The notes under the pieces were generated by a model. It had not been told where the DNA came from. It made no database searches and saw only the letters and a list, made by a program, of their open reading frames with translations. 64,000 nucleotides of DNA from Candidatus Magasanikiibacteriota bacterium. Its GTDB lineage: Bacteria; Patescibacteriota; Patescibacteriia; Magasanikbacterales; GWA2-37-8. Numbering within the stretch: position 1 is the first letter of the stretch; each line of letters begins with the position of its first letter. This document shows positions 1-64,000 of this stretch, piece by piece. Made by a program: the position numbers and the translations under genes. The stretch spans positions 28,648 to 92,647 of the forward strand of contig JAHFHX010000001.1 of NCBI GenBank assembly GCA_023246655.1, written 5' to 3'.

Positions 1-94
1 ATAAAGAGGAGGTATTCGCGAACGGGGTTTTTTGTTTGACGACTATTTAGGGAAAGCATATACTAGTAGTACTTTTGTTAAGTTTACCATTGAT

Positions 95-1543
95 ATGCCT
101 TTGTCTGATCTTGGTCTTATTGGCCTTGCAGTGATGGGTTCTAATTTGGCTCGCAATTTTGCGAGTCGTGGGTTTACTGTTTCTGTTTATAACCGCAGCC
201 CTGAACGTACCAATGAGTTTATTAAAGAGTTTGGTAATGAAAAATTAGTGGGCACATTTGATTATGTTCAATTTGTCCGCTCACTCAAACGTCCGCGCAA
301 GATTATGGTAATGGTAAAAGCTGGCGCGGCCGTCGATGGCGTTATCGCCGATCTTTTACCGTATCTCCAAGCCGGCGACATCATCATCGACGGTGGTAAT
401 TCACACTATCGTGATACTCAGCGGCGCTCTAAAGAATTGGTTGCCTCCGCCACAGGCGGAAAAAAAATTCACTTTGTTGGCTGCGGTGTTTCTGGTGGGG
501 AAGAGGGGGCTTTGCATGGCCCCAGCCTTATGCCGGGCGGAAGTAAAGAAGCGTGGCAACAAATTAAAGTGTATTACCAAGCGATTGCGGCCAAAGATTT
601 TTCTGGGCGGCCGTGCATCACCTATGTTGGGGACAATGGCGCTGGGCATTATGTGAAAATGGTGCACAATGGTATTGAGTATGCCGTGATGCAACTTATG
701 GCCGAGGCCTATCAAATGTTGCGCGTGGTGTATAAGCAAACTCCCCAGCAAATTGGCGAATTATTCAAAAAATATAATGCCGGAAAATTAAATTCATTTT
801 TATTTCAAATTGCCGTGCCGGTTTTAACGCGCCAAGATGAATTAAAAAAAGGATTTTTGATTGATGCCATCCTCGACCGTGCTGGCGCTAAAGGCACTGG
901 CCAATGGGCGAGTGTGGACGCCTTGGAGCGGGGGATGAGCATCTCGTCTGTTACCGAAGCAGTATTCGCGCGCTCCACTTCGGCCGCGAAAAATGATCGG
1001 CTAAAACTCTCAAAACTCTATCGAATGCTCCCCACCAAAGGCGGGTCCACCTTGGGTGGAAAAAAATTTCAGACCATTCTGGAAAATGCTTTGTACGCCG
1101 CAATGATTTCGTGTTATGCGCAAGGGTATGAGCTCATCCGTAAAGCTGCAGCAGAGGAAAAATGGGAAGTCAATTTGGCGGAAATATCCCGCATTTGGGA
1201 AGGTGGCTGCATTATTCGCGCTAAACTCCTCAATGTGCTTCATTCCGCCTATCAAAAAGGCAATTCAAAAAATAGTCCGCTCTTGGCCGTGCCCGGCATC
1301 GTCACCTTAATTAAAAAACATCTTCCCGAGCTGCGCGCGCTCGTTTCGTTTGCTGGCACCACCGGCGTTTCCACTCCCAGTTTTTCCACGGCGCTGTTTT
1401 ACGTGCAAGACATGACGACTGAGCGTCTCCCCGCCAACCTCATCCAAGGCCTCCGCGATTTTTTCGGCGCCCACACCTATGAACGTACCGATCGGCCGGG
1501 GAGTTTTCATACGGAGTGGAATCAACGAACAATTAACAATTAA
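95..1543 (+). CDS. gnd: 6-phosphogluconate dehydrogenase (decarboxylating)
   Basis: N-terminal Rossmann motif GLIGLAVMGSNLARNF and length ~480 aa are typical of 6PGDH. Start chosen at ATG 95 (MPLSDLGLIG...). The listed ORF extends to 32 through a non-ATG start. An AAGGAGG-like SD sits at 4-13. Confidence 0.85.
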   Translation: MPLSDLGLIGLAVMGSNLARNFASRGFTVSVYNRSPERTNEFIKEFGNEKLVGTFDYVQFVRSLKRPRKIMVMVKAGAAVDGVIADLLPYLQAGDIIIDGGNSHYRDTQRRSKELVASATGGKKIHFVGCGVSGGEEGALHGPSLMPGGSKEAWQQIKVYYQAIAAKDFSGRPCITYVGDNGAGHYVKMVHNGIEYAVMQLMAEAYQMLRVVYKQTPQQIGELFKKYNAGKLNSFLFQIAVPVLTRQDELKKGFLIDAILDRAGAKGTGQWASVDALERGMSISSVTEAVFARSTSAAKNDRLKLSKLYRMLPTKGGSTLGGKKFQTILENALYAAMISCYAQGYELIRKAAAEEKWEVNLAEISRIWEGGCIIRAKLLNVLHSAYQKGNSKNSPLLAVPGIVTLIKKHLPELRALVSFAGTTGVSTPSFSTALFYVQDMTTERLPANLIQGLRDFFGAHTYERTDRPGSFHTEWNQRTINN

Positions 1544-1580
1544 CAATTCAATTTGTTATTTGTTCATTGTTAATTTTTTT

Positions 1581-2999
1581 ATGTCACCTCTCATCGCCCC
1601 ACAACCATTTCTTCTCACCATCTTTGGCGCTTCGGGCGACCTGGCTAAGCTTAAAATTTTTCCCAATCTCTATCGCTTGGCCGAATTTAAACGGTTGCCA
1701 AAGCAATATTATATTATTGGTTTTTCCCGTACTCCAAAAACCCGCGAAGAATTTCATCGGGATTTTTCTGCGAGTATCAGTGCAGCGGTTGGCAGTGAAC
1801 TTAAAACCGAGGTACTGACGGAACTTTTGAATCATGTCTATTATTTTTCCGGTCAGTATTCAGAGATTCAGAGTTTCCAGGCTTATCGAACGTTTTTTGA
1901 GCATGTGGCCGGTACGAAGAAAATAACGCACCTGGCTTATTTTTCCGTGCCTTCGGCAATTTATAAAGATATTATTAGCAACCTGGCGGCCATTCGCCAA
2001 AACAGCGATGATCTTCGTTTAATTTTGGAAAAGCCGTTTGGGCAAAGCCGCGCTAGCGCGGAAGAGCTCTTTCATTTTGCTTTGCAACATTTTAATGAGC
2101 AGCAATTTTATTTGCTGGATCATTACTTGGGTAAAACTGCTGTCCGTAGCATGCTGCGTCTCCGCGAGTCCAATCGAATTTTGAGTCATATGATGCGTGG
2201 CTACGAAATTGCCAATATCCAAATTTCTGCGTTTGAAAATTTTGGCGTTAAAGAACGGGCTAGTTATTTTGATCAGGTTGGTACAATGAAAGATTTTTTG
2301 CAGTCTCACTTGCTCCAAATGTTGGCGCTGCTTACCATGTCTATCCCTATTGAACAAAATGCGGCCAGTTTGCAGCGGGAACGTTATGCCATGCTTTCAG
2401 CTATTGCCTGTCCGTGTAGCGAACGTAATGTAGTGATGGGCCAGTATGCCAGCTATCTTAAAGAAAATGGCATTCCTAAAAGTTCGCGAACGGAAACCTT
2501 TGCGGCGGTACGTTTGTTGGTGGATCGATTAGATTGGCACGGCGTTCCGATGTATATTCGTACCGGCAAACAACTGAGCAAAAAACATACCTACGCAGTG
2601 GTTGAACTCAAGAAGTTCCCTTTTCAGCGCCCGGGCGAAGCTCCCAACCGTCTTATTTTTGAACTGTATCCGGTGGAGCGTCTTACGATAACGCTGGTTA
2701 ATCGCCTTGGTGAAATTGATAGCTTTCAAGAATTGAGTTTGAGTCAATCCATTGGTTGTAGTATTGAAGAAGGTTGCTTGCCAGAGTACGCGACCCTTAT
2801 GCTTGATGTTTTACGCGGCGAGAAGAAATATTTCCTGAGTTTCCCCGAGATTATTGCCCAGTGGAATGTAGCGGATCAGATCGTGCGTTTAGTTGAGGAA
2901 CAAAAAGTAAAATTAGAAAAATATGCCGATGGCTCCGAAGGTCCAAAGTCCCAGCATGCCCTTCCGGCGATGGATGGTTTTGCCTGGTTTAATCTATAA
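1581..2999 (+). CDS. zwf: glucose-6-phosphate 1-dehydrogenase
   Basis: G6PD NADP-binding motif FGASGDLAKLKIFP near the N-terminus, ~470 aa. ATG at 1581 gives MSPLIAPQPFLLTIFGASGDL. Confidence 0.88.
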   Translation: MSPLIAPQPFLLTIFGASGDLAKLKIFPNLYRLAEFKRLPKQYYIIGFSRTPKTREEFHRDFSASISAAVGSELKTEVLTELLNHVYYFSGQYSEIQSFQAYRTFFEHVAGTKKITHLAYFSVPSAIYKDIISNLAAIRQNSDDLRLILEKPFGQSRASAEELFHFALQHFNEQQFYLLDHYLGKTAVRSMLRLRESNRILSHMMRGYEIANIQISAFENFGVKERASYFDQVGTMKDFLQSHLLQMLALLTMSIPIEQNAASLQRERYAMLSAIACPCSERNVVMGQYASYLKENGIPKSSRTETFAAVRLLVDRLDWHGVPMYIRTGKQLSKKHTYAVVELKKFPFQRPGEAPNRLIFELYPVERLTITLVNRLGEIDSFQELSLSQSIGCSIEEGCLPEYATLMLDVLRGEKKYFLSFPEIIAQWNVADQIVRLVEEQKVKLEKYADGSEGPKSQHALPAMDGFAWFNL

Positions 3000-3022
3000 T
3001 TATTTCTTATCTCATAGCATCT

Positions 3023-4279
3023 ATGGAATCTACCAATGCTTTTACAAATGCTTTGGCACAACTCACCAAAGCCGCCGCGGTTATTAAACTAGAGCCGGCT
3101 ATGTATCAACGTTTGGCGTTGCCGCAGCGTTTTTTGGCAGTAGCAATTCCCGTCACCATGGATGATGGTTCCGTACGAGTATTCCACGGTTTTCGCAGCC
3201 AGTACAATAATGCGCGCGGGCCGTTTAAAGGCGGCATTCGTTTTCATCCGGCTGTTTCCGAAGATGAAGTGAAAGCACTCTCCCTGTGGATGACTATGAA
3301 ATGCGCCGTTGTGGGGTTGCCGCTGGGCGGTGGTAAGGGGGGTATTATTGTTAATCCAAAAGAACTATCAACGGGGGAATTGGAACGATTGTCGCGTGGC
3401 TATATCCGGGCGTTGTATAGATACTTAGGTCCAGACCAAGATGTGCCGGCGCCCGATGTGTATACCACCCCGCAAATTATGGCCTGGATATTGGATGAGT
3501 ACGAACATTTGGTTGGCCACCATGCACCGGGGCTTATTACCGGTAAGCCTTTGGCCATTGGTGGGTCGGCCGGGCGCGGAACGGCCACGGCGCAGGGTGG
3601 ATTCTTTGTGCTTGATGAAGCAATGAAAAAAATGGGAAAAAAAGTAGCCGGTACCACCGTTGCGGTGCAAGGATTTGGGAATGCCGGAAGCAATATGGTT
3701 GATCTGTTGGCTGCTCACGGGTATAAAGTTGTTGCCATTAGTGATTCACGGGGCGGCGTGTATCATGAGGCAGGAATTGATTCTAAACAATTACAGGAAT
3801 TAAAAAATAATGGGATGTCTCTTGAGTCGTATTGTTCTGGTAAGGCTGGCGCCTGCCGAGCTATTACTAATCAAGAATTATTGGAACTGCCTGTTGATGT
3901 ATTGGTTCCGGCCGCGCTGGAAAACCAAATTACAGCCGAGAATGCCCCGCGTATTAAAGCTTCCCTGGTGCTGGAACTTGCCAATGGCCCTACAACACCA
4001 GAAGCAGACGAAATATTATTTACGAATGGAACGAAAGTTGTGCCCGATATTTTAGCTAATGCCGGTGGCGTTACCGTATCTTATTTCGAACAAGTTCAGA
4101 ATGCAGCCAATTATTATTGGCCGGAGGCAGAGGTGATGAGTAAACTTAAAGCCATTATGGTTGAATCGTGTTCAGCGGTGTGGAAAGTACAGGAAGAACA
4201 CAACATAACCCTGCGAACCGCGGCGCACGTGGTGGCACTTCGTCGCGTCACCGAAGCGATGGCGGTGCGCGGGATTTAA
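3023..4279 (+). CDS. gdhA: Glu/Leu/Phe/Val dehydrogenase family, probable glutamate dehydrogenase
   Basis: GPFKGGIRFHP and LGGGKGGIIVNP signature motifs, plus a C-terminal NAD(P) domain GFGNAGS. Confidence 0.88.
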   Translation: MESTNAFTNALAQLTKAAAVIKLEPAMYQRLALPQRFLAVAIPVTMDDGSVRVFHGFRSQYNNARGPFKGGIRFHPAVSEDEVKALSLWMTMKCAVVGLPLGGGKGGIIVNPKELSTGELERLSRGYIRALYRYLGPDQDVPAPDVYTTPQIMAWILDEYEHLVGHHAPGLITGKPLAIGGSAGRGTATAQGGFFVLDEAMKKMGKKVAGTTVAVQGFGNAGSNMVDLLAAHGYKVVAISDSRGGVYHEAGIDSKQLQELKNNGMSLESYCSGKAGACRAITNQELLELPVDVLVPAALENQITAENAPRIKASLVLELANGPTTPEADEILFTNGTKVVPDILANAGGVTVSYFEQVQNAANYYWPEAEVMSKLKAIMVESCSAVWKVQEEHNITLRTAAHVVALRRVTEAMAVRGI

Positions 4280-4286
4280 AAAAGTT

Positions 4287-4970
4287 ATGAACGTTAGTAA
4301 ATTTAATTCGTCAACTCAGTTCATAGCCGCGACTGAGGCAGTTATTGTTGCACTCTGTAATGCCACTACCGGAGTGAAACACATTGCCTTAAGCGGCGGC
4401 AAAACTCCGCGGCCAATTTACGAAGCCTTGGCGACAAATGCGGCTATACATTTTGACGATATTGAGTGGTACTTGGTTGATGAACGTTATGTTCCACTGG
4501 ATCACCCGGACTCAAATTATAAAATGATTGTGGAAGCATTTAGCGCGGCCCAGCCAACATTTTCCGAGCATTTTCATTATTTTGATACCAGTTTGCCGCT
4601 TAAGGAATCTGCTCACCGTTACGAAACTGAGCTTAAAAATATTCCGGGGTTACAGTTTGATCTTTGTGTTCTTGGCATCGGTAGCGACGGCCACACCGCT
4701 TCACTTTTTCCGGGGAGCTCCGCACTTTATGAACGCGAACGCCTGGTCGTACCTGCCATTAACGAATTTGTTCCACACCCCCCGGTGCATGAGAGACTAA
4801 CGCTTACGTGGCCAATGATTTTAAAAAGTAAGGAAGTGCTTTTGTTAGCTTCAGGACAGGAAAAACAGGCGATAATTGCGGAATTGCAATTTTCTCACAA
4901 ACAATTTACAGAATTGCCAGCAAAAAAATTGTTGGAGCACCACAATTTTAAAATTTATTTTTTTTCATAA
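4287..4970 (+). CDS. pgl: 6-phosphogluconolactonase (glucosamine-6-P isomerase/6PGL family)
   Basis: LSGGKTPRPIYEAL and GIGSDGHTASLFPG motifs. Its position inside the zwf/gnd cluster favours 6PGL. Confidence 0.8.
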   Translation: MNVSKFNSSTQFIAATEAVIVALCNATTGVKHIALSGGKTPRPIYEALATNAAIHFDDIEWYLVDERYVPLDHPDSNYKMIVEAFSAAQPTFSEHFHYFDTSLPLKESAHRYETELKNIPGLQFDLCVLGIGSDGHTASLFPGSSALYERERLVVPAINEFVPHPPVHERLTLTWPMILKSKEVLLLASGQEKQAIIAELQFSHKQFTELPAKKLLEHHNFKIYFFS

Positions 4971-5133
4971 CAATACTATTGTCGGAAGGCAATTTTTTTA
5001 GTAGTATAAATGTCGTGAGGAAAGGCGGAGAGGAGATAGGCTGCGTGGGCAACATGCAAAACCTATCTTCCTCTCCCAACCTCACATTGCAAGATACTCG
5101 GTAGAAGCCCGAGTTTTTTGTTTGCTCGGTTTT

Positions 5134-6393
5134 CTAATCCGTGAACACCACGCCCATGTTGAGGGCATCCTTGGCGCCGTGCACGAGTCTTCCGCGGCAG
5201 GCTGTCACCACCGCCTCGGCCGGGGAACGCTCGATGAAGTACACCACGAGGCGCGTGAAGCGCTCGTCCGTCGTGAGCTCCCCGTTCGCGTTGTAGTGCC
5301 GGAATTCCCGCTGGCGCCCCTTGAGCTCCCGCTGGAGGATGTAACGCCCACTGGAGCGCTGCGCTGCGTGGAGCGTGTCCTCAAACCTCGAATCATCCGA
5401 GAAGGCCACCCCCTTCGTCCCCGCCGAGATGGTCTCCTTGAGTACGTAGCGCTCCGTCAGGTTCGGGAGGGCGCCGTGCCGGGTCACGAGGTGGGTTTCC
5501 GGGAGATGCTGCCGGATCGTCTGGAGGGACTGCCCGCTCATCTGGGAACGGAGAATCGCTTCGATGTCGGCGTCATTCCCCGGGTTGCTGAGGATGGCGA
5601 GCAGGTTTTTCGAGCCCATGAAGGGCTTCGGCGGCATGAGGAACTTGATCTCGCCCTTCCGGTAGAGGTCGGCGAGGGCGTCGGTGAGGCGCGGGTTCTC
5701 GGTCATCACGGGGAAGTTCACGAGGGTACGCGTCGTCTCGCGCTCGCCGCGGATGATGAGATTCTGTCCGTCGACCGCCGTCTCGATCTCGTCGGCGACG
5801 ATGAGCTCGACCCCAGCGCTTCGGAGCGCCTGCCGGAGGATGTGAAACTCCGGGAGGTAGAAGCGCTCGCGGTGGCCGTAGAGGAAGACGAGCTGATCGA
5901 GGCCGCGCTTTTTGATCGCCGTCCCGAGACTCGTCCTGATCCCCGGGAGCGTGCTCGCGCCCGGGTTCACGGCCTCACGGATGGCGGCAAAGAGGGTCGC
6001 GTAGCCCATGGCCCGCCGGTTCATCGCGTCGATCTCGGCGATCCACAGGTGTCCCGCGGCGTCTTCCACGAAGTCAACCTTCACGATGAGCGGCGTCGTC
6101 GAGGGCTTCAGGAGCTGGAGCTCCCGGTGCGGCCGCGGCACCTCCATCGCGACAGCGTTCTTCAGGAGATCCCAGGTCTTGCCCGGGGCCAGCTCCCGCT
6201 GGTGGGCGATGGTCGCGATCCGCCCGAGGCCAGCGAGGCTCTCGGTGATCGCGGGGCCCAGGTGCTCGAGCTCCGTCCTCGCGCTCATGGGGAGCGGGAA
6301 GACATCCGGGGTGAGCAGGAAACCGTGCGTTTCCCGCCGTCCGCCGTCCCAGATACCCGATTCAATGACGATCTGTTCAATGAGCCTGTACAT
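5134..6393 (-). CDS. GC-rich (approx 62-65% GC) hypothetical enzyme, possibly ATP-grasp / glutathionylspermidine-synthase-like amidoligase; likely horizontally acquired
   Basis: 419-aa ORF with protein-like composition. The opposite-strand ORF 5122..6531 is an R/E/L-rich shadow. AAGGA sits ~6 nt before the ATG at 6393. The segment SKNLLAILSNPGN resembles the SNKxxLxxLW segment of GspS-like ATP-grasp proteins, but family assignment is tentative. A terminator hairpin follows at 5100-5130. Composition differs strongly from the AT-rich flanks. Confidence 0.55.
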   Translation of the reverse strand: MYRLIEQIVIESGIWDGGRRETHGFLLTPDVFPLPMSARTELEHLGPAITESLAGLGRIATIAHQRELAPGKTWDLLKNAVAMEVPRPHRELQLLKPSTTPLIVKVDFVEDAAGHLWIAEIDAMNRRAMGYATLFAAIREAVNPGASTLPGIRTSLGTAIKKRGLDQLVFLYGHRERFYLPEFHILRQALRSAGVELIVADEIETAVDGQNLIIRGERETTRTLVNFPVMTENPRLTDALADLYRKGEIKFLMPPKPFMGSKNLLAILSNPGNDADIEAILRSQMSGQSLQTIRQHLPETHLVTRHGALPNLTERYVLKETISAGTKGVAFSDDSRFEDTLHAAQRSSGRYILQRELKGRQREFRHYNANGELTTDERFTRLVVYFIERSPAEAVVTACRGRLVHGAKDALNMGVVFTD

Positions 6394-7053
6394 GGTTGTG
6401 TCCTTGCAGTGAGTTGTGGAAACGATTGTCGCTCGTTTCCTTGTTCGTCAGGTTTATACCCTGAAAGGTGTTCTCGTCACATTTCAAAGTACAAAAAACC
6501 CTGCGGTGGGCGCAGGGTAGAGTACAAATAAAGTGTACGCTAATAGTACCCGGCGCCAGTGGTGAGCCAGTTCCAGGCAAAATAATAAGTTGTGGGCAGT
6601 TGTGAGAACATACGTTATATAATAATACTGAGGATTGCAGATAGGTATTCTATGATAAATGTTGGTTGTTCATGAGGGCATTGCGGTTTTGTTATAAAAA
6701 ATAAACCGCCCGATGACTCGGGCGGTTGGTTTAGTAATTTTGTTATCAATTACAAAATTCACCACTCGAGCAAAGAGGGCAGGTGGTACGACCAAAACAG
6801 TGTAATAGAGTGGTGAGAAAATTTCATACAGTTTAAGAATAGTAGTATCGTAATGTTATTTATTTTTTCAGTCAAGCTAGAGTTGTTGATAACTTTATTT
6901 TAAGTATCAATAATGCCGTGGCGTTGAGAACCAATATTTTTTTGTGCCACCTGCTGCCAGTTGTTGGATATTTTATTTTTCCTTCGCAACATCACCAATA
7001 ATCTTGGCGATGTAGTAGAAGGGGAGAGGCGAAATTTTTTCACCTCTCCGCGG

Positions 7054-7127
7054 GGCCCCAGGGCGGATTTGAACCGCCGACTCGCAGATTTTCAGTCCGC
7101 TGCTCTGCCAGGCTGAGCTACCGGGGC
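7054..7127 (-). tRNA. tRNA-Phe (anticodon GAA)
   Basis: The reverse complement folds as a cloverleaf: acceptor GCCCCGG/CTGGGGC, D-arm GCTC-AGCCTGGCA-GAGC, anticodon stem GCGGA/TCTGC with loop CTGAAAA (anticodon GAA), T-arm GGCGG-TTCAAAT-CCGCC. CCA is not encoded. A hairpin at 7021-7050 follows the 3' end. Confidence 0.9.
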
Positions 7128-7187
7128 GGGAGACTTGGGGAGTCAGGGCCGCACGCGTTGCACGCGCGGCGCTGACATCCCGGGGGG

Positions 7188-7337
7188 TCACCGATCGGCG
7201 GCAGGAGGGGGCGCGACCGGACTCTTGCGCCGCCGCGGGGGCGGCAGTTCGAAGGGGTCCACGTGGAATTGTGGATCCTTCTTGATAGGGGGGTTCCCAG
7301 CGGGGGGCTGGGACGGGGGTGCCGGGGTGCGTTCCAT
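7188..7337 (-). CDS. small proline-rich ORF (49 aa) in GC-rich patch
   Basis: ATG 7337..7335 is preceded by AAGGAGA at a 7-nt spacing. Encodes MERTPAPPSQPPAGNPPIKKDPQFHVDPFELPPPRRRKSPVAPPPAADR. The listed 91/100-aa ORFs in other frames lack ribosome-binding sites. Speculative. Confidence 0.3.
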   Translation of the reverse strand: MERTPAPPSQPPAGNPPIKKDPQFHVDPFELPPPRRRKSPVAPPPAADR

Positions 7338-7914
7338 GCGCGTTTCTCCTTACCCCCTTGTAAGCGGGGGTTTGCCAAAGAGTCTCTCAGCACGAGAGGC
7401 GATTGACGCTAGTGCATCGCACGCTATCTCTTGCTGATTATTCTATTTGTCAAAATGAGTAATACGATATCCCGAGTGAGTCGGGATTGTTAACGTCGGC
7501 ATCGAGCTTCGTCCGCCTTTGGCGCACTCGCTCTCCGCTCGTCGTTAACAAAAAAACCGCCCGAAGCTCGGGCGGTTTGGAAATTTGTGTTATTTAGCAA
7601 CCACAAGTTCCACCGCCTGAGCCAGGGGAGGTAAAGTAGAAAAAGAAAACTTGATTTAAGCGGTTGGAATTCATAATATTTAAATGGTAGCACAGGTTGT
7701 TTCGGTAGTCAAATGGAACCTTGTGGATAAATAAAAATTGCGTTATACTGTAGGGTATGGAACTGGTACTAAGTTATTGTAATAAAGCCTCGTAGAGAGT
7801 GGTTTTCTTGCACCCAAACCCCGCTGTGGCGGGTCGTAATGGGCGCCGCGAAAATCACTCTCTATTTCGGCCCAAATTAGATAAAAATTAATGATAATTT
7901 AATACCTACCTTAT

Positions 7915-9075
7915 ATGCAATTTTCTTCCTCAATACCTATTGAACCCTCCGCCACCCTTACCATCAATAGTAAGGCTTTGGAAAAAAAAGCTCGGGGGGA
8001 GCGGGTGTACAACCTTAGTGCAGGCGAACCGATGTTAGCACCACACCCAGCAATTGTAGAGGGGGCACTTCAAGCGATGCACGCTGGCAAAACCTTATAC
8101 CCGCCGGTCGCTGGCATACCAGAACTGCGCCAGGCTGCTGCCCAATGGATGCGCACAACGTATGGTACTTGGTTTGAACAAAAAAATACTTTGGTAACGT
8201 GCGGTGGTAAATTTGGTATTTTTGCTTTATTAGAGGCGTATCTACAACCAGGCGATGAGACGTTGATCATTGCGCCGTATTGGGTTTCGTATCCACAACT
8301 TGTCAAATTATTTGGTGGCGTGCCACGAATTATCCAAACCGAAGAAAAGAGTGGTTGGAAAATTTCCATGAGCGAACTTAAAAAGATTGAGACTAAGATT
8401 AAGATTTTGATATTGAATAACGCCGCCAACCCAACTGGTGCTGTGTACACTCGTGAAGAATTAAAGAATATTCTTGGCTGGGCGAAAGAAAAAAATATTA
8501 TCGTCATCTCTGATGAAGTGTATAGCGGCCTGGTGTATGATGGAGCGGAATATGTTTCCTGTGGCTCGTTCCCGGAGCACCAAGACCACGTTATTGTTAT
8601 CCAAAGTTGTTCCAAACATTTTGCCATGACTGGTTGGCGCGTTGGATTTGTATTCGCTCCTGAGGAAGTTATAAAAGTCCTTACCATGCTCCAGAGCCAG
8701 AGCACCACGGGTACGTCATCCATTAGTCAATGGGCAGCATTGGCGGCTTTGGAGCATGCTACGGAGATTATTCCAACTGTTCGCCAAGCTATGGAGCAGA
8801 GGCGTGATATTTTTATTAAGACATTCGCGCAATTATTTGGCATTACTCTATCTGTTCCAGCCTCCGCATTATATATTTTTATTGCTATGCGTCATTTGCA
8901 GTTAACTCATTCCGACTCAGTGCAATTTTGTAGGGAATTGATTGAAAAAGCCAACATTGCCCTGGTACCGGGTGCCGCGTTTGGAGCCGAAGGGTATGTG
9001 CGAGCGTCATTTGGGGCAGATGCGAACGAGCTTTGCGAATCACTGCAGGCCGTGGCAGTTTATTTACAGAAATAA
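7915..9075 (+). CDS. pyridoxal-phosphate-dependent aminotransferase, class I/II (aspartate aminotransferase-like)
   Basis: NAANPTGAVYTREEL and the PLP-lysine region SCSKHFAMTGWRVGF, ~386 aa. Confidence 0.85.
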   Translation: MQFSSSIPIEPSATLTINSKALEKKARGERVYNLSAGEPMLAPHPAIVEGALQAMHAGKTLYPPVAGIPELRQAAAQWMRTTYGTWFEQKNTLVTCGGKFGIFALLEAYLQPGDETLIIAPYWVSYPQLVKLFGGVPRIIQTEEKSGWKISMSELKKIETKIKILILNNAANPTGAVYTREELKNILGWAKEKNIIVISDEVYSGLVYDGAEYVSCGSFPEHQDHVIVIQSCSKHFAMTGWRVGFVFAPEEVIKVLTMLQSQSTTGTSSISQWAALAALEHATEIIPTVRQAMEQRRDIFIKTFAQLFGITLSVPASALYIFIAMRHLQLTHSDSVQFCRELIEKANIALVPGAAFGAEGYVRASFGADANELCESLQAVAVYLQK

Positions 9076-9214
9076 ATTTGAGGAAAAAAATATCCCGACT
9101 CAGTCGGGATATTTTTTGTTCCTTTATTGGCAGAAGGATACCAACAAAGGAACGGACGGAACGACGGACTCCGCGCCGAGTTGCGCGGTGTCTGCCGTTC
9201 CGTAGGTGGCGGGG

Positions 9215-9556
9215 CTATGCCCGCAAGCGGTTGCGGCGGCGATACTCCTGCGTGCGCCGCCGAGAATCAATTCGCGCCCAAAGCGACCGGATGGCTTCGA
9301 GCTCCTGCTCTTCGCGCCTGGCGCGCTCAATGCCCTTCCAAATCCTCTCGCGGCGACCGTTGTCGCTCGTCCGCCGGAGCAGGTCGACGAGGTGCATCCG
9401 TCGGCGGTGCACCGCGACGGAGCCGTTGTGCAGGAGATGCTCAATCTCCTGGCGATGTCCAAGACGCAGCGCCGCATGGAGCGGTCTGTGCCCGGGATAG
9501 AGCAACTGGGCGCTACGTATTAGCCGCCCGTAGCGTACGTCATCAAGGACAGGCAT
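9215..9556 (-). CDS. GC-rich small protein (113 aa) with a single ankyrin-like repeat and Arg-rich tail
   Basis: The ATG at 9556 is preceded by AAGGAGAAGG at a 7-nt spacing. The segment YPGHRPLHAALRLGHRQEIEHLLHNGSV fits the ankyrin consensus G-TPLH-AA--GH---V--LL--GA. It lies in a GC-rich patch at 9120-9560. The opposite-strand Arg-rich ORFs are shadows. Confidence 0.4.
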   Translation of the reverse strand: MPVLDDVRYGRLIRSAQLLYPGHRPLHAALRLGHRQEIEHLLHNGSVAVHRRRMHLVDLLRRTSDNGRRERIWKGIERARREEQELEAIRSLWARIDSRRRTQEYRRRNRLRA

Positions 9557-9818
9557 TCGCCTTCTCCTTGTTCAATTTTTGTTGTGTGCTCCGCGCACTT
9601 TTTACATCCCTAGGTTCCCAGGATGGCTAGCTGTTCTACACGGGGTAGACACGGAGTTGGCTAGCAAAGCAAAACACGCCACTCTACTAGTCCTTCAAAG
9701 TACTATTAGGGTAGTTTGTCTTAACCTTGGCCTAGCTTAGCAGAAAGTAGTTGGCTTTGTCAATAAAACGCCAATATGTTAGGATAACTCTTACTAAACC
9801 TTACGTAAGGTACATTTT

Positions 9819-10922
9819 GTGTTTAAACCATTTTCTTATCAATTTTACCGCACCACTAAAGAAGCTTGGGATGCTATGTATCAGGCTATTTTGGATGCGA
9901 CTAAATCTATTTATTGGGAAATTTATATTTTTATTGATGACGAGGCTGGAGGTAGGTTTATTGATGCGTTGTGTGACAAAGCTCGGGCTGGGGTTGAGGT
10001 AAAAATTGTGGTCGATGCTTTGGGTAGTTGGGGGTTGTCGAGCTTAGCGGAAGCGCGCCTAACCGGGGCGGGGGTAGAGGTACTTAAATATAATCGTTTG
10101 CACCCAGAATTAGCTTTGGGTCGTTGGTTTAATCGTCTGTGGCGGCGTAATCATCGTAAACTGCTTATTCTTGATGAAGAGGTCGCTTTTATTGGCGGAG
10201 TGAATGTCGAATCAAAATCTTTACTATGGAATGATTTATTTCTTAAACTTACGGGAGTCGTTGTTTGGCCACTCTTAAAGAGTTTTGCCAAAACATACGT
10301 GGCCGCGGGAGGTGATCGTCGCCGTGTGCGTCATTTGCGTCGATCACGTTTGCCGGAAGGGTTAGAAACGTTGCAGCGAAAAATTGAGTTTATTATTCAT
10401 TCGCCGTTTGGGAATAATCGTTCGCTGGTACGTAAGATGTATTACCGGAGTATTGCGGTGGCCAAAGAAAGTATTAATGTGTTGACGCCTTATTTTGTTC
10501 CAGATCGAGCCCTGATTCGATTGTTGACTCAAGCGCGTCGGCGGGGTGTAAAAATTAATTTGTTTTTACCGCAACGGCCGGATCACCAAATTATGGAATG
10601 GATTGCGCGCGCTTATTATGGCATTGTCCACCGTGCCGGAGTAAACATTTTTTTATCCAAAAAAATGAACCATGGCAAGGCCATGACCATTGATAATAAA
10701 TCCGGTTTTGTAGGGAGCTCTAACATAACCCCGCGAAGCTGGTTTATTAACGAAGAGGCTGGGGTATATTTTGACGATGCGGAGATGGCTGAGGAGTTGA
10801 ATACACTTTTTGCTCAATGGCAAACCGAAGCCGAGCCGCTTAATTTGGAACGCTGGAAAAAACGGGGGTGGCGGAGCAAAGCAAAGGAATGGTGGGCGAA
10901 GAAGATTGAGAAATATGTTTGA
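9819..10922 (+). CDS. cls: phospholipase D family protein / cardiolipin synthase-like
   Basis: Two HKD motifs: HRKLLILDEEVAFIGGVN and HGKAMTIDNKSGFVGSSN. The start is uncertain: GTG at 9819 or a downstream ATG giving MYQAIL. Confidence 0.85.
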   Translation: MFKPFSYQFYRTTKEAWDAMYQAILDATKSIYWEIYIFIDDEAGGRFIDALCDKARAGVEVKIVVDALGSWGLSSLAEARLTGAGVEVLKYNRLHPELALGRWFNRLWRRNHRKLLILDEEVAFIGGVNVESKSLLWNDLFLKLTGVVVWPLLKSFAKTYVAAGGDRRRVRHLRRSRLPEGLETLQRKIEFIIHSPFGNNRSLVRKMYYRSIAVAKESINVLTPYFVPDRALIRLLTQARRRGVKINLFLPQRPDHQIMEWIARAYYGIVHRAGVNIFLSKKMNHGKAMTIDNKSGFVGSSNITPRSWFINEEAGVYFDDAEMAEELNTLFAQWQTEAEPLNLERWKKRGWRSKAKEWWAKKIEKYV

Positions 10923-11044
10923 CGGGATAGCACGAATTCCCGACCCAGTCGGGACACGAATAACACAAATCAATTCGTGATATTCGTGGACCCGCCTCCC
11001 ACGCTAGCGCTAGCGTGGGAGGCGGGCCTCGAGCCCATTCATGT

Positions 11045-12349
11045 ATGTTAGAAGAAAAAAGATTACAATCAAATACTCCTTTAGCCGAGCGAATGAGACC
11101 TTGTTCATTTAACGAGTTTGTTGGTCAAGTCGATATAGTTGGGGAAGGGAAGCTCTTGCGCAAACTCATTGAGAATGATGAATTGTCCTCAATTATTTTT
11201 TGGGGTCCGCCGGGAGTAGGAAAGACTACGCTAGCGCGTATTATTGCAGAAGAGACGAAGGCGCGGTTTGTGGCGTTGTCCGGAGTGATGAGTGGGAAAG
11301 ATGATTTGCGGAAAGTGATTGAAGAAGCGCAAAGTGGAAAATCACAAATCCCAATTTCCAATGACCAAATAAATTCCAAATTCCGAGTTCCAAATCAAAC
11401 CCGGACCATTCTCTTTATTGATGAAATTCACCGCTGGAATAAGGCGCAGCAAGATGCACTGCTCCCCTATGTGGAACAGGGAATTGTGACGCTTATTGGC
11501 GCTACGACCGAGAATCCGTCGTTTGAGATTATTGGCGCGTTATTATCTCGATCGCGAGTGTTTATTTTGAAGTATTTGACGACCGAGAATATTGTTGTGC
11601 TCTTGAAGCGGGCGCTCGCCGATAAAGAAAGGGGATTAGGAAATTATAAGATTGAGATTGAGAATGAGACTTTGGAAATACTCGCGGAGCTTGCGGGTGG
11701 GGATGCGCGGGTGGCTTTGAATGGGCTCGAGTTGGCATTTAAATCGAAAGTCGGAAAGTCCGTAAAGTCTCTAAAGTCACCAATTGTAATTACAAATCAG
11801 GAAATAAAACAAGCGTTGCAGCGAACACATTTAGTGTTCGATAAAAAAGGTGAAGAATTTTATAACCTCATCTCCGCACTCCACAAATCCATGCGGGGGA
11901 GTGATCCCAATGCCTCGCTTTATTGGCTCGCACGAATGCTCGAGGGTGGTGCTGATCCTTTGTACGTCGCTCGTCGTATCCTGCGGTTTGCGAGTGAAGA
12001 TATTGGTATGGCCAATAGCGAAGCTATGATACAAGCGAATGCAGCGTATGATGCTTGCCACAAAATTGGGATGCCAGAGTGCACGGTGCATTTGGCTCAG
12101 GCAGTGGTATACTGTGCCAAATCCGCAAAATCAAATTTGTTATATAAAGCCTATCAGGCAGCAGCGAAGGATGCTCGAGAAACTTCTCAACTTGGGGTGC
12201 CAATTCATTTGCGCAACGCACCGGCAAAATTTATGGAGGAGATTGGATATGGAAAAGACTATAAGTATAATCCGGATTATGATGAACCGATAGAACAGGA
12301 TTATATGCCGGAGGAGTTGAGAGGAAGAAACTATCTTAAGAAGAAATAA
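11045..12349 (+). CDS. rarA: replication-associated recombination protein A (AAA+ ATPase RarA/MgsA)
   Basis: Walker A GPPGVGKTTLARIIA and Walker B ILFIDEIHR, plus the C-terminal MgsA helical domain. Start taken at ATG 11045 (MLEEKRLQSNTPLAERMRP). Confidence 0.88.
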   Translation: MLEEKRLQSNTPLAERMRPCSFNEFVGQVDIVGEGKLLRKLIENDELSSIIFWGPPGVGKTTLARIIAEETKARFVALSGVMSGKDDLRKVIEEAQSGKSQIPISNDQINSKFRVPNQTRTILFIDEIHRWNKAQQDALLPYVEQGIVTLIGATTENPSFEIIGALLSRSRVFILKYLTTENIVVLLKRALADKERGLGNYKIEIENETLEILAELAGGDARVALNGLELAFKSKVGKSVKSLKSPIVITNQEIKQALQRTHLVFDKKGEEFYNLISALHKSMRGSDPNASLYWLARMLEGGADPLYVARRILRFASEDIGMANSEAMIQANAAYDACHKIGMPECTVHLAQAVVYCAKSAKSNLLYKAYQAAAKDARETSQLGVPIHLRNAPAKFMEEIGYGKDYKYNPDYDEPIEQDYMPEELRGRNYLKKK

Positions 12350-12409
12350 CAAAATTCTAATGTACGAGTTATGCTAATTAACCTCTTTCATTTTAGCCAA
12401 AAAACACTT

Positions 12410-12546
12410 GTCATTCCGAATCCCCGTCGCAGGGGTGAGGAATCTCTGTCTCAATCAACCAACGACGGACAGAGAGATCCCTCCCGCCAGAGGCGGGCAG
12501 GCCTCGCGCTGTGTCCGCCTTTGGCGGAAGGCTTGCTCGGGATGAC
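12410..12546. repeat. GC-rich palindromic structured element with termini GTCATTCCGA...TCGGGATGAC, possibly a MITE-like repeat or ncRNA
   Basis: The outer inverted repeat encloses three internal hairpins (ATCTCTGTC/GACAGAGAT; CCCGCC-AGAG-GCGGG; CCGCC-TTTG-GCGG). It lies between convergent rarA and tsaE. Its termini resemble the GTCATTGCGAGG repeat family. The listed ORF 12371..12571 is probably not coding. Confidence 0.5.
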
Positions 12547-12640
12547 AAAACGGTATTTGAGCCAAATTTAGGGAAAATTAATTAGCACAACTCGTGCATT
12601 GGGGTTTAAACATTTTATTAGATATTAGGAATTAGGTGAA

Positions 12641-13657
12641 TTAGAAATCTTTAACGCTAATTTTTCTCTCCTCCCTCTCCCCATGCTCCAACGCAATCTT
12701 AATCACCCGTTTCCTTTTTAACAATCCCTCAATTTTCTCCGGCCATTCTACAATCGTCACGGTGTCTAACTGGCCCAAGTAGTCTTCTACGCCAATATTG
12801 AGCAATTCCTGCTCGTTTTTTAACCGGTACGTGTCGATATGTACCAACCTGTTAATTGTTAATTGTTTATTATTAATTTGGTACACATTCATTAGCGTAA
12901 ACGTCGGACTGGTAATTTCTTCTTGCACTCCTAACCCTGCCGCAATTCCTTTCACCAGGGTCGTTTTTCCCGCACCCAGTTCGCCGTAGAGACAGACAAC
13001 ATCCCCGGCTCGTAATTCGGTAGCGATTTTGGTTCCAACATTTCTAGTCTCTTGATCGGAGTGAGTGGTAAAAATTCTGCCATTTTTTTTCCGCTCTGAC
13101 CTTAAAACAAGTATAGCGATAGTGCCACTGATGCCAACCATTGCGAGAGGATAGATAGCGACAGCAAAATTCCATTGATTAATGGCAGCAAGGTTAAGCA
13201 AATTACCCAAGAAGAATAATGCCCAGGGCAAACGCCTCTCTCCTGTTGGATTGAGATATACTTTTTTTACCGTGGGGAGAGCTCCTAAACAATCAATGAA
13301 TAGATTCACCAGGAGCGCGGATAACGGTGAGCGAGTCGCTGCCCAGAGAGGGATACTTAGGGCACTCCCGGCAAGGCACCAGCGATCTAATCGTGCCCAG
13401 CCACCTTCACCATACCACAGTGACGCCAGAAACACAGCGCCGATACCAATGACATCTCCAAGCGGAACCCAAATGGTTTCATGTTGCGGTGTGGAGTAAT
13501 AATAACTGGAGAGTAAGAGTAATGATTCTAACATCCAAATTCCCCACCCTGCCCGATTCGGTCGCATTTGTTGGCGTACGGTAGCAAAAAAATAGGTGCT
13601 AAGCGCTATGAGATTCAAAATACCAGCTGCGATACCAATAATTGTTTTTGTTTCCAT
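12641..13657 (-). CDS. tsaE: tRNA threonylcarbamoyladenosine biosynthesis protein TsaE fused to an N-terminal ~190-aa multi-pass membrane domain
   Basis: The C-terminal half has the P-loop LYGELGAGKTTLVKGIAAGLGV, SPTFTLMNVY and HIDTYRL, all typical of TsaE/YjeE. The N-terminal half is hydrophobic with about six predicted TM segments. Confidence 0.75.
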   Translation of the reverse strand: METKTIIGIAAGILNLIALSTYFFATVRQQMRPNRAGWGIWMLESLLLLSSYYYSTPQHETIWVPLGDVIGIGAVFLASLWYGEGGWARLDRWCLAGSALSIPLWAATRSPLSALLVNLFIDCLGALPTVKKVYLNPTGERRLPWALFFLGNLLNLAAINQWNFAVAIYPLAMVGISGTIAILVLRSERKKNGRIFTTHSDQETRNVGTKIATELRAGDVVCLYGELGAGKTTLVKGIAAGLGVQEEITSPTFTLMNVYQINNKQLTINRLVHIDTYRLKNEQELLNIGVEDYLGQLDTVTIVEWPEKIEGLLKRKRVIKIALEHGEREERKISVKDF

Positions 13658-13742
13658 GCAAATTTTTGTAAAAGAATAAGAAATTTGTACCTTTTTAATA
13701 CAGAAAAGTCAAGTTTTAAATTTAATACTAGATAGCCGCAAT

Positions 13743-13836
13743 AAAAACATCCCGACTTAGTCGGGATGTTTTTAATTTTTTTCTCCTCGACTCTCCAGAA
13801 TCGTCCATTGCACAACTCTGGAGATTGGTCGAGGAG
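13743..13836. repeat. direct repeat copy A (terminator hairpin plus 55-bp hairpin unit)
   Basis: AAAAACATCCCGACTTAGTCGGGATGTTTTT followed by TTCTCCTCGACTCTCCAGAATCGTCCATTGCACAACTCTGGAGATTGGTCGAGGA. The 55-bp part is identical to the copy at 14672-14726. Confidence 0.85.
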
Positions 13837-13865
13837 AAGCAGAGGTGCCCGCGGCGCGGTTGCGT

Positions 13866-14147
13866 TCAGAGGATGATGATGTAGAAGGTTGTGGTGCGGG
13901 GCGGCACATCGCAGTCCCTTGCGTCCGCTGCTGTGCGGGACAAGAGCAGGACGACATTTGCTAGTTCCGTCAGCGCCCAGCTTGCGGGGGAGAACACCGT
14001 GTCGCGGCATCCTCCATCATTTTCCCGCCAGCCAATGCCGGGGCCATCTGTGTTTGAGCCACTGTATTCCACTTTGCCGATGACCCTGCGGCCATCGGCG
14101 TGAATTTCGATGATCATGCAGCCGGGCAGAACCTTGCCGAGTTCCAT
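13866..14147 (-). CDS. GC-rich hypothetical small protein (93 aa)
   Basis: The ATG at 14147 is preceded by AAAGGAG at a 9-nt spacing. It lies in a GC-rich patch between the two direct repeats. The C-terminal extent is uncertain because the ORF runs toward the repeat. Confidence 0.4.
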   Translation of the reverse strand: MELGKVLPGCMIIEIHADGRRVIGKVEYSGSNTDGPGIGWRENDGGCRDTVFSPASWALTELANVVLLLSRTAADARDCDVPPRTTTFYIIIL

Positions 14148-14219
14148 TTTTGGAATCTCCTTTCATCTCGCACCATAGCAAAGAGAGAAAGATTTGTAAA
14201 GGGTTAATCAAGTGGACCA

Positions 14220-14621
14220 TTGACAGTCATCAGAATAGCCGGGTATACTACTACCATGAATAAATCAGATTTTAAAAAAGAAGATTTGGACAAAGTGGTA
14301 ACGCTCGGCGTACTTTTGGAATACACCGACGAGTTTTTAATTCCTCGTTTTGCCGATGTTGTGAAAGAAATTGTTCCTTCGATTATTAAAGAATTAGTTC
14401 CACCAATGATTAAAGAAGCTAATGGCCAACTTACCCATGAGTTAAAAGTCTATATTGATGAAAAACTGGCTGATTATAGCTCCGATATTTTTAAACGCCT
14501 TGATAAAAAATACGAGAAAGAAAAACAGTTTAAAGAAAAAGTGGTTCAATTATTTAAGAAACATAAAATCGGTTCACCGGAAGACGTGGCCTTCTTAGAA
14601 GGGTTAGTGCAGGGAAGCTGA
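14220..14621 (+). CDS. hypothetical protein (133 aa, K/E-rich, coiled-coil-like)
   Basis: AT-rich ORF whose terminator belongs to direct repeat copy B. No recognisable domain. Confidence 0.45.
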   Translation: MTVIRIAGYTTTMNKSDFKKEDLDKVVTLGVLLEYTDEFLIPRFADVVKEIVPSIIKELVPPMIKEANGQLTHELKVYIDEKLADYSSDIFKRLDKKYEKEKQFKEKVVQLFKKHKIGSPEDVAFLEGLVQGS

Positions 14622-14640
14622 TGATAATTTCAGAAGAACA

Positions 14641-14726
14641 AAAAACATCCCCATTGAATCGGGATGTTTTTTTCTCCTCGACTCTCCAGAATCGTCCATT
14701 GCACAACTCTGGAGATTGGTCGAGGA
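14641..14726. repeat. direct repeat copy B
   Basis: AAAAACATCCCCATTGAATCGGGATGTTTTTTT plus the same 55-bp unit as copy A. Confidence 0.85.
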
Positions 14727-14764
14727 AGGGGGTGAGGGGGGGGCACGAGACACGTGCTGGCTTG

Positions 14765-15073
14765 CTAAAAAAACTCAGCCGCCTCGAGCCCGAAAATGGC
14801 ATCCACGAGCCAGGCCCAGCCGGTGGGTTCGGGCGGGAGCCAAACAGCCATCATCCGCCCTGTGCGGCTTAGCCGGAATTCCGTCCCGGCGGTGCCTCCC
14901 TGATAGACCTCGATGAGCGCCGCCTGCATCAGCTTGTAGCTGACTTTAGCGGCGCGCCGTTTACCCACGGCTTGCGTCGTGCGGCGGATGAACTCCGCCG
15001 TGTCGAGGCTGTCGTCGGGTGGGATAGTGAGCAGATCCCGCAGGATCGCTCGGTGCGGTTTTCTCAGTTTCAT
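14765..15073 (-). CDS. GC-rich hypothetical small protein (102 aa), weak resemblance to RelE/ParE-type toxins
   Basis: The ATG at 15073 is preceded by GGAGG at a 7-nt spacing. The C-terminal segment EFRLSRTGRMMAVWLPPEPTGWAWLVDAI loosely resembles the RelE/ParE core YRLRVGDYRIIY...LVVL.IGHR. No adjacent antitoxin is evident, so this is a low-confidence call. Confidence 0.35.
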   Translation of the reverse strand: MKLRKPHRAILRDLLTIPPDDSLDTAEFIRRTTQAVGKRRAAKVSYKLMQAALIEVYQGGTAGTEFRLSRTGRMMAVWLPPEPTGWAWLVDAIFGLEAAEFF

Positions 15074-15159
15074 TGCAAGACCTCCAATAGGTAGTCAAGA
15101 GGATTATCGAATTATTGTCAATAGTTGATTTAACTAGTCTTTTTCTGTATACTATTTTT

Positions 15160-15447
15160 ATGACTCTATCAATTGAAGAAGTTCGTAAAATTGCTCAATT
15201 GGCCCGAATCGAGCTTACGCCGGAGGAACTTGCTCGCCACGCCGAAACTATGTCGGCGGTTTTAGATTATATGAACATTTTAAATGAGGTGGATACTACA
15301 GGTGTTGAACCTACGTTTCAGGTTACGGGTCTTGAGAACGTGTATCGAGACGACGAAGTGGTTGAATGTAAACTGCGTGATAGACTCCTCAAGCAGATGC
15401 CAGAGGTGGAGATGGAGGAATTGGTTGTTCCCGGTGTTTTTGATTAG
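15160..15447 (+). CDS. gatC: aspartyl/glutamyl-tRNA(Asn/Gln) amidotransferase subunit C
   Basis: MTLSIEEVRKIAQLARIELTPEELARHAETMSAVLDYMNILNEVDTTGVEPT, ~95 aa, immediately upstream of gatA. Confidence 0.85.
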   Translation: MTLSIEEVRKIAQLARIELTPEELARHAETMSAVLDYMNILNEVDTTGVEPTFQVTGLENVYRDDEVVECKLRDRLLKQMPEVEMEELVVPGVFD

Positions 15448-15451
15448 CACT

Positions 15452-15563
15452 GTCATTGCGAGGAGTGAACTTCGCAGTGAACGACGAAGCAATCCCCCTT
15501 TTTGTGAGAAAGTTGGTGGCGCAATAAGGGGGATTGCCGCGTCGCTTCGCTCCTCGCAATGAC
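15452..15563. repeat. palindromic MITE/REP-like element, copy 1
   Basis: GTCATTGCGAGGAG...CGACGAAGCAATCCCCC / GGGGGATTGCCGCGTCG...CTCCTCGCAATGAC, a long imperfect hairpin between gatC and gatA. Copies occur at 59169-59283 (full) and 21746-21793 (partial). Confidence 0.85.
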
Positions 15564-15570
15564 AAATACT

Positions 15571-17013
15571 ATGAATCTGAACGAACTGACAGTTACCCAA
15601 GCCGCTGAAGGCTTGCGAAAAAAAGAATTTACCTCGGTTAAACTCACCGAGGCTTGTTTGGCACGCATCAACAAGCGTAACAAAGATATTAACGCCTTTA
15701 TTACCGTATGTGATGAGTCGGCAATCAGCGAAGCTAAAAAAGCAGACGAAATGATCGCCCGCGGCGAAGCAAGGCCGCTCACCGGTATTCCATTTGCCGT
15801 CAAAGACGCTATTTGTACTGCCGACGTTCGCTCGACTGGCTCGGCCAAGATTTTAGATAATTACACACCACCCTACGACGCCACGGTCATTAAGAAAATT
15901 CGCGATCAGGGTGGCGTATTAATTGGCAAAAATAATTGCGATGCGTTTGGCCATGGGGCGAGTAATGAAAATAGCATGTACGGGCCGGTGAGGAATCCTC
16001 ACGACCTGACCAAAGTGGCGGGCGGCTCCAGCGGTGGATCGGCTGCGGCAGTAGCAGATAATATGTGCGTCTACGCCATCGCGGAAGATACCGGCGGTTC
16101 AATTCGTTACCCGGCAAGTTTTTGCGGGGTCGTTGGCATGCGTCCTAGCTACGGCCGCAATTCACGCTACGGCATTATGCCGATGGCTTCGTCGCTCGAT
16201 ACCGTAGGCCCTATGACGAAGACCGTTGAAGATATGGCCCTGGTTATGGAATGTATAGCTGGTTCTGATCCGCTCGACGCCACCACAGTACCAGATGCTG
16301 TTCCCGCGTATCATACGGGAATTAAGAATGAAGAATTAAGAATGAAGAATTTGCGAATTGGTGTCCCACGAGAGTACTTTGAAATCGAAGGGATGGATGA
16401 GGAAGTGAGGACGATCACGGATGAAAAGATTGAAAGATTAAAAGATTTGGGGTGTAAAATTGTTGATGTGAGTTTGCCGCATACGAAATACGCGATTGCG
16501 GTCTATTATATTATTGTCCCGAGCGAAGATAGCTCAAATTTAGCGCGGCTTGATGGAATTCGCTATGGCGTGCGCAACACCGAAGGGCGAACGCTGTATG
16601 ATATGTATGCCAAGTCACGTCGCTTTGGGTTTCCAGAAGAAGTAAAACGCCGCATCCTTATTGGTACCTATGCTTTGTCAGCCGGGTATTATGATGCTTA
16701 TTATAAAAAAGCCCAACAAGTGCGCACCCTTATTAAAAAAGATTTTGATGAAGTCTTTCAAAAAGTCGACGTACTCATTACACCAACGTCGCCATTTCCT
16801 CCCTTTGCCATTGGTGACAAAGTGAGCGATCCTTTAGCGATGTATTTAGCCGATGTTATGGTTGGCCCAGCCGCGGTGGCAGGGATTCCGGCAATTTCAG
16901 TTCCCGGAGGGAAAACAAAAACCGGACTTCCAATTGGTGTGCAGATTATTGGAGCAAGGATGAGCGAAGGGACAGTGATGAATATTGGGTACTGGTTGGA
17001 AAAATCCAAATAA
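15571..17013 (+). CDS. gatA: Glu-tRNA(Gln)/Asp-tRNA(Asn) amidotransferase subunit A
   Basis: Amidase signature GGSSGGSAAAVA. The N-terminus MNLNELTVTQAAEGLRKKEF aligns with GatA starts. The listed ORF start at 15559 lies inside the repeat terminus, so 15571 is preferred. Confidence 0.9.
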   Translation: MNLNELTVTQAAEGLRKKEFTSVKLTEACLARINKRNKDINAFITVCDESAISEAKKADEMIARGEARPLTGIPFAVKDAICTADVRSTGSAKILDNYTPPYDATVIKKIRDQGGVLIGKNNCDAFGHGASNENSMYGPVRNPHDLTKVAGGSSGGSAAAVADNMCVYAIAEDTGGSIRYPASFCGVVGMRPSYGRNSRYGIMPMASSLDTVGPMTKTVEDMALVMECIAGSDPLDATTVPDAVPAYHTGIKNEELRMKNLRIGVPREYFEIEGMDEEVRTITDEKIERLKDLGCKIVDVSLPHTKYAIAVYYIIVPSEDSSNLARLDGIRYGVRNTEGRTLYDMYAKSRRFGFPEEVKRRILIGTYALSAGYYDAYYKKAQQVRTLIKKDFDEVFQKVDVLITPTSPFPPFAIGDKVSDPLAMYLADVMVGPAAVAGIPAISVPGGKTKTGLPIGVQIIGARMSEGTVMNIGYWLEKSK

Positions 17014-17077
17014 CAAATTTGATACTGTGATTTTGAATTTGATTTGATATTTGTAATTTGAGTTTTGTAATTTTTTT

Positions 17078-18448
17078 ATGTCTCCAAAATCCAAATCCAA
17101 ACCCGAACCCGAACCAGCCGTTGCCCCAGCATCCCCGATTCCTGAGCATCACCACCTCGAAACCGCTGGAGCGGCTGTTAATTATCGTGATAGTTGGCGG
17201 ATTTTTAGAATTATTGCCGAAATGGTAGATGGTTACCAGTTTTTGGCTGATCTTACAAAAGAAGTCATCGTGCTTGGTTCAGCGCGCATCCCACCGAATA
17301 ATAAATATTATAAGATTGCAGAAGAATTGGGCAGGCTTTTGGGTAAACATGGCTTTACCACTGTTACCGGCGGCGGACCGGGCATTATGGAAGCAGCCAA
17401 TAAAGGTGCGTTTGAAGCTGGCGGTGAATCGGTAGGGCTTAATATTCAACTGCCTTTTGAACAACGCATTAACCCCTATGTTAAGAAGGCTACAGCGTTT
17501 TATTATTTTTTTACGCGAAAAGTAATGTTAACTTCACCGGGTAATGCCTTCGTTTTTTTCCCCGGCGGGTTTGGCACGTTTGATGAATTTTTTGAAGTGG
17601 TAGATTATATGGAACTGGGGTTTATGGAAAAAGCCCCCATTGTTCTTGTTGGAAAAGAGTTTTGGCAACCGGTTGTTAACTTTCTCCGAAAAAAATCTAT
17701 CGACGAAGTGCACGCCATTACTGAAGCTCATATCGCCAATTGGCATATTGTTGATACTGCTGAGGAGGCATATGAACTTGTTAAAGATGCACCTGACCAC
17801 CCCAACAGCTATCATGATGACCCTAAAAATCCGCTGTATCAGGCCGGCAGTGCCGATTGGCGTGTGTTCCGAATTATGGCGGAACTCGTAGATGGATTTG
17901 AATTCCTTACTAATATTCAAAATGATGTAACGGTGCTTGGCACGAAGAGCGTGACGCCAGGATCGCCGTATTACCAGGCGGCCTATGAGCTAGGAAAAAT
18001 ATTAGCAAAAAACCAACACGCTGTACTCACGGGCGGCGGCCCTGGTATCATGGAAGCTGCCAACAAGGGTGCGTTTGAGGGCAATGGTAAAAGTGTTGGT
18101 ATTAATGTAAATTTTGCTGGTAAAGAACGAATTAATAATTATATTACCAATTCAATTAGCTTCTTTTTCCCGTTTGTTCGCAAGCTCATTATTACCGCCC
18201 CGTCGGAAGCGTTTGTTTTCTTCCCCGGCGGGTTTGGCACGCTCCATCAGCTATTTGAGCTCTTAACGCTCCAAGAAACTAAAAAAATGGAACCGTTTCC
18301 CATTATGCTTTACGATAAACCATTTTGGCAGCCGCTGCTTGATATTGTGCATAATTTGTATGCTGAATTTAAAACTATCAGCCACATGGATGAACTTTTT
18401 ATTAAGACCATTAATAAGCCGGAAGAAGTGATGGTGTACCTGAAATAA
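17078..18448 (+). CDS. tandem-duplicated LOG family (TIGR00730 / cytokinin riboside 5'-monophosphate phosphoribohydrolase-like) protein
   Basis: Two complete LOG-like domains, each with GGGPGIMEAANKGAFE and PGGFGT(F/L) motifs. Preceded by a low-complexity P/E-rich N-terminus. Confidence 0.8.
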   Translation: MSPKSKSKPEPEPAVAPASPIPEHHHLETAGAAVNYRDSWRIFRIIAEMVDGYQFLADLTKEVIVLGSARIPPNNKYYKIAEELGRLLGKHGFTTVTGGGPGIMEAANKGAFEAGGESVGLNIQLPFEQRINPYVKKATAFYYFFTRKVMLTSPGNAFVFFPGGFGTFDEFFEVVDYMELGFMEKAPIVLVGKEFWQPVVNFLRKKSIDEVHAITEAHIANWHIVDTAEEAYELVKDAPDHPNSYHDDPKNPLYQAGSADWRVFRIMAELVDGFEFLTNIQNDVTVLGTKSVTPGSPYYQAAYELGKILAKNQHAVLTGGGPGIMEAANKGAFEGNGKSVGINVNFAGKERINNYITNSISFFFPFVRKLIITAPSEAFVFFPGGFGTLHQLFELLTLQETKKMEPFPIMLYDKPFWQPLLDIVHNLYAEFKTISHMDELFIKTINKPEEVMVYLK

Positions 18449-18539
18449 AAGTTTGTAGCTGGTAGGAAGTAGCTTGTAGGAACGCGACTACACCACATCA
18501 TCGCTTACAAGCTACGAGCTTACTCCTCATTCCTCGTCA

Positions 18540-19334
18540 ATGATTCCTTTTTTTCAATCCAACACCATTCTCATTGGCCCCCTGACTATTCAAGTTTGGG
18601 GTTTAATGGTATCGCTGGGTATTATTGCGGGAGTGTTGGTTATGACTCGGCTTGCCAAAAAATTTTTTCTTTCTCAAGAGGTTGTGTTGGATCTGGCGAT
18701 GTGGAGTATTGTGGGTGGGTTTCTGGGAGCGCGTTTATTCCATGTTATTTTTTATCATCTTGATTATTATCTCTTGCATCCAAGTGAGGTGCTTAAATTT
18801 TGGCATGGTGGGGCGTCATCACTAGGTGGTTTTTTTGGGGCAGTAGTAGCAGTGTGGGTATTTGCCAAATGCCGCCATTTTACGTGGGCAGAACTTTTTC
18901 CCTATTTTGATATTGGTTCAGTTAGTTTTTGGCTCAGCTGGGGTATTGGAAGAATTGGATGTTTCTTAATTCATGATCATCCAGGAACGTTGTCGCATTT
19001 CATGTTGAGCGTACAGTTTCCCGCCGGCGCTCGGCATGATTTAGGATTGTACGATTCAATTCTTGGATTTGCATTGTTTGGCATTTTCATTTTGCTATTT
19101 AAACGATTCATTAAAACAGGTTGGGGATTTGTTGCTGGTTATTCCTGGATCGCATATGCAGTAGCTCGTTTTTTTCTTGATTTTTTTCGGGCGACTGATT
19201 TGGCCCAGAGTGATGTACGTTATGGCCACTTAACGCCAGCGCAGTGGGGGATGATAACACTTGTAATAGCATTGACCACCATACTTATTTTTGTTAAAGT
19301 TAAGCAGCCTAAGGAAAATAATGGGATAAAATAA
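18540..19334 (+). CDS. lgt: prolipoprotein diacylglyceryl transferase
   Basis: Multi-pass membrane protein with the Lgt-like HGGASSLGGFFGA region and an N-terminal GPLTIQVWGLMVSLGI helix. Confidence 0.8.
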   Translation: MIPFFQSNTILIGPLTIQVWGLMVSLGIIAGVLVMTRLAKKFFLSQEVVLDLAMWSIVGGFLGARLFHVIFYHLDYYLLHPSEVLKFWHGGASSLGGFFGAVVAVWVFAKCRHFTWAELFPYFDIGSVSFWLSWGIGRIGCFLIHDHPGTLSHFMLSVQFPAGARHDLGLYDSILGFALFGIFILLFKRFIKTGWGFVAGYSWIAYAVARFFLDFFRATDLAQSDVRYGHLTPAQWGMITLVIALTTILIFVKVKQPKENNGIK

Positions 19335-19343
19335 TTTTTTTCT

Positions 19344-19429
19344 GGAGAGTTCGCATAGTTGGTCTAGTGCGCACGCTTGGAAAGCGTGTATACCGAAAGG
19401 TATCGAGGGTTCGAATCCCTCACTCTCCG
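19344..19429 (+). tRNA. tRNA-Ser (anticodon GGA)
   Basis: Acceptor GGAGAGT/ACTCTCC+G, anticodon stem CACGC/GCGTG with loop TTGGAAA (GGA). Long variable arm TATACC-GAAA-GGTATC (class II) and T-arm GAGGG-TTCGAAT-CCCTC. Confidence 0.9.
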
Positions 19430-19483
19430 CTTTCACCTCGCCGTAGCTTGAGCGAAGGTGGGTAAGCAATTCTAAATTGATGT

Positions 19484-20200
19484 ATGTTAGCTTCCATTTG
19501 GCACACCATACTCTATCAGCCACTTTTTAATGCTTTAATTTTTATTTATAATTCTATTGCCAACCACAACCTTGGTTGGGCGGTGATTTGGCTTACTATT
19601 TTATTGCGTATTGTTCTGTTGCCACTTTCTATTATTTCGGAATTAGCCGCTTTGCGCCAGCAGAAAGCGAATGCCGAGGCTGCTAAAGCGCTGGAAGCCT
19701 TTAAAGGTGATCGGGTTGCCCAACAAGAAGCGGTTCGCAAAATTATAAAGAAATTTCATATCTCACCTTGGGCGAAAGTTATATCGCTGGGAATCCAGGT
19801 GTTGGTATTAATAGTATTGTACCAAGTTTTTATCAATGGTATTGGTGGACAAAAAATTTTTAAAACCCTCTATCCATCTATTGATTTTCCCGGTAAAATT
19901 AATACTAGTTTTTATGGTTTTGAAATCGGTCACCGGCACGATTATCTTTGGGCTGGCATCGCAGCAATCTATTTACTCATCTCAATTCTTATAGAGAAGC
20001 GCCAAATTCAGAGTTGGCAAAAATCGGAAATGTACTTTTTGTTGTTTTTCCCCCTTTTTACCTTCGTAGCCTTGTGGTATCTGCCAATGGTAAAGTCGCT
20101 TTTTATTTTGACAACCATGATTTTTTCTGATATAGTTAGTATCATGTGGGCGCTTGTTGTGTGGATGTTTAAATCAAAGCCAGCTGGGGCACACCATTAG
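19484..20200 (+). CDS. yidC: YidC/Oxa1 family membrane protein insertase (short form)
   Basis: NLGWAVIWLTILLRIVLLPL motif typical of YidC, followed by further TM helices. Confidence 0.8.
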   Translation: MLASIWHTILYQPLFNALIFIYNSIANHNLGWAVIWLTILLRIVLLPLSIISELAALRQQKANAEAAKALEAFKGDRVAQQEAVRKIIKKFHISPWAKVISLGIQVLVLIVLYQVFINGIGGQKIFKTLYPSIDFPGKINTSFYGFEIGHRHDYLWAGIAAIYLLISILIEKRQIQSWQKSEMYFLLFFPLFTFVALWYLPMVKSLFILTTMIFSDIVSIMWALVVWMFKSKPAGAHH

Positions 20201-20283
20201 TGTTTTAAAGTTTTTAGCAAGGAATCTTCTTCTCTCGCGACCTGCTCGCTCAGAAGTGAATTTCCTTGCGAAAGGAAATTCAT

Positions 20284-20856
20284 ATGTCTTCCGAATCCCT
20301 CGACAAGTTAATGTACTCCTTCGTCGTCGATGACGTTTTAAAGGGGCTTTTTATTTATGTCCCCCCCGGCTACGTAGCGTGTGTGTATGATCTTGGCCGC
20401 GGCGTCCTCAAGAAAGTTTTGACCCCTGGGCTTCATTTTAAAATTCCTTTTTGGCAAAAAGCCAAATTATTTAATGTCCAAACCCTTGAGTATAGCATCT
20501 CTCGTCAATTCAACCTGGAACATGAACGGTCACTTGGTGATATCCCGATTGCCGCGGTTACCCAAGATGGTAAACGCGTAGGGGTAGAAGGGACGGTGCT
20601 CCTGCGCTTAGATATTCATCAGGTACCCTCTATCTGGCAAACTATTGGCGAAGATTTTGTTGCCAAAATTATTCGTCCCGCCATTCGTAGTCGTGTGCGC
20701 ATGGTCTTTAGTCATTATGATTATCAAGATATTATTGGTCCACAGCGTGATGCGGTTGAGATGGAGTTAAAGAATGAACTGGAACGCATTTTCTATGCGC
20801 GCGGAATTTATGTGGAAAATATTTTGCTAAGTGAGATATCGCCGATAAACCAGTAA
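20284..20856 (+). CDS. SPFH/band-7 (prohibitin/HflC-like) domain protein
   Basis: GLHFKIPFWQKAKLFNVQT and the downstream core are SPFH-like. Start taken at ATG 20284. A perfect 24-bp palindrome abuts the start. Confidence 0.65.
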   Translation: MSSESLDKLMYSFVVDDVLKGLFIYVPPGYVACVYDLGRGVLKKVLTPGLHFKIPFWQKAKLFNVQTLEYSISRQFNLEHERSLGDIPIAAVTQDGKRVGVEGTVLLRLDIHQVPSIWQTIGEDFVAKIIRPAIRSRVRMVFSHYDYQDIIGPQRDAVEMELKNELERIFYARGIYVENILLSEISPINQ

Positions 20857-21022
20857 AACAAAATCCCAAATTTCAAGTATCAAATTTCAAATAAGCACCA
20901 AATCCAAAATTTTAAATTTTGAGATTTGAAAATGGTGATTTATTTTGGATTTGGAATTTGTTATTTGGGATTTTTTAGTTGTGTATAATTTCTCTCTTGA
21001 CAGTATTGGTAGCCGTGGTATA

Positions 21023-21049
21023 TTATCACTCAGATAGTTCGAGTGCTAA
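21023..21049 (+). promoter_or_regulatory. CIRCE-like HrcA operator (TTATCACTC-N9-GAGTGCTAA)
   Basis: One mismatch to the CIRCE consensus TTAGCACTC-N9-GAGTGCTAA. It lies directly upstream of hrcA and downstream of a TATAAT -10 element at ~20986. Confidence 0.8.
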
Positions 21050-21054
21050 TTTTT

Positions 21055-21741
21055 ATGGAGCAACGTCAACAACAGCTTCTTGGCTTAGTTATAAATAATT
21101 ACGTGGCGACCGCCGAGCCAGTGGGGTCACGTTTTTTGGTAGAAAAAGCTGGACTCGATTGGAGTGAAGCAACAGTTCGCAACGAATTACGGGAACTTGA
21201 AGAGGAAGGGTATTTAACTCATCCTCATACTTCAGCGGGGCGCTTGCCAACCCTCAAAGGGTATCAGTATTATTTAAGTACGATTAATTTTAGTGAACTG
21301 AAATTGCCAAGACAAGAAAGCGCGTTGCTCGAGAAGTCGGTGCAGGCAGGAGGAGATTATGAAGGAGCGCGTAAGAATCTGGCCAAGGCGATTGTAGAAC
21401 TATCGCATGAGATGGTCCTGGTAGCTTTTTCCGCGGATTTCGTGTACTATACTGGCCTGTCAAACTTATTTCAAAAGCCGGATTTTTTTGATCGAGCGAT
21501 TGTAGCTAATATTTCTGAAGTCTTTGATCGTTGTGAGGAAGTGATCCCCGATTTTTTTGAAGACGTTCCCGAAGAGCCAAAGTTTTTCTTAGGGGATGAG
21601 CATCCGTTTGGTGAAATGCTGAGTGTTGTTTCCATGCGGTTTGGGAAAAATGGAGAGTCGCTGATCGCGCTCCTAGGGCCCCAGCGGATGGACTATAAGC
21701 ATAACTGGGAATTAATGAGTAAAGCGAAGGAATTGATTTGA
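21055..21741 (+). CDS. hrcA: heat-inducible transcription repressor HrcA
   Basis: N-terminal winged helix LLGLVINNYVATAEPVGSRFLVEKAGLDWSEATVRNELRELEEEGYL. Short (~230 aa) relative to canonical HrcA. Confidence 0.8.
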   Translation: MEQRQQQLLGLVINNYVATAEPVGSRFLVEKAGLDWSEATVRNELRELEEEGYLTHPHTSAGRLPTLKGYQYYLSTINFSELKLPRQESALLEKSVQAGGDYEGARKNLAKAIVELSHEMVLVAFSADFVYYTGLSNLFQKPDFFDRAIVANISEVFDRCEEVIPDFFEDVPEEPKFFLGDEHPFGEMLSVVSMRFGKNGESLIALLGPQRMDYKHNWELMSKAKELI

Positions 21742-21745
21742 TTGC

Positions 21746-21793
21746 GTCATTGCGAGGAAGACGATTCGCATCGGCTGACTTGGCAATCCCCCT
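21746..21793. repeat. partial (left-arm) copy of the GTCATTGCGAGGA palindromic element
   Basis: GTCATTGCGAGGAAGACGATTCGCATCG...GCAATCCCCC with no right arm. It sits between hrcA and grpE. Confidence 0.7.
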
Positions 21794-21846
21794 GCTTTCA
21801 GAACCAAGATTGAAAGATTAGAAGATTAAAAGATTGATATATTATT

Positions 21847-22386
21847 ATGCCCAACGATCAACAAAATATAAATCAAGATGAAGCGGAATTGAGCGAAGCG
21901 CCTGTTGCTCCTGTGGAAGAATCAGCATCTGAATGCCCCAATTGCGCAGTCGTTAAAGCCGAAGCCGCTGAATACAAACAAGGCTGGCAACGGGCGATAG
22001 CAGATTATCAAAATCTCCAAAAAGAAACTCGCGAGCGTCGTCAGGAATGGTTAGAAATGAGCGAGTTGCAGATTTTGGAAGAGTTTATTCCGGTGTATGA
22101 TAATTTTCGTAAAGCGTGGAACGTGGAACGTGGAACGTTTGGCCCCGAGGTGCAGAATTGGATAAAAGGCGTTGAATATATTAAAAAACAATTTGGGGAT
22201 ATTTTAAAAACACATAAGATTGAAGAAATTAAAACCGTGGGAGAAAAGTTTGATCCGAAGTTTCATGAAACTATCGGCGAAGAAGAAGACGAACAGGAGT
22301 CAGGGACGATATTGCGAGAGATTGATGGTGGGTACACCATGGGTGGACGGGTGATAAAGGCAGCTAAGGTAGTGATAGCGAAGTAA
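21847..22386 (+). CDS. grpE: nucleotide exchange factor GrpE
   Basis: The C-terminal FDPKFHETIGEE matches the GrpE signature FDP..H.A. Position is between hrcA and dnaK. Confidence 0.8.
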   Translation: MPNDQQNINQDEAELSEAPVAPVEESASECPNCAVVKAEAAEYKQGWQRAIADYQNLQKETRERRQEWLEMSELQILEEFIPVYDNFRKAWNVERGTFGPEVQNWIKGVEYIKKQFGDILKTHKIEEIKTVGEKFDPKFHETIGEEEDEQESGTILREIDGGYTMGGRVIKAAKVVIAK

Positions 22387-22510
22387 TTTTCAATGATCAT
22401 TGAAATATTGTAAATTGATTGAAAATTAAAAATTGTAAATTGAAAATTTTAAACTTACTTTTAATACAGCAGTTGGTCAAACGGCCATCGGCTGGTCTAA
22501 GGAGAAAAGT

Positions 22511-22960
22511 ATGTCGTTAATCCGTTGGTCTCCTCTGTTCGACCCATTCCAGGACATGGACGAAATGTTTAATTGTCTCCAAGGCGTAATGCCAATGGGG
22601 CAACAAATGAAAGCGTTTGTTCCAGCTATTAATATGTATGAGACAGATCAAGCGGTTGTTATCGAAACGCCGCTCGCTGGTGTTAATCCCGAAGATGTTG
22701 AGGTGAGTGTGCAAAAAGGCGTTTTAATTCTTAAGGGTGAAAGCAAGAAAGAGCACGAAGTGGACGAGAAGAATTACTATCGCAAAGAAGTGCGGAGCGG
22801 TTCATTCTATCGTGAAGTTGCTTTACCGAGCCCGGTGATGGAAGATAAAGTCAGTGCCGAGTTTGAGAATGGTATGCTTAAGGTGACTTGTCCAAAAGCC
22901 GCATCGGCGGTAATGAAGAAGGTGAATGTAAAATTTATTAAGAAGGAAAATAAAAAGTAG
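22511..22960 (+). CDS. Hsp20/alpha-crystallin family small heat shock protein
   Basis: Alpha-crystallin domain PAINMYETDQAVVIETPLAGVNPEDVEVSVQKGVLILKGE...FYREVALP. SD AAGGAGAA before the ATG. Confidence 0.85.
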   Translation: MSLIRWSPLFDPFQDMDEMFNCLQGVMPMGQQMKAFVPAINMYETDQAVVIETPLAGVNPEDVEVSVQKGVLILKGESKKEHEVDEKNYYRKEVRSGSFYREVALPSPVMEDKVSAEFENGMLKVTCPKAASAVMKKVNVKFIKKENKK

Positions 22961-22974
22961 ACATTGTAAGCAAT

Positions 22975-23577
22975 ATGGCCGAAGGACCACCACGAAGGGA
23001 TTCAAAAAAAGGTATTGCAGCCCTTGTCGCTGGGGGAGTTGCTCTTGGCGCTGCTGGGGTTTGGTTGGCCAATGAAGCCCATCAAGAAGTCGCGCAACCG
23101 TCCAGGCAGGTAGCGCCCAGACAACCACGAGAACGAAGAGCACCAGCGCCAGCAGCAACGCCGTCACCAGATTTTAGTATTTTGCCACCTGGTGAACGAG
23201 CAGTGCGCCGAGGTTCTGAAGACGACCCGGATGCATCGGATCGCCCACTGACCGAAGCGGAAGTTTTGGCGGTACTTGCAGAAGGGGACACGGCAGAACA
23301 GGCGGACAAAATTTTTGAGTATCTAAAGCCTCCCAGGATTCATAATTTAGAAAAGATTCAGTATAGCGAAGAAGGACACGTTTTTGAAGTCTATAGCAAT
23401 ACCCAACCAAGCGGCCCGCCGATTGCTCAATTTAAAATTCATGAAGCTTCCGGCGGATCATTATCATTTTTGTACCGGCCAATTGTGAGTGTTGCAGAGG
23501 TAACGCCTGAGGAAAAAGAATGTCATAATTTGGGAGAATTAGAGAGCGCTCTTGTATCAACTATTGTAGGTAGATAA
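22975..23577 (+). CDS. hypothetical protein with GC-rich, Pro/Ala/Arg-rich N-terminal half and AT-rich C-terminal half
   Basis: 200-aa ORF. The N-terminal segment GIAALVAGGVALGAAGVWL is TM-like. No recognisable domain. Confidence 0.45.
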   Translation: MAEGPPRRDSKKGIAALVAGGVALGAAGVWLANEAHQEVAQPSRQVAPRQPRERRAPAPAATPSPDFSILPPGERAVRRGSEDDPDASDRPLTEAEVLAVLAEGDTAEQADKIFEYLKPPRIHNLEKIQYSEEGHVFEVYSNTQPSGPPIAQFKIHEASGGSLSFLYRPIVSVAEVTPEEKECHNLGELESALVSTIVGR

Positions 23578-23624
23578 TTAATAACTTTAGTTATTGTAGT
23601 GGGTTGTTATTTGCTTATTGTTAG

Positions 23625-24038
23625 TTGTTCATTATTACTATGCCAACATCCAAATCTGATCTAGCCAAACTTACCAAACTCGGTAAACCGTCCAAGGCCT
23701 CCCGTACGCTCGAAGTATTCCCGAATCACGCTCCTAAAGGTAGCATGGAAGTGACACTCTACTGTACCGAGTTTACTTGTCGTTGTCCGCTGACTAATCA
23801 ACCGGATTATGCCGAAATTGAAATTGTATATGTGCCCGATAAGTATGTGGTGGAGTCTAAGTCTATGAAATTATATTTGGAAACGTATCGCGAGGAAGGC
23901 GTGTTTCATGAACATTTGGCAATGGATATTGGGAAGGATTTTGTACAGTTTGTAAGGCCAAAAGAAAGTATAGTAAAGGTTCGTTTTAATTCTCGAGGCG
24001 GAATTGCTATAACTGCTGAATGGAAATACAAAAAGTAA
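23625..24038 (+). CDS. queF: NADPH-dependent 7-cyano-7-deazaguanine reductase (type I QueF)
   Basis: EFTCRCPLTNQPDYAEIEIVYVPDKYVVESKSMKLYLETYR matches the QueF Cys and E(S/L)K(S/A)hK(L/Y)(Y/F/W) motifs. Confidence 0.85.
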   Translation: MFIITMPTSKSDLAKLTKLGKPSKASRTLEVFPNHAPKGSMEVTLYCTEFTCRCPLTNQPDYAEIEIVYVPDKYVVESKSMKLYLETYREEGVFHEHLAMDIGKDFVQFVRPKESIVKVRFNSRGGIAITAEWKYKK

Positions 24039-24048
24039 CTAAATTTAT

Positions 24049-24483
24049 ATGAGAAACTTAAAACCCGGAGAGCTTGTCGCTGGCTTGGTAGTAGCCGCTG
24101 GGTTAGGTGGGCTCGCTGGAAAAGAAATGTTTTCTGCAACACAGCAACCAGGTATACATACCGAAGTTCGTAATGGAGATCAGGAAAAGATAATCCAAGG
24201 TTTAGAGAAAAAACTCAAAATGAGTTTTCCAGGCACCACGGTTGTTCATACTAGAGATACGCTGCAGATTCTACCGCCAGGATTGCACGGTGAGGTGTAT
24301 ACGAGCTACGTAATTGAATTAACTATTGATACTCATGGTGGAAAAGTTGAGATTAGCGATAGTAGTCCAGCCTCTGTTGCTGAGGAACAATTAGTTGATG
24401 ATTTTGCTGCTATACAAAGGGTGGTTGCAGAAAGATTAACAAAACTTGATGAGTGGAGGAAATCGTTACAAGCGGTTGATTAG
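24049..24483 (+). CDS. hypothetical protein (144 aa, N-terminal TM segment)
   Basis: ORF only; no recognisable motif. Confidence 0.4.
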   Translation: MRNLKPGELVAGLVVAAGLGGLAGKEMFSATQQPGIHTEVRNGDQEKIIQGLEKKLKMSFPGTTVVHTRDTLQILPPGLHGEVYTSYVIELTIDTHGGKVEISDSSPASVAEEQLVDDFAAIQRVVAERLTKLDEWRKSLQAVD

Positions 24484-24516
24484 CTAACATTAAAAGATTT
24501 TGTTTATGGAGTAATA

Positions 24517-25218
24517 GTGTATAGTATGAGTTGGTTAGAAGGAAAGAAAAAGTATATGTTGGGTTTGGCGGCTGGTTTATCTCTGTGGGGAATAACCAGA
24601 GATGAACCAGAAAAATCGATGCCGAAAGATAAGCCAGTAAAGACTGTTCAGACCAAGCAAGACAACAGCGAAATTCAGCAAGCTTTTTGGCGCCAACGAG
24701 CCGAGGAACTAGCACAGGAACAAGCTGCAGCGCAACTAACAAAAGCAGGAGAACAAATTAGTCCTCGTGTTGATTCCTCGCTAGAAGACGATGAAGAAGC
24801 TGACGAAATTTCACCAGCTGATGTTACCGAGATATTTAAGAGACTCGAGAAAGCTCGGGTTACCAAACAGTTCTTAGAACAAAATGTTCCTGGCCTTAAA
24901 GCTAAAATGTCAGATGACGGCGAAGAATTATTAGTGGCCTTTCCTAATGAAAAAGGAGAAGCTATAGAAACAGATATTCTTTCTTTAGATCTAACTGAAT
25001 CAGAAACAGTTGGAGTGGGGACGTTAACTGATTTTGATGCTTTGGTAAGCGTTCCGGCCAACAATTTAAGAAGACTTGCAGAGGTGGTAAGAAAAAAATT
25101 TATTGTTTTAGCTAAAAATAAAGAATTATTCGAAGGCAAAGACCATGATGATATAGAAGCGCAGAATCAGATTATTAACGTGATAAGAGAACAAGGCCTG
25201 CCGATGAGAGACCAGTGA
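24517..25218 (+). CDS. hypothetical protein (233 aa, acidic, N-terminal TM segment)
   Basis: ORF only. Antisense ORF 24675..25139 is a shadow. Confidence 0.45.
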   Translation: MYSMSWLEGKKKYMLGLAAGLSLWGITRDEPEKSMPKDKPVKTVQTKQDNSEIQQAFWRQRAEELAQEQAAAQLTKAGEQISPRVDSSLEDDEEADEISPADVTEIFKRLEKARVTKQFLEQNVPGLKAKMSDDGEELLVAFPNEKGEAIETDILSLDLTESETVGVGTLTDFDALVSVPANNLRRLAEVVRKKFIVLAKNKELFEGKDHDDIEAQNQIINVIREQGLPMRDQ

Positions 25219-25260
25219 GCAAATTGATTAATTTATTTAATTTTTTTTATTTATAATTTT

Positions 25261-27177
25261 ATGTCCAAGGTTTTAGGTATAGATTTGGGCACCACTAACT
25301 CTTGTGTTGCCATCATTGAAGGTGGTCAACCGAAAGTATTAGAAAATAAAGAAGGCGCGCGCACCACGCCCAGTATTGTCGCGATCTCCAAATCGGGTGA
25401 ACGGCTTGTGGGTCAGCTTGCGAAGCGCCAAGCGGTCACGAACGCGGAAAATACGTTGTATTCTATTAAGCGTTTAATTGGTCGCAAATGGGATGATGCG
25501 GAAGTTCAGCGCGACCTTAAACTCATGCCGTATAAAATCGTCAAAAGCGGCGAAGGCGTGAAAGTTGTTATGCAGGGGAAAGAATATAGCCCTCAAGAAA
25601 TTTCCGCGATGATACTCGGCAAAATAAAAGCGGACGCGGAAGAGCGGTTGGGCGAAAAAATTACCGAAGCTGTCATCACCGTGCCGGCCTACTTTGACGA
25701 CGCGCAACGCCAAGCCACGAAAGATGCCGGTGAAATTGCTGGCCTCAAAGTACTCCGCATTATTAATGAACCAACTGCTGCTGCGCTCGCGTACGGATTT
25801 GATAAGAAGAAGGATGAAAAAATTGTGGTGTACGATTTGGGTGGTGGTACGTTTGATGTCTCGATTCTCGAAGTGAGCGCCGATTCCGTGCAAGTGTTGT
25901 CAACAAATGGCGACACACACCTCGGTGGTGATGATTTTGATCAGATCCTCATCCGCTGGATTATTGATGAATTCAAGCGTAGTGAGGGAATTGATTTAGG
26001 CAAAGATAATTTAGCTCTCCAGCGCATTAAAGAAGCTGCCGAAAAAGCGAAGATTGAATTGTCCACCGCGCAAGATACTGAAATCAATCAGCCCTTCATC
26101 ACCAGCGATGCCAACGGCCCCAAACATTTGGTAATGAAACTCACACGTTCAAAATTGGAAGAACTCGTCGGTGAATTGGTGGAGAAAACCCTCGGCCCCG
26201 TGCGCCAGGCGCTTACGGACGCCAAACTTTCGGCGAGCGACCTTAACGAAGTGGTGATGGTCGGCGGAATGACCCGCATGCCGCTCGTGCTCGCCACGGT
26301 CGAAAAATTTTTCAACAAAAAACCAAACATTAGCGTGAACCCGGATGAAGTGGTCGCAGTTGGTGCAGCCGTGCAAGGTGGCGTGCTCCGTGGCGATGTT
26401 AAGGATGTGCTCCTCCTCGATGTTACTCCGCTTTCCTTTGGTATTGAAACCATGGGTAGCGTAATGACCAAACTTATTGAGAGGAATACCACCATCCCGA
26501 CCTCAAAGTCTCAAGTTTTCTCAACAGCCGCCGATAGTCAGCCGAGCGTGGAAATTCATGTGCTCCAAGGGGAAAGACCTATGGCCGCGGACAACAAAAC
26601 ACTCGGTCGGTTCATTCTCGATGGCATTCCGCCAGCCCCACGCGGCGTGCCGCAAATTGAGGTGAGCTTTGACATTGACGCCAACGGCATTCTCCATGTG
26701 AAGGCCAAAGACAAAGCCACCAACAAAGAACAATCCATCCGTATTGAGTCATCTTCTGGTCTTTCCAAAGAAGAAATTGAGAAGATGAAAAAAGATGCGG
26801 AAATGCACGCTGAGGAAGATAAAAAGAAACAGGAACTTATCGAAGCTCGCAACATTGCTGACACGATGATGTATACTACGGAGAAGATGATGAAAGAAAT
26901 TGAGGAGAAGAAAGTCGCGAGCGTTACCGATGACGAAAAGAAAGCGGTGACTGATAACCTTGCCAAAGTGAAGGAAGTAAAAGATAAAGATGATGTGGAA
27001 GCGATTAAAAAAGCGGCCGATGAGTTGTCCAAAGCCGCGCAAGCGGTGGGGATGAAGATGTATTCTGCTACGCAGAGCGCAGATAAGGGCGCTGATGGCA
27101 ACGCCGCTGATAACGCTGATAAAAAATCTGACGACAAAGGGCCAATTGAAGGGGAAGTGGTTGATGATAAAAAGTAA
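25261..27177 (+). CDS. dnaK: molecular chaperone DnaK (Hsp70)
   Basis: [24 protein letters not shown] and [11 protein letters not shown] Hsp70 signatures, 638 aa. Confidence 0.95.
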
Positions 27178-27254
27178 AATTGCACACGATACAATAGACA
27201 TGGAAAAAGATACAATTTGTATCTTGCTACGTGTATTTTGTATCGTGTTTCTCT

Positions 27255-28358
27255 ATGTCCAAAGATTACTACAAAATTCTCGGTGTTGATAAAAATGCTT
27301 CCACTGATGATATCAAAAAAGCTTTCAAAAAGCTCGCTATGACTCACCACCCTGATCGCCAGGGTGGTAATGAAGCCAAGTTTAAAGAAATCAACGAAGC
27401 CTACCAAGTTTTGGGCGACGCGGAGAAGCGCAAGAAGTTTGATCAGTTTGGTTCGGATTTTGAACAGCAAGGCGGCTTTGGGCAAGGCGCTGGTTGGGAG
27501 GATTTTATGCGCGCGGCGCGCGGCCAGGGTGGCGGCGGAAATTTTTCATTTGATTTCGGTGGCATGGATTTAGGCGATATTTTTGGTGATATGTTCGGCG
27601 GTGGTGGCAGAGGGCGTGGTGGTTCTCGGCAGGCCCGCGGTCGCGATATACAAGTTGATGTGGAACTAGATTTTAAAGAAGCGGCTTTTGGGGTGGAGCG
27701 AGAATTATCACTGCGCAAACAATCCAAATGCGATGTCTGTAGCGGAAGTGGAGCCGAACCAGGAAGTAAAATGGAAAAATGTGGCACCTGTCATGGCCAG
27801 GGCCAAGTCACGCAGGTGCAGCGAACATTTTTGGGTGCCATGCAAACGGTAGCGACGTGTCCAACGTGCCAAGGGCGTGGGGAATCGGCTTCTAAAAAAT
27901 GTAAACACTGCGGCGGTAACGGCGTGATGACAAAATCAACAACGGTGAAAGTAAAACTTCCGGCTGGCATCGACAATGGCCAATCCATCCGTCTTTCCGG
28001 TCACGGTGAAGCCGCGCCGCACGGCGGGCAAAGCGGGGATTTGTATGTTGCCGTCCACATTAAACACTCCAAAATTTTTGAGCGTGATAATTTTGACGTT
28101 TATACCAATGCCGAGATCAGTTTTGTCCAGGCCACACTTGGCGACCATATCTCCGTTGAAACCATTGACGGTGAGTTGAAGGTCGCGGTGCCCGAAGGCA
28201 CAGAGTCTGGTCAGCTCATTCGGCTCCGCGGTAAAGGTGTTCCGCATCTCCAAGGTAGTGGGCGAGGGGATCATTACGTGCGTGTAAAAATTCGGGTGCC
28301 GAAGAAGGTGAGTAAGCAAGCTAAAAAACTTCTTGAAGAATTGAAAAGGGAAATTTAG
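27255..28358 (+). CDS. dnaJ: molecular chaperone DnaJ
   Basis: J-domain KDYYKILGV...HPDR, a G/F-rich linker, and four CxxCxGxG zinc-finger repeats. Confidence 0.93.
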
Positions 28359-28413
28359 CTATTGACAGCATTGTAGTCTAGCGATATAGTAACTACAGAA
28401 GTAAAATTTTTCT

Positions 28414-28728
28414 ATGGAACAAAAAATTAATGAAATCCAACAAACCCTGCATGAAGTTCTCGACGCCGTGAATGATTTGGCGACGAACAATGAGAATAGT
28501 TTCCAAAAATTGGAAACCGACATGACCACAATAAAAGCAACCATGGTAACCAAGGATTATATGGATGTCAAACTGGCTGATCTCAAAGGCGACCTAGTTT
28601 TACTCATGCGCAAAGAAGACACCAAGCTCAAAGCGTTGGTAGATATTTTGCATCAGAAAAAAGTTATTTCCCAAACTGACGCCCAGCATATTTTTGGCAT
28701 GGACCCGTTTCCCCAGGCGGCGTTGTAA
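28414..28728 (+). CDS. hypothetical protein (104 aa, coiled-coil-like)
   Basis: ORF followed by a terminator-like hairpin at ~28765-28790. Confidence 0.4.
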   Translation: MEQKINEIQQTLHEVLDAVNDLATNNENSFQKLETDMTTIKATMVTKDYMDVKLADLKGDLVLLMRKEDTKLKALVDILHQKKVISQTDAQHIFGMDPFPQAAL

Positions 28729-28891
28729 ATTTAAGATTAGCCACAATTTTAGAAAAATCCCTTCCCCACAGGGCTTTTTTATTTTATTCACACCCAAGCC
28801 TTGCAATCAAGAGAGAGAGAGTACTATTGGAATATCACCTCTTAGCTTAATTACTAATTTAAGCCATTTAATTCGTTTAATCATTACAATT

Positions 28892-29437
28892 ATGAAAGAA
28901 GGAACAAAAAAAGGCTTGGTTGCAGCGGGGATTCTTGCCGCTGGTCTTGAAGGGGCGCATGTAAATAGCAAACTTGACGATATAGCACAGGCTGCTGACA
29001 AAACTCACCAGCTTGCTGAGGAAACCCACGATATTGCTGGCGCGCCAGAGGCTGAACAGAGCGATTATCGTTTTTTGCTAGGAGTGCTTCAGCGTATACA
29101 GGACACTGACAATAACGATCATTACTCCCATAAAAAAAGCGTAGACGCCCAGGGGAGTGCGTTTGTAATTTTAGAGTATAAAGATGGCTTAACAGCAACA
29201 TTGGGTCGCATTTCGAAATGGCCGAGCCTATTCTATGGCGCTGACTTTGCAAAAAGGAGTGTGATTCAGAAAGACAACCTGCAGAAATTGACAGCAGGTG
29301 TCGTAAAAGAATTAAGCCATCGGCTTCAAGAAGTACAGGATTCTTGGTTTCCCGGCGGATTTCCCAATCACGCTAAAGATATAGCAGACTTATCGAAATT
29401 AACAGCAAGCGTTGACAGGCAACTCAGTGAAAAATAA
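28892..29437 (+). CDS. hypothetical protein (N-terminal TM segment)
   Basis: ORF starting MKEGTKKGLVAAGILAAGL. The listed ORF 28694 extends upstream through the terminator region. Confidence 0.4.
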   Translation: MKEGTKKGLVAAGILAAGLEGAHVNSKLDDIAQAADKTHQLAEETHDIAGAPEAEQSDYRFLLGVLQRIQDTDNNDHYSHKKSVDAQGSAFVILEYKDGLTATLGRISKWPSLFYGADFAKRSVIQKDNLQKLTAGVVKELSHRLQEVQDSWFPGGFPNHAKDIADLSKLTASVDRQLSEK

Positions 29438-29876
29438 AAATGAAAATTATTTACTACATCACCATATGATGCCTGAAGCCGGCCCAATAAGTGCGGAGCA
29501 AGAAGTCAAAAATTTAGTGTTGGAAAACGAAATTTTTAAAGATATAATTCAGCAAGTTTGTTTTGATTTTGATAATTCATTGACCGAGTTACAACGAGGA
29601 GAAGAATTGCATGAGAAAGGCAATTGGAAAACGCAATCAACCGAAGAATTAAAAATGTTAAAAATGTTATTGACGCGTAACCCGGTGACCAGACGAGAGA
29701 TTGGGATATTATTAAAACGGATAAGCGGCGCCGATGACGTGGTAGCCAGCGAAGCGCGGCAAGAGTTAAAAAAAATAGCGTGGGATACCCTTGAGCGAGG
29801 TAGAAAATCCAATATGTTTAATCGCGCGGGAGTTAGCAATGATGACGTAGACAAGTTTACGGGCAAAACAGCTTAA
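29412..29876 (+). CDS. hypothetical protein
   Basis: ORF only. The start is uncertain (an alternative is MMPEAG at ~29466). Confidence 0.35.
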   Translation: MTGNSVKNKNENYLLHHHMMPEAGPISAEQEVKNLVLENEIFKDIIQQVCFDFDNSLTELQRGEELHEKGNWKTQSTEELKMLKMLLTRNPVTRREIGILLKRISGADDVVASEARQELKKIAWDTLERGRKSNMFNRAGVSNDDVDKFTGKTA

Positions 29877-29962
29877 ATTGCCAAAGCAATTTGAATTCTT
29901 TAATAGGCGCAATCATTATTTCAACCTTGAAAACAGCCTGCCATCTATGGTATGCTGTTTTT

Positions 29963-30471
29963 ATGTCCAAGCGCGAGTTTGAGAAATTTTATAATAACCA
30001 TTTGGACAAAGTTTACCGCTTTGTTTTTTTTCGTTGTAATGGCAATCGTGAGTTGACCGAGGATCTGGTTTCGGAAATTTTTATGAAAGCCCTGGAGCAT
30101 TTTGATAGTTATGATGAGAAGGTGAGTAAAAGCGCTTGGATTATGACGATCACGCGCAATCACCTGGCCAATTATTGGCGTGATAGCAAAAAAACCTCTT
30201 TACTGCCTGAGGACGAAGATCGCGAAGATCAGGAGGGAACCGGTGACGGTTTTGGCTAGCCGCAGCCAAACATATTTTTGAAAAAGAGAAAAGTCAGAGC
30301 GAGGTATATGAACTTTTGGCTAAAATTGAGCCTGCTGAGGCTGAATTAGTAACTTTTCACTATATTTTAGGGTATAGTTATGCAGAAATTGGTGAGTTGA
30401 AGGGGCAAACTGAGGGAGCTGTCAAAGTGGCGGCTCATCGCGCGTTGAAGAAATTAAGGTCGTTATTATAA
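29963..30471 (+). pseudogene. ECF-type sigma-70 factor interrupted by a -1 frameshift between region 2 and region 4
   Basis: Frame A (29963..30259) encodes region 2: LDKVYRFVFFRCNGNRELTEDLVSEIFMKALEHFDSYD...WIMTITRNHLANYWRD. Frame B (30247..30471) encodes region 4: EVYELLAKIEPAEAELVTFHYILGYSYAEIGELKGQTEGAVKVAAHRALKKL. The frames join at the T4 run in GGTTTTGGC (30248-30256), where one extra T would give a single ~169-aa ORF. Confidence 0.7.
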
Positions 30472-30592
30472 TTTTGGATTGTCCCCTCCTTGCGAAGGAG
30501 GGGCGAGGGGTGGTCCAAGTTGCGTCGACACAGAGCGTTGACCCCTCCCTGTCCTCCCCTTCGTAAGGAGAGGACAACGAAAAACAAACAGT

Positions 30593-31531
30593 ATGATTCG
30601 CAATATCAGATACAACTTATGGAAAATGAAATGCTCGCTCAAACCCGGGCGTGCTTTTAATAGAACACTTTGGCGAAAGTTAGATGATGCGTGGTCTGAT
30701 TATCATCATGTACCGCGGACATGGTATCAGCGGCATGTGATGCGTTTGGCCACGGCCGCGGTGAGCGGTTTTGTGGTGTGCGCGAGCGCTGCGACGGGCG
30801 CGTATGCCTACACTAGTCCGGATGTTACTGAGGGCAACATTCTTTATCCAATTAAGCAGACACTCGAGCAGGTTGAAGAGAAAACTAAGCATACGCCCGA
30901 AGCGAAAGCGCAATTTTATTTAAAGCAATTATCACGGCGGGAAGCTGAGAAAAAGACGCTCGAGCACAGGCAAGAGCGCACGGAGCGGCTGGAAGCACAG
31001 ATAAATCAAATTGAGGTCAAGCTCGAAGCAACCGAACATGAACTTACTACCAGCACCCTTGTTAATAATACCGAACTGCGCGAGAAAATGTATAATCGAT
31101 TGGAAAAACGGAAGAATCGTTTAGAAAAACAAAAAAAGAAATTGGACGAGCGGTTATTGAAGTTGAATCTTCAAGCTCATATTCTTGTCACGAGTTCGTC
31201 TACTAACCTTGAACCCGAGTCTGAGAATAAAGAGTCTACCGAAATAGGCGCCTCCTTTAGTGTTTCTGTGGAGAAACGCAGAGATACCTCGAATGCGACT
31301 CGTCGCGCTGAGCGTCTCAAACGATTGGAACAACACCCTGAGCGTTTAGAAGAAGGATCGCAGCAGTTTGATACGGTTTCAGCCTCAACCACTGAAACAA
31401 TTCAAGAAGGTGGTGGTACTGAAGCGTCTCGACCTGGTAAAGATAATTTTAGACAGAGGCTTGAACGGCGACGCGATCAAATAATCCAAAATAAATTGAT
31501 TCACTTGATTCCGCAACCGAGGGGGCGGTAA
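30593..31531 (+). CDS. putative anti-sigma factor-like membrane protein (single TM, long coiled-coil/charged region)
   Basis: It lies immediately downstream of the ECF sigma factor. It has one hydrophobic segment, VMRLATAAVSGFVVCASAATGAYA, followed by a K/E/R-rich helical region. The functional call is by context only. Confidence 0.4.
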   Translation: MIRNIRYNLWKMKCSLKPGRAFNRTLWRKLDDAWSDYHHVPRTWYQRHVMRLATAAVSGFVVCASAATGAYAYTSPDVTEGNILYPIKQTLEQVEEKTKHTPEAKAQFYLKQLSRREAEKKTLEHRQERTERLEAQINQIEVKLEATEHELTTSTLVNNTELREKMYNRLEKRKNRLEKQKKKLDERLLKLNLQAHILVTSSSTNLEPESENKESTEIGASFSVSVEKRRDTSNATRRAERLKRLEQHPERLEEGSQQFDTVSASTTETIQEGGGTEASRPGKDNFRQRLERRRDQIIQNKLIHLIPQPRGR

Positions 31532-31638
31532 CTTTTTTTCTCGTCATGGGTATAGTAATCTGCTTCTGATGCTTCTGTCATAGTCGAGACAGGAGTTGTC
31601 CAGGGCTCATACATAATTAATTATTAATTTTAAAATAT

Positions 31639-32586
31639 ATGAAAAGAATTTTTACCACCGTAACCATCATTGCGCTATCACTTTTTCAAGCTTTACCAGC
31701 TCTAGCCATGGAAGCGTCAAGCACGGTTTCGGTAACTACAACTAATCGTGGTCAGGTCATGAAGGATTTGCGCCATGATATTAATGAGAAGCGTAAAGAA
31801 GTTCGCGACGAATTGAAAGATAAAATGAAAGCGGTGCGGAATGAAATTAAAGACAAGATGAAAGAAGTTCAGGATGAGTTTAGAGGCAAAATGAAAGATG
31901 TTCGTGACGAATTTAAGGAGAAGCGAGATGAAATGAAACACAAACTTATCCGTCGTGAACTCATGCTGCACGGAGAACTTACCGCCATGAGTGGGGTAAC
32001 TGCTCCCGCCACGCTGACGGTTAAAGTGAGTGATGTGCGGCCAGATTTTCATAAACAATGGGAATTGGTCTCCAGCTCAACGTTCCCCGGCAAAGATAAA
32101 ATAGTCACTGTAAAAGTTGATGCGAAAACTAAAGTTGTTCGCCGTTTCAATGGCAAGAGCGGCCTTGATGAATTGACGGTGGGGGACACGATGCAGATTG
32201 TGGGGCGTTTGAACGAAGATGGTAGCGTATCGGCGCGTGTGGTGAAGGATGATTCTATCCAAATGACACATCGCGTGTATCACGGGACGATTGGTTCGCT
32301 GGACGCTACAGCGAAATCATTCAGCCTGACCCTCATGAGTTCATCGTCCGTTGCCTTTATGGTCAAGACTGACAGTAATACCAAATTCATGATCCCGGGT
32401 GTGACCAGTACCTCGTTTGCTAATTTGAAGGTCGGCGACAAGGTATGGATACGCGGTATAGTGAACACACGCACGAAGATTATTGATGCTAATGTAGTGA
32501 AAGTAAAACTTCCAGTGGTAGCCCCTGCTCCAGCCCCGACCCCAACGTCAACTCCAACACCAACTTCAACCGCGTCTTCGACTTAA
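31639..32586 (+). CDS. secreted repeat protein (signal peptide, tandem KDKMKxVRxE repeats, C-terminal PT-rich tail)
   Basis: Signal peptide MKRIFTTVTIIALSLFQALPALA. Repeats EVRDELKDKMKAVRNEIKDKMKEVQDEFRGKMKDVRDEFKEKRDEMK. Tail PAPAPTPTSTPTPTSTASST. Confidence 0.5.
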   Translation: MKRIFTTVTIIALSLFQALPALAMEASSTVSVTTTNRGQVMKDLRHDINEKRKEVRDELKDKMKAVRNEIKDKMKEVQDEFRGKMKDVRDEFKEKRDEMKHKLIRRELMLHGELTAMSGVTAPATLTVKVSDVRPDFHKQWELVSSSTFPGKDKIVTVKVDAKTKVVRRFNGKSGLDELTVGDTMQIVGRLNEDGSVSARVVKDDSIQMTHRVYHGTIGSLDATAKSFSLTLMSSSSVAFMVKTDSNTKFMIPGVTSTSFANLKVGDKVWIRGIVNTRTKIIDANVVKVKLPVVAPAPAPTPTSTPTPTSTASST

Positions 32587-32613
32587 ATAATCAGTAGAAA
32601 AAAACATCCCGAC

Positions 32614-33024
32614 TTAGTCGGGATGTTTTTGATTATCTAAAATTTTATTCACCTCCGCATCCGCCTCTTTGTTCCCGGCACGCATGGTGTGGCGATACGT
32701 TACTTTTTTAAATTGCGTGGCAGTGTTGTAGACCTGCATAAATAATTTTTGGAGTGTTGGCTCTTTCACTTTGTACTCTCCTCGCATTTGTTTTACGATC
32801 AGTTCGCTATCGAGTACGCAGTGAACTTCGGTCGCACCAAGCTCTTTAGCTTTTTTGAGAGCAGAAATAAGGGCCGAGTACTCAGCAAAGTTATTAGTTT
32901 GGTGCCCCAAATATTCGCCATAGTGCGCCAGCACAACGCCCGCCTCATTTTTGATAACAATGCCAGCGGCAGCTGGCCCCGGGTTGCCACGCGCTCCGCC
33001 ATCGGTGTGGGTGATTAATTTCAT
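32614..33024 (-). CDS. rnhA: ribonuclease HI
   Basis: THTDGGARGNPGPAAAGIVIK and the catalytic E/D/D/H pattern (EYSALISAL, HCVLDSELIVKQ, GNKEADAEVNKIL), ~136 aa. Confidence 0.88.
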   Translation of the reverse strand: MKLITHTDGGARGNPGPAAAGIVIKNEAGVVLAHYGEYLGHQTNNFAEYSALISALKKAKELGATEVHCVLDSELIVKQMRGEYKVKEPTLQKLFMQVYNTATQFKKVTYRHTMRAGNKEADAEVNKILDNQKHPD

Positions 33025-33131
33025 AACACAGATTACGCAGATTAATAAATTGGATTACGCAGATTAGTGATAGTGATTACAGAGATTTCCAAATCCGTGT
33101 AATCCTCACCGTTAATCCGCGTAATCGGTGT
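33025..33131. promoter_or_regulatory. cluster of five GATTACRCRG / TGYRTAATC repeats upstream of rnhA
   Basis: Read on the minus strand, the copy proximal to rnhA is TAATCTGCGTAATCTGTGTTATG with ATG as the start codon. This matches the motifs at 47891-47928 and 56952-56990. Confidence 0.6.
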
Positions 33132-34472
33132 TTAATATGGTAGTTTCCAAAGTCCCTGGTTATCTACAAAGTAGAGTATACGCCTCGATGTATCTACGGT
33201 AAAGGCAGAAATTGATTGTGGGGCCAGTTCTTGTTCAATATTATAGCTAGAAAAAAGAATAGCAAGTTTATTGCCTCGGAGGAGTGCTAGAGTAGCTTCA
33301 TCGAGTGGTAACACCTGGGCAAGAGTATCACTAAAACGGTTAATTAGATATGGTTCACCTTCTTCCGGAAAGTCCCAAAGTTCCCACGGTGTCCAGATGA
33401 TCCACTCACCTGATTTTAATGAACGAACAAATTGTCCCTGGCTGAATTGTCGGTATTTATTTGGAGTCACCAGAAGCAATTCGTTAGAATGCAATTGTTT
33501 AAGCCACACAACGGCTTTATGAGCGGCTGCTATTCTCCATCCAGACGTAGTTGCGTTGGTTGGTAGTGTGATAGTGGTCCAGGGAGTCATAAAACCAAGT
33601 ACATCTTTGATAATCCGGAGTTGCCCAGTGGTGGTACTGTTTTCAAGAGCCCACAATTCTCCGTCATCTATATGCCAATCCATAAAGGTATGGGTGGCAA
33701 CAGGAAGCTGGTGTTGAAGGCGTGGGAAGAGTACGTTAAGGGTTGTGCTGGTATTATAATAGAGTTCTGGTTCAGTAGTATTTCGCCACTCAAAAGAGAT
33801 AATCGGTGCTGAAGTTGTTGATTGTATATCAAATTGATGTTCTATATTTTCACTATCAATTACCACCAGTGTTGGTGAAGAGTTTGAATTATCTGTGAGG
33901 GCCAAGAAATTCGTGCGAGGTGCCCAGATCAAACGAACTGGTTTTAAGGAAGCGATGCTCCGAATGTGGAGAAAGATTTTCTTTTGAGTATTATATAGCC
34001 AGAGTTCAGTGCTACTCGCTGAAGAGGCTTTAGTATAGGCCAGATATTGACCATCAGTTGAAAGAGCAATTTTAGGGATCGTGCCTGTAGCTATTTGTTC
34101 AGGTGATGCCTTTTTTAGTAAATGAATATTATTAATATAGGTAGTTTGTTCATTCGTAACTACAATTTGTTTTTCCCAATCATAATAATTGGGGGCGCTG
34201 ATACGCAATCGGTATGTCTGGGGCTTAATGTTTGTTAAGCGAATCGGTATATCTTTATGGATAAGCAGATCATTCAAGTACACCACAGCATTTTTAGGAA
34301 GTATATCAATATTAACGCTCCCCGTTGCCTTGAGTAGACCGTTTTTTATGTCGTAGCGAAATCCAGCAGTATAGAGGAGTACAGCTGGTACCAGTACACA
34401 AAATAAGAAGATAAAAATACCCAGTACGAATAATCGCCAGGGACGGGTAAACACAGCGCCAGGATACTCCAT
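33132..34472 (-). CDS. hypothetical membrane-anchored protein (446 aa)
   Basis: N-terminal TM segment WRLFVLGIFIFLFCVLVPAVLLY followed by a large extracytoplasmic domain. No recognisable motif. Confidence 0.5.
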   Translation of the reverse strand: MEYPGAVFTRPWRLFVLGIFIFLFCVLVPAVLLYTAGFRYDIKNGLLKATGSVNIDILPKNAVVYLNDLLIHKDIPIRLTNIKPQTYRLRISAPNYYDWEKQIVVTNEQTTYINNIHLLKKASPEQIATGTIPKIALSTDGQYLAYTKASSASSTELWLYNTQKKIFLHIRSIASLKPVRLIWAPRTNFLALTDNSNSSPTLVVIDSENIEHQFDIQSTTSAPIISFEWRNTTEPELYYNTSTTLNVLFPRLQHQLPVATHTFMDWHIDDGELWALENSTTTGQLRIIKDVLGFMTPWTTITLPTNATTSGWRIAAAHKAVVWLKQLHSNELLLVTPNKYRQFSQGQFVRSLKSGEWIIWTPWELWDFPEEGEPYLINRFSDTLAQVLPLDEATLALLRGNKLAILFSSYNIEQELAPQSISAFTVDTSRRILYFVDNQGLWKLPY

Positions 34473-34583
34473 AGTGTGGTTATTGAAGAGCTAAGTGAGA
34501 CTGTTGCCAGGTACGTTTAATTATAGTATACTCAATCATACGTGAAAAAATCGTCGCCGTCAAAGATGAAAACTGTTTGTAGT

Positions 34584-35891
34584 ATGTCATATCTTATCAT
34601 TGAAGGAAGAAGAAAATTACAGGGCGCCATTGCGACCCAGTCGAATAAAAATTCGGCTTTAGCAATTTTATTTGCCTCCCTCATGATTAAAGGAAAAACC
34701 ACGCTCGTTGATCTTCCAGCGATTGATGACGTAGAGCAAGTGCTCGCGCTCTTTATCAGTATCGGAGTCAAAGTTAAACGCCCAGCGTCCGGGGAAGTTG
34801 TCATCGACGCTACTCATCCATTAGCGCTCGAACACATGGATCCGGCGGTAACCAAACGCATTCGCGCTTCCCTGTTGTTGTGGGGCGCGCTCGCCGCACG
34901 TGCTCAAAATTATAAAGTGTACAAATCAGGTGGCTGCCATTTAGGTGAACGCACGGTTCGCCCTCATTTTTATGCCCTTCAAAAATTTGGTGTCACCGTC
35001 ACCTCACACGAAAAATATTACGCCGTTCAAAATGCCCCACTTAAAGCCGCGGCTGTGACCATGTATGAATCGGGCGATACCACGACAGAAAATGTCATCA
35101 TGGCTGCTGTATTGTCTCCCGGAACCACCACTATTAAGATGGCATCCGCCAATTACATGGTTCAGGATCTCTGTTATTTTCTCAATCGTGCTGGTGCCAA
35201 GATTATTGGCATTGGGTCCACTACTCTCGTCATCACCGGAGTAAAAAAATTACGACCAGTTACCCAGTATCCTATTATGCCGGATCCAATTGCTGCCATG
35301 ACGTTTATTGCTGCCGCGATTGTTACCGGCTCGCACCTGCTTATTAAAAATTGCCCACTGGAATTTTTAGAATTGGAACTGTGTAAATTAGAGGTGATGG
35401 GACAGAAGTATAAGTTAAAAAATAAACGCCAATCAAAAAACGGTGCTTTCCAAATTGTTGATGTTGAAATTTTTCCAAGCACGCTCACCGCGCTCCCTGA
35501 TAAAATTTATGGCCGCCCGTTTCCCGGTTTAAATATTGATAATTTACCTTTATTTATTCCTATTTTGCTTACTGCCCATGGCCGCACGTTAGTCCATGAT
35601 TGGGCCTATGAAAATAGAGCGGTGTATAGTTTGGATCTTCAGAAGTTAGGAGCTCATATTACCCTGCTTGATCCTCATCGGTTGTGGGTGGAAGGCCCAA
35701 CGAAATTTGTTCCAGCTGAACTCACCTGCCCTCCGGCTCTTCGTCCGGCAGTGAATGTGCTCATTGCCATGCTGGCAGCGCCTGGCACATCAATTTTACG
35801 TGGTACTGATACTATTGATCGTGGTTATGAAAATATATATGCACTTTTAAATAAAGCTGGGGCACATATTGAAATCCGATCAGAAAAATAG
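34584..35891 (+). CDS. murA: UDP-N-acetylglucosamine 1-carboxyvinyltransferase
   Basis: The N-terminus LIIEGRRKLQGAIATQSNKNSALAILFASLM aligns with MurA [25 protein letters not shown]. The active-site region is KSGGCHLGERTVRPH. Overall EPSP-synthase fold. Confidence 0.8.
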   Translation: MSYLIIEGRRKLQGAIATQSNKNSALAILFASLMIKGKTTLVDLPAIDDVEQVLALFISIGVKVKRPASGEVVIDATHPLALEHMDPAVTKRIRASLLLWGALAARAQNYKVYKSGGCHLGERTVRPHFYALQKFGVTVTSHEKYYAVQNAPLKAAAVTMYESGDTTTENVIMAAVLSPGTTTIKMASANYMVQDLCYFLNRAGAKIIGIGSTTLVITGVKKLRPVTQYPIMPDPIAAMTFIAAAIVTGSHLLIKNCPLEFLELELCKLEVMGQKYKLKNKRQSKNGAFQIVDVEIFPSTLTALPDKIYGRPFPGLNIDNLPLFIPILLTAHGRTLVHDWAYENRAVYSLDLQKLGAHITLLDPHRLWVEGPTKFVPAELTCPPALRPAVNVLIAMLAAPGTSILRGTDTIDRGYENIYALLNKAGAHIEIRSEK

Positions 35892-35916
35892 ATTCATCAG
35901 AATTAATTATTTTTTT

Positions 35917-37188
35917 ATGCCTTCATCTCCATCGGCAAATTCGCTTCGTAGTTATCGATATATTGGGCTCTATCTGGGGGTGGTCATTGCCCTGGTAGCT
36001 TTTGGGAGCGGTATTTTAGTTGGACGTAACTCCACCCTTATCAAATCAAATCCAGCAGTTTCCAATCAGTCAGAAATTTCCCAAATTATTAATGTCGATC
36101 GCTCGATAAACCATGTCACGACGGTTGATTTTAATCAGTTTTGGCAGATTTGGGACCGAGTGAAACAAAAATATGTCCGACAACCAGTGAAAGAAACGGA
36201 AGTGTTTTATGGTGCTCTTCAGGGAATGGTAGCAGGTCTTGGTGATCCTTATTCTGCTTATTTTCCACCCAAAGCGGCTGAAGATTTTGTTAAAAGCCTC
36301 TCAGGGGAATTTAGCGGTATCGGAGCGGAAATTGGAGTTAAAAATAGTCAGCTTATGATTATTGCTCCTTTACCTGATTCGCCAGCCCAGCGAGCCGATT
36401 TACGTCCAGGAGATAAAATTTTAGCGATTGATAAACAAATCACTGCGGGGATGGATGTGACGACAGCAGTTATTAAAATTAGAGGACCGGCTGGTACTAC
36501 TACTACATTAACGATTAGTCGAGATGGAATCGCTAAGGCAAAAGAGGTGATTATTACTCGTGCTACTATTAATGTGCCTCCTGTTATCATGACGATCGTA
36601 CCGGGGAATGTTGCCCATCTGCGAGTCATGCAATTTAATGAGCGTACGATACCAGAATTTACCAAGAAAATACGAGAATTAAAAAATAAACAGGTTGCTG
36701 GTTTAGTGTTGGATTTGCGTAATAATCCGGGCGGACTCCTTGAGAGCGCAGTAGCAATGGCAAGTAAGTGGATTCCTGAAGGAGTGATTGTAAAAGAGCG
36801 CTTAAATAATAACCAAGAGCGAATTCACGAAACTATGGGGAGGCATGAGCTTGAGGGATTCAAAACCGTTGTGCTTGTCAATGGTGGCTCGGCATCTGCT
36901 TCCGAGATAGTGGCGGGGGCATTGCACGATTATGGAGCCGCAACGGTGGTAGGAGAAAAAACGTTTGGAAAGGGATCGGTCCAGGATTTAGAAGAATTTC
37001 CTGATGGTTCAGCTTTAAAAATTACCATTGCCGAATGGTTTACTCCCAAAGGAGTTAATATTAATGAGAAGGGCATTATGCCTGATATTGAGGTTAAAGA
37101 AGATTTTGAGAAAGAGAAGATCGGGGAGGATGTAATGCTTGATAAAGCACTACACATACTTGGGCAAAAAGAATCAAGCGGACAGTAA
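35917..37188 (+). CDS. ctpA: carboxyl-terminal processing protease (S41 family)
   Basis: PDZ region followed by LDLRNNPGGLL and GGSASASEIVAGAL S41 motifs, after an N-terminal TM anchor. Confidence 0.85.
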   Translation: MPSSPSANSLRSYRYIGLYLGVVIALVAFGSGILVGRNSTLIKSNPAVSNQSEISQIINVDRSINHVTTVDFNQFWQIWDRVKQKYVRQPVKETEVFYGALQGMVAGLGDPYSAYFPPKAAEDFVKSLSGEFSGIGAEIGVKNSQLMIIAPLPDSPAQRADLRPGDKILAIDKQITAGMDVTTAVIKIRGPAGTTTTLTISRDGIAKAKEVIITRATINVPPVIMTIVPGNVAHLRVMQFNERTIPEFTKKIRELKNKQVAGLVLDLRNNPGGLLESAVAMASKWIPEGVIVKERLNNNQERIHETMGRHELEGFKTVVLVNGGSASASEIVAGALHDYGAATVVGEKTFGKGSVQDLEEFPDGSALKITIAEWFTPKGVNINEKGIMPDIEVKEDFEKEKIGEDVMLDKALHILGQKESSGQ

Positions 37189-37202
37189 GGTGGTTTTTAT
37201 GT

Positions 37203-38108
37203 TTAGATACGTTCTATCCAATGGTGGTCAATAGCGACATCTAATTCAAGAAAAATTTTTTTGTTTAACGCCTGCTCGAGTTCGCGGCGGGCGGCACTGC
37301 CGATTTCTTTAATGGCACGCCCGCCAGCACCAATGATCATTTGTTTATATCGTCGTTCGGAGGTAAAAATTGTTGCGGTAATAACGAATACATCCGGTTT
37401 AGCTTCGATGTTCGTTACTTCCACGTGGGTGGAATAAGGCACTTCTTGCCGCAGGGCTAAAAAGATTTTTTCGCGAATAATTTCGGCAACCCACATTTCT
37501 TTATTCATGTTAGTTATCTGTTCCGGTGGGTAGAGGGGTTCGCCGGGCGGGAGTAGTTCAAACACTTTGGCAATGAGTGGCTGAATATGGCGATTTCGCA
37601 GTGCCGAGAGTTCAAAGACATCAGTAAATTCATTAGCCAAAGCTCGGTAATCGTCTCGGTATGATTGTTGAATTTCGGGGACATCACATTTGTTAATAAC
37701 TAAGAGCTTAGGAATAGTAAGTTGACGGAGCAGTGATAAAGTAAAGCGCTCTTCTGGGCCCACTGGTTTTCCCGGGTCAACTACATAGAGCACCAGATCA
37801 ATATCACGAAGTGCTTCAGTAACATTTTCCAGTAGTTTCCCGGTGAGCGGGCGGCGATTCCCTTTAAGAACACCGGGAGTATCAATAAAAACTGCTTGTC
37901 CTTCTGGACGATTCAAAACTCCGTGAATGGCACTGCGCGTGGTCTGTGGTTTATGAGTTACGGCCGCAAGCTTAGTACCGATTAAAGTATTAAGGAGAGT
38001 AGATTTACCCACATTGGAACGGCCAACCAAAGTAATTAAGCCAGATTTTAATGCTTGCTGAGGAAGAGCGTTAGAAGTTTTTTCTGATTTCTTTGTCATA
38101 GTAAACAA
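37203..38108 (-). CDS. era: GTPase Era
   Basis: G1 GRSNVGKSTLLN, G3 DTPG, G4 NKCD, and a C-terminal KH domain. Confidence 0.88.
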   Translation of the reverse strand: MFTMTKKSEKTSNALPQQALKSGLITLVGRSNVGKSTLLNTLIGTKLAAVTHKPQTTRSAIHGVLNRPEGQAVFIDTPGVLKGNRRPLTGKLLENVTEALRDIDLVLYVVDPGKPVGPEERFTLSLLRQLTIPKLLVINKCDVPEIQQSYRDDYRALANEFTDVFELSALRNRHIQPLIAKVFELLPPGEPLYPPEQITNMNKEMWVAEIIREKIFLALRQEVPYSTHVEVTNIEAKPDVFVITATIFTSERRYKQMIIGAGGRAIKEIGSAARRELEQALNKKIFLELDVAIDHHWIERI

Positions 38109-38219
38109 TGTAGTGAATATTCTATATGCGAAAGTTCAATAATGATAATCTTAGATCTTTACCTCTTAGGCAAGGATGTTGTATAATAGTACCCGAAAGC
38201 TAATTGCAAGGCAAGTTTT

Positions 38220-38678
38220 ATGAAAGTGATTTTACTTCAAAAAACCCCTGGGTTGGGGGATGTTGATGATATAAAAGAGGTCGCGGACGGTTATGCGCGT
38301 AATTTTTTGTTTCCTCGGCACCTGGCAGTACAAGCCTCAACCAAAGCTTTGGACCAACGGGAAGCCCATCACCGAAAACAAGCTAAGGAAGCGGAGCGTG
38401 ACTTGCATGAAAGTGAACAATTAGCCGCCAAAATTGATGGTCTAGAAATTGAGCTAGTGGAGAAAGCTACCGAGAAAGGCGTACTCTACGCGGCGGTGAC
38501 ACCTCAGAAGGTGAGCATGGCGCTGCAAAAGATTGGTTTTAGTATTGAGCCAGACCAGATTAAAATGAAACCGATGAAGGAATTAGGTGCTATGGAAGTT
38601 CCCGTCAAATTTGGTCACGGGCTTGAAGTGCAGATTAACCTGACCGTGAATCCGCAAAAAGAAAAACATACAGTATGA
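38220..38678 (+). CDS. rplI: 50S ribosomal protein L9
   Basis: MKVILLQKTPGLGDVDDIKEVADGYARNFLFPRHLA is a typical L9 N-domain. Preceded by a promoter-like TTGTATAAT. Confidence 0.88.
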   Translation: MKVILLQKTPGLGDVDDIKEVADGYARNFLFPRHLAVQASTKALDQREAHHRKQAKEAERDLHESEQLAAKIDGLEIELVEKATEKGVLYAAVTPQKVSMALQKIGFSIEPDQIKMKPMKELGAMEVPVKFGHGLEVQINLTVNPQKEKHTV

Positions 38679-40312
38679 CTAATACTAAATACATTTTTGT
38701 CGTTGGTGGCGTGATGAGCAGCGTTGGAAAAGGGGTAACGGCTTCTTCCATCGGAGCGATTTTGCAGGGCCGTGGGTATAAAGTCACGAATATTAAGTGT
38801 GACATGTACGTTAATATTGATGCGGGGACAATTCGCCCGACTGAGCATGGCGAGGTCTTTATTGGCGAAGACGGCATTGAGGCTGATCAAGACTTGGGTA
38901 ACTACGAACGTTTTACTGGCAACCCCATGAGTTCGCTTAATTACATTACCACGGGCCAGGTGTATCAAGAAGTTATTCGTCGCGAGCGTAATTTAGAATA
39001 CGGAGGTGAGGATGTGGAAGTAGTACCCGATGTACCAAATGAAATTATTCGACGTATTAAAATGGCCGCCAAGAAGAATGAAGCGGAGATTGCCGTTGTT
39101 GAATTTGGTGGTACCGTTGGTGAGTATCAGGTGCTATTATTTTTGGAAGCAGCGCGTATTATGAAAGTAAAACATCAGCGCGATGTTGCTTTTGTGCTCG
39201 TAAGTTATTTACCTTTGCCCAAGCATGTTGGTGAGATGAAAACAAAGCCAACCCAATATGCGGTCCGAACGTTGAACGCGGCCGGAATCATGGCAGATTT
39301 TATTGTTGCGCGCGGTGAGCGTGCTCTTGATAATCGTCGTCGCGATATCCTTGCTAACGTCTGCAATTTACTGGACGGTACCGTGATTGCAGCTCCGGAT
39401 GTTGATTCAATTTACGATGTCCCACTCCAATTTCACGCGCAAAATTTTGATGGCCGCCTTTTGCGGACATTGCATCTTCGGGCGCGCAAGAATGATCTGC
39501 AAGCCTGGAAGACCTTCTCGAAGAAGATTCGTGGACTTAAAAAATCCATGAAAATTGCTATTGTTGGAAAGTATTTTGGTACTGGTGATTTTACGCTCGC
39601 TGACTCCTACATTTCTGTCATTGAAGCAATCAAACATGGCGCCTGGGATCGAGGAGTTAAACCAGAGTTGACTTGGATCGATTCAGAAACCTATGAACAA
39701 ACACCAAATCGATTGCAAGAATTAAGCACATTCGATGCCATTATTGTGCCCGGTGGGTTTGGCACGCGTGGCATTGAAGGCATTATTAGTGCCATTCGTT
39801 TTGTGCGCGAGCACAATATTCCCTATTTAGGGTTGTGCTATGGAATGCAACTCGCTAGTATTGAGTTCGCTCGCACTGTCTTACACCTCGCCGGGGCCAA
39901 TACCGTGGAGTGTGACCCGCAGTCTCCCTATCCAATAATTCATGTTAACCCACAGCAAGCCAAAAATATTCGCGAAAATCGCTATGGGGCGACCATGCGG
40001 CTTGGTGCTTATCGCTGCGTGTTAAAAAAGGGAAGCCAAACACAGAAATTATACAAAGCAGATGAGATCAGCGAACGCCATCGCCATCGTTATGAATTTA
40101 ATAATGAGTATCGCGAACGAATGGAGCAGGCTGGATTCGAAATTGTGGGAGTGAACCCGGAGACAAATTTAGCAGAAATCATTGAGCTAAAAAATCATCC
40201 TTATTTTATCGGCACACAATTTCATCCGGAATTTAAATCTCGACCATTACGACCACACCCACTGTTTGTTGGTCTGGTTGCCGCCGCGTTAGAACAACAA
40301 AAGAAGCGTTAA
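38675..40312 (+). CDS. pyrG: CTP synthase
   Basis: N-terminal KYIFVVGGVMSSVGKGVTASSIGAIL and a glutamine amidotransferase domain (GLCYGMQ, HPEF). ATGA overlap with rplI. Confidence 0.93.
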   Translation: MTNTKYIFVVGGVMSSVGKGVTASSIGAILQGRGYKVTNIKCDMYVNIDAGTIRPTEHGEVFIGEDGIEADQDLGNYERFTGNPMSSLNYITTGQVYQEVIRRERNLEYGGEDVEVVPDVPNEIIRRIKMAAKKNEAEIAVVEFGGTVGEYQVLLFLEAARIMKVKHQRDVAFVLVSYLPLPKHVGEMKTKPTQYAVRTLNAAGIMADFIVARGERALDNRRRDILANVCNLLDGTVIAAPDVDSIYDVPLQFHAQNFDGRLLRTLHLRARKNDLQAWKTFSKKIRGLKKSMKIAIVGKYFGTGDFTLADSYISVIEAIKHGAWDRGVKPELTWIDSETYEQTPNRLQELSTFDAIIVPGGFGTRGIEGIISAIRFVREHNIPYLGLCYGMQLASIEFARTVLHLAGANTVECDPQSPYPIIHVNPQQAKNIRENRYGATMRLGAYRCVLKKGSQTQKLYKADEISERHRHRYEFNNEYRERMEQAGFEIVGVNPETNLAEIIELKNHPYFIGTQFHPEFKSRPLRPHPLFVGLVAAALEQQKKR

Positions 40313-40319
40313 AAAAGTA

Positions 40320-41702
40320 TTATCTACCCGCCATGGCACCAAGGATGGTGATGGTACGAAGCAGAATTGCAAGATCAAGAATTAAACCGCGATGTTTAAG
40401 ATAAAAGAGATCATATTCAAGCTTGTATAAATTTTCGTCAATCGTTCCATAATAAGACTTGTGAAGTTGTGCCCAGCCGGTAAGCCCTGGTTTAATGAGA
40501 TGTCGGAGTGTATAAAAAGGCATGCGGGTCGTTAATTGTTCTACAAACTCTGGTCGCTCTGGTCGGGGGCCAATTATGCTCATATGTCCTTGGAGGATAT
40601 TCAGACATTGTGGAACTTCATCAAGACGAGTCTGACGTAAAAATTTTCCGAATCTGGTAATGCGGGCATCATTGAATTTTGCAAATTGTGGGCCAGCAAC
40701 TTCGGCACTGCCGTCGATTGCTAGGGAGTGCATGGTGCGAAATTTGTAAATGGTAAAAGGTCGACCAGCGCGGCCGATTCTTTTTTGTTTAAAGAGAATT
40801 GGACCAGGGGAAGTTAGTTTGATTATGGTGGCAATGAGTGGAAAAGTTCCAATAAAAAAAAGTGCCATCGCGAGTGCCACGCTATAGTCAAGGAGAATAC
40901 GAAAGCGATCATATACTTTTTTCTGTTGTTCTCGTAGATTCGTAAGAAACCACGCTTCGGAAAAAGTGCTCGTTGGAATTCGTCCGAGGAGTTCTTCATA
41001 AAAACGGCTGAGGTCAAGCACTTCGATTTGACGAAAGAGGTGTTGATAGAGTTCTTGCAAAATGAGGTTATTATTAGCAAATTCCGGTGTGATGATAATG
41101 AGTTGTGGGGGAGGTGTTGTCGGAAGGTTGAGAAGTTCGTGGAGAGTTTTCGCGATCGGAAATTTACTGATGGTAGCGGGCGGCTGAACGGTTATTATTG
41201 GAGAGATTACGCCAATTACATTAAATCCGCGCTGTGGTTCCGTTTGTAACAAGGTAATAAGTTCCACCACCTCTGGTGTAAGCCCAACAAAGACCACGTT
41301 GTTACGCAGCAGGACAGGGGAGAGAAAACGATTATGGAGGTATCGCCAGAGTGCAATAAATCCGAAACCAACCAAGGCAGTGAATAAGAGAATCGTTTTG
41401 GGGGTTAAATACGTTCCCGGATGGAGATAGAAAAAGATAATGCCAATGACGACCCACACGATGCTGATAATGATTAATTTTTGAAAAAGGGGCCAACTGT
41501 TTTTTGCTTGGTTAAGATCGTAGAGACCAGCGATAAATAAAATCAGTCCTGCAATAACAAATAGGGCACTAAATGGAGAAAGTAGGGCCAATAACGTGGC
41601 CGAGGGGAGTTCAAGATGACGTAGCGTTAGGGCACTATAGAGACCAATGTAGAGAAGCACCAAGTCGCCACCCAGGAGAATCAATTGTTTGAGACGATAC
41701 AT
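40320..41702 (-). CDS. undecaprenyl-phosphate sugar phosphotransferase (bacterial sugar transferase, WbaP/EpsL-like)
   Basis: N-terminal TM helices and C-terminal LFKQKRIGRAGRPFTIYKFRTM...SIIGPRPERPEF. Confidence 0.82.
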   Translation of the reverse strand: MYRLKQLILLGGDLVLLYIGLYSALTLRHLELPSATLLALLSPFSALFVIAGLILFIAGLYDLNQAKNSWPLFQKLIIISIVWVVIGIIFFYLHPGTYLTPKTILLFTALVGFGFIALWRYLHNRFLSPVLLRNNVVFVGLTPEVVELITLLQTEPQRGFNVIGVISPIITVQPPATISKFPIAKTLHELLNLPTTPPPQLIIITPEFANNNLILQELYQHLFRQIEVLDLSRFYEELLGRIPTSTFSEAWFLTNLREQQKKVYDRFRILLDYSVALAMALFFIGTFPLIATIIKLTSPGPILFKQKRIGRAGRPFTIYKFRTMHSLAIDGSAEVAGPQFAKFNDARITRFGKFLRQTRLDEVPQCLNILQGHMSIIGPRPERPEFVEQLTTRMPFYTLRHLIKPGLTGWAQLHKSYYGTIDENLYKLEYDLFYLKHRGLILDLAILLRTITILGAMAGR

Positions 41703-41759
41703 AGAGACTGTCTTTCTTTTCCAAAATAAGTTATACTAAAAGACAATGTAATAACAACT

Positions 41760-43745
41760 ATGCTTTCATTTTATCATTCTTTAGCGCAAAAAGCAATACT
41801 CGTACTCTTGTTGGGTGCGGTTTTGTATACGTCTGATGCGGCCTGGGCTCGGGTTCCAACCGATCCAGAGTATGCAGCACAACAGATGATATGGGAACAA
41901 ATTGGTGCTCCCACTGCTTGGGATATCACTACCGGATCAAGTGATGTGGTTGTAGCAGTTATTGATACTGGTGTTGATACTTGGCATGATGATCTTAAGG
42001 GAAATATTTGGACTAATCCTTATGAGATTCCCGATAATGGCCGTGATGATGATCATAACGGTTATATTGATGATCTCCATGGTTGGAATTTTGTAGAAAA
42101 TAATAACGATGTACGTACCTCGGTATTTGAACATGCTGATGATCCTGAGGCGGTTCGTCACGGCACATTGATTGCTGGTCTTATTGGCGCCGAAGGTAAT
42201 AATAACGAGAGCGGAGTAGGACTTAATTGGCGTATTAAGCTTATGCCTATTCGGGCGATTCAGAGCAGTGGTGCAGGTGATTACGCCACCGTCAGTAGGG
42301 CGATAGACTATGCCGTAGCGAATGGCGCTCATATTATTACCATGAGTTTTGTTGGCGACATTAATGATACGGTCCTTAAAGACCATCTTAAGGCTGCCTA
42401 TGATCATGGGGTATTAATTGTCGCCGCCGCTGGTAACCATTCCCGCAATAGTTCTGGTAATCTTAATGATCACCCACTCTATCCAGCCTGTTATGATCAA
42501 GGGGATACTGTTAATTGGTTTTTAACAGTGGGATCAGTGAATACACTAGATCAGTTGAGTAGATTCAGTAATTATGGTACGTGTCTTGATCTCGTGGCAC
42601 CAGGGGAAAATATTTTTAGTACCGAACGTTATGCCCCGCAATTCGGTTATCAAAAAAAATTTAATGGTCCCTGGAAAGGGACATCCTTTTCTGCACCGTT
42701 GGTGGCCGGGGCGGCTGCCCTCCTTAAGTCAATTCATCCAGAATGGGGTCCAGTTGAACTTATCCAAACCCTTCGTAATACCGCTGATCCTATTGAAGCG
42801 CAGAATCTTAGCTTAGCTAGCAGTAGTTTGGGGCGTGGACGGTTAAATATTGGTAAAGCCGTCGCCGTGGCTATGCAGCTTAAGCGGGGTGGGCCGGCTG
42901 GCGGCTATTATTACTTTTTTAATGGACCAGTTATTAATCGTTTGAATTTTACGAGTAGTTCAGTGGAAACAGTAGCTCATGTCGGTGATAACATTATCAA
43001 GAGTGTTGCTATTTATAATCCCAATATAAGTACCAAAACACAGGTGGCAGCGCTCTTAGAGGGAAAACCATTTTATCATGTGCGATTAGTGCGTGATACC
43101 GGTGAATTAATTCAGGATTTTTCCCTTGAACTCAGTATTCGCAAAGACGCCGTGGTGAAGCGTTTAGCGGTAACTACGGCACCGGGGGCTCCTAGTCCCT
43201 TTATCGTGGAGGTTTACTATCCTCAAAAAAAGCAAACGGTATTTAAAGCTTTTGATGTTCGAGGAGAATTAGCGCAGGAGGCTGCTGTCCCTGGCGAAGT
43301 ATCAGGTTGGGCGATTGGGCGTAATAATCCAGAGATTTTGCTTGCTCAACGGGTTGGTAAGAAAACTGAGGTGCGCCGGATCTCGTGGAATGGTGGCGCA
43401 GTGCAATCATGGAAAATAAGCGAAGATAGTGCAGCACGAATTGAAGCTGTCCGGGTCGGACAAGTGCTACCGGGAAAAAATGAGCAGGGAATAATTTTGT
43501 TGCGCCGCGGCCGACGCGTGGAACAACTCATCCTAGAGACTAATATAGGAACGATTACTACACGGCTCATAGATGTTACCGCCGATCCAGCACCATGGCG
43601 TCTTTTGTTAGCGCAATCAACTGCTACCGATAGCATGCTTATTTTTCCGTTTACTACTGGTGGGGGCATTTTTAGGCTCGCAACCGGGGCGGGGGAACCA
43701 GTGGCTGAAATTAAACTTCCGCGCCTTAACGGGCTAACCAATTGA
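41760..43745 (+). CDS. secreted S8 family serine peptidase (subtilase)
   Basis: Signal peptide plus catalytic triad motifs VAVIDTGVDTWHDDL (Asp), HGTLIAGLIGA (His) and GTSFSAPLVAGAAALL (Ser). Confidence 0.85.
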   Translation: MLSFYHSLAQKAILVLLLGAVLYTSDAAWARVPTDPEYAAQQMIWEQIGAPTAWDITTGSSDVVVAVIDTGVDTWHDDLKGNIWTNPYEIPDNGRDDDHNGYIDDLHGWNFVENNNDVRTSVFEHADDPEAVRHGTLIAGLIGAEGNNNESGVGLNWRIKLMPIRAIQSSGAGDYATVSRAIDYAVANGAHIITMSFVGDINDTVLKDHLKAAYDHGVLIVAAAGNHSRNSSGNLNDHPLYPACYDQGDTVNWFLTVGSVNTLDQLSRFSNYGTCLDLVAPGENIFSTERYAPQFGYQKKFNGPWKGTSFSAPLVAGAAALLKSIHPEWGPVELIQTLRNTADPIEAQNLSLASSSLGRGRLNIGKAVAVAMQLKRGGPAGGYYYFFNGPVINRLNFTSSSVETVAHVGDNIIKSVAIYNPNISTKTQVAALLEGKPFYHVRLVRDTGELIQDFSLELSIRKDAVVKRLAVTTAPGAPSPFIVEVYYPQKKQTVFKAFDVRGELAQEAAVPGEVSGWAIGRNNPEILLAQRVGKKTEVRRISWNGGAVQSWKISEDSAARIEAVRVGQVLPGKNEQGIILLRRGRRVEQLILETNIGTITTRLIDVTADPAPWRLLLAQSTATDSMLIFPFTTGGGIFRLATGAGEPVAEIKLPRLNGLTN

Positions 43746-43805
43746 CCCTGTTAGCAGAACCATGATACTATAAGGTCATGATTGTTTTTAGTATTTAGTC
43801 TTCTT

Positions 43806-44837
43806 ATGGAATCTCCTATTTTTGAGAAAAAAAATGTCTTGGTAATTGGTGGCGCTGGATTTATTGGTTCTCACTTGTGTGAGCGTCTTTTGAAAGACGC
43901 AAATGTTATTTGTATTGATAATTTCTCTAATTCTCGTCCTGATAATATCAACCACCTCCTTCAGTATGCCGATTTTGAGTTTATTAATCACGATATTAAT
44001 CAGCCCTTAAATGTAGAGCAGTTTGATGAACTCGATAAATTTAAGGTTAAATTTCAAGGTATCCAGGAAATATATCACTTGGCCTGCCCTACGAGTCCTA
44101 AAGATTTTGAAAAAAATAAAATTTTGACTCTGTTGGCTAATTCTGGGGCTATGATTAATACCTTAGAATTAGCGGTGCAATATCGCGCTAAATATATTTT
44201 TACATCAAGTGCGGTTGTTTATGGTGATCAGGCGGATACCACCCGCCCGCTTAAAGAAACAAATTTTGGGCCAGTGAATCAATTATCACCCCGGGCTTGT
44301 TTTGATGAAGGGAAGCGTTTTGCTGAGACGTGTGTTGCCACCTATGCACAGACGCAAGGAATCGATGCCAAGATTGCTCGTGTTTTTACAACCTACGGAC
44401 CACATATGCGATTATTTGAGCAACAGTTGATTCCTGATTTTATTATTAACGCTTTGGAAGGACGAGATTTAATGGTATATGGTGATGAAAATTTTTCAAC
44501 TACCTTGTGTTATGTCACTGATATGGTTGATGGCTTAGTTCGTCTTATGGGGAGTGGTCCTGAAGTTAAGGTCGTTAATGTCGGCGGCGATCACGTTATT
44601 AAATATACCGAAGTTGCCCAAATGATTTTGGATATTACCAGTTCGAGTTCTGCAATTCGTTTTGAACAACCATTATTATTTTTAACCAAAAAAGGAGCAC
44701 CCGACCTTAGCTATGCCAAAGAAGTGCTCGGTTGGTTGCCGCTTGTTCGTTTGGAAGATGGATTACGCAAAACTATTGATTATGTCATTTCTCATAAAGA
44801 AGAGCTTCTGTTTGGAAATAGTGGCGCTTCACGCTAG
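43806..44837 (+). CDS. NAD-dependent epimerase/dehydratase, UDP-glucuronate decarboxylase (UXS)-like
   Basis: VLVIGGAGFIGSHLCERLL Rossmann motif. YGPHMR resembles the UXS YGPRM region. Confidence 0.75.
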   Translation: MESPIFEKKNVLVIGGAGFIGSHLCERLLKDANVICIDNFSNSRPDNINHLLQYADFEFINHDINQPLNVEQFDELDKFKVKFQGIQEIYHLACPTSPKDFEKNKILTLLANSGAMINTLELAVQYRAKYIFTSSAVVYGDQADTTRPLKETNFGPVNQLSPRACFDEGKRFAETCVATYAQTQGIDAKIARVFTTYGPHMRLFEQQLIPDFIINALEGRDLMVYGDENFSTTLCYVTDMVDGLVRLMGSGPEVKVVNVGGDHVIKYTEVAQMILDITSSSSAIRFEQPLLFLTKKGAPDLSYAKEVLGWLPLVRLEDGLRKTIDYVISHKEELLFGNSGASR

Positions 44838-44846
44838 TACTACAAT

Positions 44847-45509
44847 ATGGTCTTTATAATCGTTCCTGCTTATAATGAAGAGGAAGCAATAGGTCGCGTT
44901 GTCCGCGACCTTTTTCAACAGGGTTTTCAGAATGTTGTTGTGATTGATGACGGTTCCATAGATGAGACAGGGGCCTTAGCCCGCTCAGCAGGCGCAACTG
45001 TTCTACGTCATTCTATTAATCGTGGACAAGGGGCTGCGCTGCAAACTGGTAATCAATATGCACTTGAGAGCGGGGCAGAAATTGTAGTACATTTTGATGG
45101 CGACGGGCAGTTGAATGCAAAAGATATTGCCCTAGCAATTAATCGTCTTAATACAGAAAAGCTTGATATTATTCTCGGTTCGCGTTTTTTAGATAGCCGC
45201 ACTCATATGCCCTGGTCTAAACGCCATATTCTTTTGCCCATAAGCCGTTGGATAAATTTTGTATTCACCGGATTACAACTATCCGATGTGCATAATGGTT
45301 TTAGAATACTGAGCCGATCAGCCCTCAAAGCAATTGTTATTACCCAAGATGGTATGGCTCATAATACCGAAATTGTAGCACAGATTAAGATTCATAATCT
45401 TACATTTGCCGAGCACCCAGTTGAAGTTCGTTATTATGAATATGGGCAGGGGGTTCGGGGCGGACTTAAAATACTGAGTGATTTTTTGTTTGGTCATTTT
45501 GTAAATTAA
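44847..45509 (+). CDS. family 2 glycosyltransferase (polyprenyl-phosphate sugar synthase-like)
   Basis: MVFIIVPAYNEEEAIGRVV, a DDGSID-type DXD motif, and LGSRF. Confidence 0.8.
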   Translation: MVFIIVPAYNEEEAIGRVVRDLFQQGFQNVVVIDDGSIDETGALARSAGATVLRHSINRGQGAALQTGNQYALESGAEIVVHFDGDGQLNAKDIALAINRLNTEKLDIILGSRFLDSRTHMPWSKRHILLPISRWINFVFTGLQLSDVHNGFRILSRSALKAIVITQDGMAHNTEIVAQIKIHNLTFAEHPVEVRYYEYGQGVRGGLKILSDFLFGHFVN

Positions 45510-45516
45510 AATTTCT

Positions 45517-45864
45517 ATGACGCTCATTCAAGTCATACTGATTATTTTCTTTCTTTTTGCTTCCTTTAAAGTGCTCGGGCGATGGCGGACAGGGGAGCTC
45601 TCCGGCGGGGTGGTAGTTATGTGGCTATTATTTTGGATCGTGGCCACGATTGTGGCACTGATTCCCGATATTACCTTTCGCGTAGCGCATCTGGTAGGAA
45701 TTGGTCGGGGGGCAGATTTGGTAGTATATCTGTCGCTCGCGATACTATTTTTTATGGTTTTTCGTCTCATGGTAAAAGTTGAACGAATCAATCGTGATAT
45801 TACTAAGTTGACACGCCAATTAGCTTTAATGCAGCCTGATGGAAAAAGAGAAATTAATTTATGA
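45517..45864 (+). CDS. DUF2304-like small membrane protein
   Basis: Three-TM ~115-aa protein directly after a GT2 gene, which is the common arrangement for this family. Confidence 0.55.
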   Translation: MTLIQVILIIFFLFASFKVLGRWRTGELSGGVVVMWLLFWIVATIVALIPDITFRVAHLVGIGRGADLVVYLSLAILFFMVFRLMVKVERINRDITKLTRQLALMQPDGKREINL

Positions 45865-47003
45865 AGATTGCTCACGTTATTGCTACATTTCCACCTCATA
45901 TTGGCGGGATGGGTAACGTTGCTTTTCATGAGTGTAATGAATTGGTTCAGCACGGCCACCAGGTGACTGTTTTTACCCTACACTATGGTAGTTTGGAAAA
46001 TCATGATGACGCACTGCCGTTTAAAGTGGTACGATTAAAGCCATTCATTAGGGCTGGGGATGCGGGTTGGATTCCCCAACTATTCAATCGTCTCAAAAAT
46101 TTTGATCTCGTCCACCTGCATTATCCTTTTTATGGTGGGGCCGAGTGGATCTGGTTAGCACACAAGTTGTATAATCAGAAATACCTGGTGACGTATCACA
46201 TGGAGGCACATCCCCGTGGTGTGGTGAAAAGGCTTATCCATTTTTTTTATAACTTATTTTTAACAAAAATAATTCTTCGTGGCGCCAAGAAGATTCTAGT
46301 TGTTGATAAGGATTATTTTTTTAAAAATCCACATGGTGGGGTTGTCCCCTTCCAGAACATAATAGAATTACCCAACGCCGTAAATACCAATGTTTTTCAG
46401 CCGCGCGCGGTAACCGTGAATGACTGTGGTTGGTTAGAGTGGGAGAACAAAAAAATAGTGTTGTTTGTTGGTAACCTCATGCCCGTGAAGCGGCTCGATT
46501 TATTATTGCAAACATTCAGCCAACTAAAAGATGATGTGGTTTTGGTGGTGGTCGGTGGAGGTTATGAAGAAGCCAAATACAAAAAAATGGTAGTGGATCT
46601 GGAGCTCGGTTCCCGCGTTAAATTCGTCGGACGCTGTTTTGATCAAATCCAGCTAGCTCGCTATTATAATATAGCAACTGCCGTTGTGGTGCCTTCAGAC
46701 GCTGAATCGTTTTCCCTCGTCGTCGTCGAAGCGTTAAGCTCCGGTTGCCCGGTCGTGGCGAGCGATATCCCTGGCATTCGTAGCCGCATCGTAGATGGTC
46801 GCGATGGGTATCTTTTTCAGTCAGGCTCCAGTAATGATCTCAAGGAAAAATTAGAGAAAGTTTTATTGCTATCTCCCGAACAACGAAACGCTATGGGGGA
46901 ACGGGGAAGGGCCAAGATGAAGGCGGCATATGGAATCGAAGAACATATAAAAAAGTTAGAAGAAATATATCAAGGAATAGTGACAAGTAAGTCCGATAAT
47001 TAA
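45861..47003 (+). CDS. family 4 (GT-B) glycosyltransferase
   Basis: The C-terminal EX7E region ESFSLVVVEALSSGCPVVASDIPG. Confidence 0.8.
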   Translation: MKIAHVIATFPPHIGGMGNVAFHECNELVQHGHQVTVFTLHYGSLENHDDALPFKVVRLKPFIRAGDAGWIPQLFNRLKNFDLVHLHYPFYGGAEWIWLAHKLYNQKYLVTYHMEAHPRGVVKRLIHFFYNLFLTKIILRGAKKILVVDKDYFFKNPHGGVVPFQNIIELPNAVNTNVFQPRAVTVNDCGWLEWENKKIVLFVGNLMPVKRLDLLLQTFSQLKDDVVLVVVGGGYEEAKYKKMVVDLELGSRVKFVGRCFDQIQLARYYNIATAVVVPSDAESFSLVVVEALSSGCPVVASDIPGIRSRIVDGRDGYLFQSGSSNDLKEKLEKVLLLSPEQRNAMGERGRAKMKAAYGIEEHIKKLEEIYQGIVTSKSDN

Positions 47004-47060
47004 ACCGTTAAACGGTCAAATTACTTTTCACGAGTGAGCAACAATGTAATAATATAACAT

Positions 47061-47897
47061 TTGAATAATTTTACAATGTCCTTCAGCTACGAACAATCTA
47101 TTTGGGGAAAAGGGAAAGCGAGTTTACAGTGGTCGAGTCCCACCAGTTTTCGTCTCCGGCAGGCTTGTGAGGCGATCGCTTCGCTTAAAGCGGGAGCAAA
47201 AGTTTTAGAAATTGGCTGTGGAGCCGGGCAGTTTATTCGAGCTATACAAAAAATTCATCCGGAATTTGAATGTTATGGTGTTGATATCAGTCGGCAGGCA
47301 ATTGAGTTTGCCAAGACAAACAATGATGGGGTGACGTATGCTCTTAATGAGCCGTACCAATTCTCCTATGAGGACGCCACGTTTGATGCAGTTCTTATTT
47401 TTGATGTTTTAGAACATGTTGCTGATCCCGGTAAGCTCCTCACTGAAGTGCGGCGCGTGCTTAAAAATAACGGCATTTTGTATGCCTTTGTTCCTTGTGA
47501 GGGCGATTGGTTGTCGCTGTGGCAGATGCTTGACACAGTACATCTGAAAAGAGACCTTACTCAAAAGTACGCCGGTCATATTCAGTTTTTTTCCAGAAAA
47601 CAACTACAAAATTTATTTATTCAAAAAAAATTTGAAATTAGTAAATTACGTTATAGCGAACACCTTCTCGGGCAATTCCTGGGTGTGGTTGTATTTAGTT
47701 TGATGGATCGTGCTGCTCATCAGCAGGGAATTAAACAGCTCAATAACGAAACTTATTTTGAAAAACAATCACCACGTCGCTTCGTAAAAGTAATCAAAAA
47801 TATTGTGAATAGTCTCGTATATCTGGAATCTACGTTGTTCTCGCGTCTGCCATCACCAAATGTACATCTGGTGGCGAGGAAGTCAGCATCCACATAA
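47061..47897 (+). CDS. class I SAM-dependent methyltransferase
   Basis: Motif I VLEIGCGAGQF and motif II/post-I DAVLIFDVLEHVADP. Confidence 0.8.
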   Translation: MNNFTMSFSYEQSIWGKGKASLQWSSPTSFRLRQACEAIASLKAGAKVLEIGCGAGQFIRAIQKIHPEFECYGVDISRQAIEFAKTNNDGVTYALNEPYQFSYEDATFDAVLIFDVLEHVADPGKLLTEVRRVLKNNGILYAFVPCEGDWLSLWQMLDTVHLKRDLTQKYAGHIQFFSRKQLQNLFIQKKFEISKLRYSEHLLGQFLGVVVFSLMDRAAHQQGIKQLNNETYFEKQSPRRFVKVIKNIVNSLVYLESTLFSRLPSPNVHLVARKSAST

Positions 47898-47925
47898 TCC
47901 TCACAAAATCTGCATAATCTGTGTT

Positions 47926-48540
47926 ATGAAAGTCATTCATATTATTCCCTCAGCCTTTAGTTATTTTGATGATATTCGTTCCAATGCGTTTTATGTGGTA
48001 GATAATCTCAGCAAGATTGGGGTAGAAACAGAGGCTATTACTATTGAGTTTGGGATGACGGTACCCACTGCTGTTCGTGAAGCGATTGGGGAAGAAGCAC
48101 CTTCCCAAAAATATCAGGGACTGGCTCCCATGTCTCAGGTTATGGCATCGCTCGATCAGTTTGATATTATTCACGTCCATTGTCCGCTGTTTGGTGCCGC
48201 GGGAAAAATTCTTAGTTGGAAGCGCCAGCATCCTAACCGCTGTTTAGTAGTAACCTACTATCGCCGGGTAATGATACCAGATTTTTTTAGCTTACTCATC
48301 GTTGCCTATAATTTTTATTATCTACCACGTTTGCTGGCCGCGGCGGAAGTAGTAATAACCCCGGCATTACGTAGTATGCCTTGGAGCTTACAACGCCGGA
48401 ATCAACGGATAATTGAAATTGATGAATCTCCTAGTTTTAACGGCGTTGATGTGACAGTTAACCCGGATGGAGAAGTGTTATCTCCCGGAGAGCAGCTTGC
48501 CATGAAATATGCCATGGTGTATACTACTATCGTTAATTAA
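47926..48540 (+). CDS. hypothetical protein resembling the N-terminal domain of GT4 glycosyltransferases
   Basis: MKVIHIIPSAFSYFDD...FDIIHVHCPLFGAAG is GT4-N-like. The start codon is embedded in the conserved TAATCTGTGTTATG motif. Confidence 0.5.
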   Translation: MKVIHIIPSAFSYFDDIRSNAFYVVDNLSKIGVETEAITIEFGMTVPTAVREAIGEEAPSQKYQGLAPMSQVMASLDQFDIIHVHCPLFGAAGKILSWKRQHPNRCLVVTYYRRVMIPDFFSLLIVAYNFYYLPRLLAAAEVVITPALRSMPWSLQRRNQRIIEIDESPSFNGVDVTVNPDGEVLSPGEQLAMKYAMVYTTIVN

Positions 48541-48572
48541 AATTTGTATTTTCTATTAATTAATATTAATTT

Positions 48573-49424
48573 ATGGAAGAAAAGAAATCATTTTTTGAAT
48601 TACTCGATCCTAAAAATGCTCTTATTGTTGGCGTAATTGGAGGGTTGCTTACATTGGGAACACTTGGTTTTATTGTACTTGGAATTTTGTTCCTTAAGGG
48701 TGACGTTAAATTTTCAGCAATATCACTGGCGCCAACGGTAGCCCCAGTCGCCAATCAATTAGCGGCGCAACCAGCACCAACACCACCAGCCAATATTCCT
48801 AAAACCGATCGACCGAAAGTGGAGCTTTTTGTGATGTCGTATTGTCCGTTTGGTCTCCAGATGCAAAAAGCTTATGCACCAGCGTGGGAACTTCTTGAAG
48901 GCAAAGCTGATATTGATGTGAAATTTGTTTCCTATGCTATGCATGAATTGAAAGAAGTTGAGGAAAATACTCGCCAGTATTGTATTGAACAGGAAGAGCC
49001 GAGCAAATACATTGCTTATCTGAAATGTTTTACGACCAGCGGTGATTATAAATCTTGTATGAGCACCGCGGCTATTAACACATCGAAAATCGATCGGTGT
49101 TATACTGCTACCGATAAAAAATTTGGTGTGATGGCTGAATATAATAACAAAAGTAAGTGGCTTTCCGGACGTTTCCCGGTGTACCCAATTCATCAGAAAT
49201 TAAATGATACGTATGGCGTGCAAGGATCGCCAACCTTGATAATTAATGGTGTATTGGCAGAAGTTGGACGAACCCCCGAAGCAGTTAAACAAGCAATTTG
49301 TGCCGCCTTTACCAACCCGCCCGTGGAGTGTGGACAGCCCTTAAGTAACTTGGCATTCCAACCAGGATTTGGTGCTGGTCAAGCTGCGGCGGCAGGAGCG
49401 ACGCAGCCAGGGTGCGGAACCTAA
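48573..49424 (+). CDS. membrane-anchored thioredoxin-fold protein (DsbA-like thiol-disulfide oxidoreductase)
   Basis: N-terminal TM segment, then a thioredoxin-like domain (VELFVMSYCPFGLQMQKAYAP...VQGSPTLIINGV) containing the CPFG motif. Confidence 0.65.
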   Translation: MEEKKSFFELLDPKNALIVGVIGGLLTLGTLGFIVLGILFLKGDVKFSAISLAPTVAPVANQLAAQPAPTPPANIPKTDRPKVELFVMSYCPFGLQMQKAYAPAWELLEGKADIDVKFVSYAMHELKEVEENTRQYCIEQEEPSKYIAYLKCFTTSGDYKSCMSTAAINTSKIDRCYTATDKKFGVMAEYNNKSKWLSGRFPVYPIHQKLNDTYGVQGSPTLIINGVLAEVGRTPEAVKQAICAAFTNPPVECGQPLSNLAFQPGFGAGQAAAAGATQPGCGT

Positions 49425-49458
49425 TTTTAAGAGCAGTAAGTACTTAAAACTCACTAGT

Positions 49459-49770
49459 ATGGGAAACTTTAAAAAAGGGCTTTTTCTTGGTGGTCTTGTT
49501 GGGGCAGCACTTATGTGGCTCAATGCCACGCCGAAGGGAAAAGAAATGCGAGCTAAACTTGTGTTGCATCTTGAACCTCTTTATGTTGAGCTTAAAGCTA
49601 GTCTTAAACAGCTTGAGGGGCCAACCAAAGAAATGTATGATGCTTTGGTGGAGCGAGCGGTTGAAGAGTATGGCGCTAAAAAGCAATTAGCGGGAGAAAT
49701 GAGAAATGTTCTCATGCGCGAATTAAAGAAGAAATGGCATGAGCTCGAAAAAGAACTGAATCAATCCTAA
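49459..49770 (+). CDS. YtxH-like small protein
   Basis: MGNFKKGLFLGGLVGAALMWL N-terminus, then a helical K/E-rich region. Confidence 0.45.
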   Translation: MGNFKKGLFLGGLVGAALMWLNATPKGKEMRAKLVLHLEPLYVELKASLKQLEGPTKEMYDALVERAVEEYGAKKQLAGEMRNVLMRELKKKWHELEKELNQS

Positions 49771-49785
49771 GTATACAACCCCCGA

Positions 49786-51630
49786 TTATTTCGGGGGATT
49801 TTTTTCTATATCCTCTACTACCAGTTGCAATTCTCGGTTTCCGTTCCATTCGTTTACTCCAACGGTAAAGGCTATATTAATTATATCGCCTGGTTTCAAA
49901 TTCACTTTCCAATTAGCCGGATGGCGTTCTGCATCTCCAAAACCAAACGCGATAGTTTTACGGACTACGTGAGAATTATGTTTTACCATAAGACGTAGGT
50001 GTTTGCCATCTTGTCCAACGGGTTCTACACCCATAACGGTGAGCCTATATGCAGCATACATTGGTTCTTCGTTGGCTTGGCCAAAGGGCGCAAATTTTTC
50101 TAAGAGATCATAGAGCTTCCAATTTATTTCATCCAAATCGATTTTAGCATCAATGTGAATTTGTGGGGTAAGATCGAGGTCAGCGCAACCAGCCGTGGCT
50201 TTTTCTAGCATCGTTTTTTTAAAATTCTCCAATATTTCTGGACTCTTTAACGAAAATCCACAGGCCTGCGGATGGCCGCCGAATTTTTGAAAAAATTCCG
50301 GAATAGTTTTGAGCGTTTCAATCATATTAAATCCAGGAACCGAGCGTCCCGAGCCGGTAATAATCTCATTATTTAACCCCATCACCAGAGTTGGTTTGTA
50401 GAATTCTTCTTTAAGACGACTGGCGATTAATCCTAAAATTCCAGTGCTCCACCCTTCGCCTAGAACAAACAAGATCGGATTCTTTTCTTGTTGCTGTTTC
50501 ACAATCTGATAACGTGCTTGGAGCACCAACTGTTCGGTTAATTTTTGACGGTCAACATTGCTCTTGGAGAGTTGCTCGGCGAGCTCCGTAGCTTCGGCTT
50601 CAGTTTCCGCCATAAGAAGCTTAAAGGCAGCGTTAGCGTGGTCCATGCGCCCGGCAGCATTAATACGGGGAGCAATTTGGAACCCAATCGTATGGGTATC
50701 AAACGTTCGTTTTGATTCACCATTCTCATTCACGAGCCCAGCAGAGATAAGTAGTTGTTTAAGTCCTCGATTGCGCGTTTTGTTAAGTACCATTAGGCCA
50801 TAGCTTACCATGGTTCGTGATTCCCCGGTGAGTGGCACCATGTCGGCAACGGTTGAGATTGCTACTAGATCTAGCAACCATTTTTCAAATGATTCATGTG
50901 ATTGACCGTCTGGAAACAATGGCGTAGTACTTATTTCTTGATGTCGTTTCAGTAGTGCCTGGACTAATTTAAATGCCACCCCACCGCCAGCCAAAGTTTT
51001 ATCGGGATATTTTTCTTTTGGAACCAAAGGGTGAATAATAGCATGAGCTGGAGGAAATACGGCCGGCATTGCGTGGTGATCGGTTACAATTACCTGCATT
51101 CCAAGATTTTTTGCCAAAGTAATTTCTTCTGTGTTGCTAATGCCACAGTCGCACGTTATAATAAGATCGGTTCCGCCATCTTTTAAAAATTGGACCGTGC
51201 GACTGTTGAGTCCGTAGCCATCAATTTCGCGATGGGGAAGAAAAATGTCGGTATTAGTGGCTCCTAATTTTTTAAGACATAACATGATCACAGCGGCGGC
51301 GCATACCCCATCAGCATCATAATCACCGTGCACGACAATTTTTTTATCATTCTTAATGCAATCAAAAATAATGGCCACGGCCTTTTCCATGTCATTAAAA
51401 AGAAACGGGTCATGGAGATCCGTCAAATAATCTGGATTCAAGAATTCATCAATTTGTTCCTGTGTTCTGAGCCCTCGATTCCAGAGGAGTTGAGCGATAT
51501 TCGCCAAGAGTTCCGGGTGTTCATTGAGGAATTCTTGAGGCGGTGGAGGTGCGATAATCCATTTTTTAGACACAAATGTAGGTAAGTAAGTTATTTCCCC
51601 ATTTCTTTTTTGGTAAATAATTTTTTCCAT
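49786..51630 (-). CDS. recJ: single-stranded-DNA-specific exonuclease RecJ
   Basis: DHH motifs VHGDYDADGVCAAAVIM and ITCDCG, and a DHHA1 domain with the GGH motif. Confidence 0.85.
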   Translation of the reverse strand: MEKIIYQKRNGEITYLPTFVSKKWIIAPPPPQEFLNEHPELLANIAQLLWNRGLRTQEQIDEFLNPDYLTDLHDPFLFNDMEKAVAIIFDCIKNDKKIVVHGDYDADGVCAAAVIMLCLKKLGATNTDIFLPHREIDGYGLNSRTVQFLKDGGTDLIITCDCGISNTEEITLAKNLGMQVIVTDHHAMPAVFPPAHAIIHPLVPKEKYPDKTLAGGGVAFKLVQALLKRHQEISTTPLFPDGQSHESFEKWLLDLVAISTVADMVPLTGESRTMVSYGLMVLNKTRNRGLKQLLISAGLVNENGESKRTFDTHTIGFQIAPRINAAGRMDHANAAFKLLMAETEAEATELAEQLSKSNVDRQKLTEQLVLQARYQIVKQQQEKNPILFVLGEGWSTGILGLIASRLKEEFYKPTLVMGLNNEIITGSGRSVPGFNMIETLKTIPEFFQKFGGHPQACGFSLKSPEILENFKKTMLEKATAGCADLDLTPQIHIDAKIDLDEINWKLYDLLEKFAPFGQANEEPMYAAYRLTVMGVEPVGQDGKHLRLMVKHNSHVVRKTIAFGFGDAERHPANWKVNLKPGDIINIAFTVGVNEWNGNRELQLVVEDIEKNPPK

Positions 51631-51998
51631 CTTAACTCCCGGAAGTCCCAGTACGAATCAGCTAAAAAACAGGTAAAGAGAATGAACATTAATTCCAGTG
51701 ACCAATACTCGGCAGCTGGGAGCGGGGTCTGGTAGCTCGCAAACAGCAGTATTCCAAATATAATCCAATAAACAACAGTTTTGGTTGTTAGATGGCGGAA
51801 TTCCTGTTTTTTTATGTGGCTCCGAATATGCCACAACATAATTCCATAGAGCATAATCACCGGTCCGGCAATGAACCATTCGTATTCATGGGGGTCAGCT
51901 CCCCACTGCTTCATGAGTGCGAATGCCGACCAGAGAATAGCGGACAAGGCAAAAAATAGAAATACGATATCGAGCTGGTATTTTCGGAGTAAGACCAT
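51591..51998 (-). CDS. hypothetical small membrane protein (135 aa, 4 TM)
   Basis: ORF with hydrophobic segments. Overlaps the recJ start by 40 nt. Confidence 0.4.
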   Translation of the reverse strand: MVLLRKYQLDIVFLFFALSAILWSAFALMKQWGADPHEYEWFIAGPVIMLYGIMLWHIRSHIKKQEFRHLTTKTVVYWIIFGILLFASYQTPLPAAEYWSLELMFILFTCFLADSYWDFRELRWKKLFTKKEMGK

Positions 51999-52104
51999 AC
52001 AACAATGCTAATCTACAAATTTTTATCCGAATTTACTAATGTCCTAGTAATGGCGAATATTAATTTGTCTTATTAGGATATTCGTAGATTCGGATTATAT
52101 ATGT

Positions 52105-52200
52105 TTATTGGAACGCCGGAGCAATAGTAAAAAAGAGCATCGCCACGATGCCAATAATAGCAATTAATATCCACAGAGCTTTGCGAGTTTTTCGTTTCAT
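52105..52200 (-). CDS. putative 31-aa single-TM small protein (MKRKTRKALWILIAIIGIVAMLFFTIAPAFQ)
   Basis: Not in the ORF track. Its ATG overlaps the stop of the upstream gene as ATGA (52197-52200), which suggests translational coupling. The peptide has a basic N-terminus followed by a hydrophobic helix. Confidence 0.3.
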   Translation of the reverse strand: MKRKTRKALWILIAIIGIVAMLFFTIAPAFQ

Positions 52201-52544
52201 ATACTAGTGGTTTTGTTTTTTAGACTGTAGCGAAAAGTGAGTCGCCATGTTCTATCTTGTTTTTGTTGTAACTCAATTTTAGATGTCTTAGCATCTTTTA
52301 GAGCAATATGATTGTTACTTGTATATCCTAAACCAACTAAGGTATCAAAAACTATTCCACCAGGGTGGTTCATTAATAAATCGACCTGGTCCTCGGAAGG
52401 GCGGCCGTCAAAATCAATTACAAACAGTGTATCTGTATTTGTGGTTGAAATTCTAACGTCGGTAATTCTTTTCAGCTCAAGATTACCCTCTCGACGTTGG
52501 GGGTTATAGCCAACTTCTTCTGTAAAGGGAGGTCGCCTGCGCAT
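52197..52544 (-). CDS. hypothetical protein (115 aa)
   Basis: ORF only. Confidence 0.4.
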   Translation of the reverse strand: MRRRPPFTEEVGYNPQRREGNLELKRITDVRISTTNTDTLFVIDFDGRPSEDQVDLLMNHPGGIVFDTLVGLGYTSNNHIALKDAKTSKIELQQKQDRTWRLTFRYSLKNKTTSI

Positions 52545-52559
52545 AGGTGAAAAATTTAA

Positions 52560-54449
52560 TTATCTTTTTAAAACTGCTAAATACGCTTCTGAAGGGATGT
52601 CTACTTTTCCGTGCGCTTTCATTCGTTCCTTGCCTTTCTTTTGTTTTTTCAGGAGTTTCATTTTTCGGGTCACGTCACCACCACTCATTTTAGCAAGCAC
52701 ATCTTTGCGCAAGGCAGAGAGTCGTTCGGCGGCAATTATTTTACCACCAATCGCAGCTTGAATTTTAAGTTCAAACTGTTGTTTTGGCAGACTCTCTTTG
52801 AGCGATTCCACAATTTTTTTACCTGTCGCATAAGCCGCATCTTTCCAAACCAGCGTGGTAAGTGCCTCGACCAGCTCTTCCGCAACCAGAATCTCCAACT
52901 TTACGACCTCGGTTGGCTCGTATTGTTTCAATTCATAATTCATGGAGGCATACCCGGACGTGACTGTCTTTAGCTTATCATAAAAATCAGTCACGAGCGA
53001 GGCTAGTGGGATTTCGTAATGCAAGAGTGCGCGTTGGTCTACGCCTGTGCTTAAGTACTCGGTATTGATATAGCGACCTTTACGTTCGGCAATGAGCCCC
53101 ATTACACTGCCAACGTAATCTTTAGGGGTAATGATATCAAGGGTCATCCAGGGTTCTTCGACCGTCATAATATAATTGGAGTCAGGCATTTCTTGTGGAC
53201 TCCGAACCAAGAGTTTATCCTCGTTCATTTTTTTTACACGGTACGCTACACTTGGTACGGTAATAATTATCTCCAAGTCGTGTTCGCGCTTCAAGCGTTC
53301 TTGAAAAATATCCAGGTGGAGCATTCCAAGGAAACCACATCGGAAACCAAACCCGAGCGCTTGGGAGTGTTCTGGTTCATACATCAAGGAAGAATCGCTT
53401 AATTTAAGTTTATCAATCGCGTCCCGGAGTTCCTGGTAGGCACTACCTTCTTTCGGAAAAATGCCAGCAAAAACCATGGGTTTGACTTCTTTATAGCCAG
53501 GGAGTGATTCGCGGGCAGTTGGATTGCTATCCTCATCAAGTGTCGTAATTGTATCACCCACACGACAATCCTGTACCTCTTTAAGGCCAGTTACGACATA
53601 ACCAATTTCACCATTCATGAGCCGTTCAGCCGGAACAAATTTAGGTGAGTAATAGCCAAGTTCTAGAATTTCCACCTCCGCATGCGTAGACATAAAATAA
53701 ATTTTGTCTCCCTTCTTGAGAGCCCCATCAACAATCCTCACGGAAGTAACCACTCCCTTATATTCATTAAATTGCGAATCAAAAATGAGTGCTCGGGCCG
53801 GTTTTATAGAGTTATCTGGTGGGGGAGGAATACGTTCCACGATCGCTGTAAGGATTTCGGCGACTCCGTGTCCAGTTTTTCCCGAAGCCAGGAGAATTTC
53901 ATTTTCTCGACATCCTAATAAATGTATAATTTCGGCTTTCGTTTTTTCTACATTCGCAATCGGCATGTCGATTTTGTTGATGACTGGAATAATGGTCAAA
54001 TTTTGTTCCAAAGCAAGATACAGGTTTCCAATCGTCTGTGCTTGTACGCCTTGGGTGGCGTCCACCAGGAGAATGGCGCCTTCCACAGCAGCGAGGGAAC
54101 GAGAAACTTCGTAATTAAAGTCGACGTGACCGGGAGTGTCAATGAGATTGAGGACTACGGTCGATGGACTACGGACTACGGCCTGATCACGCTGGTTGTC
54201 TGTGGTCTGTGGTCTGTGGTCTGTGGTCTCGTACAACATACGCACCGGCGCCAGCTTAATCGTTATCCCTCGTTCTCGCTCTAAATCCATACTATCAAGC
54301 AGTTGGCTTTTCATGTCACGTTTGGATACCGTTCCGGTTAATTCTAAAAAGCGATCAGCGAGTGTTGATTTGCCATGATCAATGTGAGCGATGATACAAA
54401 AATTTCTAATCCGAGTATTCATATTTTTACCTAGGCACCACCATATCAA
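52560..54449 (-). CDS. lepA: translation elongation factor 4 (LepA)
   Basis: G1 AHIDHGKSTLADR, G3 DTPGHVDF, and the C-terminal LepA domain. The G-domain contains an insertion encoded by short tandem repeats. Confidence 0.93.
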   Translation of the reverse strand: MIWWCLGKNMNTRIRNFCIIAHIDHGKSTLADRFLELTGTVSKRDMKSQLLDSMDLERERGITIKLAPVRMLYETTDHRPQTTDNQRDQAVVRSPSTVVLNLIDTPGHVDFNYEVSRSLAAVEGAILLVDATQGVQAQTIGNLYLALEQNLTIIPVINKIDMPIANVEKTKAEIIHLLGCRENEILLASGKTGHGVAEILTAIVERIPPPPDNSIKPARALIFDSQFNEYKGVVTSVRIVDGALKKGDKIYFMSTHAEVEILELGYYSPKFVPAERLMNGEIGYVVTGLKEVQDCRVGDTITTLDEDSNPTARESLPGYKEVKPMVFAGIFPKEGSAYQELRDAIDKLKLSDSSLMYEPEHSQALGFGFRCGFLGMLHLDIFQERLKREHDLEIIITVPSVAYRVKKMNEDKLLVRSPQEMPDSNYIMTVEEPWMTLDIITPKDYVGSVMGLIAERKGRYINTEYLSTGVDQRALLHYEIPLASLVTDFYDKLKTVTSGYASMNYELKQYEPTEVVKLEILVAEELVEALTTLVWKDAAYATGKKIVESLKESLPKQQFELKIQAAIGGKIIAAERLSALRKDVLAKMSGGDVTRKMKLLKKQKKGKERMKAHGKVDIPSEAYLAVLKR

Positions 54450-54476
54450 ATTTGATACCTTTATATCGTATTCTGT

Positions 54477-56099
54477 TTATAACCCTTCAGCCTCATCAAT
54501 CCCTGCCGGTACATTCCAGAGCCGAAGCCAACGGCGCTTGAGGCTGGCGTGCAGATGTATCATTTCATGTACCTTTAGGCAGTAACAAATTATTCCGTAC
54601 ACCAAAAGCCCTACCGTACCAGAAATAAACCCTTGCAACAGAATACCCCAAAAGCGGTTAAGATCAAGTACCCCAGCGAGTGGAAATTTGAGGAATTGGA
54701 TAGTGAGCCCCATCGCGCAGGCGGCGATAGCAACCCTATAGAACATGTGGAATAATTTTCCTTCCTCAATCGAACCTGATTCTATCCGCAGAGCAATAAT
54801 GAGCATGAGAGCGTTAAGTATTGCGCCAATTGAACTCGCGAGAGCAAGCCCGGCCACGCCAAGCGGTCTCATTAGGATGAGGGCAGCAATAATTGCTATC
54901 AGTTCAGCAATGACGCCAAGAGTAAAGGGAGTTTTGGTATTGGAAAGAGCGTAGAACGCTCGGGCGTAGAGTGGAACAAGAGACTGGGCAAAGAGTCCGA
55001 GCGCAAAGAATGCTAGTGTGTTGGCAGTGGCGATGGTAGCTCGCCAATCAAAGGCGCCAGTACCATAAAAAACACGTACAATTTGTGCACGCAAGAGCAG
55101 AATAATTATTGCAATTGGAATAATAAGAAACAGGATTTGCCGTGTCGTGGCGCTGAGGTGTTCAATAAAACCAGCTCCATTTTTTTTTGCTACCATGGTT
55201 GAAAGTACTGGAAATACTGCCAACGCAAATGGTATGCCAATAATACCAATTGGCACGCCCTGTAAATTGTTCGCTAAATTATAAACTGTTATGCTCCCCG
55301 CCGGCAGGAAGGATGCTAATATGGTAACCACCACGACATTCAGTTGGGTGATAGCAAGGCCAAGCGTGCGTGGAATCATCAATTTACCAATGGTGAGCGT
55401 GTTGGTGTCTTTAAGATTAAATGACCAGTGCCAGCGAAAACCGCTGGCATAGGCCCCATAACATTGAATCCCAGCGTGGAGGAGAGCTCCCAGTACTACC
55501 CCGGCTGCAAGACCTTGAATCCCGAGGGCTGATTTTGTAAGGAGGGTGGCTCCGAGAATAATTCCAATGTTATAAAAGATTGGTGCAATGGAATAGAGAA
55601 TAAATTGTTTCAGGGATTGTAAAATGCCCCCTAGCACCATGGAGATTCCTAAGAGAACCGGAGAGAGGAACATGATGCGAGTGAAGGAAAGTACGAGTTG
55701 TTGGTTGGCGCCCGAGAATCCTGGTGCAATAATTTTGGATAATGGTGCGGTAAAAATTATGCCGAGTCCGAATAAAACCACTAGGGCTAAACCAACAATA
55801 TTAATAATATTATTAGCTAACCGCCATGCTGGAGCTTTATTATCATTGGTATAAAAAAGTTTGGTGAAGGTAGGAATAAACCCTGCGGTTAGTGCTCCTA
55901 CAATGAGTAAATTATAAATTAAGTCAGGAATTTTAAATGCCGCGTAGTAAGCATCCAGTACTGCTCCGGCCCCAAAATAATGTGCAAAAACACGATCGCG
56001 GACTACACCAACCAGGCGACTCGTCAACGTCGCCACTGCAATAACGATCGCAGCGCCGGTAATTGATTTAGATTCAGCAGTTAATAAGCGTGAAATCAT
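54477..56099 (-). CDS. murJ: lipid II flippase MurJ (MviN family)
   Basis: N-terminus AAIVIAVATLTSRLVGVVRDRVFAHYFGAGAVLDAYYAAFKIPDL is a MurJ signature. About 14 TM segments. Confidence 0.88.
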   Translation of the reverse strand: MISRLLTAESKSITGAAIVIAVATLTSRLVGVVRDRVFAHYFGAGAVLDAYYAAFKIPDLIYNLLIVGALTAGFIPTFTKLFYTNDNKAPAWRLANNIINIVGLALVVLFGLGIIFTAPLSKIIAPGFSGANQQLVLSFTRIMFLSPVLLGISMVLGGILQSLKQFILYSIAPIFYNIGIILGATLLTKSALGIQGLAAGVVLGALLHAGIQCYGAYASGFRWHWSFNLKDTNTLTIGKLMIPRTLGLAITQLNVVVVTILASFLPAGSITVYNLANNLQGVPIGIIGIPFALAVFPVLSTMVAKKNGAGFIEHLSATTRQILFLIIPIAIIILLLRAQIVRVFYGTGAFDWRATIATANTLAFFALGLFAQSLVPLYARAFYALSNTKTPFTLGVIAELIAIIAALILMRPLGVAGLALASSIGAILNALMLIIALRIESGSIEEGKLFHMFYRVAIAACAMGLTIQFLKFPLAGVLDLNRFWGILLQGFISGTVGLLVYGIICYCLKVHEMIHLHASLKRRWLRLWNVPAGIDEAEGL

Positions 56100-56839
56100 G
56101 GTGATGGTGGGGCAAAATTGAGTGTGAGTAACGCATACGCCGTACCAATTTTTTGCTCTTCGGTGCGGGCAATGGTGAGTGTCCCCGCAGTGTCATTCTT
56201 GTTAAAGGTAATTTGTCTGCTGTTGCTATTTTGATTCTCTTCGGAAATTGTATATCCTGCTTTGCGCAACTCCTTTTTATAGTACGACATAATAAACCCT
56301 GGCTCAGCATCAAGATTTTTCCATTCAATTTCTATACTATCACGCGGGTCACCAACCGGTGTTTGAATTAACTGCCAGATTCGTTTAAGGTAGTGAGATT
56401 GCTCTTCTGATGGCGTTGGTTCTGGTTCGGACGCTGTGCTGTAGTTGGAATTAGTACGTAGTAATAGTGGTGATAAAATAATTTTTGGGAAGAAAGCGGC
56501 TAATTCAAGACCGCGGCTTTTATATTTTCCCGAGATAAATGTTATTTGTTCAATATTGTCTTTATCATAGAGTGGAATATCGATTGGAAAATGAGCGGGA
56601 AGTGTTTTTATGGTTTTTGGACCTGGGCCAATAGCCAACCACACAGCGATAATGATTGCAATTACAAAAAGTATCACACTACTGCAACCAGTGAGACAGG
56701 TGCGACGGAAGCCAGAATGATGTTTGCTTAATTCTTCAATTGGTGGTTCAACAATTTCGATTTTGTCGATATTCGGACGACGCATAGATATAATATAAAT
56801 CGACGGAATTACAGATACAAAAAAATTACCTCCGTACAC
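56096..56839 (-). CDS. hypothetical membrane-anchored protein (247 aa)
   Basis: One TM segment then an extracytoplasmic domain. ATGA overlap with murJ suggests the same operon. Confidence 0.45.
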   Translation of the reverse strand: MYGGNFFVSVIPSIYIISMRRPNIDKIEIVEPPIEELSKHHSGFRRTCLTGCSSVILFVIAIIIAVWLAIGPGPKTIKTLPAHFPIDIPLYDKDNIEQITFISGKYKSRGLELAAFFPKIILSPLLLRTNSNYSTASEPEPTPSEEQSHYLKRIWQLIQTPVGDPRDSIEIEWKNLDAEPGFIMSYYKKELRKAGYTISEENQNSNSRQITFNKNDTAGTLTIARTEEQKIGTAYALLTLNFAPPSP

Positions 56840-56987
56840 CCGGCTTGTTTCTTGTAGTATAGCAATAAAGTTCGTTTTTGCCTAGCCTAGACTATATTGC
56901 TCTTTTGTTAAGCGACTGATATACTTAACACAGATTATGCGGATTACAATCTGTGTAATCCTCACAAAAATGTGTGTAATCTGTGTT

Positions 56988-58457
56988 ATGCGTATTACTT
57001 TTTTCGGTGCCGCCGGTGAGGTAACTGGTTCTTGTAGTCTGCTTGAAGTCGGTCCCTATAGAATTCTAATTGATTGCGGGATGTTTCAGGGCAGCCTTGA
57101 AATGGAAGCTATGAATCATCAGGCATTACCTTTTGATCCTAAGAGTTTGACCCATGTTTTTATTACCCATGCGCATCTTGACCATACCGGCCGGCTGCCG
57201 CTCTTGGTTAAGCAGGGGTATGTTGGCTATTTTTATGCCACTGCCCCCACCATGGAGCTCGCGGAATTGGTCATGCGGGACGCTCATGGCATCATGTTAT
57301 ATGATCATCAACATTTTGGTCGGCCAATTCTATATGGCGAAGAAGATATTGCTGGTGTAATGACCCAGTTTAAGACGGTGGAGTATGGGGAAGAGATGGA
57401 ATTCCCCGCTTGGGCGGGGAAGGCCTCGCAGCCAGGGGTGGGTGAGACCATTGAGTCGCCACTTGCCACTGCCACGCAACGACCTCACCCACCCCTACCC
57501 CGCCCAAGCGGGGAATCGAACGTTGCCGAAAGTGTCACCGTCACCTTCCACGACGTCGGCCACATTTTTGGTTCGGCCTTTATTGAGATCAGAGCCGAAG
57601 GCAAAAAAATTGTTTTCTCCGGAGATGTCGGCAACGTTCATGTGCCAATTTTACGCGATACAGAACCACTCCCGTCTAACCTTGATCTCTTGGTGTGTGA
57701 GTCCACGTACGGCGATCGCCTGCATGAAGTGCAGGCCACGCGTGAAGAAATGATTGAACAAGCGATCCTTAACGCCGTTAAAGGTGGGGGAGTGCTTATG
57801 ATTCCGTCATTTGCTTTGGAACGGACCCAAGAACTTATTTATGAACTTAACAAACTCATTGATCACAAACATAAACTAACCAACGTCCCCATTTATCTGG
57901 ACAGCCCGCTCGCCATTGATGCTACCAAAGTGTATCGCAAGTACCCACAATATTATGACGAAAAAGCCGCCGAATATTTTAAAGAGGGTGATGATATTTT
58001 TACCTTTCCTAATCTCATTACCACTTATTCTCGGGAAGAGTCAATGAAAATTAATCACACGCCGGGCCCCAAAGTTATTATCGCTGGCGCCGGCATGATG
58101 AACGGCGGCCGCATCCTCCATCACGCTCTTCATTATTTATCTGATGCCCGTAACACCATTCTTTTCATCGGCTATCAATCACCCAGCACCCTCGGCCGAC
58201 AAATTATGGAAGGCCACTCTCCGGTCACGGTGCACGGTGAACGCGTAGTCGTTAAATGCCAAATAAAAGTTATGGGCGCGCTCTCGGCGCACGGCGATCA
58301 AAATAAACTGGTGAGTTGGATTAGCGCCGGTCGGCCCAAAAGAGTTATCTTCAATCATGGGGAACCCGGGCCCTCTGCGGCGGTGGCGAAAAGGTTGCAG
58401 CAAGAATGCGGTGTTGAAGCTGCTCCAGCAGTGCTCAATTCAACCGTTATTGTTTGA
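56988..58457 (+). CDS. MBL-fold metallo-hydrolase, RNA-metabolising beta-CASP nuclease (RNase J-like)
   Basis: MRITFFGAAGEVTGSC and HAHLDHTGRLP (HxHxDH), plus beta-CASP motifs. Contains an in-frame 38-codon GC-rich insert at 57402-57515. The start codon is embedded in the conserved upstream motif. Confidence 0.8.
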   Translation: MRITFFGAAGEVTGSCSLLEVGPYRILIDCGMFQGSLEMEAMNHQALPFDPKSLTHVFITHAHLDHTGRLPLLVKQGYVGYFYATAPTMELAELVMRDAHGIMLYDHQHFGRPILYGEEDIAGVMTQFKTVEYGEEMEFPAWAGKASQPGVGETIESPLATATQRPHPPLPRPSGESNVAESVTVTFHDVGHIFGSAFIEIRAEGKKIVFSGDVGNVHVPILRDTEPLPSNLDLLVCESTYGDRLHEVQATREEMIEQAILNAVKGGGVLMIPSFALERTQELIYELNKLIDHKHKLTNVPIYLDSPLAIDATKVYRKYPQYYDEKAAEYFKEGDDIFTFPNLITTYSREESMKINHTPGPKVIIAGAGMMNGGRILHHALHYLSDARNTILFIGYQSPSTLGRQIMEGHSPVTVHGERVVVKCQIKVMGALSAHGDQNKLVSWISAGRPKRVIFNHGEPGPSAAVAKRLQQECGVEAAPAVLNSTVIV

Positions 58458-58649
58458 TTCAATTTCTGGTATGTATTTCACAAAGCTTAAAAATATTTTG
58501 CAGAAAAATAAACTATTTTTTATTTTGGTGATCGCTAAGCATTTTAGATAATAAACGTTTTTAAAATAACTTATCCACAATCCCGACTCAGTCGGGATTT
58601 TTTGTTGTACATTAGCCAAAATTACGTAGATATTTTTTGGTGTAAAGTG

Positions 58650-58678
58650 TTGACCAATGTAGTTAAGTGGTGTAAAAT
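58650..58678 (+). promoter_or_regulatory. sigma-70-like promoter of the dcw cluster (TTGACC-N17-TAAAAT)
   Basis: -35 TTGACC at 58650-58655, a 17-bp spacer, and -10 TAAAAT at 58673-58678. GTGG(T/G)G direct repeats at 58667, 58687 and 58697 resemble MraZ operator repeats. Confidence 0.6.
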
Positions 58679-58734
58679 GGAAGTAGGTGGGGAAAGGTGG
58701 TGAAAATGCTTGTCCCACTTTTTCTTCCCTCAGT

Positions 58735-59166
58735 ATGTTTATCGGTGAATACAGTCACAATCTTGACGACAAAGGCCGCTTGGCCATCCCCATTAAATTC
58801 CGTCAGGCTTTAAAAAAAGGGGCGGTAGTAACGCGGGGACTTGATAGTTGCCTTTTTTTATACACGTGTGATGAGTGGCAAAAACTCGCCGAGAAATTAG
58901 CCGCGCTTCCAATTAGCCAAGCCAACAGTCGAGCGTTTGCCCGCCTCATGCTTGCGGGTGCTATGGATGTGGAAGTTGATAAACAAGGTCGCGTTATCCT
59001 CCCGGAATACTTACGGCATTTTGCTGGGTTAAAAAAGGGCGTGATTGTCGCCGGTCTCTATAGTCGCTTAGAAATTTGGGATGAAACCAAGTGGGGGATG
59101 TATAAAGGTCAGACTGAGGCCGAGAGTGGAAATATTGCTGAGCGGATGGGGGAGTTGGGTGTGTAG
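58735..59166 (+). CDS. mraZ: transcriptional regulator MraZ
   Basis: MFIGEYSHNLDDKGRLAIPIKFR, and a second DxxxR-type repeat VDKQGRVILP. Confidence 0.88.
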   Translation: MFIGEYSHNLDDKGRLAIPIKFRQALKKGAVVTRGLDSCLFLYTCDEWQKLAEKLAALPISQANSRAFARLMLAGAMDVEVDKQGRVILPEYLRHFAGLKKGVIVAGLYSRLEIWDETKWGMYKGQTEAESGNIAERMGELGV

Positions 59167-59168
59167 CT

Positions 59169-59283
59169 GTCATTGCGAGGAGGAGCTTGGCAGCGACGAC
59201 GAAGCAATCTCCCCGTTTAAGAAATTTTTAGACAGGGGGATTGCCGCGTCGTCCCGATGCGAATCGGGACTCCTCGCAATGAC
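59169..59283. repeat. palindromic MITE/REP-like element, copy 3 (full length)
   Basis: GTCATTGCGAGGAGGAGC...CGACGAAGCAATCTCCCC ... GGGGGATTGCCGCGTCG...GGACTCCTCGCAATGAC. It sits between mraZ and rsmH. Confidence 0.85.
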
Positions 59284-59292
59284 ACAAAAAAT

Positions 59293-60228
59293 ATGCGCCA
59301 TATTCCAGTCTTACCGAATGAAATTACTGACCTTTTACAACCAAAACCAAACCAGAATTTTATCGACTGCACTCTGGGTGATGCCGGGCACGCGGAAATG
59401 ATTCTTGGAAAAACCTCACCCAACGGAAAGTTGTTAGGAATCGACGCTGATCCAGAATCGCTCCTGCGCGCCAAGCAATATCTCTACCAATTTGGTGAGC
59501 GTGTAGTCTACGCGCGTGATAATTTTGTTAACCTGACAAAAATTGTTGCCGAAAATAATTTTGGTCCGGTCAACGGAATTTTGCTGGATCTGGGTTGGTC
59601 TAGTCCGCAGTTTAGTGAGCGGGGAAGAGGGTTTAGTTTTGAGAAGGATGAACCACTTGATATGCGATATCAAGGAAAATCCGAATCACAAAATCCAAAA
59701 TCAGAAACGACAATTGAAACCGCGAGTGAAATTGTTAACCACTATCACGAAGAAGAGTTAGCTCGGATTTTTAAAACCTATGGCGAAGAAAATTTGAGTA
59801 AAGAAATTGCTGCCGCAATTGTTGCGAGTCGAAAGAAACAGCCGATCGAACGTACCAGTCAACTCGTTGAAATTATTCTTGAAGTCTACCAAAAAAAATT
59901 ACATAGCACTAAACAAATTCCTTGGATTGGCGGGCTCCACCCCGCTACCAAAGTTTTTCAAGCTCTGCGAATTGAAGTCAACCACGAACTTGAGATATTA
60001 CAACAAGCATTGCCTCAAGCCGTGGAGATCCTTTGCTCTGGTGGGCACTTAGCTGTTATCAGCTTTCATTCTTTGGAAGATCGAATAGTAAAGCATTATT
60101 TTACATCAATCCAGAATAAATTAATTAAGTTGGTAAACAAAAAACCAATCACAGCGAGTGAAGAAGAGATTAAGCGTAATCCCCGGGCCAGAAGCGCGAA
60201 GTTGCGAGTGGTGGAAAAGATGATGTAG
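59293..60228 (+). CDS. rsmH: 16S rRNA (cytosine1402-N4)-methyltransferase RsmH (MraW)
   Basis: HIPVLPNEITDLL...FIDCTLGDAGHAE and DLGWSSPQF motifs. Confidence 0.9.
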   Translation: MRHIPVLPNEITDLLQPKPNQNFIDCTLGDAGHAEMILGKTSPNGKLLGIDADPESLLRAKQYLYQFGERVVYARDNFVNLTKIVAENNFGPVNGILLDLGWSSPQFSERGRGFSFEKDEPLDMRYQGKSESQNPKSETTIETASEIVNHYHEEELARIFKTYGEENLSKEIAAAIVASRKKQPIERTSQLVEIILEVYQKKLHSTKQIPWIGGLHPATKVFQALRIEVNHELEILQQALPQAVEILCSGGHLAVISFHSLEDRIVKHYFTSIQNKLIKLVNKKPITASEEEIKRNPRARSAKLRVVEKMM

Positions 60229-60292
60229 AAAGTAGAGAGTAGAGAGTAGTAAGAAACGTTACCACTCTTTACTCCTTACTTACTACTCACTC

Positions 60293-60661
60293 ATGCAAAT
60301 TATGTCTCTTCGTCTTCGCCTGAAATACAAAATGAATTCAATTCGCCATTTTACCTCTTCTTTTTATTTGCCGTCTTGGATGACCGGTACCGCGATGCGG
60401 GTTATGCTGAGTTTAGTAGTTGTTGTATTAGGTGCTGCCTACGTTATGGAGACTAATACGCTCGCAACCAGTGGCTATGAAATTCATTCATTAGAGCAAC
60501 GGATTAGTTTTTTACATAGTGAGCTGCAGCGTTTGCATACTACCGTGGCCGAGGCTCAATCTATGGCCAGTATTCAGAAGCGTTTGCCAGAGATACAGAT
60601 GGTGGCGGTGACCGATATTATATATCTTAAACTCAATAATGAAGTGGCGGTAGCGAAATGA
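60293..60661 (+). CDS. FtsL-like cell division protein
   Basis: Position after rsmH in the dcw cluster. Single TM segment MRVMLSLVVVVLGAAYVM followed by a coiled-coil. Call is by context. Confidence 0.5.
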   Translation: MQIMSLRLRLKYKMNSIRHFTSSFYLPSWMTGTAMRVMLSLVVVVLGAAYVMETNTLATSGYEIHSLEQRISFLHSELQRLHTTVAEAQSMASIQKRLPEIQMVAVTDIIYLKLNNEVAVAK

Positions 60662-60721
60662 TGCCTGTTGACCTTGCAAGAATAATTATGTACCGTAGAT
60701 TTGAGGAGTAAAATTTGACGT

Positions 60722-61099
60722 ATGGAATTATCTGCCCATGAAAAAGCTGCACAACTTGGCCAAAGAAGATCAAAAGAGTTTCAAGAAAGAGAAACAACAA
60801 CAATAGAATTAAGCCCAGCTGTACGAGCACTACAAAAAATTGTGGGGTGGGTAGATTTGTTGCATGAGACCGAGTTCTCTGAATTAGATGGAGATTTTAA
60901 AAACCGAATTAAATTTTTATTTGAAAAAGTTGACGAGTTTAATTCTCAATTTAGTGGTACACTTCCAGAAATATCTCCAGTCATGATTAGCATCATGGTC
61001 GGGGATCAACGTGTTGGGGTAACTTTAAGGACAGATACACGCCAATTATTTCTTCAAATTGATCCAGTGACAATACTCGGTCAATTGTCCTTGGAATAG
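60722..61099 (+). CDS. hypothetical protein (125 aa)
   Basis: ORF only. Confidence 0.35.
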   Translation: MELSAHEKAAQLGQRRSKEFQERETTTIELSPAVRALQKIVGWVDLLHETEFSELDGDFKNRIKFLFEKVDEFNSQFSGTLPEISPVMISIMVGDQRVGVTLRTDTRQLFLQIDPVTILGQLSLE

Positions 61100-61209
61100 G
61101 GGCACTAAGGCGCTCATTATTATCGCGATTACGACGCGTTTTTTTTATTTTTTTTATGTGCTATAATAGAAACGTGAATCAATAAGCACGAATTGTCAGG
61201 AATGGAGTC

Positions 61210-61620
61210 ATGTATTCGTGTAGATTCCTAAACAAAATCGGTATTTCTATTGGTTTCTTTATGTATCTCGTTATTCTCCAACGTCTGTTGCTGGAGGCAG
61301 TATTAGATATTTTCTATTTCCCACTCTGGTGGTATACCGGAGGCGTTAAACACGCTTTATTTTGGTGTTTTAATTTATTTAAAGATGGCAACCGAACTTT
61401 AGCACCCGGACTGTGGTTCCGCAATATTTTTGTTCCCATGTACGGACAATATGATTGGCAAGGGAGAATTATTAGTTTCTTTATCCGTTTAGCCAATGTT
61501 ATTGGACGCATGATGGCGCTTGGTTTTTGGTTTGGTATTTGTATAACCTTATTCGCTGTGTGGTTTATTTTTCCAGTAATAATTATATATGGATTGATTT
61601 CATCATTTATGAAAATATAG
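61210..61620 (+). CDS. hypothetical membrane protein (136 aa)
   Basis: Hydrophobic ORF. An extended -10 TGCTATAAT lies upstream at ~61158-61166. Confidence 0.4.
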   Translation: MYSCRFLNKIGISIGFFMYLVILQRLLLEAVLDIFYFPLWWYTGGVKHALFWCFNLFKDGNRTLAPGLWFRNIFVPMYGQYDWQGRIISFFIRLANVIGRMMALGFWFGICITLFAVWFIFPVIIIYGLISSFMKI

Positions 61621-61638
61621 AGTCCATGTTGTAGCGAT

Positions 61639-64000
61639 ATGTTATTTGAACCTATTCAATCACTTCCACTTTTGATGTGTTCGTATTGTAACGCGAGCGG
61701 TTTTTTGCTGTGGCGACGGTGCAAAGAATGCGGTGGAATGGCCATGGGATATTTTTGGCATAACCGCTGGCTGTATTGGCGCTATCCTTTGACGCGTTAT
61801 AATTTACAACTGGAACGCAGTCGGCGAATATTTAACCGTCTTCGAAGAATTATCGTTTTTCTCTTGGGGGTTAATTTTTTGTTATGGGCGGGGTGGTCTG
61901 GCTATCGCGGAGTGCTCCGCGGTGACCCTACCAGTTTGCTTAATGGCAAAGATTTTTACCGAGGTGTCTTTATGTTATTCCTTGGGGTCGTATGTTTTAG
62001 TTATTTTTTCTATCGTCGATTTCACGATAAGCGGTTGGTTGATTTGGTTGAGCATTATGATTATCGTGATAACGCCGCCTTATATTCTCCGGTAGTCGCC
62101 ATACCGAGCTGGACTCAAGCAAAAAAGATACCACGCCGTCAGCGCCATAATGTCGCCGAAACTTTTACCGACGAGGCACTCTTAATTTTAAGTGATACGT
62201 ATCGTTTGGCCGATAAATTAGGGAGCATCACACTGACGCCGCTTCACTTGTTTTATAGTTTACTTACCCTCAATCAAATTAGTGGTATTTTTATCCGCTT
62301 GGGAATTCCCATTTCCAGTATTCAGCAAAAAATTGGTCCAGCTCTGAAGCAGGCAGGAGGCACCGGTGGGAGGGCGCTCGCCATTACTGACGATGTGCGC
62401 CAAATTCTGTTTCATGCTTACGAAGAAGCGTATCAGGCCCACCAAGAGTACGTCAGTGTTACAGATTTACTGTTAGCGACTGTACGACAGGCGCCAGCGC
62501 TTCAGGACCTTTTATATGATTTTGGTATTGATAAACAAAAACTCACTAATGTGGTTGAATGGGTGAGGATTCGTGAGCGATTGTACCGAAGTTATCGTAA
62601 ATTCCAGCAAGCAGCTCGTCATCGTTCTAAACATGGTATGGACCGTGCCATGACAGCAGTCGCCACACCGTATCTCAATCAATTTAGCGACGATGTAACA
62701 CTCTTGGCACAGTTAGGACACACTAGTCCTTGTGTTGCACGTGATAAAGAAATGGCCGAAGTCTTTCGAATTGTAGAAGGTGGTCAGCAGAATGTAATTC
62801 TCGTGGGGGATTATGGCGTTGGAAAAAAGAGTATCATCGAAGGAATTGCTGATCGTATGGTACAGGATGATGTTCCTGATCGTTTAAAAGATAAGCGTTT
62901 AATTCGGTTAAGCGTGTCATCTCTTCTTGCTGGCACAACGCCATCAGGGGCAGTAGAGCGTCTCATCAATATCATGCGCGAGATTGCTCGGGCGGGGAAT
63001 ATTATTCTCCTCATTCATAATATCCATGAACTCATTGGCGTCTCGGCTGGTGGACAGAGCGAAAGCCTTGATGTGGCGGGGACCCTGGCTGATTACCTCA
63101 CGGGTGGGCGATTTATGACGATTGCCACAACCACCACGGAGGCACACGCTCGCTATATTGCCAATTCTAAACTGAGCACCGTGTTTACTAAGGTAGAAAT
63201 TCTCGAAATGAGCGAAGATCAGGCTATTCAAGTGCTTGAATCAAAAGTGGGGTATATTGAATATAAAAATCACATCTTTTTCTCCTATGAGTCCATTGCC
63301 AAAGCGGTGCAGCTTGCCAAACGTTTTGTACATGATGTGCTGCTTCCGGGGAGCGCTTTGGAAATTATGAGTGAAGCAGCTAGTTTTACTCATAACAAAA
63401 AAGGGAAAGATACACTTGTCACCGGCGAAGAAGTGGCGGTAGTAGTGGCTGAAAAAACTAAAATTCCAGTTACTACTGTGTCGGCCGATGAAACTACTAA
63501 GCTCTTACATCTTGAAGAAACCATGCACCAAAGGGTCATTGGCCAGGATGAAGCGGTAAGTTTGGTTGCCAATTCACTCCGGCGCGCTCGCGCTCAGATT
63601 CGTGCTACCACCAAACCAATTGCCAACTTTTTATTTCTGGGGCCAACGGGTGTTGGTAAAACCGAACTTACCAAGACAATCGCGGAGGTCTATTTTGGCG
63701 GAGAAAATCGCATGGTACGGCTTGACATGAGTGAGTATCAGGATAAGACCAGTATTTATCGTCTGATTGGCGCACCAGGAGAGAAAGGGACGGGAATTTT
63801 AACCGAAGCTATTCGTCGTAATCCATTCGCCCTTCTTTTGCTTGATGAAATTGAAAAGGCTGATAAAGATGTCCTTAATCTTTTTTTACAAGTGATGGAT
63901 GATGGCCGCCTAACGGATAGCACCGGTCGCGTGGTAGACTTTACTAATATAATTTTGATTGCGACATCCAATGCTGGCACCAGCTACGTGCAGGAACAAC
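61639..64000 (+). CDS. ClpC/ClpB-like AAA+ ATPase (partial, continues past window end) with N-terminal Cys4 zinc-ribbon and TM extension
   Basis: Open frame from ATG 61639 to the window end, not in the ORF track. Clp-N repeats: ALLILSDTYRLADKLGSITLTPLHLFYSLL and ILFHAYEEAYQAHQEYVSVTDLLLA. D1 has a degenerate Walker A GDYGVGKKS. D2 has canonical GPTGVGKTELTK and the sensor LLLDEIEKA. N-terminal CSYCNASGF...CKECGG precedes two hydrophobic segments. Confidence 0.8.
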   Translation, partial: MLFEPIQSLPLLMCSYCNASGFLLWRRCKECGGMAMGYFWHNRWLYWRYPLTRYNLQLERSRRIFNRLRRIIVFLLGVNFLLWAGWSGYRGVLRGDPTSLLNGKDFYRGVFMLFLGVVCFSYFFYRRFHDKRLVDLVEHYDYRDNAALYSPVVAIPSWTQAKKIPRRQRHNVAETFTDEALLILSDTYRLADKLGSITLTPLHLFYSLLTLNQISGIFIRLGIPISSIQQKIGPALKQAGGTGGRALAITDDVRQILFHAYEEAYQAHQEYVSVTDLLLATVRQAPALQDLLYDFGIDKQKLTNVVEWVRIRERLYRSYRKFQQAARHRSKHGMDRAMTAVATPYLNQFSDDVTLLAQLGHTSPCVARDKEMAEVFRIVEGGQQNVILVGDYGVGKKSIIEGIADRMVQDDVPDRLKDKRLIRLSVSSLLAGTTPSGAVERLINIMREIARAGNIILLIHNIHELIGVSAGGQSESLDVAGTLADYLTGGRFMTIATTTTEAHARYIANSKLSTVFTKVEILEMSEDQAIQVLESKVGYIEYKNHIFFSYESIAKAVQLAKRFVHDVLLPGSALEIMSEAASFTHNKKGKDTLVTGEEVAVVVAEKTKIPVTTVSADETTKLLHLEETMHQRVIGQDEAVSLVANSLRRARAQIRATTKPIANFLFLGPTGVGKTELTKTIAEVYFGGENRMVRLDMSEYQDKTSIYRLIGAPGEKGTGILTEAIRRNPFALLLLDEIEKADKDVLNLFLQVMDDGRLTDSTGRVVDFTNIILIATSNAGTSYVQEQ

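Follow-up and report, generated by a model that had tools for sequence, protein, structure and literature searches.

The question raised by this locus is whether an unusually GC-rich interval, lying beside a tRNA gene, was acquired as a mobile island or is organized in some other way. The window analysed is a stretch of 64,000 nt from a Candidatus Magasanikiibacteriota genome of 44% GC. Between a class I/II aminotransferase gene (PF00155) and pgl (PF01182), the two flanking genes identified by Pfam matches, it carries a GC-rich gene, a tRNA-Phe gene and two near-identical hairpins, and the initial annotation read these as a cassette integrated at the tRNA. All the features it described were found no more than 2 nt from their given coordinates. 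Leader ORFs, terminators, alternative pairings, protein fold, gene neighbourhood and composition statistics were computed in the present study, and they indicate that the interval is probably a minus-strand array of three attenuators in a row, accompanied by an ATP-grasp ligase gene, with no integrated island. At its convergent end the array meets the intrinsic terminator of pgl (5096..5114, plus strand), placed by a consensus scan. A chimeric assembly was considered and rejected, as the junctions between host and GC-rich sequence are repeated in independent assemblies, L001 (equivalent to window positions 7299-9164, at 100% identity) and L052, which makes a chimera unlikely.

The two hairpins (6703-6728 and 7553-7578) are present and share 10-nt arms, AACCGCCCGA/TCGGGCGGTT, but they are neither isolated repeats nor island borders: they form the 3' ends of two paralogous elements of about 150 nt, A and B (nhmmer E 1e-39 and 8e-27), where they are the predicted attenuator terminators. 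Element A starts with a promoter (7684..7712, minus strand; TTGACT, 17-nt spacer, TACCAT, with the upstream TG of an extended -10) placed by the consensus scan, and L008, the closest relative found, carries the orthologous TGCTACAGT. The leader ORF (7594..7674, minus), recognized as an ORF and by its orthologues, specifies MNSNRLNQVFFFYFTSPGSGGGTCGC and a stop codon, includes the run F-F-F-Y-F, and would be read from a nearly leaderless mRNA; the orthologues are MQPNHSNQVFFYFTSPGSGGGDCGC in L008 and MQYKRLNSFFFYFTPSGSSGEVCSC in L009. With 4 Phe codons and 1 Tyr codon, it falls just short of the five Phe codons that serve as the criterion for pheL (PMC3082878). Terminator A (7554..7578, minus; consensus scan and folding), an 11-bp stem followed by UUUUUUU, is the second hairpin of the pair, and its 5' arm has an alternative partner, GGCUCAGGCGGUGGAA, within the leader ORF, the two forms being nearly isoenergetic (-35.7 to -37.4 kcal/mol for the terminator versus -37.0 for the antiterminator). 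At gathering thresholds, Rfam returned two tRNAs and no other RNA family; permissive matches were sub-threshold and terminator-driven, the informative one being Phe_leader (RF01859) at 7548-7666 (minus; E 0.008), with 31.1 bits against a gathering threshold of 55. Judged by its predicted pairings and codons, attenuator A resembles a working Phe leader that stands outside this curated enterobacterial family. It points away from the aminotransferase, there is no recognizable Phe-biosynthesis gene 3' of it in the window, and JGI metagenomes, scanned with an exact DNA pattern, gave zero matches to the A-type leader.

Element B has its own promoter (6847..6875, minus; TTGACT, 17-nt spacer, TACGAT; consensus scan), a leader ORF (6759..6827, minus) specifying MKFSHHSITLFWSYHLPSLLEW and a stop, with Phe, Trp, Tyr and His codons, a pairing of leader segments 1 and 2 (CUCACCACUC:GAGUGGUGA), and a terminator (6704..6727, minus; consensus scan and folding) that is the first hairpin. 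Read from the sequence, a possible antiterminator joins CUCGAGUGGU of the leader to ACCGCCCGAG, the 5' arm of the terminator. B runs in tandem into the third attenuator, C, which immediately precedes the 419-aa gene and comprises a leader ORF (6540..6611, minus) for MFSQLPTTYYFAWNWLTTGAGYY and a stop, with 8 of its 23 residues aromatic, a terminator ACCCUGCG...CGCAGGGU followed by UUUUUU (6498..6518, minus; consensus scan), and an antiterminator in which GGCGCCGGGU pairs with ACCCUGCGCC. The aromatic clusters are FFFYF in A (...VFFFYF...), F-W-S-Y-H in B (...LFWSYH...) and YYFAWNW..YY in C. In all three cases the leader ORF is separated from the regulated gene by a Rho-independent terminator with a U-run, the leader stop codon immediately precedes segment 3, and the consensus scan, which was run independently, placed promoters and terminators exactly as expected.

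Comparison with other genomes extends this picture. Leader ORFs with an aromatic run were counted in 11 element copies across 8 genomes; like the window elements, the homologous elements of L008, L009, L006, L019, L002, L040, L034 and L062 carry such runs. The antiterminator has 82.8% of its cells paired, compared with 30-48% when slid, and its covariation score was reached by 9 of 500 shuffles; four copies could be aligned well enough for column-wise covariation, and for the terminator/1:2 conformation they gave none that was significant. The diverged copies (L009, L019, L040, L062a/b and L002) have changed in sequence and kept their complementarity to the terminator arm. The L006/L053 copy is situated directly upstream of genes for prephenate dehydratase and DAHP synthase, which are canonical targets of Phe attenuation. 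Leaders rich in F/Y/H/W and followed by a terminator also adjoin a pair of genes, encoding a HAD-like protein and the ligase described below, at 33 of 59 loci, against a background of 4 such predictions in 909 kb elsewhere. The leader consensus near this pair is ATF.YAYHWF, and in L062 the pair is preceded by an Ile/Val/Leu-type leader (MNNPYHNIIIVNLVILRGGG).

Downstream of attenuator A and on the same strand are a small Pro-rich ORF and then tRNA-Phe (GAA; 7054..7127, minus), both of which, together with the GC-rich block around the ORF and the Shine-Dalgarno site, were confirmed as first annotated. The ORF (7188..7337, minus; 49 aa, MERTPAPPSQPPAGNPPIKKDPQFHVDPFELPPP..., GC 0.71) occupies part of the block at about 7130-7440 (GC 0.70) and follows a conserved 5' leader with the Shine-Dalgarno sequence AAGGAGAA (7338..7450, minus), evident from alignment with L008, where the ORF at the same position is 53% identical. 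A weak DPF motif recurs in the first ORF past the Phe leaders of L040, L019 and L062. The same alignment shows a segment of about 85 nt without counterpart in L008 (7455..7545, minus), which carries an inverted repeat GTTAACG...CGTTAAC, a hairpin ATCCCGA...TCGGGAT and, by consensus scan, a candidate promoter TTAACA-18-TATCGT (7464-7493, minus). Since this promoter would lie past attenuator A and ahead of the small ORF and tRNA, the tRNA may not need read-through. No tRNA-Phe is present at the corresponding position in L008 or in any of the 43 related loci scanned. Beyond the tRNA, alignment with L008 and L009 reveals a hairpin GGAGAGGTG...CGCCTCTCC (7021..7050, minus) trailed, to about 6975, by the conserved motif CCTTCTACTACATCGCCAAGATTATTGGTG; together these form the 3' edge of a variable slot common to both relatives. 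In the slot between the Phe attenuator and pgl/GDH, L008 and L009 have different GC-rich ORFans.

The GC-rich gene itself (5134..6393, minus), assigned from its predicted fold and homologues, proved to be real, and the original guess that it encodes an ATP-grasp protein holds at the level of fold. An AlphaFold2 model of the 419-aa product (pLDDT 93.4, pTM 0.92) matched 8fbz best among PDB structures (Foldseek E 5.8e-17), with further matches to 7uk8, 7uk6, 2io8 and 3n6x (TM 0.57-0.69), the matches being glutathione synthetase, YgiC/YjfC and GspS (E 6e-17 to 1e-11). According to this model, the protein has an ATP-grasp, glutathione-synthetase/GspS-like circularly permuted fold and is a predicted ATP-dependent carboxylate-amine ligase. 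The expected assignment to one of the ATP-grasp families of Pfam-A (e.g., GSH_synth_ATP, GSP_synth, CP_ATPgrasp_1/2) did not follow, as there was no Pfam match at E <= 0.01, no NCBIfam match and no significant PDB sequence match. The family alignment has 29 invariant columns, including E120, K256, K262, K319 and R381, with D122 and N125 nearly invariant, and the acidic and basic residues among them are compatible with putative ATP/Mg binding.

When 1.84 billion representatives were searched with a profile, 394 family members were recovered, the few named ones being Patescibacteria with one exception, labelled Azotimanducaceae. The window ligase shares at most 49% identity with any known sequence, a value reached by its nearest named homologue, from another Magasanikbacteria genome (L002). 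Relatives with the same GC-rich gene in the same context had been named as evidence that would count against an island, and L002 largely provides it: its ligase gene is likewise GC-rich with aromatic leaders ahead, in the operon order leader, LysE, HAD, leader, ligase, although the neighbouring genes are not those of the window. Elsewhere the ligase gene is adjoined by a 145-aa HAD-like gene (74 loci with a match), directly upstream of it in 59 surveyed loci; the window gene is solitary, with no HAD-like gene adjoining. The proposed synteny comparison showed that the ligase gene is missing at the corresponding position in L008. An antisense ORF of 469 aa (5122..6531, plus), which spans the entire ligase gene, was rejected as a gene: lower-GC homologues interrupt it with 3-13 stops, and it stays open in none but the GC-richest copies, so that high GC3 accounts for it as a by-product.

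In composition the ligase gene (GC 0.657, GC3 0.888, four-fold-site GC 0.92) stands well apart from host genes (0.36-0.50, 0.34-0.48 and 0.35-0.63, respectively). Its GC3 ranks first against the 63 other ORFs of the window (z = 6.0), and its codon preference is inverted, with a TTC:TTT ratio of 13:3 versus 23:140 in the host. The compositional anomaly is therefore strong, as first noted, but GC-rich patches are not confined to the supposed island. Three further minus-strand GC-rich ORFs are found at 9215-9556, 13866-14147 and 14765-15073, none of them with attenuators, and the five GC-rich ORFs gave zero PADLOC, PHROG, NCBIfam or Pfam matches. The small GC-rich ORFs of related loci have almost no mutual similarity, and one (GC102) is an ORFan that matches itself alone. 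A 60-nt bulged hairpin occurs in identical copies at 13776 and 14667; it was rejected as an integron attC site or IS200/IS605-type end, the GTTRRRY/RYYYAAC cores being absent and copies being found only in the source organism.

Within the ligase family, the GC3 of the ligase gene exceeded that of the adjacent HAD gene at 54 of 54 loci (mean +0.17, Wilcoxon p 1.6e-10), in hosts spanning about 0.33 to 0.55 GC. For the closest homologues the values are 0.71 versus 0.42 (P0001), 0.61 versus 0.20 (P0002) and 0.79 versus 0.52 (P0003), and the window copy (0.89) is the highest of those measured. On the sequences compared, high GC is a trait of the whole ligase family and not the sign of a distant donor. 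Since the excess is seen at every one of these loci, a recent transfer cannot be diagnosed from high GC; the absence of the gene from the L008 site does make a transfer event, among Patescibacteria, possible.

How far can the original interpretation be maintained? It envisaged an island inserted at tRNA-Phe whose high-GC donor lay outside the lineage, with the hairpins as duplicated attachment sites and the integrase decayed. A GC3 of 0.89 in a host of about 0.42, inverted codon preferences, the absence of both ligase gene and tRNA-Phe from the L008 site, and four other GC-rich ORFs close by all speak for it, but the hairpins belong to attenuators with promoters and leader ORFs, and the 22-nt 3' end of the tRNA has no second copy in the window at <=3 mismatches. 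No integrase or recombinase was detected in the 5.1-7.7 kb region or in the annotated ORFs of the first 17 kb, and searches for phage, plasmid (tblastn) or IMG/VR relatives found none; a defence, phage or mobile origin was also rejected for want of any PADLOC, PHROG, NCBIfam, Pfam, IMG/VR, plasmid or phage match. A distant high-GC donor was rejected in view of the 394 family proteins, of which the named ones are patescibacterial bar Azotimanducaceae, and the leaders ahead of the ligase gene are of the family's usual type, just as its GC3 excess is universal there. Neither integration at the tRNA nor the foreign donor is supported, and an island of this kind is very unlikely and largely refuted.

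A recent replacement or acquisition of the ligase coding sequence within an attenuated operon, from a GC-rich Patescibacterium whose composition it would still display, is also unlikely, if less so. Leaders B and C are AT-rich, host-like and of the family type, so that the ORF alone would have been swapped, and the pattern at 54 of 54 loci would require a precise replacement to have happened independently dozens of times; the same candidate phylum supplies the nearest named homologue. On the other side are the top GC3 of the window copy, its lack of the otherwise almost universal HAD partner, its identity of no more than 49%, the differing GC-rich ORFans in the L008 and L009 slots, and the existence of Patescibacteria hosts with GC3 0.61-0.67 that carry the family (L062, L066). 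Finally, the ~150-nt elements might be trans-acting small RNAs in which the aromatic ORFs are fortuitous. Every copy preserves the frame and the aromatic run despite nucleotide divergence, the run always falls between segments 1 and 2 with the stop just ahead of segment 3, and the elements are enriched more than 100-fold beside one specific operon and beside pheA/aroG. These regularities make small RNAs extremely improbable, even though the elements are equipped with promoters and terminators of their own, measure about 130 nt, contain a CCUCCCC motif, and show an ATG without a preceding Shine-Dalgarno site.

If the interval is instead an attenuator array, then under scarcity of charged tRNA-Phe, -Tyr, -Trp or -His a ribosome would stall at the aromatic codons, and the downstream half of the leader could pair with the terminator 5' arm as an antiterminator, permitting read-through by RNA polymerase. 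When charged tRNAs are plentiful, the ribosome would reach the stop codon and mask the downstream leader segment, the GC-rich hairpin with its U-run would form, and transcription would end. Attenuator A, with its own promoter, precedes the small Pro-rich ORF and tRNA-Phe, and attenuator B, also with its own promoter, runs into C ahead of the ligase gene. The window copy could correspond to an L002-like operon from which LysE and HAD were deleted, an event that would have left two leaders in tandem. The array appears to respond to aromatic amino-acid shortage by turning on the tRNA-Phe and ligase genes. We infer this starvation response, the deletion history and any substrate of the ligase from the computed features listed at the outset.

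Taken jointly, the data allow a broader but tentative proposal, which we consider less probable than its opposite: that Patescibacteria use classical leader-peptide attenuation, with the conserved HAD-ligase module as a core member of a regulon for Phe/Tyr/Trp/His starvation; that a gene-specific force, either codon or mRNA selection during starvation or biased conversion, keeps the ligase GC3-rich across hosts of ~33% to ~55% GC; and that in this genome tRNA-Phe lies under a Phe-codon attenuator, which would couple its supply to its own charging level by feedback. Nearly all Patescibacteria (the candidate phyla radiation) are uncultured, with reduced genomes and a largely host-dependent life, and to our knowledge gene regulation in them is essentially unknown; the literature searched contained no paper that joins leader peptides and attenuation in this group. 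The attenuators label an unannotated HAD-ligase pair as "induced by aromatic amino-acid or histidine shortage", a label that can be read from sequence; an anonymous family becomes a testable hypothesis on how these cells cope with amino-acid limitation.

Several known systems offer comparisons. Like tRNA-targeted islands, the interval has atypical composition beside a tRNA and varies in presence between relatives; unlike them, it has no detected integrase and no repeat of the tRNA end, and its flanking repeats are regulatory terminators. Two cautions for genome scans follow: against 44% genomic GC, a gene with GC3 0.89 mimics horizontal transfer and is here the extreme of a family-wide bias, and near-identical "terminator repeats" around a tRNA need not be attachment sites but can be regulatory elements related as paralogues. 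The 419-aa protein matches the glutathione synthetase/GspS/YgiC/YjfC fold over its whole length, but at 11-15% identity, and belongs to a small, largely patescibacterial family with a HAD-like partner. In the thr (Thr/Ile) and ilvGMEDA (Ile/Val/Leu) operons, codons for several amino acids are combined in a single leader, so that a shortage of any gives read-through; the genes under the F/Y/H/W leaders differ in not being recognizably biosynthetic, and we know of no earlier description of this codon combination. Leader A, with FFFYF-T-S, resembles the E. coli pheM peptide, ...FRFFFYFST. A close parallel in architecture is with the pheL-pheA and pheM-pheST leaders of Gammaproteobacteria (RF01859; PMC3082878). 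The window elements differ from these in their patescibacterial host, nearly leaderless mRNA and score (31 versus 55 bits), in having a Pro-rich ORF, tRNA-Phe and an ATP-grasp ligase downstream in place of pheA or pheST, and, for B and C, in mixing Phe/Tyr/Trp/His codons and standing in tandem. What they share with pheL and pheM is a short ORF in which Phe codons form a run, together with three pairings, 1:2 as pause hairpin, 2:3 as antiterminator and 3:4 as Rho-independent terminator, and the L006 copy, like pheL, precedes prephenate dehydratase.

The interval between pgl and a class I/II aminotransferase gene, which has genes for 6-phosphogluconate dehydrogenase (6PGD), glucose-6-phosphate dehydrogenase (G6PD) and glutamate dehydrogenase upstream, is best read from its sequence as an array of tandem leader-peptide attenuators answering aromatic amino-acid (and His) limitation. 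Their predicted targets are tRNA-Phe with a small ORF, and a lineage-typical ATP-grasp ligase. All the features listed in the initial annotation are present. Against an overall window GC of 44.7%, the 419-aa ligase ORF (5134..6393, minus strand) has a GC of 0.657, a GC3 of 0.888 and a four-fold-site GC of 0.92, compared with GC3 values of 0.34–0.48 and four-fold-site GC of 0.35–0.63 in nearby host genes. Its GC3 ranks top against the 63 other ORFs of the window (z = 6.0), and its codon usage is the reverse of that in the host (TTC:TTT 13:3 vs. 23:140; TAC:TAT 9:0 vs. 38:111). tRNA-Phe(GAA) lies at 7054..7127 (minus), beside a block of ~70% GC that holds a Pro-rich ORF of 49 aa (7188..7337, minus) preceded by a good Shine-Dalgarno site, and the hairpins at 6703–6728 and 7553–7578 have identical 10-nt arms. 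A chimeric assembly is unlikely, because the transitions from host-like to GC-rich DNA are also present in two independent assemblies, L001 and L052.

The earlier proposal of a foreign island, integrated at a tRNA gene and bracketed by repeats, is not upheld, as the hairpins are attenuator terminators and no repeat of the tRNA-Phe 3' end was found anywhere in the window. When aligned, the similarity around the two hairpins reaches ~150 nt past them, and the element at 7545–7696 is orthologous to 9787–9938 of L008, the closest relative found, and to 5386–5538 of another fetched locus, L009. A consensus scan independently called the minus-strand promoters of elements A (7712->7684, TTGACT-17-TACCAT, TG upstream) and B (6875->6847, TTGACT-17-TACGAT). 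On the same strand, each element terminates in a stem and then a U-run, and between promoter and terminator is a short ATG ORF, specifying the leader peptides MNSNRLNQVFFFYFTSPGSGGGTCGC (A) and MKFSHHSITLFWSYHLPSLLEW (B). Related leader copies occur in loci of other genomes: L008 (MQPNHSNQVFFYFTSPGSGGGDCGC), L009 (MQYKRLNSFFFYFTPSGSSGEVCSC), L006 (MKTIKTTYFFFSFTCSGGDKGTCSC), L019 (MRQNYFNNYFFGFFTRPGLDG), L002 (MKAVQKIFWHYYFFLAPRSAGRIF), L040 (MISRVQTFFYFYFSRSAPVHVCIRLK), L034 (MLRHLSQAFYFFFFFRPLAAEVVRVRI) and L062 (MKHPNNSFTFSFFFTRLKAGAVGIA). In L006 the copy lies immediately upstream of the genes for prephenate dehydratase and DAHP synthase. The Rfam model Phe_leader matched element A below threshold in a permissive scan (31.1 bits vs. 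55).

Element A can adopt two conformations: a 1:2 hairpin (UUCCAACCGCUU with AGGCGGUGGAA) plus the terminator, at −35.7 to −37.4 kcal/mol, and an antiterminator in which GGCUCAGGCGGUGGAA pairs with the terminator 5' arm, UUCCAAACCGCCCGAGC, at −37.0 kcal/mol. Pairing in the four alignable copies covers 82.8% of antiterminator cells, compared with 30–48% when the partners are slid, and the covariation score was reached by only 9 of 500 shuffles. The terminator/1:2 conformation is paired in 74.8% of cells, its covariation not being significant with so few sequences. More distant copies differ in sequence, yet the 3' part of the leader stays complementary to the terminator arm of its own copy. 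The scan also called a terminator at 6518->6498 (minus), in the stretch separating element B from the 419-aa gene. Upstream of it is the leader peptide MFSQLPTTYYFAWNWLTTGAGYY (ATG at 6611, minus) of a third element, C, which can form a 1:2 hairpin or an antiterminator (GGCGCCGGGU with ACCCUGCGCC). The scan called no separate promoter for C, which therefore probably receives transcripts reading through B. On the minus strand, the order is thus promoter, leader and terminator A, an 85-nt insert missing in L008, the small ORF, tRNA-Phe, a hairpin, promoter, leader and terminator B, leader and terminator C, and the 419-aa gene.

The small Pro-rich ORF is kept in L008 at the equivalent place behind the Phe attenuator, and a weak DPF motif is common to the first ORFs behind the Phe leaders of L040, L019 and L062. 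tRNA-Phe lies downstream in the same orientation, and no U-run terminator separates the two. That attenuator A governs the tRNA is only a possibility, because the 85-nt insert holds a candidate promoter (TTAACA-18-TATCGT, consensus scan) that could drive it constitutively. Read by eye, the tRNA (7052–7127, minus) has C at discriminator position 73, where A is usual, followed by CCG, and CCA is not encoded.

The aminotransferase shares 72% identity with its counterpart in L008, a Candidatus Magasanikbacteria genome, and 50–62% with most other matches, which are largely from Magasanikbacteria, Uhrbacteria and other Patescibacteria. The order in L008 is 6PGD, G6PD, pgl, a gap of 1.1 kb, and the aminotransferase. 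Within this gap are a different, Cys-rich minus-strand ORFan and orthologues of the small Pro-rich ORF (53% identity) and of element A, the element ending in the second hairpin. The corresponding site lacks the 419-aa gene, tRNA-Phe and a second copy of the hairpin, and a scan of 43 other loci found no tRNA-Phe. The layout is repeated in L009 with GC-rich ORFs that are different again so, on the sequences compared, the slot is variable in content but bounded on both sides by conserved sequence. The glutamate dehydrogenase gene (3023–4279, plus), between G6PD and pgl, is missing from the otherwise syntenic L008, and in L009 it adjoins the attenuator slot. Also missing from L008 are ~150 nt (7760–7914) between the aminotransferase start codon and its conserved promoter (TTGTGG...TATACT); this segment includes a long hairpin of high GC content (GAGAGTGGTTTTC...GAAAATCACTCTC) and has no match in Rfam.

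The 419-aa protein matched no Pfam, NCBIfam, PADLOC or PHROG model and no PDB sequence. A word-indexed search gave 32 homologues (best 49% identity), and a profile search gave 394 cluster representatives among 1.84 billion proteins. Named representatives are Patescibacteria (Doudnabacteria, Shapirobacteria and an unclassified "Patescibacteria group"), with the sole exception of one labelled Azotimanducaceae, and 29 columns of the family alignment are invariant. AlphaFold2 gave a confident model (pLDDT 93.4, pTM 0.92), whose full-length Foldseek matches are eukaryotic-type glutathione synthetases (E 6e-17, TM about 0.65), E. coli YgiC/YjfC and glutathionylspermidine synthetase. An ATP-grasp-like assignment (CP_ATPgrasp, GSP_synth) had been suggested previously; it holds for the fold but, with no Pfam match, not for membership by sequence.

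In loci fetched for the homologues, a HAD-like gene of ~145 aa adjoins the ligase gene (74 loci with a match), and lies directly upstream of it in 59 surveyed loci. Leaders were scanned for as ATG ORFs of 10–40 aa with at least five F/W/Y/H in eight residues, followed by a terminator. Such a leader adjoins the HAD-ligase pair in 33 of the 59 loci, commonly in the form M.N..ATF.YAYHWF..SEP, while elsewhere there were four predictions in 909 kb, over 100-fold fewer per kb. It lies between the HAD and ligase genes in L002, L076, L048, L103 and L112, with an additional leader upstream in L002 and L076. L002, the Magasanikbacteria genome with the closest named homologue, has the order leader, LysE, HAD, leader, ligase. 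The window has leader B, leader C, ligase, and no HAD-like partner of the ligase within 64 kb; the array looks like an L002-type operon minus LysE and HAD, a loss that we infer. Two other loci also point to aromatic amino acids: in L003 a TrpR-like gene adjoins the ligase gene, and in L006 the ligase gene is followed closely by pheA/aroG with a Phe leader. Other candidate leaders, each with a terminator, were seen in the fetched loci: Ile/Val/Leu-rich (NIIIVNLVIL), ahead of HAD-ligase (L062 4329–4460); Cys-rich, ending CCGGNCNC, upstream of the aminotransferase orthologue (L037 8983–9086, L041 5333–5447); and Met-rich (MMMAIMMMM; L031 16716–16888) and His-rich (TTTHHHH; L046 9633–9765). Downstream of the Phe leader of L019, at 6579–9356 (minus), are a TrpR-like gene, a zinc-ribbon ORF and ORFs of 341 and 346 aa, by eye like tryptophan 2,3-dioxygenase and aldo-keto reductase, respectively; all are 56–64% GC in a contig of 49.5%.

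Composition had been taken as one sign of foreign origin, and is here treated as a family trait of the ligase. In L002, L003, L047, L050 and the window, no gene of the neighbourhood has a higher GC3 than the ligase gene (z = 4.3–6.0), and in 80% of 35 metagenome loci ligase GC3 lies above the mean for the neighbouring genes. The sharpest control is the adjacent HAD gene of the same operon: ligase GC3 is higher in 54/54 loci (mean +0.17, maximum +0.455; Wilcoxon p 1.6e-10), and the difference is also seen in the three closest homologues (0.79 vs. 0.52 in L002, 0.71 vs. 0.42 in L128, 0.61 vs. 0.20 in L129). Relative to the rest of the contig, GC averages 6% lower in the HAD gene and 5.6% higher in the ligase gene. 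The bias is present in all hosts, very AT-rich and GC-rich alike, and sets two neighbouring genes of the same orientation apart; dozens of precise replacements could hardly explain this, which is why we regard the bias as belonging to the family. The window copy, at +0.47 over the host mean, is the extreme of the family range. It may still have been transferred between Patescibacteria, being solitary and missing at the corresponding L008 site, although composition alone no longer argues for this.

Nor is the interval unique, as the window has three more GC-rich minus-strand ORFs, of 113 aa (9215–9556), 93 aa (13866–14147) and 102 aa (14765–15073), with GC3 of 0.70–0.76 and four-fold-site GC of 0.76–0.81. 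None has a family match, and the 102-aa protein matched only itself among 5.8 billion clusters. Each is intergenic, just past a host terminator, with its own Shine-Dalgarno site. A 60-nt element, present in two 100% identical copies (13776–13835 and 14667–14726) and, among the fetched loci, only in this organism, folds as a bulged hairpin (CTCCTCGAC TCTCCAGA ... TCTGGAGA TTG GTCGAGGA); each copy is directly 3' of one small GC-rich ORF and abuts a host terminator. Near-identical terminator hairpins (AAAAACATCCCGACTTAGTCGGGATGTTTTT) occur at 9086–9120, 13743–13777, 14641–14675, 32600–32634 and 58574–58608 (69–100% identity to the reference copy), and a related hairpin (ATCCCGA...TCGGGAT) at 7470–7488. 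A short intergenic repeat (GTCATTGCGAGG...CAATCCCC / GTCATCCTGAACGCAGTGAAGGATCTC) is found at 15452–15499 and 21746–21793, and in L008 at 8100–8200 and 8896–8925.

In the literature searched, no report was found of leader-peptide attenuation in Patescibacteria, of the F/Y/H/W leader type, of an attenuator-regulated HAD-ligase module or of a family-wide GC3 excess. Leader-peptide attenuation itself is a mechanism of a known kind. The L006 leader copy is placed like pheL, the classical Phe attenuator (PMC3082878), and in element A the aromatic codons sit between segments 1 and 2, with the leader stop codon just ahead of segment 3, which is the geometry of the trp, phe and his attenuators.

Follow-up and report, generated by a model that had tools for sequence, protein, structure and literature searches.

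GC-rich patches in a Candidatus Magasanikiibacteriota genome fragment: candidate foreign gene islets, palindromic repeat elements and a native coding region

A 64,000-nt stretch of a Candidatus Magasanikiibacteriota contig (the window) contains nine discrete GC-rich patches, several of which carry small open reading frames (ORFs) with Shine-Dalgarno (SD) sites. What are these patches, and where do they come from? An earlier sequence-only reading proposed repeated uptake of DNA from a high-GC donor, or a GC-rich mobile repeat class. The patches appear to be a mixture of foreign-looking single-gene islets, palindromic repeat elements and one native coding region; we consider this explanation as a whole, including the origin of the islets by transfer, to be reasonably probable. 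The MgsA protein encoded in the window is 65-74% identical to those of Magasanikbacteria MAGs.

Composition and classes of patches

The GC content of the whole window is 44.7% (43.6% without the patches), and that of the 500-bp flanks of the patches is 36-49%. Each patch was compared with equal-length windows taken outside the patches. The GC content is 64.9% at positions 5100-6420 (z = 8.8), 65.9% at 7130-7440 (z = 5.3), 64.2% at 9120-9560 (z = 5.7), 62.8% at 12410-12546 (z = 3.2), 59.6% at 13837-14160 (z = 3.9), 63.6% at 14727-15075 (z = 5.1), 56.2% at 22975-23330 (z = 3.1), 55.4% at 30470-30590 (z = 1.8) and 68.4% at 57402-57515 (z = 3.8). The claim of GC-rich patches in an AT-rich genome is thus confirmed: in eight of nine cases (z 3.1-8.8) no background window of equal length is as GC-rich. 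The exception, 30470-30590, whose GC content is reached by 3.8% of background windows, is a weak GC patch, yet a real hairpin element.

A match of the patches to one another as one repeat family, which the sequence-only reading had named as contrary to uptake, was not observed. The only sequence common to gene patches is a 60-nt hairpin, found at two of them. Three classes were distinguished. The first comprises candidate gene islets, all with minus-strand ORFs, at 5100-6420, 9120-9560, 13837-14160, 14727-15075 and possibly 7130-7440. The second comprises palindromic MITE-like elements at 12410-12546, 30478-30580 and 57401-57516 and, beyond the nine patches, at 15451-15564 and 59169-59283. The third is a native Ala/Pro/Arg-rich stretch at 22975-23330.

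This last patch forms the 5' portion of a native plus-strand gene for a 200-aa protein. The GC content at its codon positions 1, 2 and 3 is 0.76, 0.55 and 0.37, respectively, and since the third-position value is native-like, a foreign origin is ruled out and uptake from a high-GC donor does not apply here. The patch encodes an Ala/Pro/Arg/Gly-rich N-terminus, which is probably membrane-anchored.

Translation signals

Third-position GC content (GC3) is 0.70-0.89 in the islet ORFs versus 0.26-0.52 in native genes. Strong SD hexamers that precede, by 4-10 nt, the start codon of an ORF of at least 45 codons occur at only five sites in 64 kb, both strands considered, and four of the five belong to patch ORFs. 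Any SD-like motif precedes about 6 of about 55 native ORFs, as counted from longest-ORF starts, some of which may be wrong; the view that native genes here mostly lack SD sites holds. The four small patch ORFs had all been assigned AAGGAG. This hexamer indeed precedes the ORFs starting at 7337, 9556 and 14147; the one starting at 15073 is preceded by GGAGGT.

Candidate gene islets

The core of the largest patch (GC island 5096-6414) is a 419-aa gene, o419 (5134-6393, minus strand), which the sequence-only reading did not mention. Its ATG is preceded by AAGGA at a distance of 8 nt. The gene has 65.7% GC, with 0.65, 0.43 and 0.89 at codon positions 1, 2 and 3. It has 32 homologs, the best with 49% identity; few of them have a source name, and all of these are Patescibacteria. 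No sequence match was observed in Pfam, NCBIfam or PDB. The AF2 model of o419 (pLDDT 93.4) is matched by Foldseek over its full length to glutathione synthetases from PDB (E = 6e-17, TM 0.6-0.69) with sequence identity of 11-15%, and by this predicted fold o419 is a putative glutathione-synthetase/GspS-like ATP-grasp (amide) ligase. Of 50 metagenome loci with genes of this family, 49 show a higher GC content in the gene than in its flanks; the difference exceeds 10 points in seven of them and is 14 points in locus L005. The maximum among the sampled homologs is 61%, so that none is as GC-rich as o419. An imperfect 70-nt hairpin (5015-5085, fold z = -6.8) lies directly 3' of the gene.

A tRNA-Phe (GAA) gene, identified by ARAGORN and Rfam, is located at 7052-7127 on the minus strand. 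Its 3' end, of which no repeat was found nearby, is about 650 bp away from o419. Its 5' end adjoins a GC-rich segment, 7128-7445 (minus strand), which folds far better than shuffled sequences (z = -6.75). The segment contains a candidate Pro-rich ORF of 49 codons, o49 (7188-7337, minus strand, AAGGAG-N8-ATG), for which a word-indexed search found no homolog, and may be non-coding.

The next patch contains a 113-aa Arg-rich ORF, o113 (9215-9556, minus strand, GC3 0.75), whose body shows no more folding than shuffled sequences (z = -0.7). Its only similarities are weak ankyrin-repeat matches to residues 15-64, towards the N-terminus. The interval from the native terminator (9085-9117) to the stop codon of o113 contains two GC-rich hairpins (9118-9203, fold z = -5.65).

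Two more islets lie between tsaE and gatC. This spacer is about 100 bp long in the related locus L026 and contains a 470-nt hairpin array in L025; here it spans 1.45 kb and contains o93, an AT-rich ORF and o102. The block at 13.7-15.1 kb is extra, since tsaE lies beside gatC in the relatives; the comparison for absence from close relatives covers this block only.

The 93-aa gene o93 (13866-14147, minus strand) is preceded by a promoter-like site (14200-14172), and its body folds like shuffles (z = -0.8). It is a member of a conserved family of small all-beta proteins with about 25 homologs at 30-48% identity and invariant W40, R48, W57, D80, P82 and Y89. The AF2 model (pLDDT 96) has no structural match in PDB or BFVD. 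Contigs with o93 homologs have 44-57% GC. In L171 the homolog forms a single-gene island of 62% GC (GC3 0.82, AAGGAGG as the SD site) in a contig of 44% GC; it lies between inverted repeats that are imperfect over about 95 nt but share a perfect core of 22 nt. An AT-rich homolog (41% GC) was found in L174.

The 102-aa ORF o102 (14765-15073, minus strand, GC3 0.76) lies in a moderately structured region (z = -3.2), and an exhaustive HMMER search of 1.84 billion representatives returned only o102 itself. Both o113 and o102 are putative coding regions, as judged by GC3, the SD site and lack of RNA structure.

Two 60-nt hairpins, 100% identical, occur in this block. The first (13776-13835, fold z = -5.4) has the native terminator (13742-13774) on one side and the stop codon of o93 on the other; the second (14667-14726) is likewise placed between a terminator (14641-14671) and the o102 stop codon. 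The AT-rich 121-aa ORF between the islets (14256-14621, plus strand, 36% GC) likewise belongs to the extra block; its start is of the leaderless type (TATACT, 6 nt, ATG), and it has a promoter-like site (14220-14249). It has no tblastn match in any related locus, L025 and L026 included, and is also called as a gene in the independent assembly L010.

Palindromic repeat elements

The short patches are non-coding nested-palindrome repeats of 100-140 nt, MITE-like or RPE-like, with fold z from -5.4 to -9.5. They are GC-rich because they form long G:C-paired hairpins. Such elements are spread over CPR loci. They occupy intergenic spacers and, in one case, an in-frame position within a gene. No target-site duplications and no mobilising transposase were found for them.

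The 137-nt element GTCATTCCGA...TCGGGATGAC (12410-12546, fold z = -6.4) lies between mgsA and tsaE, and its termini recur on elements in L014 and L025. The 114-nt element TGTCATTGCGAGG...CCTCGCAATGACA (15451-15564, fold z = -9.5) lies between the gatC stop codon and gatA, and the first ATG of gatA falls within its right arm. The same GTCATTGCGAGG family includes a 115-nt element upstream of mraW (rsmH) (59169-59283) and elements in L010, L033, L079 and L094. A half copy at 21746-21793, 71% identical to 15452-15499, has no hairpin fold (z = 0.09). An element of about 100 nt (30478-30580, fold z = -5.4) precedes the gene at 30593-31531. A perfect GC-rich palindrome of 36 nt (10991-11026) is located between the PLD gene and mgsA; this palindrome and both full-length GTCATTGCGAGG-family elements were absent from the sequence-only reading.

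The 116-nt element at 57401-57516 (plus strand, fold z = -8.2) lies within the beta-CASP RNase gene (56937-58457) and leaves its reading frame open. Residues 157-199 of this RNase are unmatched in Thermus TTHA0252, which has two residues in their place, and comparison of the sequences points to an in-frame insertion. A GC-rich mobile repeat class had been suggested as a possible carrier of small genes; three of the listed patches, and several elements outside the list, are indeed palindromic repeats, but in this window they are gene-free.

Origin of the gene islets

Horizontal transfer from an unsampled, higher-GC lineage of Patescibacteria is the most likely origin of the islets. The genes o419, o113, o93, o102 and perhaps o49 would be four or five foreign single-gene islets in intergenic spacers. 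Each is on the strand opposite to its neighbours, just beyond a native terminator hairpin. Each would be expressed using its own SD site and, in the case of o93, its own promoter-like site. We infer a donor with about 60-65% GC, from which the genes would have been inserted into this genome, their composition having yet to drift toward that of the recipient. At least o419 and o93 are real genes; their families are scattered over genomes of differing GC content, and both families are compositional outliers in other genomes too. The donors of genes transferred into Patescibacteria are mostly other Patescibacteria (PMC12455944).

A relative provides a documented example of the same process: L014 has a 1.1-kb insertion with one gene (GC3 0.85) that is missing from its 86-90% identical relative L021. 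At the boundaries of the insert are GGCTACA(A/C)C repeats copying the 3' end of the neighbouring tRNA. L014 and L021 also share a PurM-like GC island, with GC3 of 0.85 in both, although 23% of its third codon positions differ. Thus GC-rich islands can last long, and high GC3 does not necessarily mean recent arrival. No donor sequence was found for the islets, and no homologs of their genes in phage and plasmid collections.

One possibility, rather unlikely in our view, is that the gene patches belong, as cassettes, to a dedicated integrase-less mobile system, analogous to integron cassettes, mobile insertion cassettes or tycheposon cargo. On this reading, a recombinase with its gene elsewhere would move single genes in trans, with hairpin DNA (the 60-nt repeat, terminator-like hairpins) or tRNA-derived att sites serving for recombination. 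In its favour, the unrelated o93 and o102 are each followed by exactly the same 60-nt hairpin, directly after a terminator of the same family, and o419 and o113 likewise have hairpins 3' of the ORF. Every islet is a single gene, all are in the same orientation, and the L014 insert and the L171 homolog have repeats at their boundaries. However, no islet in the window has direct or inverted flanking repeats, and no recombinase was found there (no integrase or transposase among the ORFs of at least 195 aa). As read directly from its sequence, the 60-nt hairpin lacks attC-like R''/R' core sites; only two copies were seen, both in this organism, and the hairpins at other islets are unrelated to it in sequence. 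Two insertions of a small palindromic element beside T-rich terminators could also account for it.

In AT-rich genomes, structured RNAs are conspicuous for their GC content, and the patches might be non-coding RNAs with incidental ORFs. The structured segment 7128-7445, the moderate structure of the o102 region and the strong hairpins of all short patches would fit this reading. Nevertheless it has little probability: the o113 and o93 bodies fold like shuffled sequences, GC content in the ORF frames has the coding-type dependence on codon position, conserved protein homologs and confidently predicted folds are available for o419 and o93, SD-plus-ATG sites are almost restricted to patch ORFs, and no patch has an Rfam match even at E <= 1.

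Direct uptake from a high-GC host or partner, e.g. an actinobacterial or other basibiont, is similarly improbable. The GC content of 60-66%, GC3 up to 0.89 and SD usage would suit many high-GC bacteria. The weak ankyrin-like repeat in o113 is of a domain type that symbionts and hosts sometimes exchange; a sponge-symbiont case is mentioned in PMC12455944. However, all named o419 homologs are from Patescibacteria and none is assigned to a high-GC phylum, o93 homologs reside on contigs of 44-57% GC, phage and plasmid collections yield nothing, and none of the data identify a host. Repeated uptake is retained for the gene patches, which look foreign by GC3, SD sites, the tsaE-gatC spacer and the two outlier families, but its suggested source, a host or partner, is not supported.

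Finally, although the source is a MAG contig and abrupt changes in composition are a well-known cause for suspicion, assembly or binning chimeras, which the sequence-only reading had asked to consider, are largely refuted and have almost no probability, since contigs from four other samples or assemblies (ENA ERZ27276474 and ERZ27280021, Logan SRR14366783 and SRR14366787) reproduce with 99.8-100% identity the left border of 5100-6420 (spanned by the independent assembly L176) and both borders of 9120-9560 (spanned by four independent assemblies), 13837-14160 and 14727-15075.

Comparison with known systems

In its predicted fold, o419 resembles over its full length the eukaryote-type glutathione synthetase, glutathionylspermidine synthetase and YgiC/YjfC ligases. 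It differs from them in its low identity and in that its homologs with named sources are all from Patescibacteria.

The islets are similar to the genomic islands and transferred genes of Patescibacteria (PMC12455944, mSystems 2025) in their deviant composition within streamlined CPR genomes, in having other Patescibacteria as named relatives, and in cargo of accessory or unknown function. Here, in contrast, they are single genes of 0.3-1.3 kb, five within 10 kb, without integrases or flanking repeats, and with SD sites among resident genes that use no-SD translation signals.

Integron gene cassettes are promoterless ORFs with an attC hairpin. The islets share with them single short ORFs followed by an imperfect hairpin, which is common to two unrelated ORFs, and the presence of SD sites. 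However, the islets have no attC R''/R' core motifs, intI, attI or tandem array; they are scattered between housekeeping genes, and at least in o93 the ORF comes with a promoter-like site of its own. Passenger genes without their own transposase or integrase are also carried by mobile insertion cassettes and by tRNA-targeting cargo islands such as tycheposons. The related loci resemble them in the tRNA 3'-end repeats of L014 and the long inverted repeats of L171, whereas neither boundary type surrounds the islets of this window.

The palindromic elements can be compared with the RPEs of Rickettsia and with other prokaryotic MITEs (Ogata et al. 2000, cited via PMC10969869). They differ from RPEs in having unrelated sequences, in belonging to another phylum (CPR) and in being GC-rich in an AT-rich genome. 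One or two intragenic cases were seen here, versus dozens in Rickettsia. The two groups have in common a length of 100-150 nt, lack of their own coding capacity, several sequence families per genome, and both intergenic location and in-frame insertion into housekeeping genes, the counterparts being the beta-CASP RNase here and tsaE in L025.

Composition and translation signals of the GC-rich patches

The GC content of the window is 44.7%, or 43.6% without the nine patches that a sequence-only reading had singled out as GC-rich DNA in an AT-rich genome. By composition count, the patches have 64.9% (5100-6420), 65.9% (7130-7440), 64.2% (9120-9560), 62.8% (12410-12546), 59.6% (13837-14160), 63.6% (14727-15075), 56.2% (22975-23330), 55.4% (30470-30590) and 68.4% (57402-57515) GC, and their flanks 36-49%. 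The patches are real: eight of the nine lie above every same-length background window in the 64 kb (z 3.1 to 8.8), and 30470-30590 is a borderline case (z 1.8, reached by 3.8% of background windows).

Strong Shine-Dalgarno (SD) sites were defined as AAGGAG, AGGAGG or GGAGGT 4-10 nt before the start codon of an ORF with 45 codons or more. Only five such sites exist in the 64 kb, counting both strands, and four of these belong to patch ORFs, starting at 7337, 9556, 14147 and 15073. SD-like motifs of any sort were seen at about 6 of about 55 native ORFs, a count that rests on longest-ORF starts. The SD contrast between patch ORFs and native genes, already proposed from the sequence, thus proved stronger than claimed.

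At some native genes a TATACT box precedes the ATG by 6 nt, for example at gatC (15148-15162) and the AT-rich 121-aa ORF at 14256 (14244-14258). In both, the distance from this candidate -10 box to the ATG is exactly 6 nt and no SD box is present, so the starts would be leaderless. This suggests that leaderless mRNAs are a native start mode, unlike that of the SD-led foreign ORFs.

The window is part of a 159,913-bp NCBI contig. Its native genes are housekeeping genes encoding 6PGD, G6PD, GDH, 6PGL, an aminotransferase, a PLD-family protein, MgsA, a TsaE fusion, GatC and GatA, DnaK and DnaJ, CTP synthase, LepA, MurJ, RecJ and others. MgsA is 65-74% identical to proteins of Candidatus Magasanikbacteria MAGs, which places the window in a member of the Patescibacteria (CPR).

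Two other explanations of the patches, named as possibilities in the sequence-only reading, were assembly chimeras and a single repeat family. Both could be rejected. Contigs from other runs (ENA ERZ27276474 and ERZ27280021; Logan SRR14366783 and SRR14366787) cross the left border of the first patch and both borders of 9120-9560, 13837-14160 and 14727-15075 at 99.8-100% identity; as the borders are reproduced in independently assembled contigs, the patches are not chimeras. The all-against-all blastn comparison of the patches revealed only two limited recurrences, an exact 60-nt hairpin common to 13776-13835 and 14667-14726 and the family of the elements at 15451 and 59169, and blastp found no match among the five candidate ORF proteins, all of which are unrelated. 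This rules out a single repeat family. The patches fall into three classes: foreign-looking genes, palindromic elements and native coding sequence. An Rfam search, both at the gathering threshold and at E <=1, yielded two tRNAs and noise only.

Gene islets

The foreign-looking genes form islets of 59-66% GC against a background of 43.6%, and the GC content at their third codon positions (GC3) is 0.70-0.89, compared to 0.26-0.52 in native genes. All islet ORFs are on the minus strand, against most neighbours, and sit just past a native terminator-type hairpin of the AAAAACATCCCGACTTAGTCGGGATGTTTTT family or adjoin tRNA-Phe. Sequence searches of Pfam, NCBIfam, PADLOC and PDB with the islet ORFs were all empty; for the 419-aa ORF o419 this covers membership in the Pfam profiles GSH_synth_ATP and GSP_synth.

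The o419 gene (5134-6393, minus strand) has GC 0.65/0.43/0.89 at codon positions 1/2/3. It has 32 full-length homologs (33-49% identity), and the few with a source name all come from Patescibacteria MAGs. The AF2 model built from the homolog alignment (pLDDT 93.4) matched 48 PDB chains in Foldseek (E 6e-17 to 1e-8, TM 0.6-0.69), representing eukaryote-type glutathione synthetases, glutathionylspermidine synthetase (GspS) and YgiC/YjfC, over the whole chain. Based on this fold similarity, o419 is a predicted ATP-grasp amide ligase. In metagenomes, the gene is richer in GC than its flanks in 49 of 50 loci; the median difference is 5 points, and in seven loci the difference exceeds 10 points. The homolog in L005 (loci from other assemblies and metagenomes carry such numbers) forms a 64.8% GC island within a 50% GC contig. 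None of the 50 metagenome loci reaches 65.7% GC, the value of the window copy, and thus the donor is an unsampled one.

The exact 419-aa minus-strand protein is absent from the protein collection, and proteins of neighbouring genes on the same NCBI contig are present. In an independent ENA assembly (L176), an ORF on the plus strand (window 5122-6531) is called over o419, and not the minus-strand gene. At least some public annotations probably contain a wrong call for the ligase gene.

The 93-aa ORF o93 (13866-14147, minus strand) has an AAGGAG SD box and a promoter-like site, and its body shows no more structure than shuffled sequence (z -0.8). An exhaustive HMMER search produced about 25 small homologous proteins with 30-48% identity and six invariant residues. 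In the AF2 model (pLDDT 96) the protein is an all-beta domain of seven strands, for which neither PDB nor BFVD gave a significant match. Members of the o93 family occur in genomes that differ in composition. The L174 homolog, at 41% GC, is AT-rich within surroundings of 48% GC. In L171, a JGI contig of 44% GC, the homolog is a single-gene island with 62% GC, GC3 0.82 and an AAGGAGG SD box; the protein also occurs on contigs as long as 1.8 Mb. This homolog (L171:7859-8598) has on either side an imperfect inverted repeat about 95 nt long, in which a core of 22 nt (TGGAAATCAGGGCAATTTTTCT) is perfect, and the island is situated among ISAZ013, rve and ISL3 transposase genes. The unit of inverted repeats flanking a passenger gene looks like a mobile insertion cassette (MIC).

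The 113-aa ORF o113 (9215-9556, minus strand) has coding-type GC periodicity and no excess of RNA structure in its body (z -0.7); its sole matches are weak ankyrin-repeat ones at residues 15-64. The 102-aa ORF o102 (14765-15073, minus strand) matched itself alone among 1.84 billion representatives in the exhaustive HMMER search. The 49-codon ORF o49 (7188-7337, minus strand) is proline-rich, has an SD site and lies in a segment with strong structure (z -6.75); setting its SD site apart, it is doubtful as a gene. A word-indexed search with the four small ORFs concatenated found no match, not even the ORFs themselves, and is a weak negative; it was replaced by the exhaustive search, which covered o113, o93 and o102.

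Homologs of o419 and o93 are few, and their genomes span 33-57% GC. In these genomes they are sometimes GC outliers (L005, L097, L136, L171) and once an AT outlier (L174). A phage or plasmid origin of o419 and o93 gained no support from tblastn, which found no match in the phage and plasmid collections; the IMG/VR pattern scan for o419 found no match either.

Putative insertion sites and related islands

In the window, the tsaE-gatC spacer of 1.45 kb contains o93, the AT-rich 121-aa ORF and o102. In the relative L026, tsaE and gatC are adjacent (about 100 bp apart), and the block is absent from this syntenic site; the sites of o419, o49 and o113 have no conserved synteny, and the proteins of the nearest relatives are only 65-74% identical. 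In Magasanikbacteria RIFOXYC2_FULL_42_28 the tsaE-gatC spacer (L025:11930-12405) is a 470-nt array of GC-rich hairpins with z about -10 on both strands and no Rfam match.

Other Magasanikbacteria loci also contain GC islands about 1 kb long (GC3 0.75-0.87). The related loci L014, from a Magasanikbacteria MAG, and L021 are 86-90% identical at the DNA level, and L014 has 1.1 kb that L021 lacks. This insert (L014:3432-4545, compared to L021:4729) carries one SD-led gene of a 211-aa membrane protein with GC3 0.85. A tRNA lies upstream of it, and its two borders are marked by GGCTACA(A/C)C repeats, copies of the tRNA 3' end; GTTGGGGCTACAA is found twice in L014, at 3249 and 3419. The insert looks like integrase-less site-specific cargo. 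With its clean boundaries, this case shows that one-gene GC-rich inserts are gained in the Magasanikbacteria lineage, probably by site-specific recombination.

The same two loci contain a gene of a PurM/AIR-synthase-like 403-aa protein (L014:4699-5910 and L021:4879-6090) with GC3 0.85 in both. The proteins are 79% identical, a larger difference than that between native genes (about 97% identity at codon positions 1 and 2), and 23% of third positions differ between the two islands. As GC3 is nevertheless kept at 0.85, high GC3 is no proof of recent arrival, and GC islands can persist without drift toward the host composition.

Origin of the gene islets

The best-supported account of the islets is horizontal acquisition of single genes, the source of which would be a lineage of higher GC content in which SD sites are used. 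A 10-kb stretch of the window would then hold four or five one-gene imports that have kept foreign codon usage and translation signals, a local hotspot of such imports. The donor is more likely to be another Patescibacteria lineage than a host; this is suggested by the named homologs of o419 and by the published pattern of horizontal transfer in the phylum (PMC12455944).

We found no direct or inverted repeats flanking the window islets, no duplication of the 3' end of tRNA-Phe near them (tRNA-Phe itself adjoins), and no integrase or transposase among window ORFs of at least 195 aa; thus the insertion mechanism in the window stays inferred. One possibility is that single genes are traded among Magasanikbacteria and other Patescibacteria as integrase-less cassettes, with a recombinase acting in trans on sites derived from hairpins, terminators or tRNAs. 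The 60-nt hairpin common to o93 and o102, the L014 insert between tRNA-end repeats and the L171 homolog between inverted repeats are consistent with such trade. However, the window itself has no att site, no TIR and no recombinase and so fails the defining tests, which makes a cassette system unlikely. If it did exist, the hairpin, the L014 insert and the L171 unit would be traces of one dispersed system, shuttling small genes, such as those of the o93 all-beta family, between genomes that differ widely in GC content. No copies of the 60-nt hairpin were found in about 170 fetched loci outside this organism's own contigs.

The sequence-only reading had suggested uptake from a high-GC donor, for example a host or partner organism. 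Acquisition of single genes from elsewhere agrees with the first part, as GC3 and SD sites make the gene patches look foreign; nothing supports a host or partner as the source, and the evidence on o419 homologs and the published pattern point to a Patescibacteria lineage instead.

Palindromic elements

The second class comprises nested-hairpin elements at 12410-12546, 30478-30580 and 57401-57516. Further hairpin elements, absent from the initial list of patches, were found at 15451-15564 and 59169-59283, together with a 36-nt perfect palindrome at 10991-11026. The elements fold far better than shuffled sequences (z -5.4 to -9.5). By size they agree with MITE or Rickettsia palindromic elements (RPE), being nested hairpins of 100-137 nt, well under the 300 bp that bounds such elements, with no transposase gene.

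The elements at 12410, 15451 and 59169 and a half copy at 21746 form a family with the termini GTCATT(G/C)CGA...TCG(C/G)AATGAC. Its copies also occur in L014, L025, L033, L079 and L094, loci labelled Magasanikbacteria, Kuenenbacteria, Roizmanbacteria and, in one case, an unclassified bacterial MAG. Each of the elements at 30478 and 57401 has one copy in the 64 kb. Searching the literature with the terminal sequences (GTCATTGCGAG and similar ones) returned unrelated primer matches only.

The element 57401-57516 lies inside the gene of a beta-CASP RNase (56937-58457), the frame of which remains open. Residues 157-199 of the RNase align to two residues of Thermus TTHA0252, and thus the element adds an in-frame insert of about 41 aa. 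In L025, the tsaE ORF contains a translated 96-nt palindromic element (L025:11602-11697).

The first in-frame ATG of gatA is within the right arm of the element 15451-15564 (window 15559-15573), and a second ATG follows 12 nt on. The element may have changed the start of gatA or the coupling of gatC and gatA.

Native coding patch and other repeats

Patch 22975-23330 belongs to a native gene, of which it forms the 5' part. The encoded segment has a high content of Ala, Pro, Glu, Arg and Gly; GC1 is 0.76, and GC3, at 0.37, is native-like. Overall, the initial interpretation of the patches is partly right.

Several other repeats were observed. The AT-rich motif TAACACAGATTACGCAGATTA occurs in direct and inverted orientation at 33014-33132, 47907-47938 and 56914-56946. 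Three genes have it next to their starts: an RNase H / RVT_3-like one (32614-33024, minus strand), the one at 33132-34472 and that of the beta-CASP RNase. The motif may be an operator or promoter element common to these genes. Repeats TTTTTTCCCCGGCGGGTTTGGCACG at 17546-17595 and 18209-18258, 663 nt apart, lie within a duplicated gene with the Lysine_decarbox/SLOG domain (17078-18448), and the pair is probably a trace of its internal domain duplication; one more copy is at 39741-39766. The spacers around an hrcA-like gene (20860-20974 and 21800-21843) contain AT-rich inverted repeats, with 23% GC and a fold z of -5.4, and tandem 8-nt repeats GATTAAAA/GATTGAAA.

Implications and comparison with known systems

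Patescibacteria have tiny streamlined genomes and unclear ecology, and foreign genes are among the few clues to their DNA partners. The islets add two conserved unnamed families, the ATP-grasp ligase, with named homologs all in Patescibacteria, and the 93-aa all-beta protein; both stand out by composition in other genomes too and are candidates for accessory functions. CPR genomes also carry RPE-like palindromic elements able to sit in frame within essential genes. In annotation, such elements yield spurious ORFs and inflate protein lengths.

The islets differ from integron gene cassettes in several respects. The latter have R'' (RYYYAAC) and R' (GTTRRRY) cores, whereas direct reading of 13776-13840 and 5012-5092 revealed no attC-like cores in the hairpins 3' of the window ORFs. 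Integrons have IntI with attI or a tandem attC array (CALIN); the window ORFs gave no Phage_integrase match, and the islets are separated by housekeeping genes, whereas an integron array is tandem. In a mobile insertion cassette the passenger gene is situated between TIRs, an arrangement seen in the L171 homolog of o93 and not in the window islets. In-frame insertion into protein-coding genes is known from Rickettsia palindromic elements (PMC10969869), and this hallmark is seen both in the RNase element of the window and in tsaE of L025. Thus known phenomena, islets of horizontal transfer and MITEs, are extended to a poorly studied lineage, with the concepts themselves unchanged.

Follow-up and report, generated by a model that had tools for sequence, protein, structure and literature searches.

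Carboxylate-amine ligases with a circularly permuted ATP-grasp fold include the Escherichia coli peptide-spermidine ligases YgiC and YjfC (PDB IDs 7uka and 7uk6), the glutathionylspermidine and trypanothione synthetases, among them E. coli Gss (PDB ID 2io7), the eukaryotic-type glutathione synthetases of human, yeast and plant (PDB IDs 2hgs, 1m0w and 3kal), and the fungal enzyme Cp1B (PDB ID 9cjn) of E-64 biosynthesis, which couples epoxysuccinate to hydrophobic L-amino acids. YgiC has no GSP synthetase activity, and its physiological substrate is itself not known (PMC11762307). In Cp1B, the residues R139, D141, E163 and N165, equivalent to the R-x-D...E-x-N quartet considered below, surround the nucleotide, and each of them is required for activity (PMC12568646).

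We analysed a 64-kb stretch of DNA from Candidatus Magasanikiibacteriota bacterium, called the window here, which carries a GC-rich minus-strand gene whose predicted product appears to belong to this class. From its sequence and modelled fold, the protein is probably an intact ATP-dependent carboxylate-amine ligase of the circularly permuted ATP-grasp type, encoded by an operon that was relocated or rearranged and cut inside the gene for a HAD-like partner. The novelty is that of a new, unnamed family inside a well-known enzyme class and not of a new kind of system. We consider the locus to be of moderate interest for its conservation in many lineages of Patescibacteria, for the tight linkage that ties it to a structured leader of its own and to an unusual HAD-like protein, and for its ORF-specific GC enrichment. 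The gene and its putative active site are as follows.

5134-6393, minus strand: ligase coding sequence of 419 aa, ATG start and TAG stop (ORF call)
Within 5134-6393, minus strand: putative catalytic set K105, D107, E120, D122, E176, K262 and K319 (alignment)

The ligase and its family

The sequence-only reading had placed a 419-aa ORF at exactly these positions, and both the motif FLMPPKPFMGSKNLLAILSNPGN and the YILQRELKG...FRHY region that it quoted are found in the translation. The GC richness and codon-position bias that it described are likewise evident (GC 0.657; GC1/GC2/GC3 = 0.65/0.43/0.89), and the plus-strand ORF at 5122-6531 is the antisense shadow it was taken for, as a GC3-rich gene would be expected to cast, with a GC1 of 0.82 and sole matches that mirror those of the ligase. 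A conserved antisense gene was rejected, as the antisense ORFs in L014 and in L009, the closest relative for which the locus was fetched, span only part of the ligase. Full-length homologs exist (best E 4.6e-124, 49% identity, 100% coverage), the AlphaFold model of the 419-aa protein has a mean pLDDT of 93.4 and a pTM of 0.92, and 62 of the 66 highly conserved family positions are retained, the exceptions being C52S, G128A, L223T and W378R, each at a position with 87% conservation or more; together, these results indicate that the ORF is a real coding sequence. No exact copy of the protein was found in the assembly collection.

Searches of Pfam (no match at E <= 1), NCBIfam, PADLOC and PHROGs returned no usable match for the window protein, and the PDB, searched by sequence and by close-family profile, returned nothing usable either; the sequence-only reading had likewise been unable to place it in a named family. 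A word-indexed search yielded 32 full-length homologs and an exhaustive profile search yielded 394 representative clusters at E <= 1e-3. All gene-named homologs are labelled 'hypothetical protein', and the named host lineages are Patescibacteria (Magasanik-, Doudna-, Woyke-, Nomura-, Morani-, Kerfeld-, Berkel-, Shapiro- and Andersenbacteria, and Paceibacterota). As judged by these searches, the ligase is a distinct unnamed family, so far observed in Patescibacteria only. In the Patescibacteria, whose genomes are very small, many conserved genes are still unassigned, and placing the family among the acyl-phosphate-forming amide ligases would turn a 'hypothetical protein' into a testable enzyme, with its leader RNA as a second handle.

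Seven MAG records titled 'uncultured Gammaproteobacteria', 'Pseudomonadales' or 'Bdellovibrionales' (L016, L017, L021, L024, L034, L041 and L055) also carry the ligase, with the HAD gene beside it except in L041, which has none, and L055, where there is no upstream sequence. Since the module is otherwise found only in Patescibacteria, the titles of these seven records may be unreliable. Two distant members, P0103 (601 aa) and P0114 (619 aa), have N-terminal extensions of 170 to 190 aa that are basic and partly of low complexity; a Rosetta-stone fusion was rejected here, as neither extension is a HAD domain or matches a Pfam family.

The AlphaFold model folds into three domains in a circularly permuted ATP-grasp arrangement. 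The top Foldseek ranks are eukaryotic-type glutathione synthetases (E about 6e-17, TM 0.61-0.69), followed by YgiC/YjfC and GspS. An hhalign comparison of a merged 73-sequence family profile with an alignment of E. coli YgiC, YjfC and Gss gave a probability of 94% and an E value of 1.3e-7 over 311 columns; both the merged profile and the three-sequence alignment were needed, single-sequence hhalign being weak against YgiC (probability 43%) and unsuccessful against Gss. With homology seen only between profiles and no Pfam match, the protein is related to GSP_synth but is not a member of it. The earlier guess of an ATP-grasp carboxylate-amine ligase is thus supported by Foldseek, by profile-profile homology and by the aligned catalytic motifs.

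The hhalign alignment pairs K105-x-D107 with Gss R316-x-D318, E120-x-D122 with E330-x-N332, E176 of the ERFY motif with E392 (D185 in YgiC), K262 with K498, and K319 with K533, the Gss residue letters at these positions having been verified in its sequence. The roles attached to the Gss residues reportedly come from a 2006 GspS structure paper; we take K498 and K533 to be the ATP-phosphate-binding lysines and E391/E392 to be an acidic pair at the amine (spermidine) site. The ATP-grasp residues that had been proposed for inspection can be placed: the R-x-D...E-x-N quartet is present with two conservative replacements, of Arg by Lys and of Asn by Asp (in the family, the Arg is mostly Lys and the Asn is Asp or Glu), and both phosphate-binding lysines have equivalents. 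For the acidic pair, the invariant E176 aligns with Gss E392, and the preceding residue, R175, is not acidic. In the close family, D107, E120, E176, K262 and K319 are invariant, and D107, K262 and K319 remain so in members at 21-29% identity; at positions 105 (K or R) and 122 (D or E), conservation is 90% or higher. The replacements in the quartet count against the ligase reading, as does an uncertain hhalign register over the C-terminal third, where the invariant residues Q354, R381, H405 and G406 lack convincing counterparts.

From this alignment, we infer catalysis and an amine substrate. ATP would be held by K262 and K319, and Mg2+ would be coordinated by D107, E120 and D122. The substrate carboxylate would be phosphorylated to an acyl-phosphate stabilised by K105, which an amine nucleophile, probably positioned by E176, would attack, giving an amide, ADP and Pi. 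The aligned catalytic residues and the 62 conserved positions lead us to read the window protein as a probably active acyl-phosphate-forming carboxylate-amine ligase, and by analogy with YgiC it might modify a peptide or a polyamine, as had been proposed. We think it improbable that the protein puts its ATP-grasp fold to a use other than the joining of amides, such as that of a kinase, or has the HAD-like protein itself as its target.

Sequence identity to every characterised ligase is only 11-15%, which also counts against the ligase reading, and each of the known systems differs from the window family in further respects. YgiC and YjfC (11-14% identity) lie beside YgiB/TolC or YjfI-M genes, whereas the window family lies beside a capless HAD-like gene and a structured leader. 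Gss has an N-terminal CHAP amidase domain that the window ligase lacks, its E391 and N332 are replaced by R175 and an Asp, and no thiol or polyamine context such as that of Gss or trypanothione synthetase was found for the window ligase. The eukaryotic-type glutathione synthetases share the permuted three-domain fold but only 12-14% identity, and the window ligase is about 50 residues shorter; the GSH_synth_ATP and GSH_synthase Pfam models do not match the window protein, and no GshA-like gamma-glutamylcysteine ligase was found in the surveyed neighbourhoods. Cp1B resides in a fungal gene cluster, and an oxygenase or amide-bond synthetase partner of its type is absent beside the window ligase. 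The CP_ATPgrasp_2 (Pfam ID PF14403) or 3n6x-type bacterial proteins, whose partners are presumably alpha-E and transglutaminase-like domains, have no such partner counterpart near the ligase family, where the HAD-like gene is the sole recurrent one; the CP_ATPgrasp_2 model gives weak matches in 6 of 43 distant relatives and none in the window protein and its close relatives. The window protein thus stands outside GSP_synth, GSH_synth and CP_ATPgrasp_2.

A rival reading is that the protein is an ortholog of true glutathione or glutathionylspermidine synthetases and serves thiol or polyamine metabolism. We consider this quite improbable given the low identity, the lack of Pfam and NCBIfam matches, the Arg in place of Gss E391 and a conserved partner that is HAD-like and neither an amidase nor GshA; even YgiC, a much closer relative of GspS, is without GSP synthetase activity (PMC11762307).

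The HAD-like partner and its remnant in the window

The survey of neighbourhoods comprised six look-ups and 50 species-representative loci. A gene for a HAD-like protein of 138-154 aa lies directly upstream of the ligase on the same strand in 44 of the 46 loci with upstream sequence (for example, L009:5341-5778 and L014:5457-5897). It is the only recurrent neighbour, found in 41 of 48 loci scanned; a third conserved neighbour was rejected, as aminoacyl-tRNA synthetases, next in frequency, occur at no more than 8 loci. The partner, about 145 aa long, is a HAD core without a cap, and its best PDB matches, 2hoq and YfnB, align around the missing cap; matches to named NCBIfam HAD families all fall under the cut-offs. 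It retains the Asp nucleophile, the Lys and, for Mg binding, motif IV (GD...E), and motif I reads D-[YF]-N-R-T in 38 of 43 sequences and sometimes DFFRT or DFMRT, so that the Asp+2 general acid/base of HAD phosphatases is replaced by Asn, or sometimes by Phe or Met. A two-gene module with a structured leader that is kept across many lineages is likely to be important to the physiology of Patescibacteria.

Two other ligases have no HAD-like gene within 3-6 kb (L041:3816-5060 and L047:6001-7254), the first of them retaining the leader; orphan ligases are therefore not unique to the window.

The window ligase lies in the pentose-phosphate surroundings that had been described, which belong to the oxidative branch: the plus strand upstream encodes 6-phosphogluconate dehydrogenase (6PGD), glucose-6-phosphate dehydrogenase (G6PD), glutamate dehydrogenase and 6-phosphogluconolactonase, with tRNA-Phe and a class I/II aminotransferase on its other side. 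No intact HAD gene was found anywhere in the 64 kb. The following features bear on its fate.

6615-6707, minus strand: 3' remnant of the HAD gene, ending PQCPHEQPTFIIEYLSAILSIII, with the stop at 6615-6617 (HAD-HMM, tblastn)
6704-6727, minus strand: terminator hairpin of tRNA-Phe, overlapping the 5' edge of the remnant; approximate breakpoint (terminator scan)
7052-7127, minus strand: tRNA-Phe (GAA), the nearest same-strand upstream gene (ARAGORN, Rfam)
56840-56936, no strand: intergenic gap of 97 bp between the 227/247-aa gene and the beta-CASP/MBL gene (collinearity with L014)

The remnant, of about 25-30 codons, is the best HAD-HMM match of the entire window. Residues 116-144 of the L003 and L009 HAD proteins match it by tblastn with an E value of 2.8e-4 within the region, and its last 23 residues, PQCPHEQPTFIIEYLSAILSIII up to the stop, align to the C-terminus of the L009 HAD protein with a BLOSUM62 score of 49, which is reached by 1 of 1577 stop-anchored window peptides, the remnant itself. 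The distance from the HAD stop to the ligase ATG is 221 nt in the window and 222 nt in L009, and the global DNA alignment of the two spacers beats 1998 of 2000 shuffles. The fragment adjoins a terminator hairpin, and the possibility that it is noise was rejected on the basis of the spacing and the anchored-peptide tests.

Synteny shows where a relative carries the module. Positions 49789-58457 of the window are collinear with L014:1-7677, from a Candidatus Magasanikbacteria groundwater MAG, with identities of 62% for LepA, 49% for a MurJ-like protein, 26% for the 247/227-aa protein and 49% for the beta-CASP/MBL protein; this four-gene match points to a related Patescibacterium as the source of the window. 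L014 has the HAD-ligase pair between the 247/227-aa and MBL genes, where the window has only the 97 bp. The gap and the remnant together indicate that the module is missing at the syntenic site and present in broken form 50 kb away. A rearrangement would have cut inside the HAD gene, leaving its last codons, the leader and the ligase beside tRNA-Phe. As to direction, this may reflect either a relocation within the lineage or the gain of a second copy, with the first copy lost later. Integration at tRNA-Phe was rejected, as neither an att-like direct repeat flanking the ligase nor an integrase was found.

Base composition of the ligase gene

At 65.7%, the GC content of the ligase stands far above the 44% of the window as a whole, and its GC3 of 0.888 compares with a median of 0.409 (sd 0.057) over the 47 other long window ORFs, a difference of about 8 sd; native genes range from 0.25 to 0.51. 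Codon choice differs accordingly, with Leu CTC at 84% versus 19% in native genes, Ile ATC at 88% versus 17% and Lys AAG at 86% versus 26%. Codon optimisation was rejected as the cause, as the highly expressed DnaK keeps AAA, GAA, ATT and TAT.

These figures invite the explanation that the gene was recently acquired from a GC-rich donor whose composition it mirrors. The AAG, GAG, ATC and TAC choices are opposite to those of the native genes and DnaK, the site is non-syntenic and adjoins a tRNA, and two further GC-rich patches lie within 4 kb. The HAD remnant (31% GC) and the leader (about 47-48% GC), however, are not GC-rich, so the shift starts at the ATG and stops at the stop codon. The intact operons of L008 and L009 show the same contrast, with a GC3 of 0.71 and 0.79 for the ligase, 0.44 and 0.51 for the HAD gene, and 0.48 and 0.52 for the flanks. 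Over 42 homolog loci (L008-L057), which are phylogenetically related, so that nominal P values make the trend look stronger than it is, the GC3 of the ligase averages 0.094 more than the median of the flanks and is higher in 34 of 42; it lies above every flanking ORF in 21 of the 42, and the HAD gene averages -0.060 against the flank median, with 6 of 40 values positive. Extreme examples are L030 (0.68 vs 0.27), L012 (0.56 vs 0.24) and L036 (0.71 vs 0.44). Recent transfer is further opposed by the lack of an integrase or att repeats, and we regard it as possible but somewhat unlikely; with the best homolog only 49% identical, a donor is not identifiable. Since the contrast recurs inside the intact operons of relatives, and the remnant and leader are not GC-rich, the GC enrichment appears to be in the main a feature of this ORF, and it is most marked in the clade of the window. 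The sequence-only reading had spoken of a lone foreign ligase: the codon usage is indeed far from native, but the HAD remnant and leader alongside do not share the enrichment. Strong GC enrichment can thus belong to one ORF and not to a transferred island, which calls for caution in composition-based transfer calls.

The abrupt jump in composition could also point to an assembly chimera or contaminant read-through. This is extremely improbable, as the composition changes right at the start and stop codons, the flanks hold the pgl terminator at one end and, at the other, a HAD remnant and a leader specific to the family, and the named family members share their phylum with the syntenic relative of the window.

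The leader RNA and nearby elements

The former spacer between the HAD gene and the ligase contains several elements of a candidate regulatory leader.

6394-6614, minus strand: leader of 221 nt, the former HAD-ligase spacer, 47-48% GC (alignment with the 222-nt spacer of L009)
6401-6405, minus strand: Shine-Dalgarno-like AAGGA, 7 nt before the ATG, with equal spacing in L009 (alignment with L009 and L008)
6413-6423, minus strand: GTTTCCACAAC box (TT-N1-4-ACAAH), just upstream of the Shine-Dalgarno-like sequence (leader comparison)
6498-6518, minus strand: terminator-like hairpin ACCCTGCG-CCCAC-CGCAGGGT followed by TTTTTTG (terminator scan)
6547-6557, minus strand: candidate antiterminator GGCGCCGGGTA, 10/11 complementary to TACCCTGCGCC at 6509-6519 (RNAduplex)

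HAD-ligase spacers are 79-239 nt long. A TT-N1-4-ACAAH box is found in 24 of 42 ligase leaders and in 16% of 405 control upstream regions, an odds ratio of 7.1 for loci that are not independent. The leader hairpin lies 125 nt from the ATG in the window and 121 nt in L009, and in each of the two the candidate antiterminator precedes the terminator arm by 38 nt (offsets 57/95 and 63/101). In the window, its duplex has a predicted energy of -17.5 kcal/mol, against -14.2 for the terminator stem (RNAduplex). The window leader therefore resembles that of L009 in length, terminator position, antiterminator offset, ACAAC box and Shine-Dalgarno spacing, a likeness that concerns two sequences only.

The leaders of the Paceibacteria type are about 126 nt long, strongly conserved, and compatible with two mutually exclusive folds that contest the GTAGCCCC arm. 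In the long helix of 22 pairs, 91.7% of cells are paired versus 38-54% in register-shifted controls, and 10 pairs show compensatory changes; in the alternative, made of a 5' stem, a shared middle stem and a terminator-like hairpin, the values are 84% versus 33-49%, again with 10 compensatory pairs. Both folds were derived from the same related sequences, and the register-shift controls are only indicative. No Rfam 15 family matched at gathering score in 11 loci, and none at E <= 10 in L025. With the covariance model R1, the element is located directly ahead of the ligase in 27 loci, which include about 10 distinct loci from outside the seed. Examples of these matches are the following.

L025:5860-5989, plus strand: leader (covariance model)
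L035:2073-2201: leader (covariance model)
L052:5861-5989: leader (covariance model)
L041:3697-3786: leader, matched although this locus has no HAD gene (covariance model)

An exact-core 21-mer scan of metagenomes gave 31 matches, 22 of them in HAD or ligase context. A leader regulon beyond the module was rejected, as the other nine fail the covariance model, and the Paceibacteria-type leader appears to be exclusive to the HAD-ligase module. Model R1 does not match the window or its closer relatives, which carry variant leaders. Given the candidate antiterminator and the alternative folds, the leader may act as an attenuator or riboswitch that switches between them. On a broader and tentative proposal, which taken whole we think rather unlikely, the HAD-ligase pair would be a Patescibacteria-wide two-enzyme pathway to an amide conjugate, with a ligase gated by a new class of metabolite-sensing riboswitch or attenuator, and whose ligase GC3 stems from a gene-specific selective or recombinational force and not from transfer.

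The attenuator model needs a promoter between the 6727-6704 terminator and the 6518-6498 hairpin, and no sigma-70-like promoter was found in these ~175 nt. This bears on whether the window copy is a decaying relic, non-functional since it lost its HAD partner and the operon promoter. The partner is truncated, and with that gene missing the copy could be non-functional in vivo; two same-strand terminators stand between the nearest upstream gene and the ATG, no promoter is predicted upstream of the leader terminator, and the four substitutions named above fall at conserved positions. However, the frame is fully open, the putative catalytic residues and nearly all conserved positions are kept, the strong codon bias persists, the Shine-Dalgarno-like sequence, leader hairpin and ACAAC box are intact, and the ligases of L041 and L047 likewise have no adjacent HAD gene. 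A relic is thus unlikely in our view; judged from its sequence, the ligase still looks functional, and the window copy suggests that the ligase is able to persist without an adjacent partner.

Several other elements were noted near the ligase. Directly upstream of tRNA-Phe, on the same strand, about 300 nt at 7128-7440 (minus strand) have 62-69% GC and a predicted MFE of -140.2 kcal/mol (z -5.8 vs shuffles); no Rfam match at E <= 1 and no convincing ORF were found there, and the region could form a structured RNA of no known class or serve the tRNA as a long leader. A GC-rich ORF of 113 aa at 9215-9556 (minus strand) lies among plus-strand native genes; its GC1/2/3 of 0.74/0.47/0.75 is coding-like, and it contains an ankyrin-like PLHAALRLGHRQEIEHLLHNG stretch with no Pfam match. 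Terminator-like hairpins with shared cores occur at 6699-6735 and 7546-7585, and at 7467-7487 and 9092-9112, the cores ACCGCCCGA...TCGGGCGGTT and ATATCCCGA...TCGGGAT (95% complementary arms) each being used twice, a pattern that suggests the reuse of a terminator module between the genes of this region.
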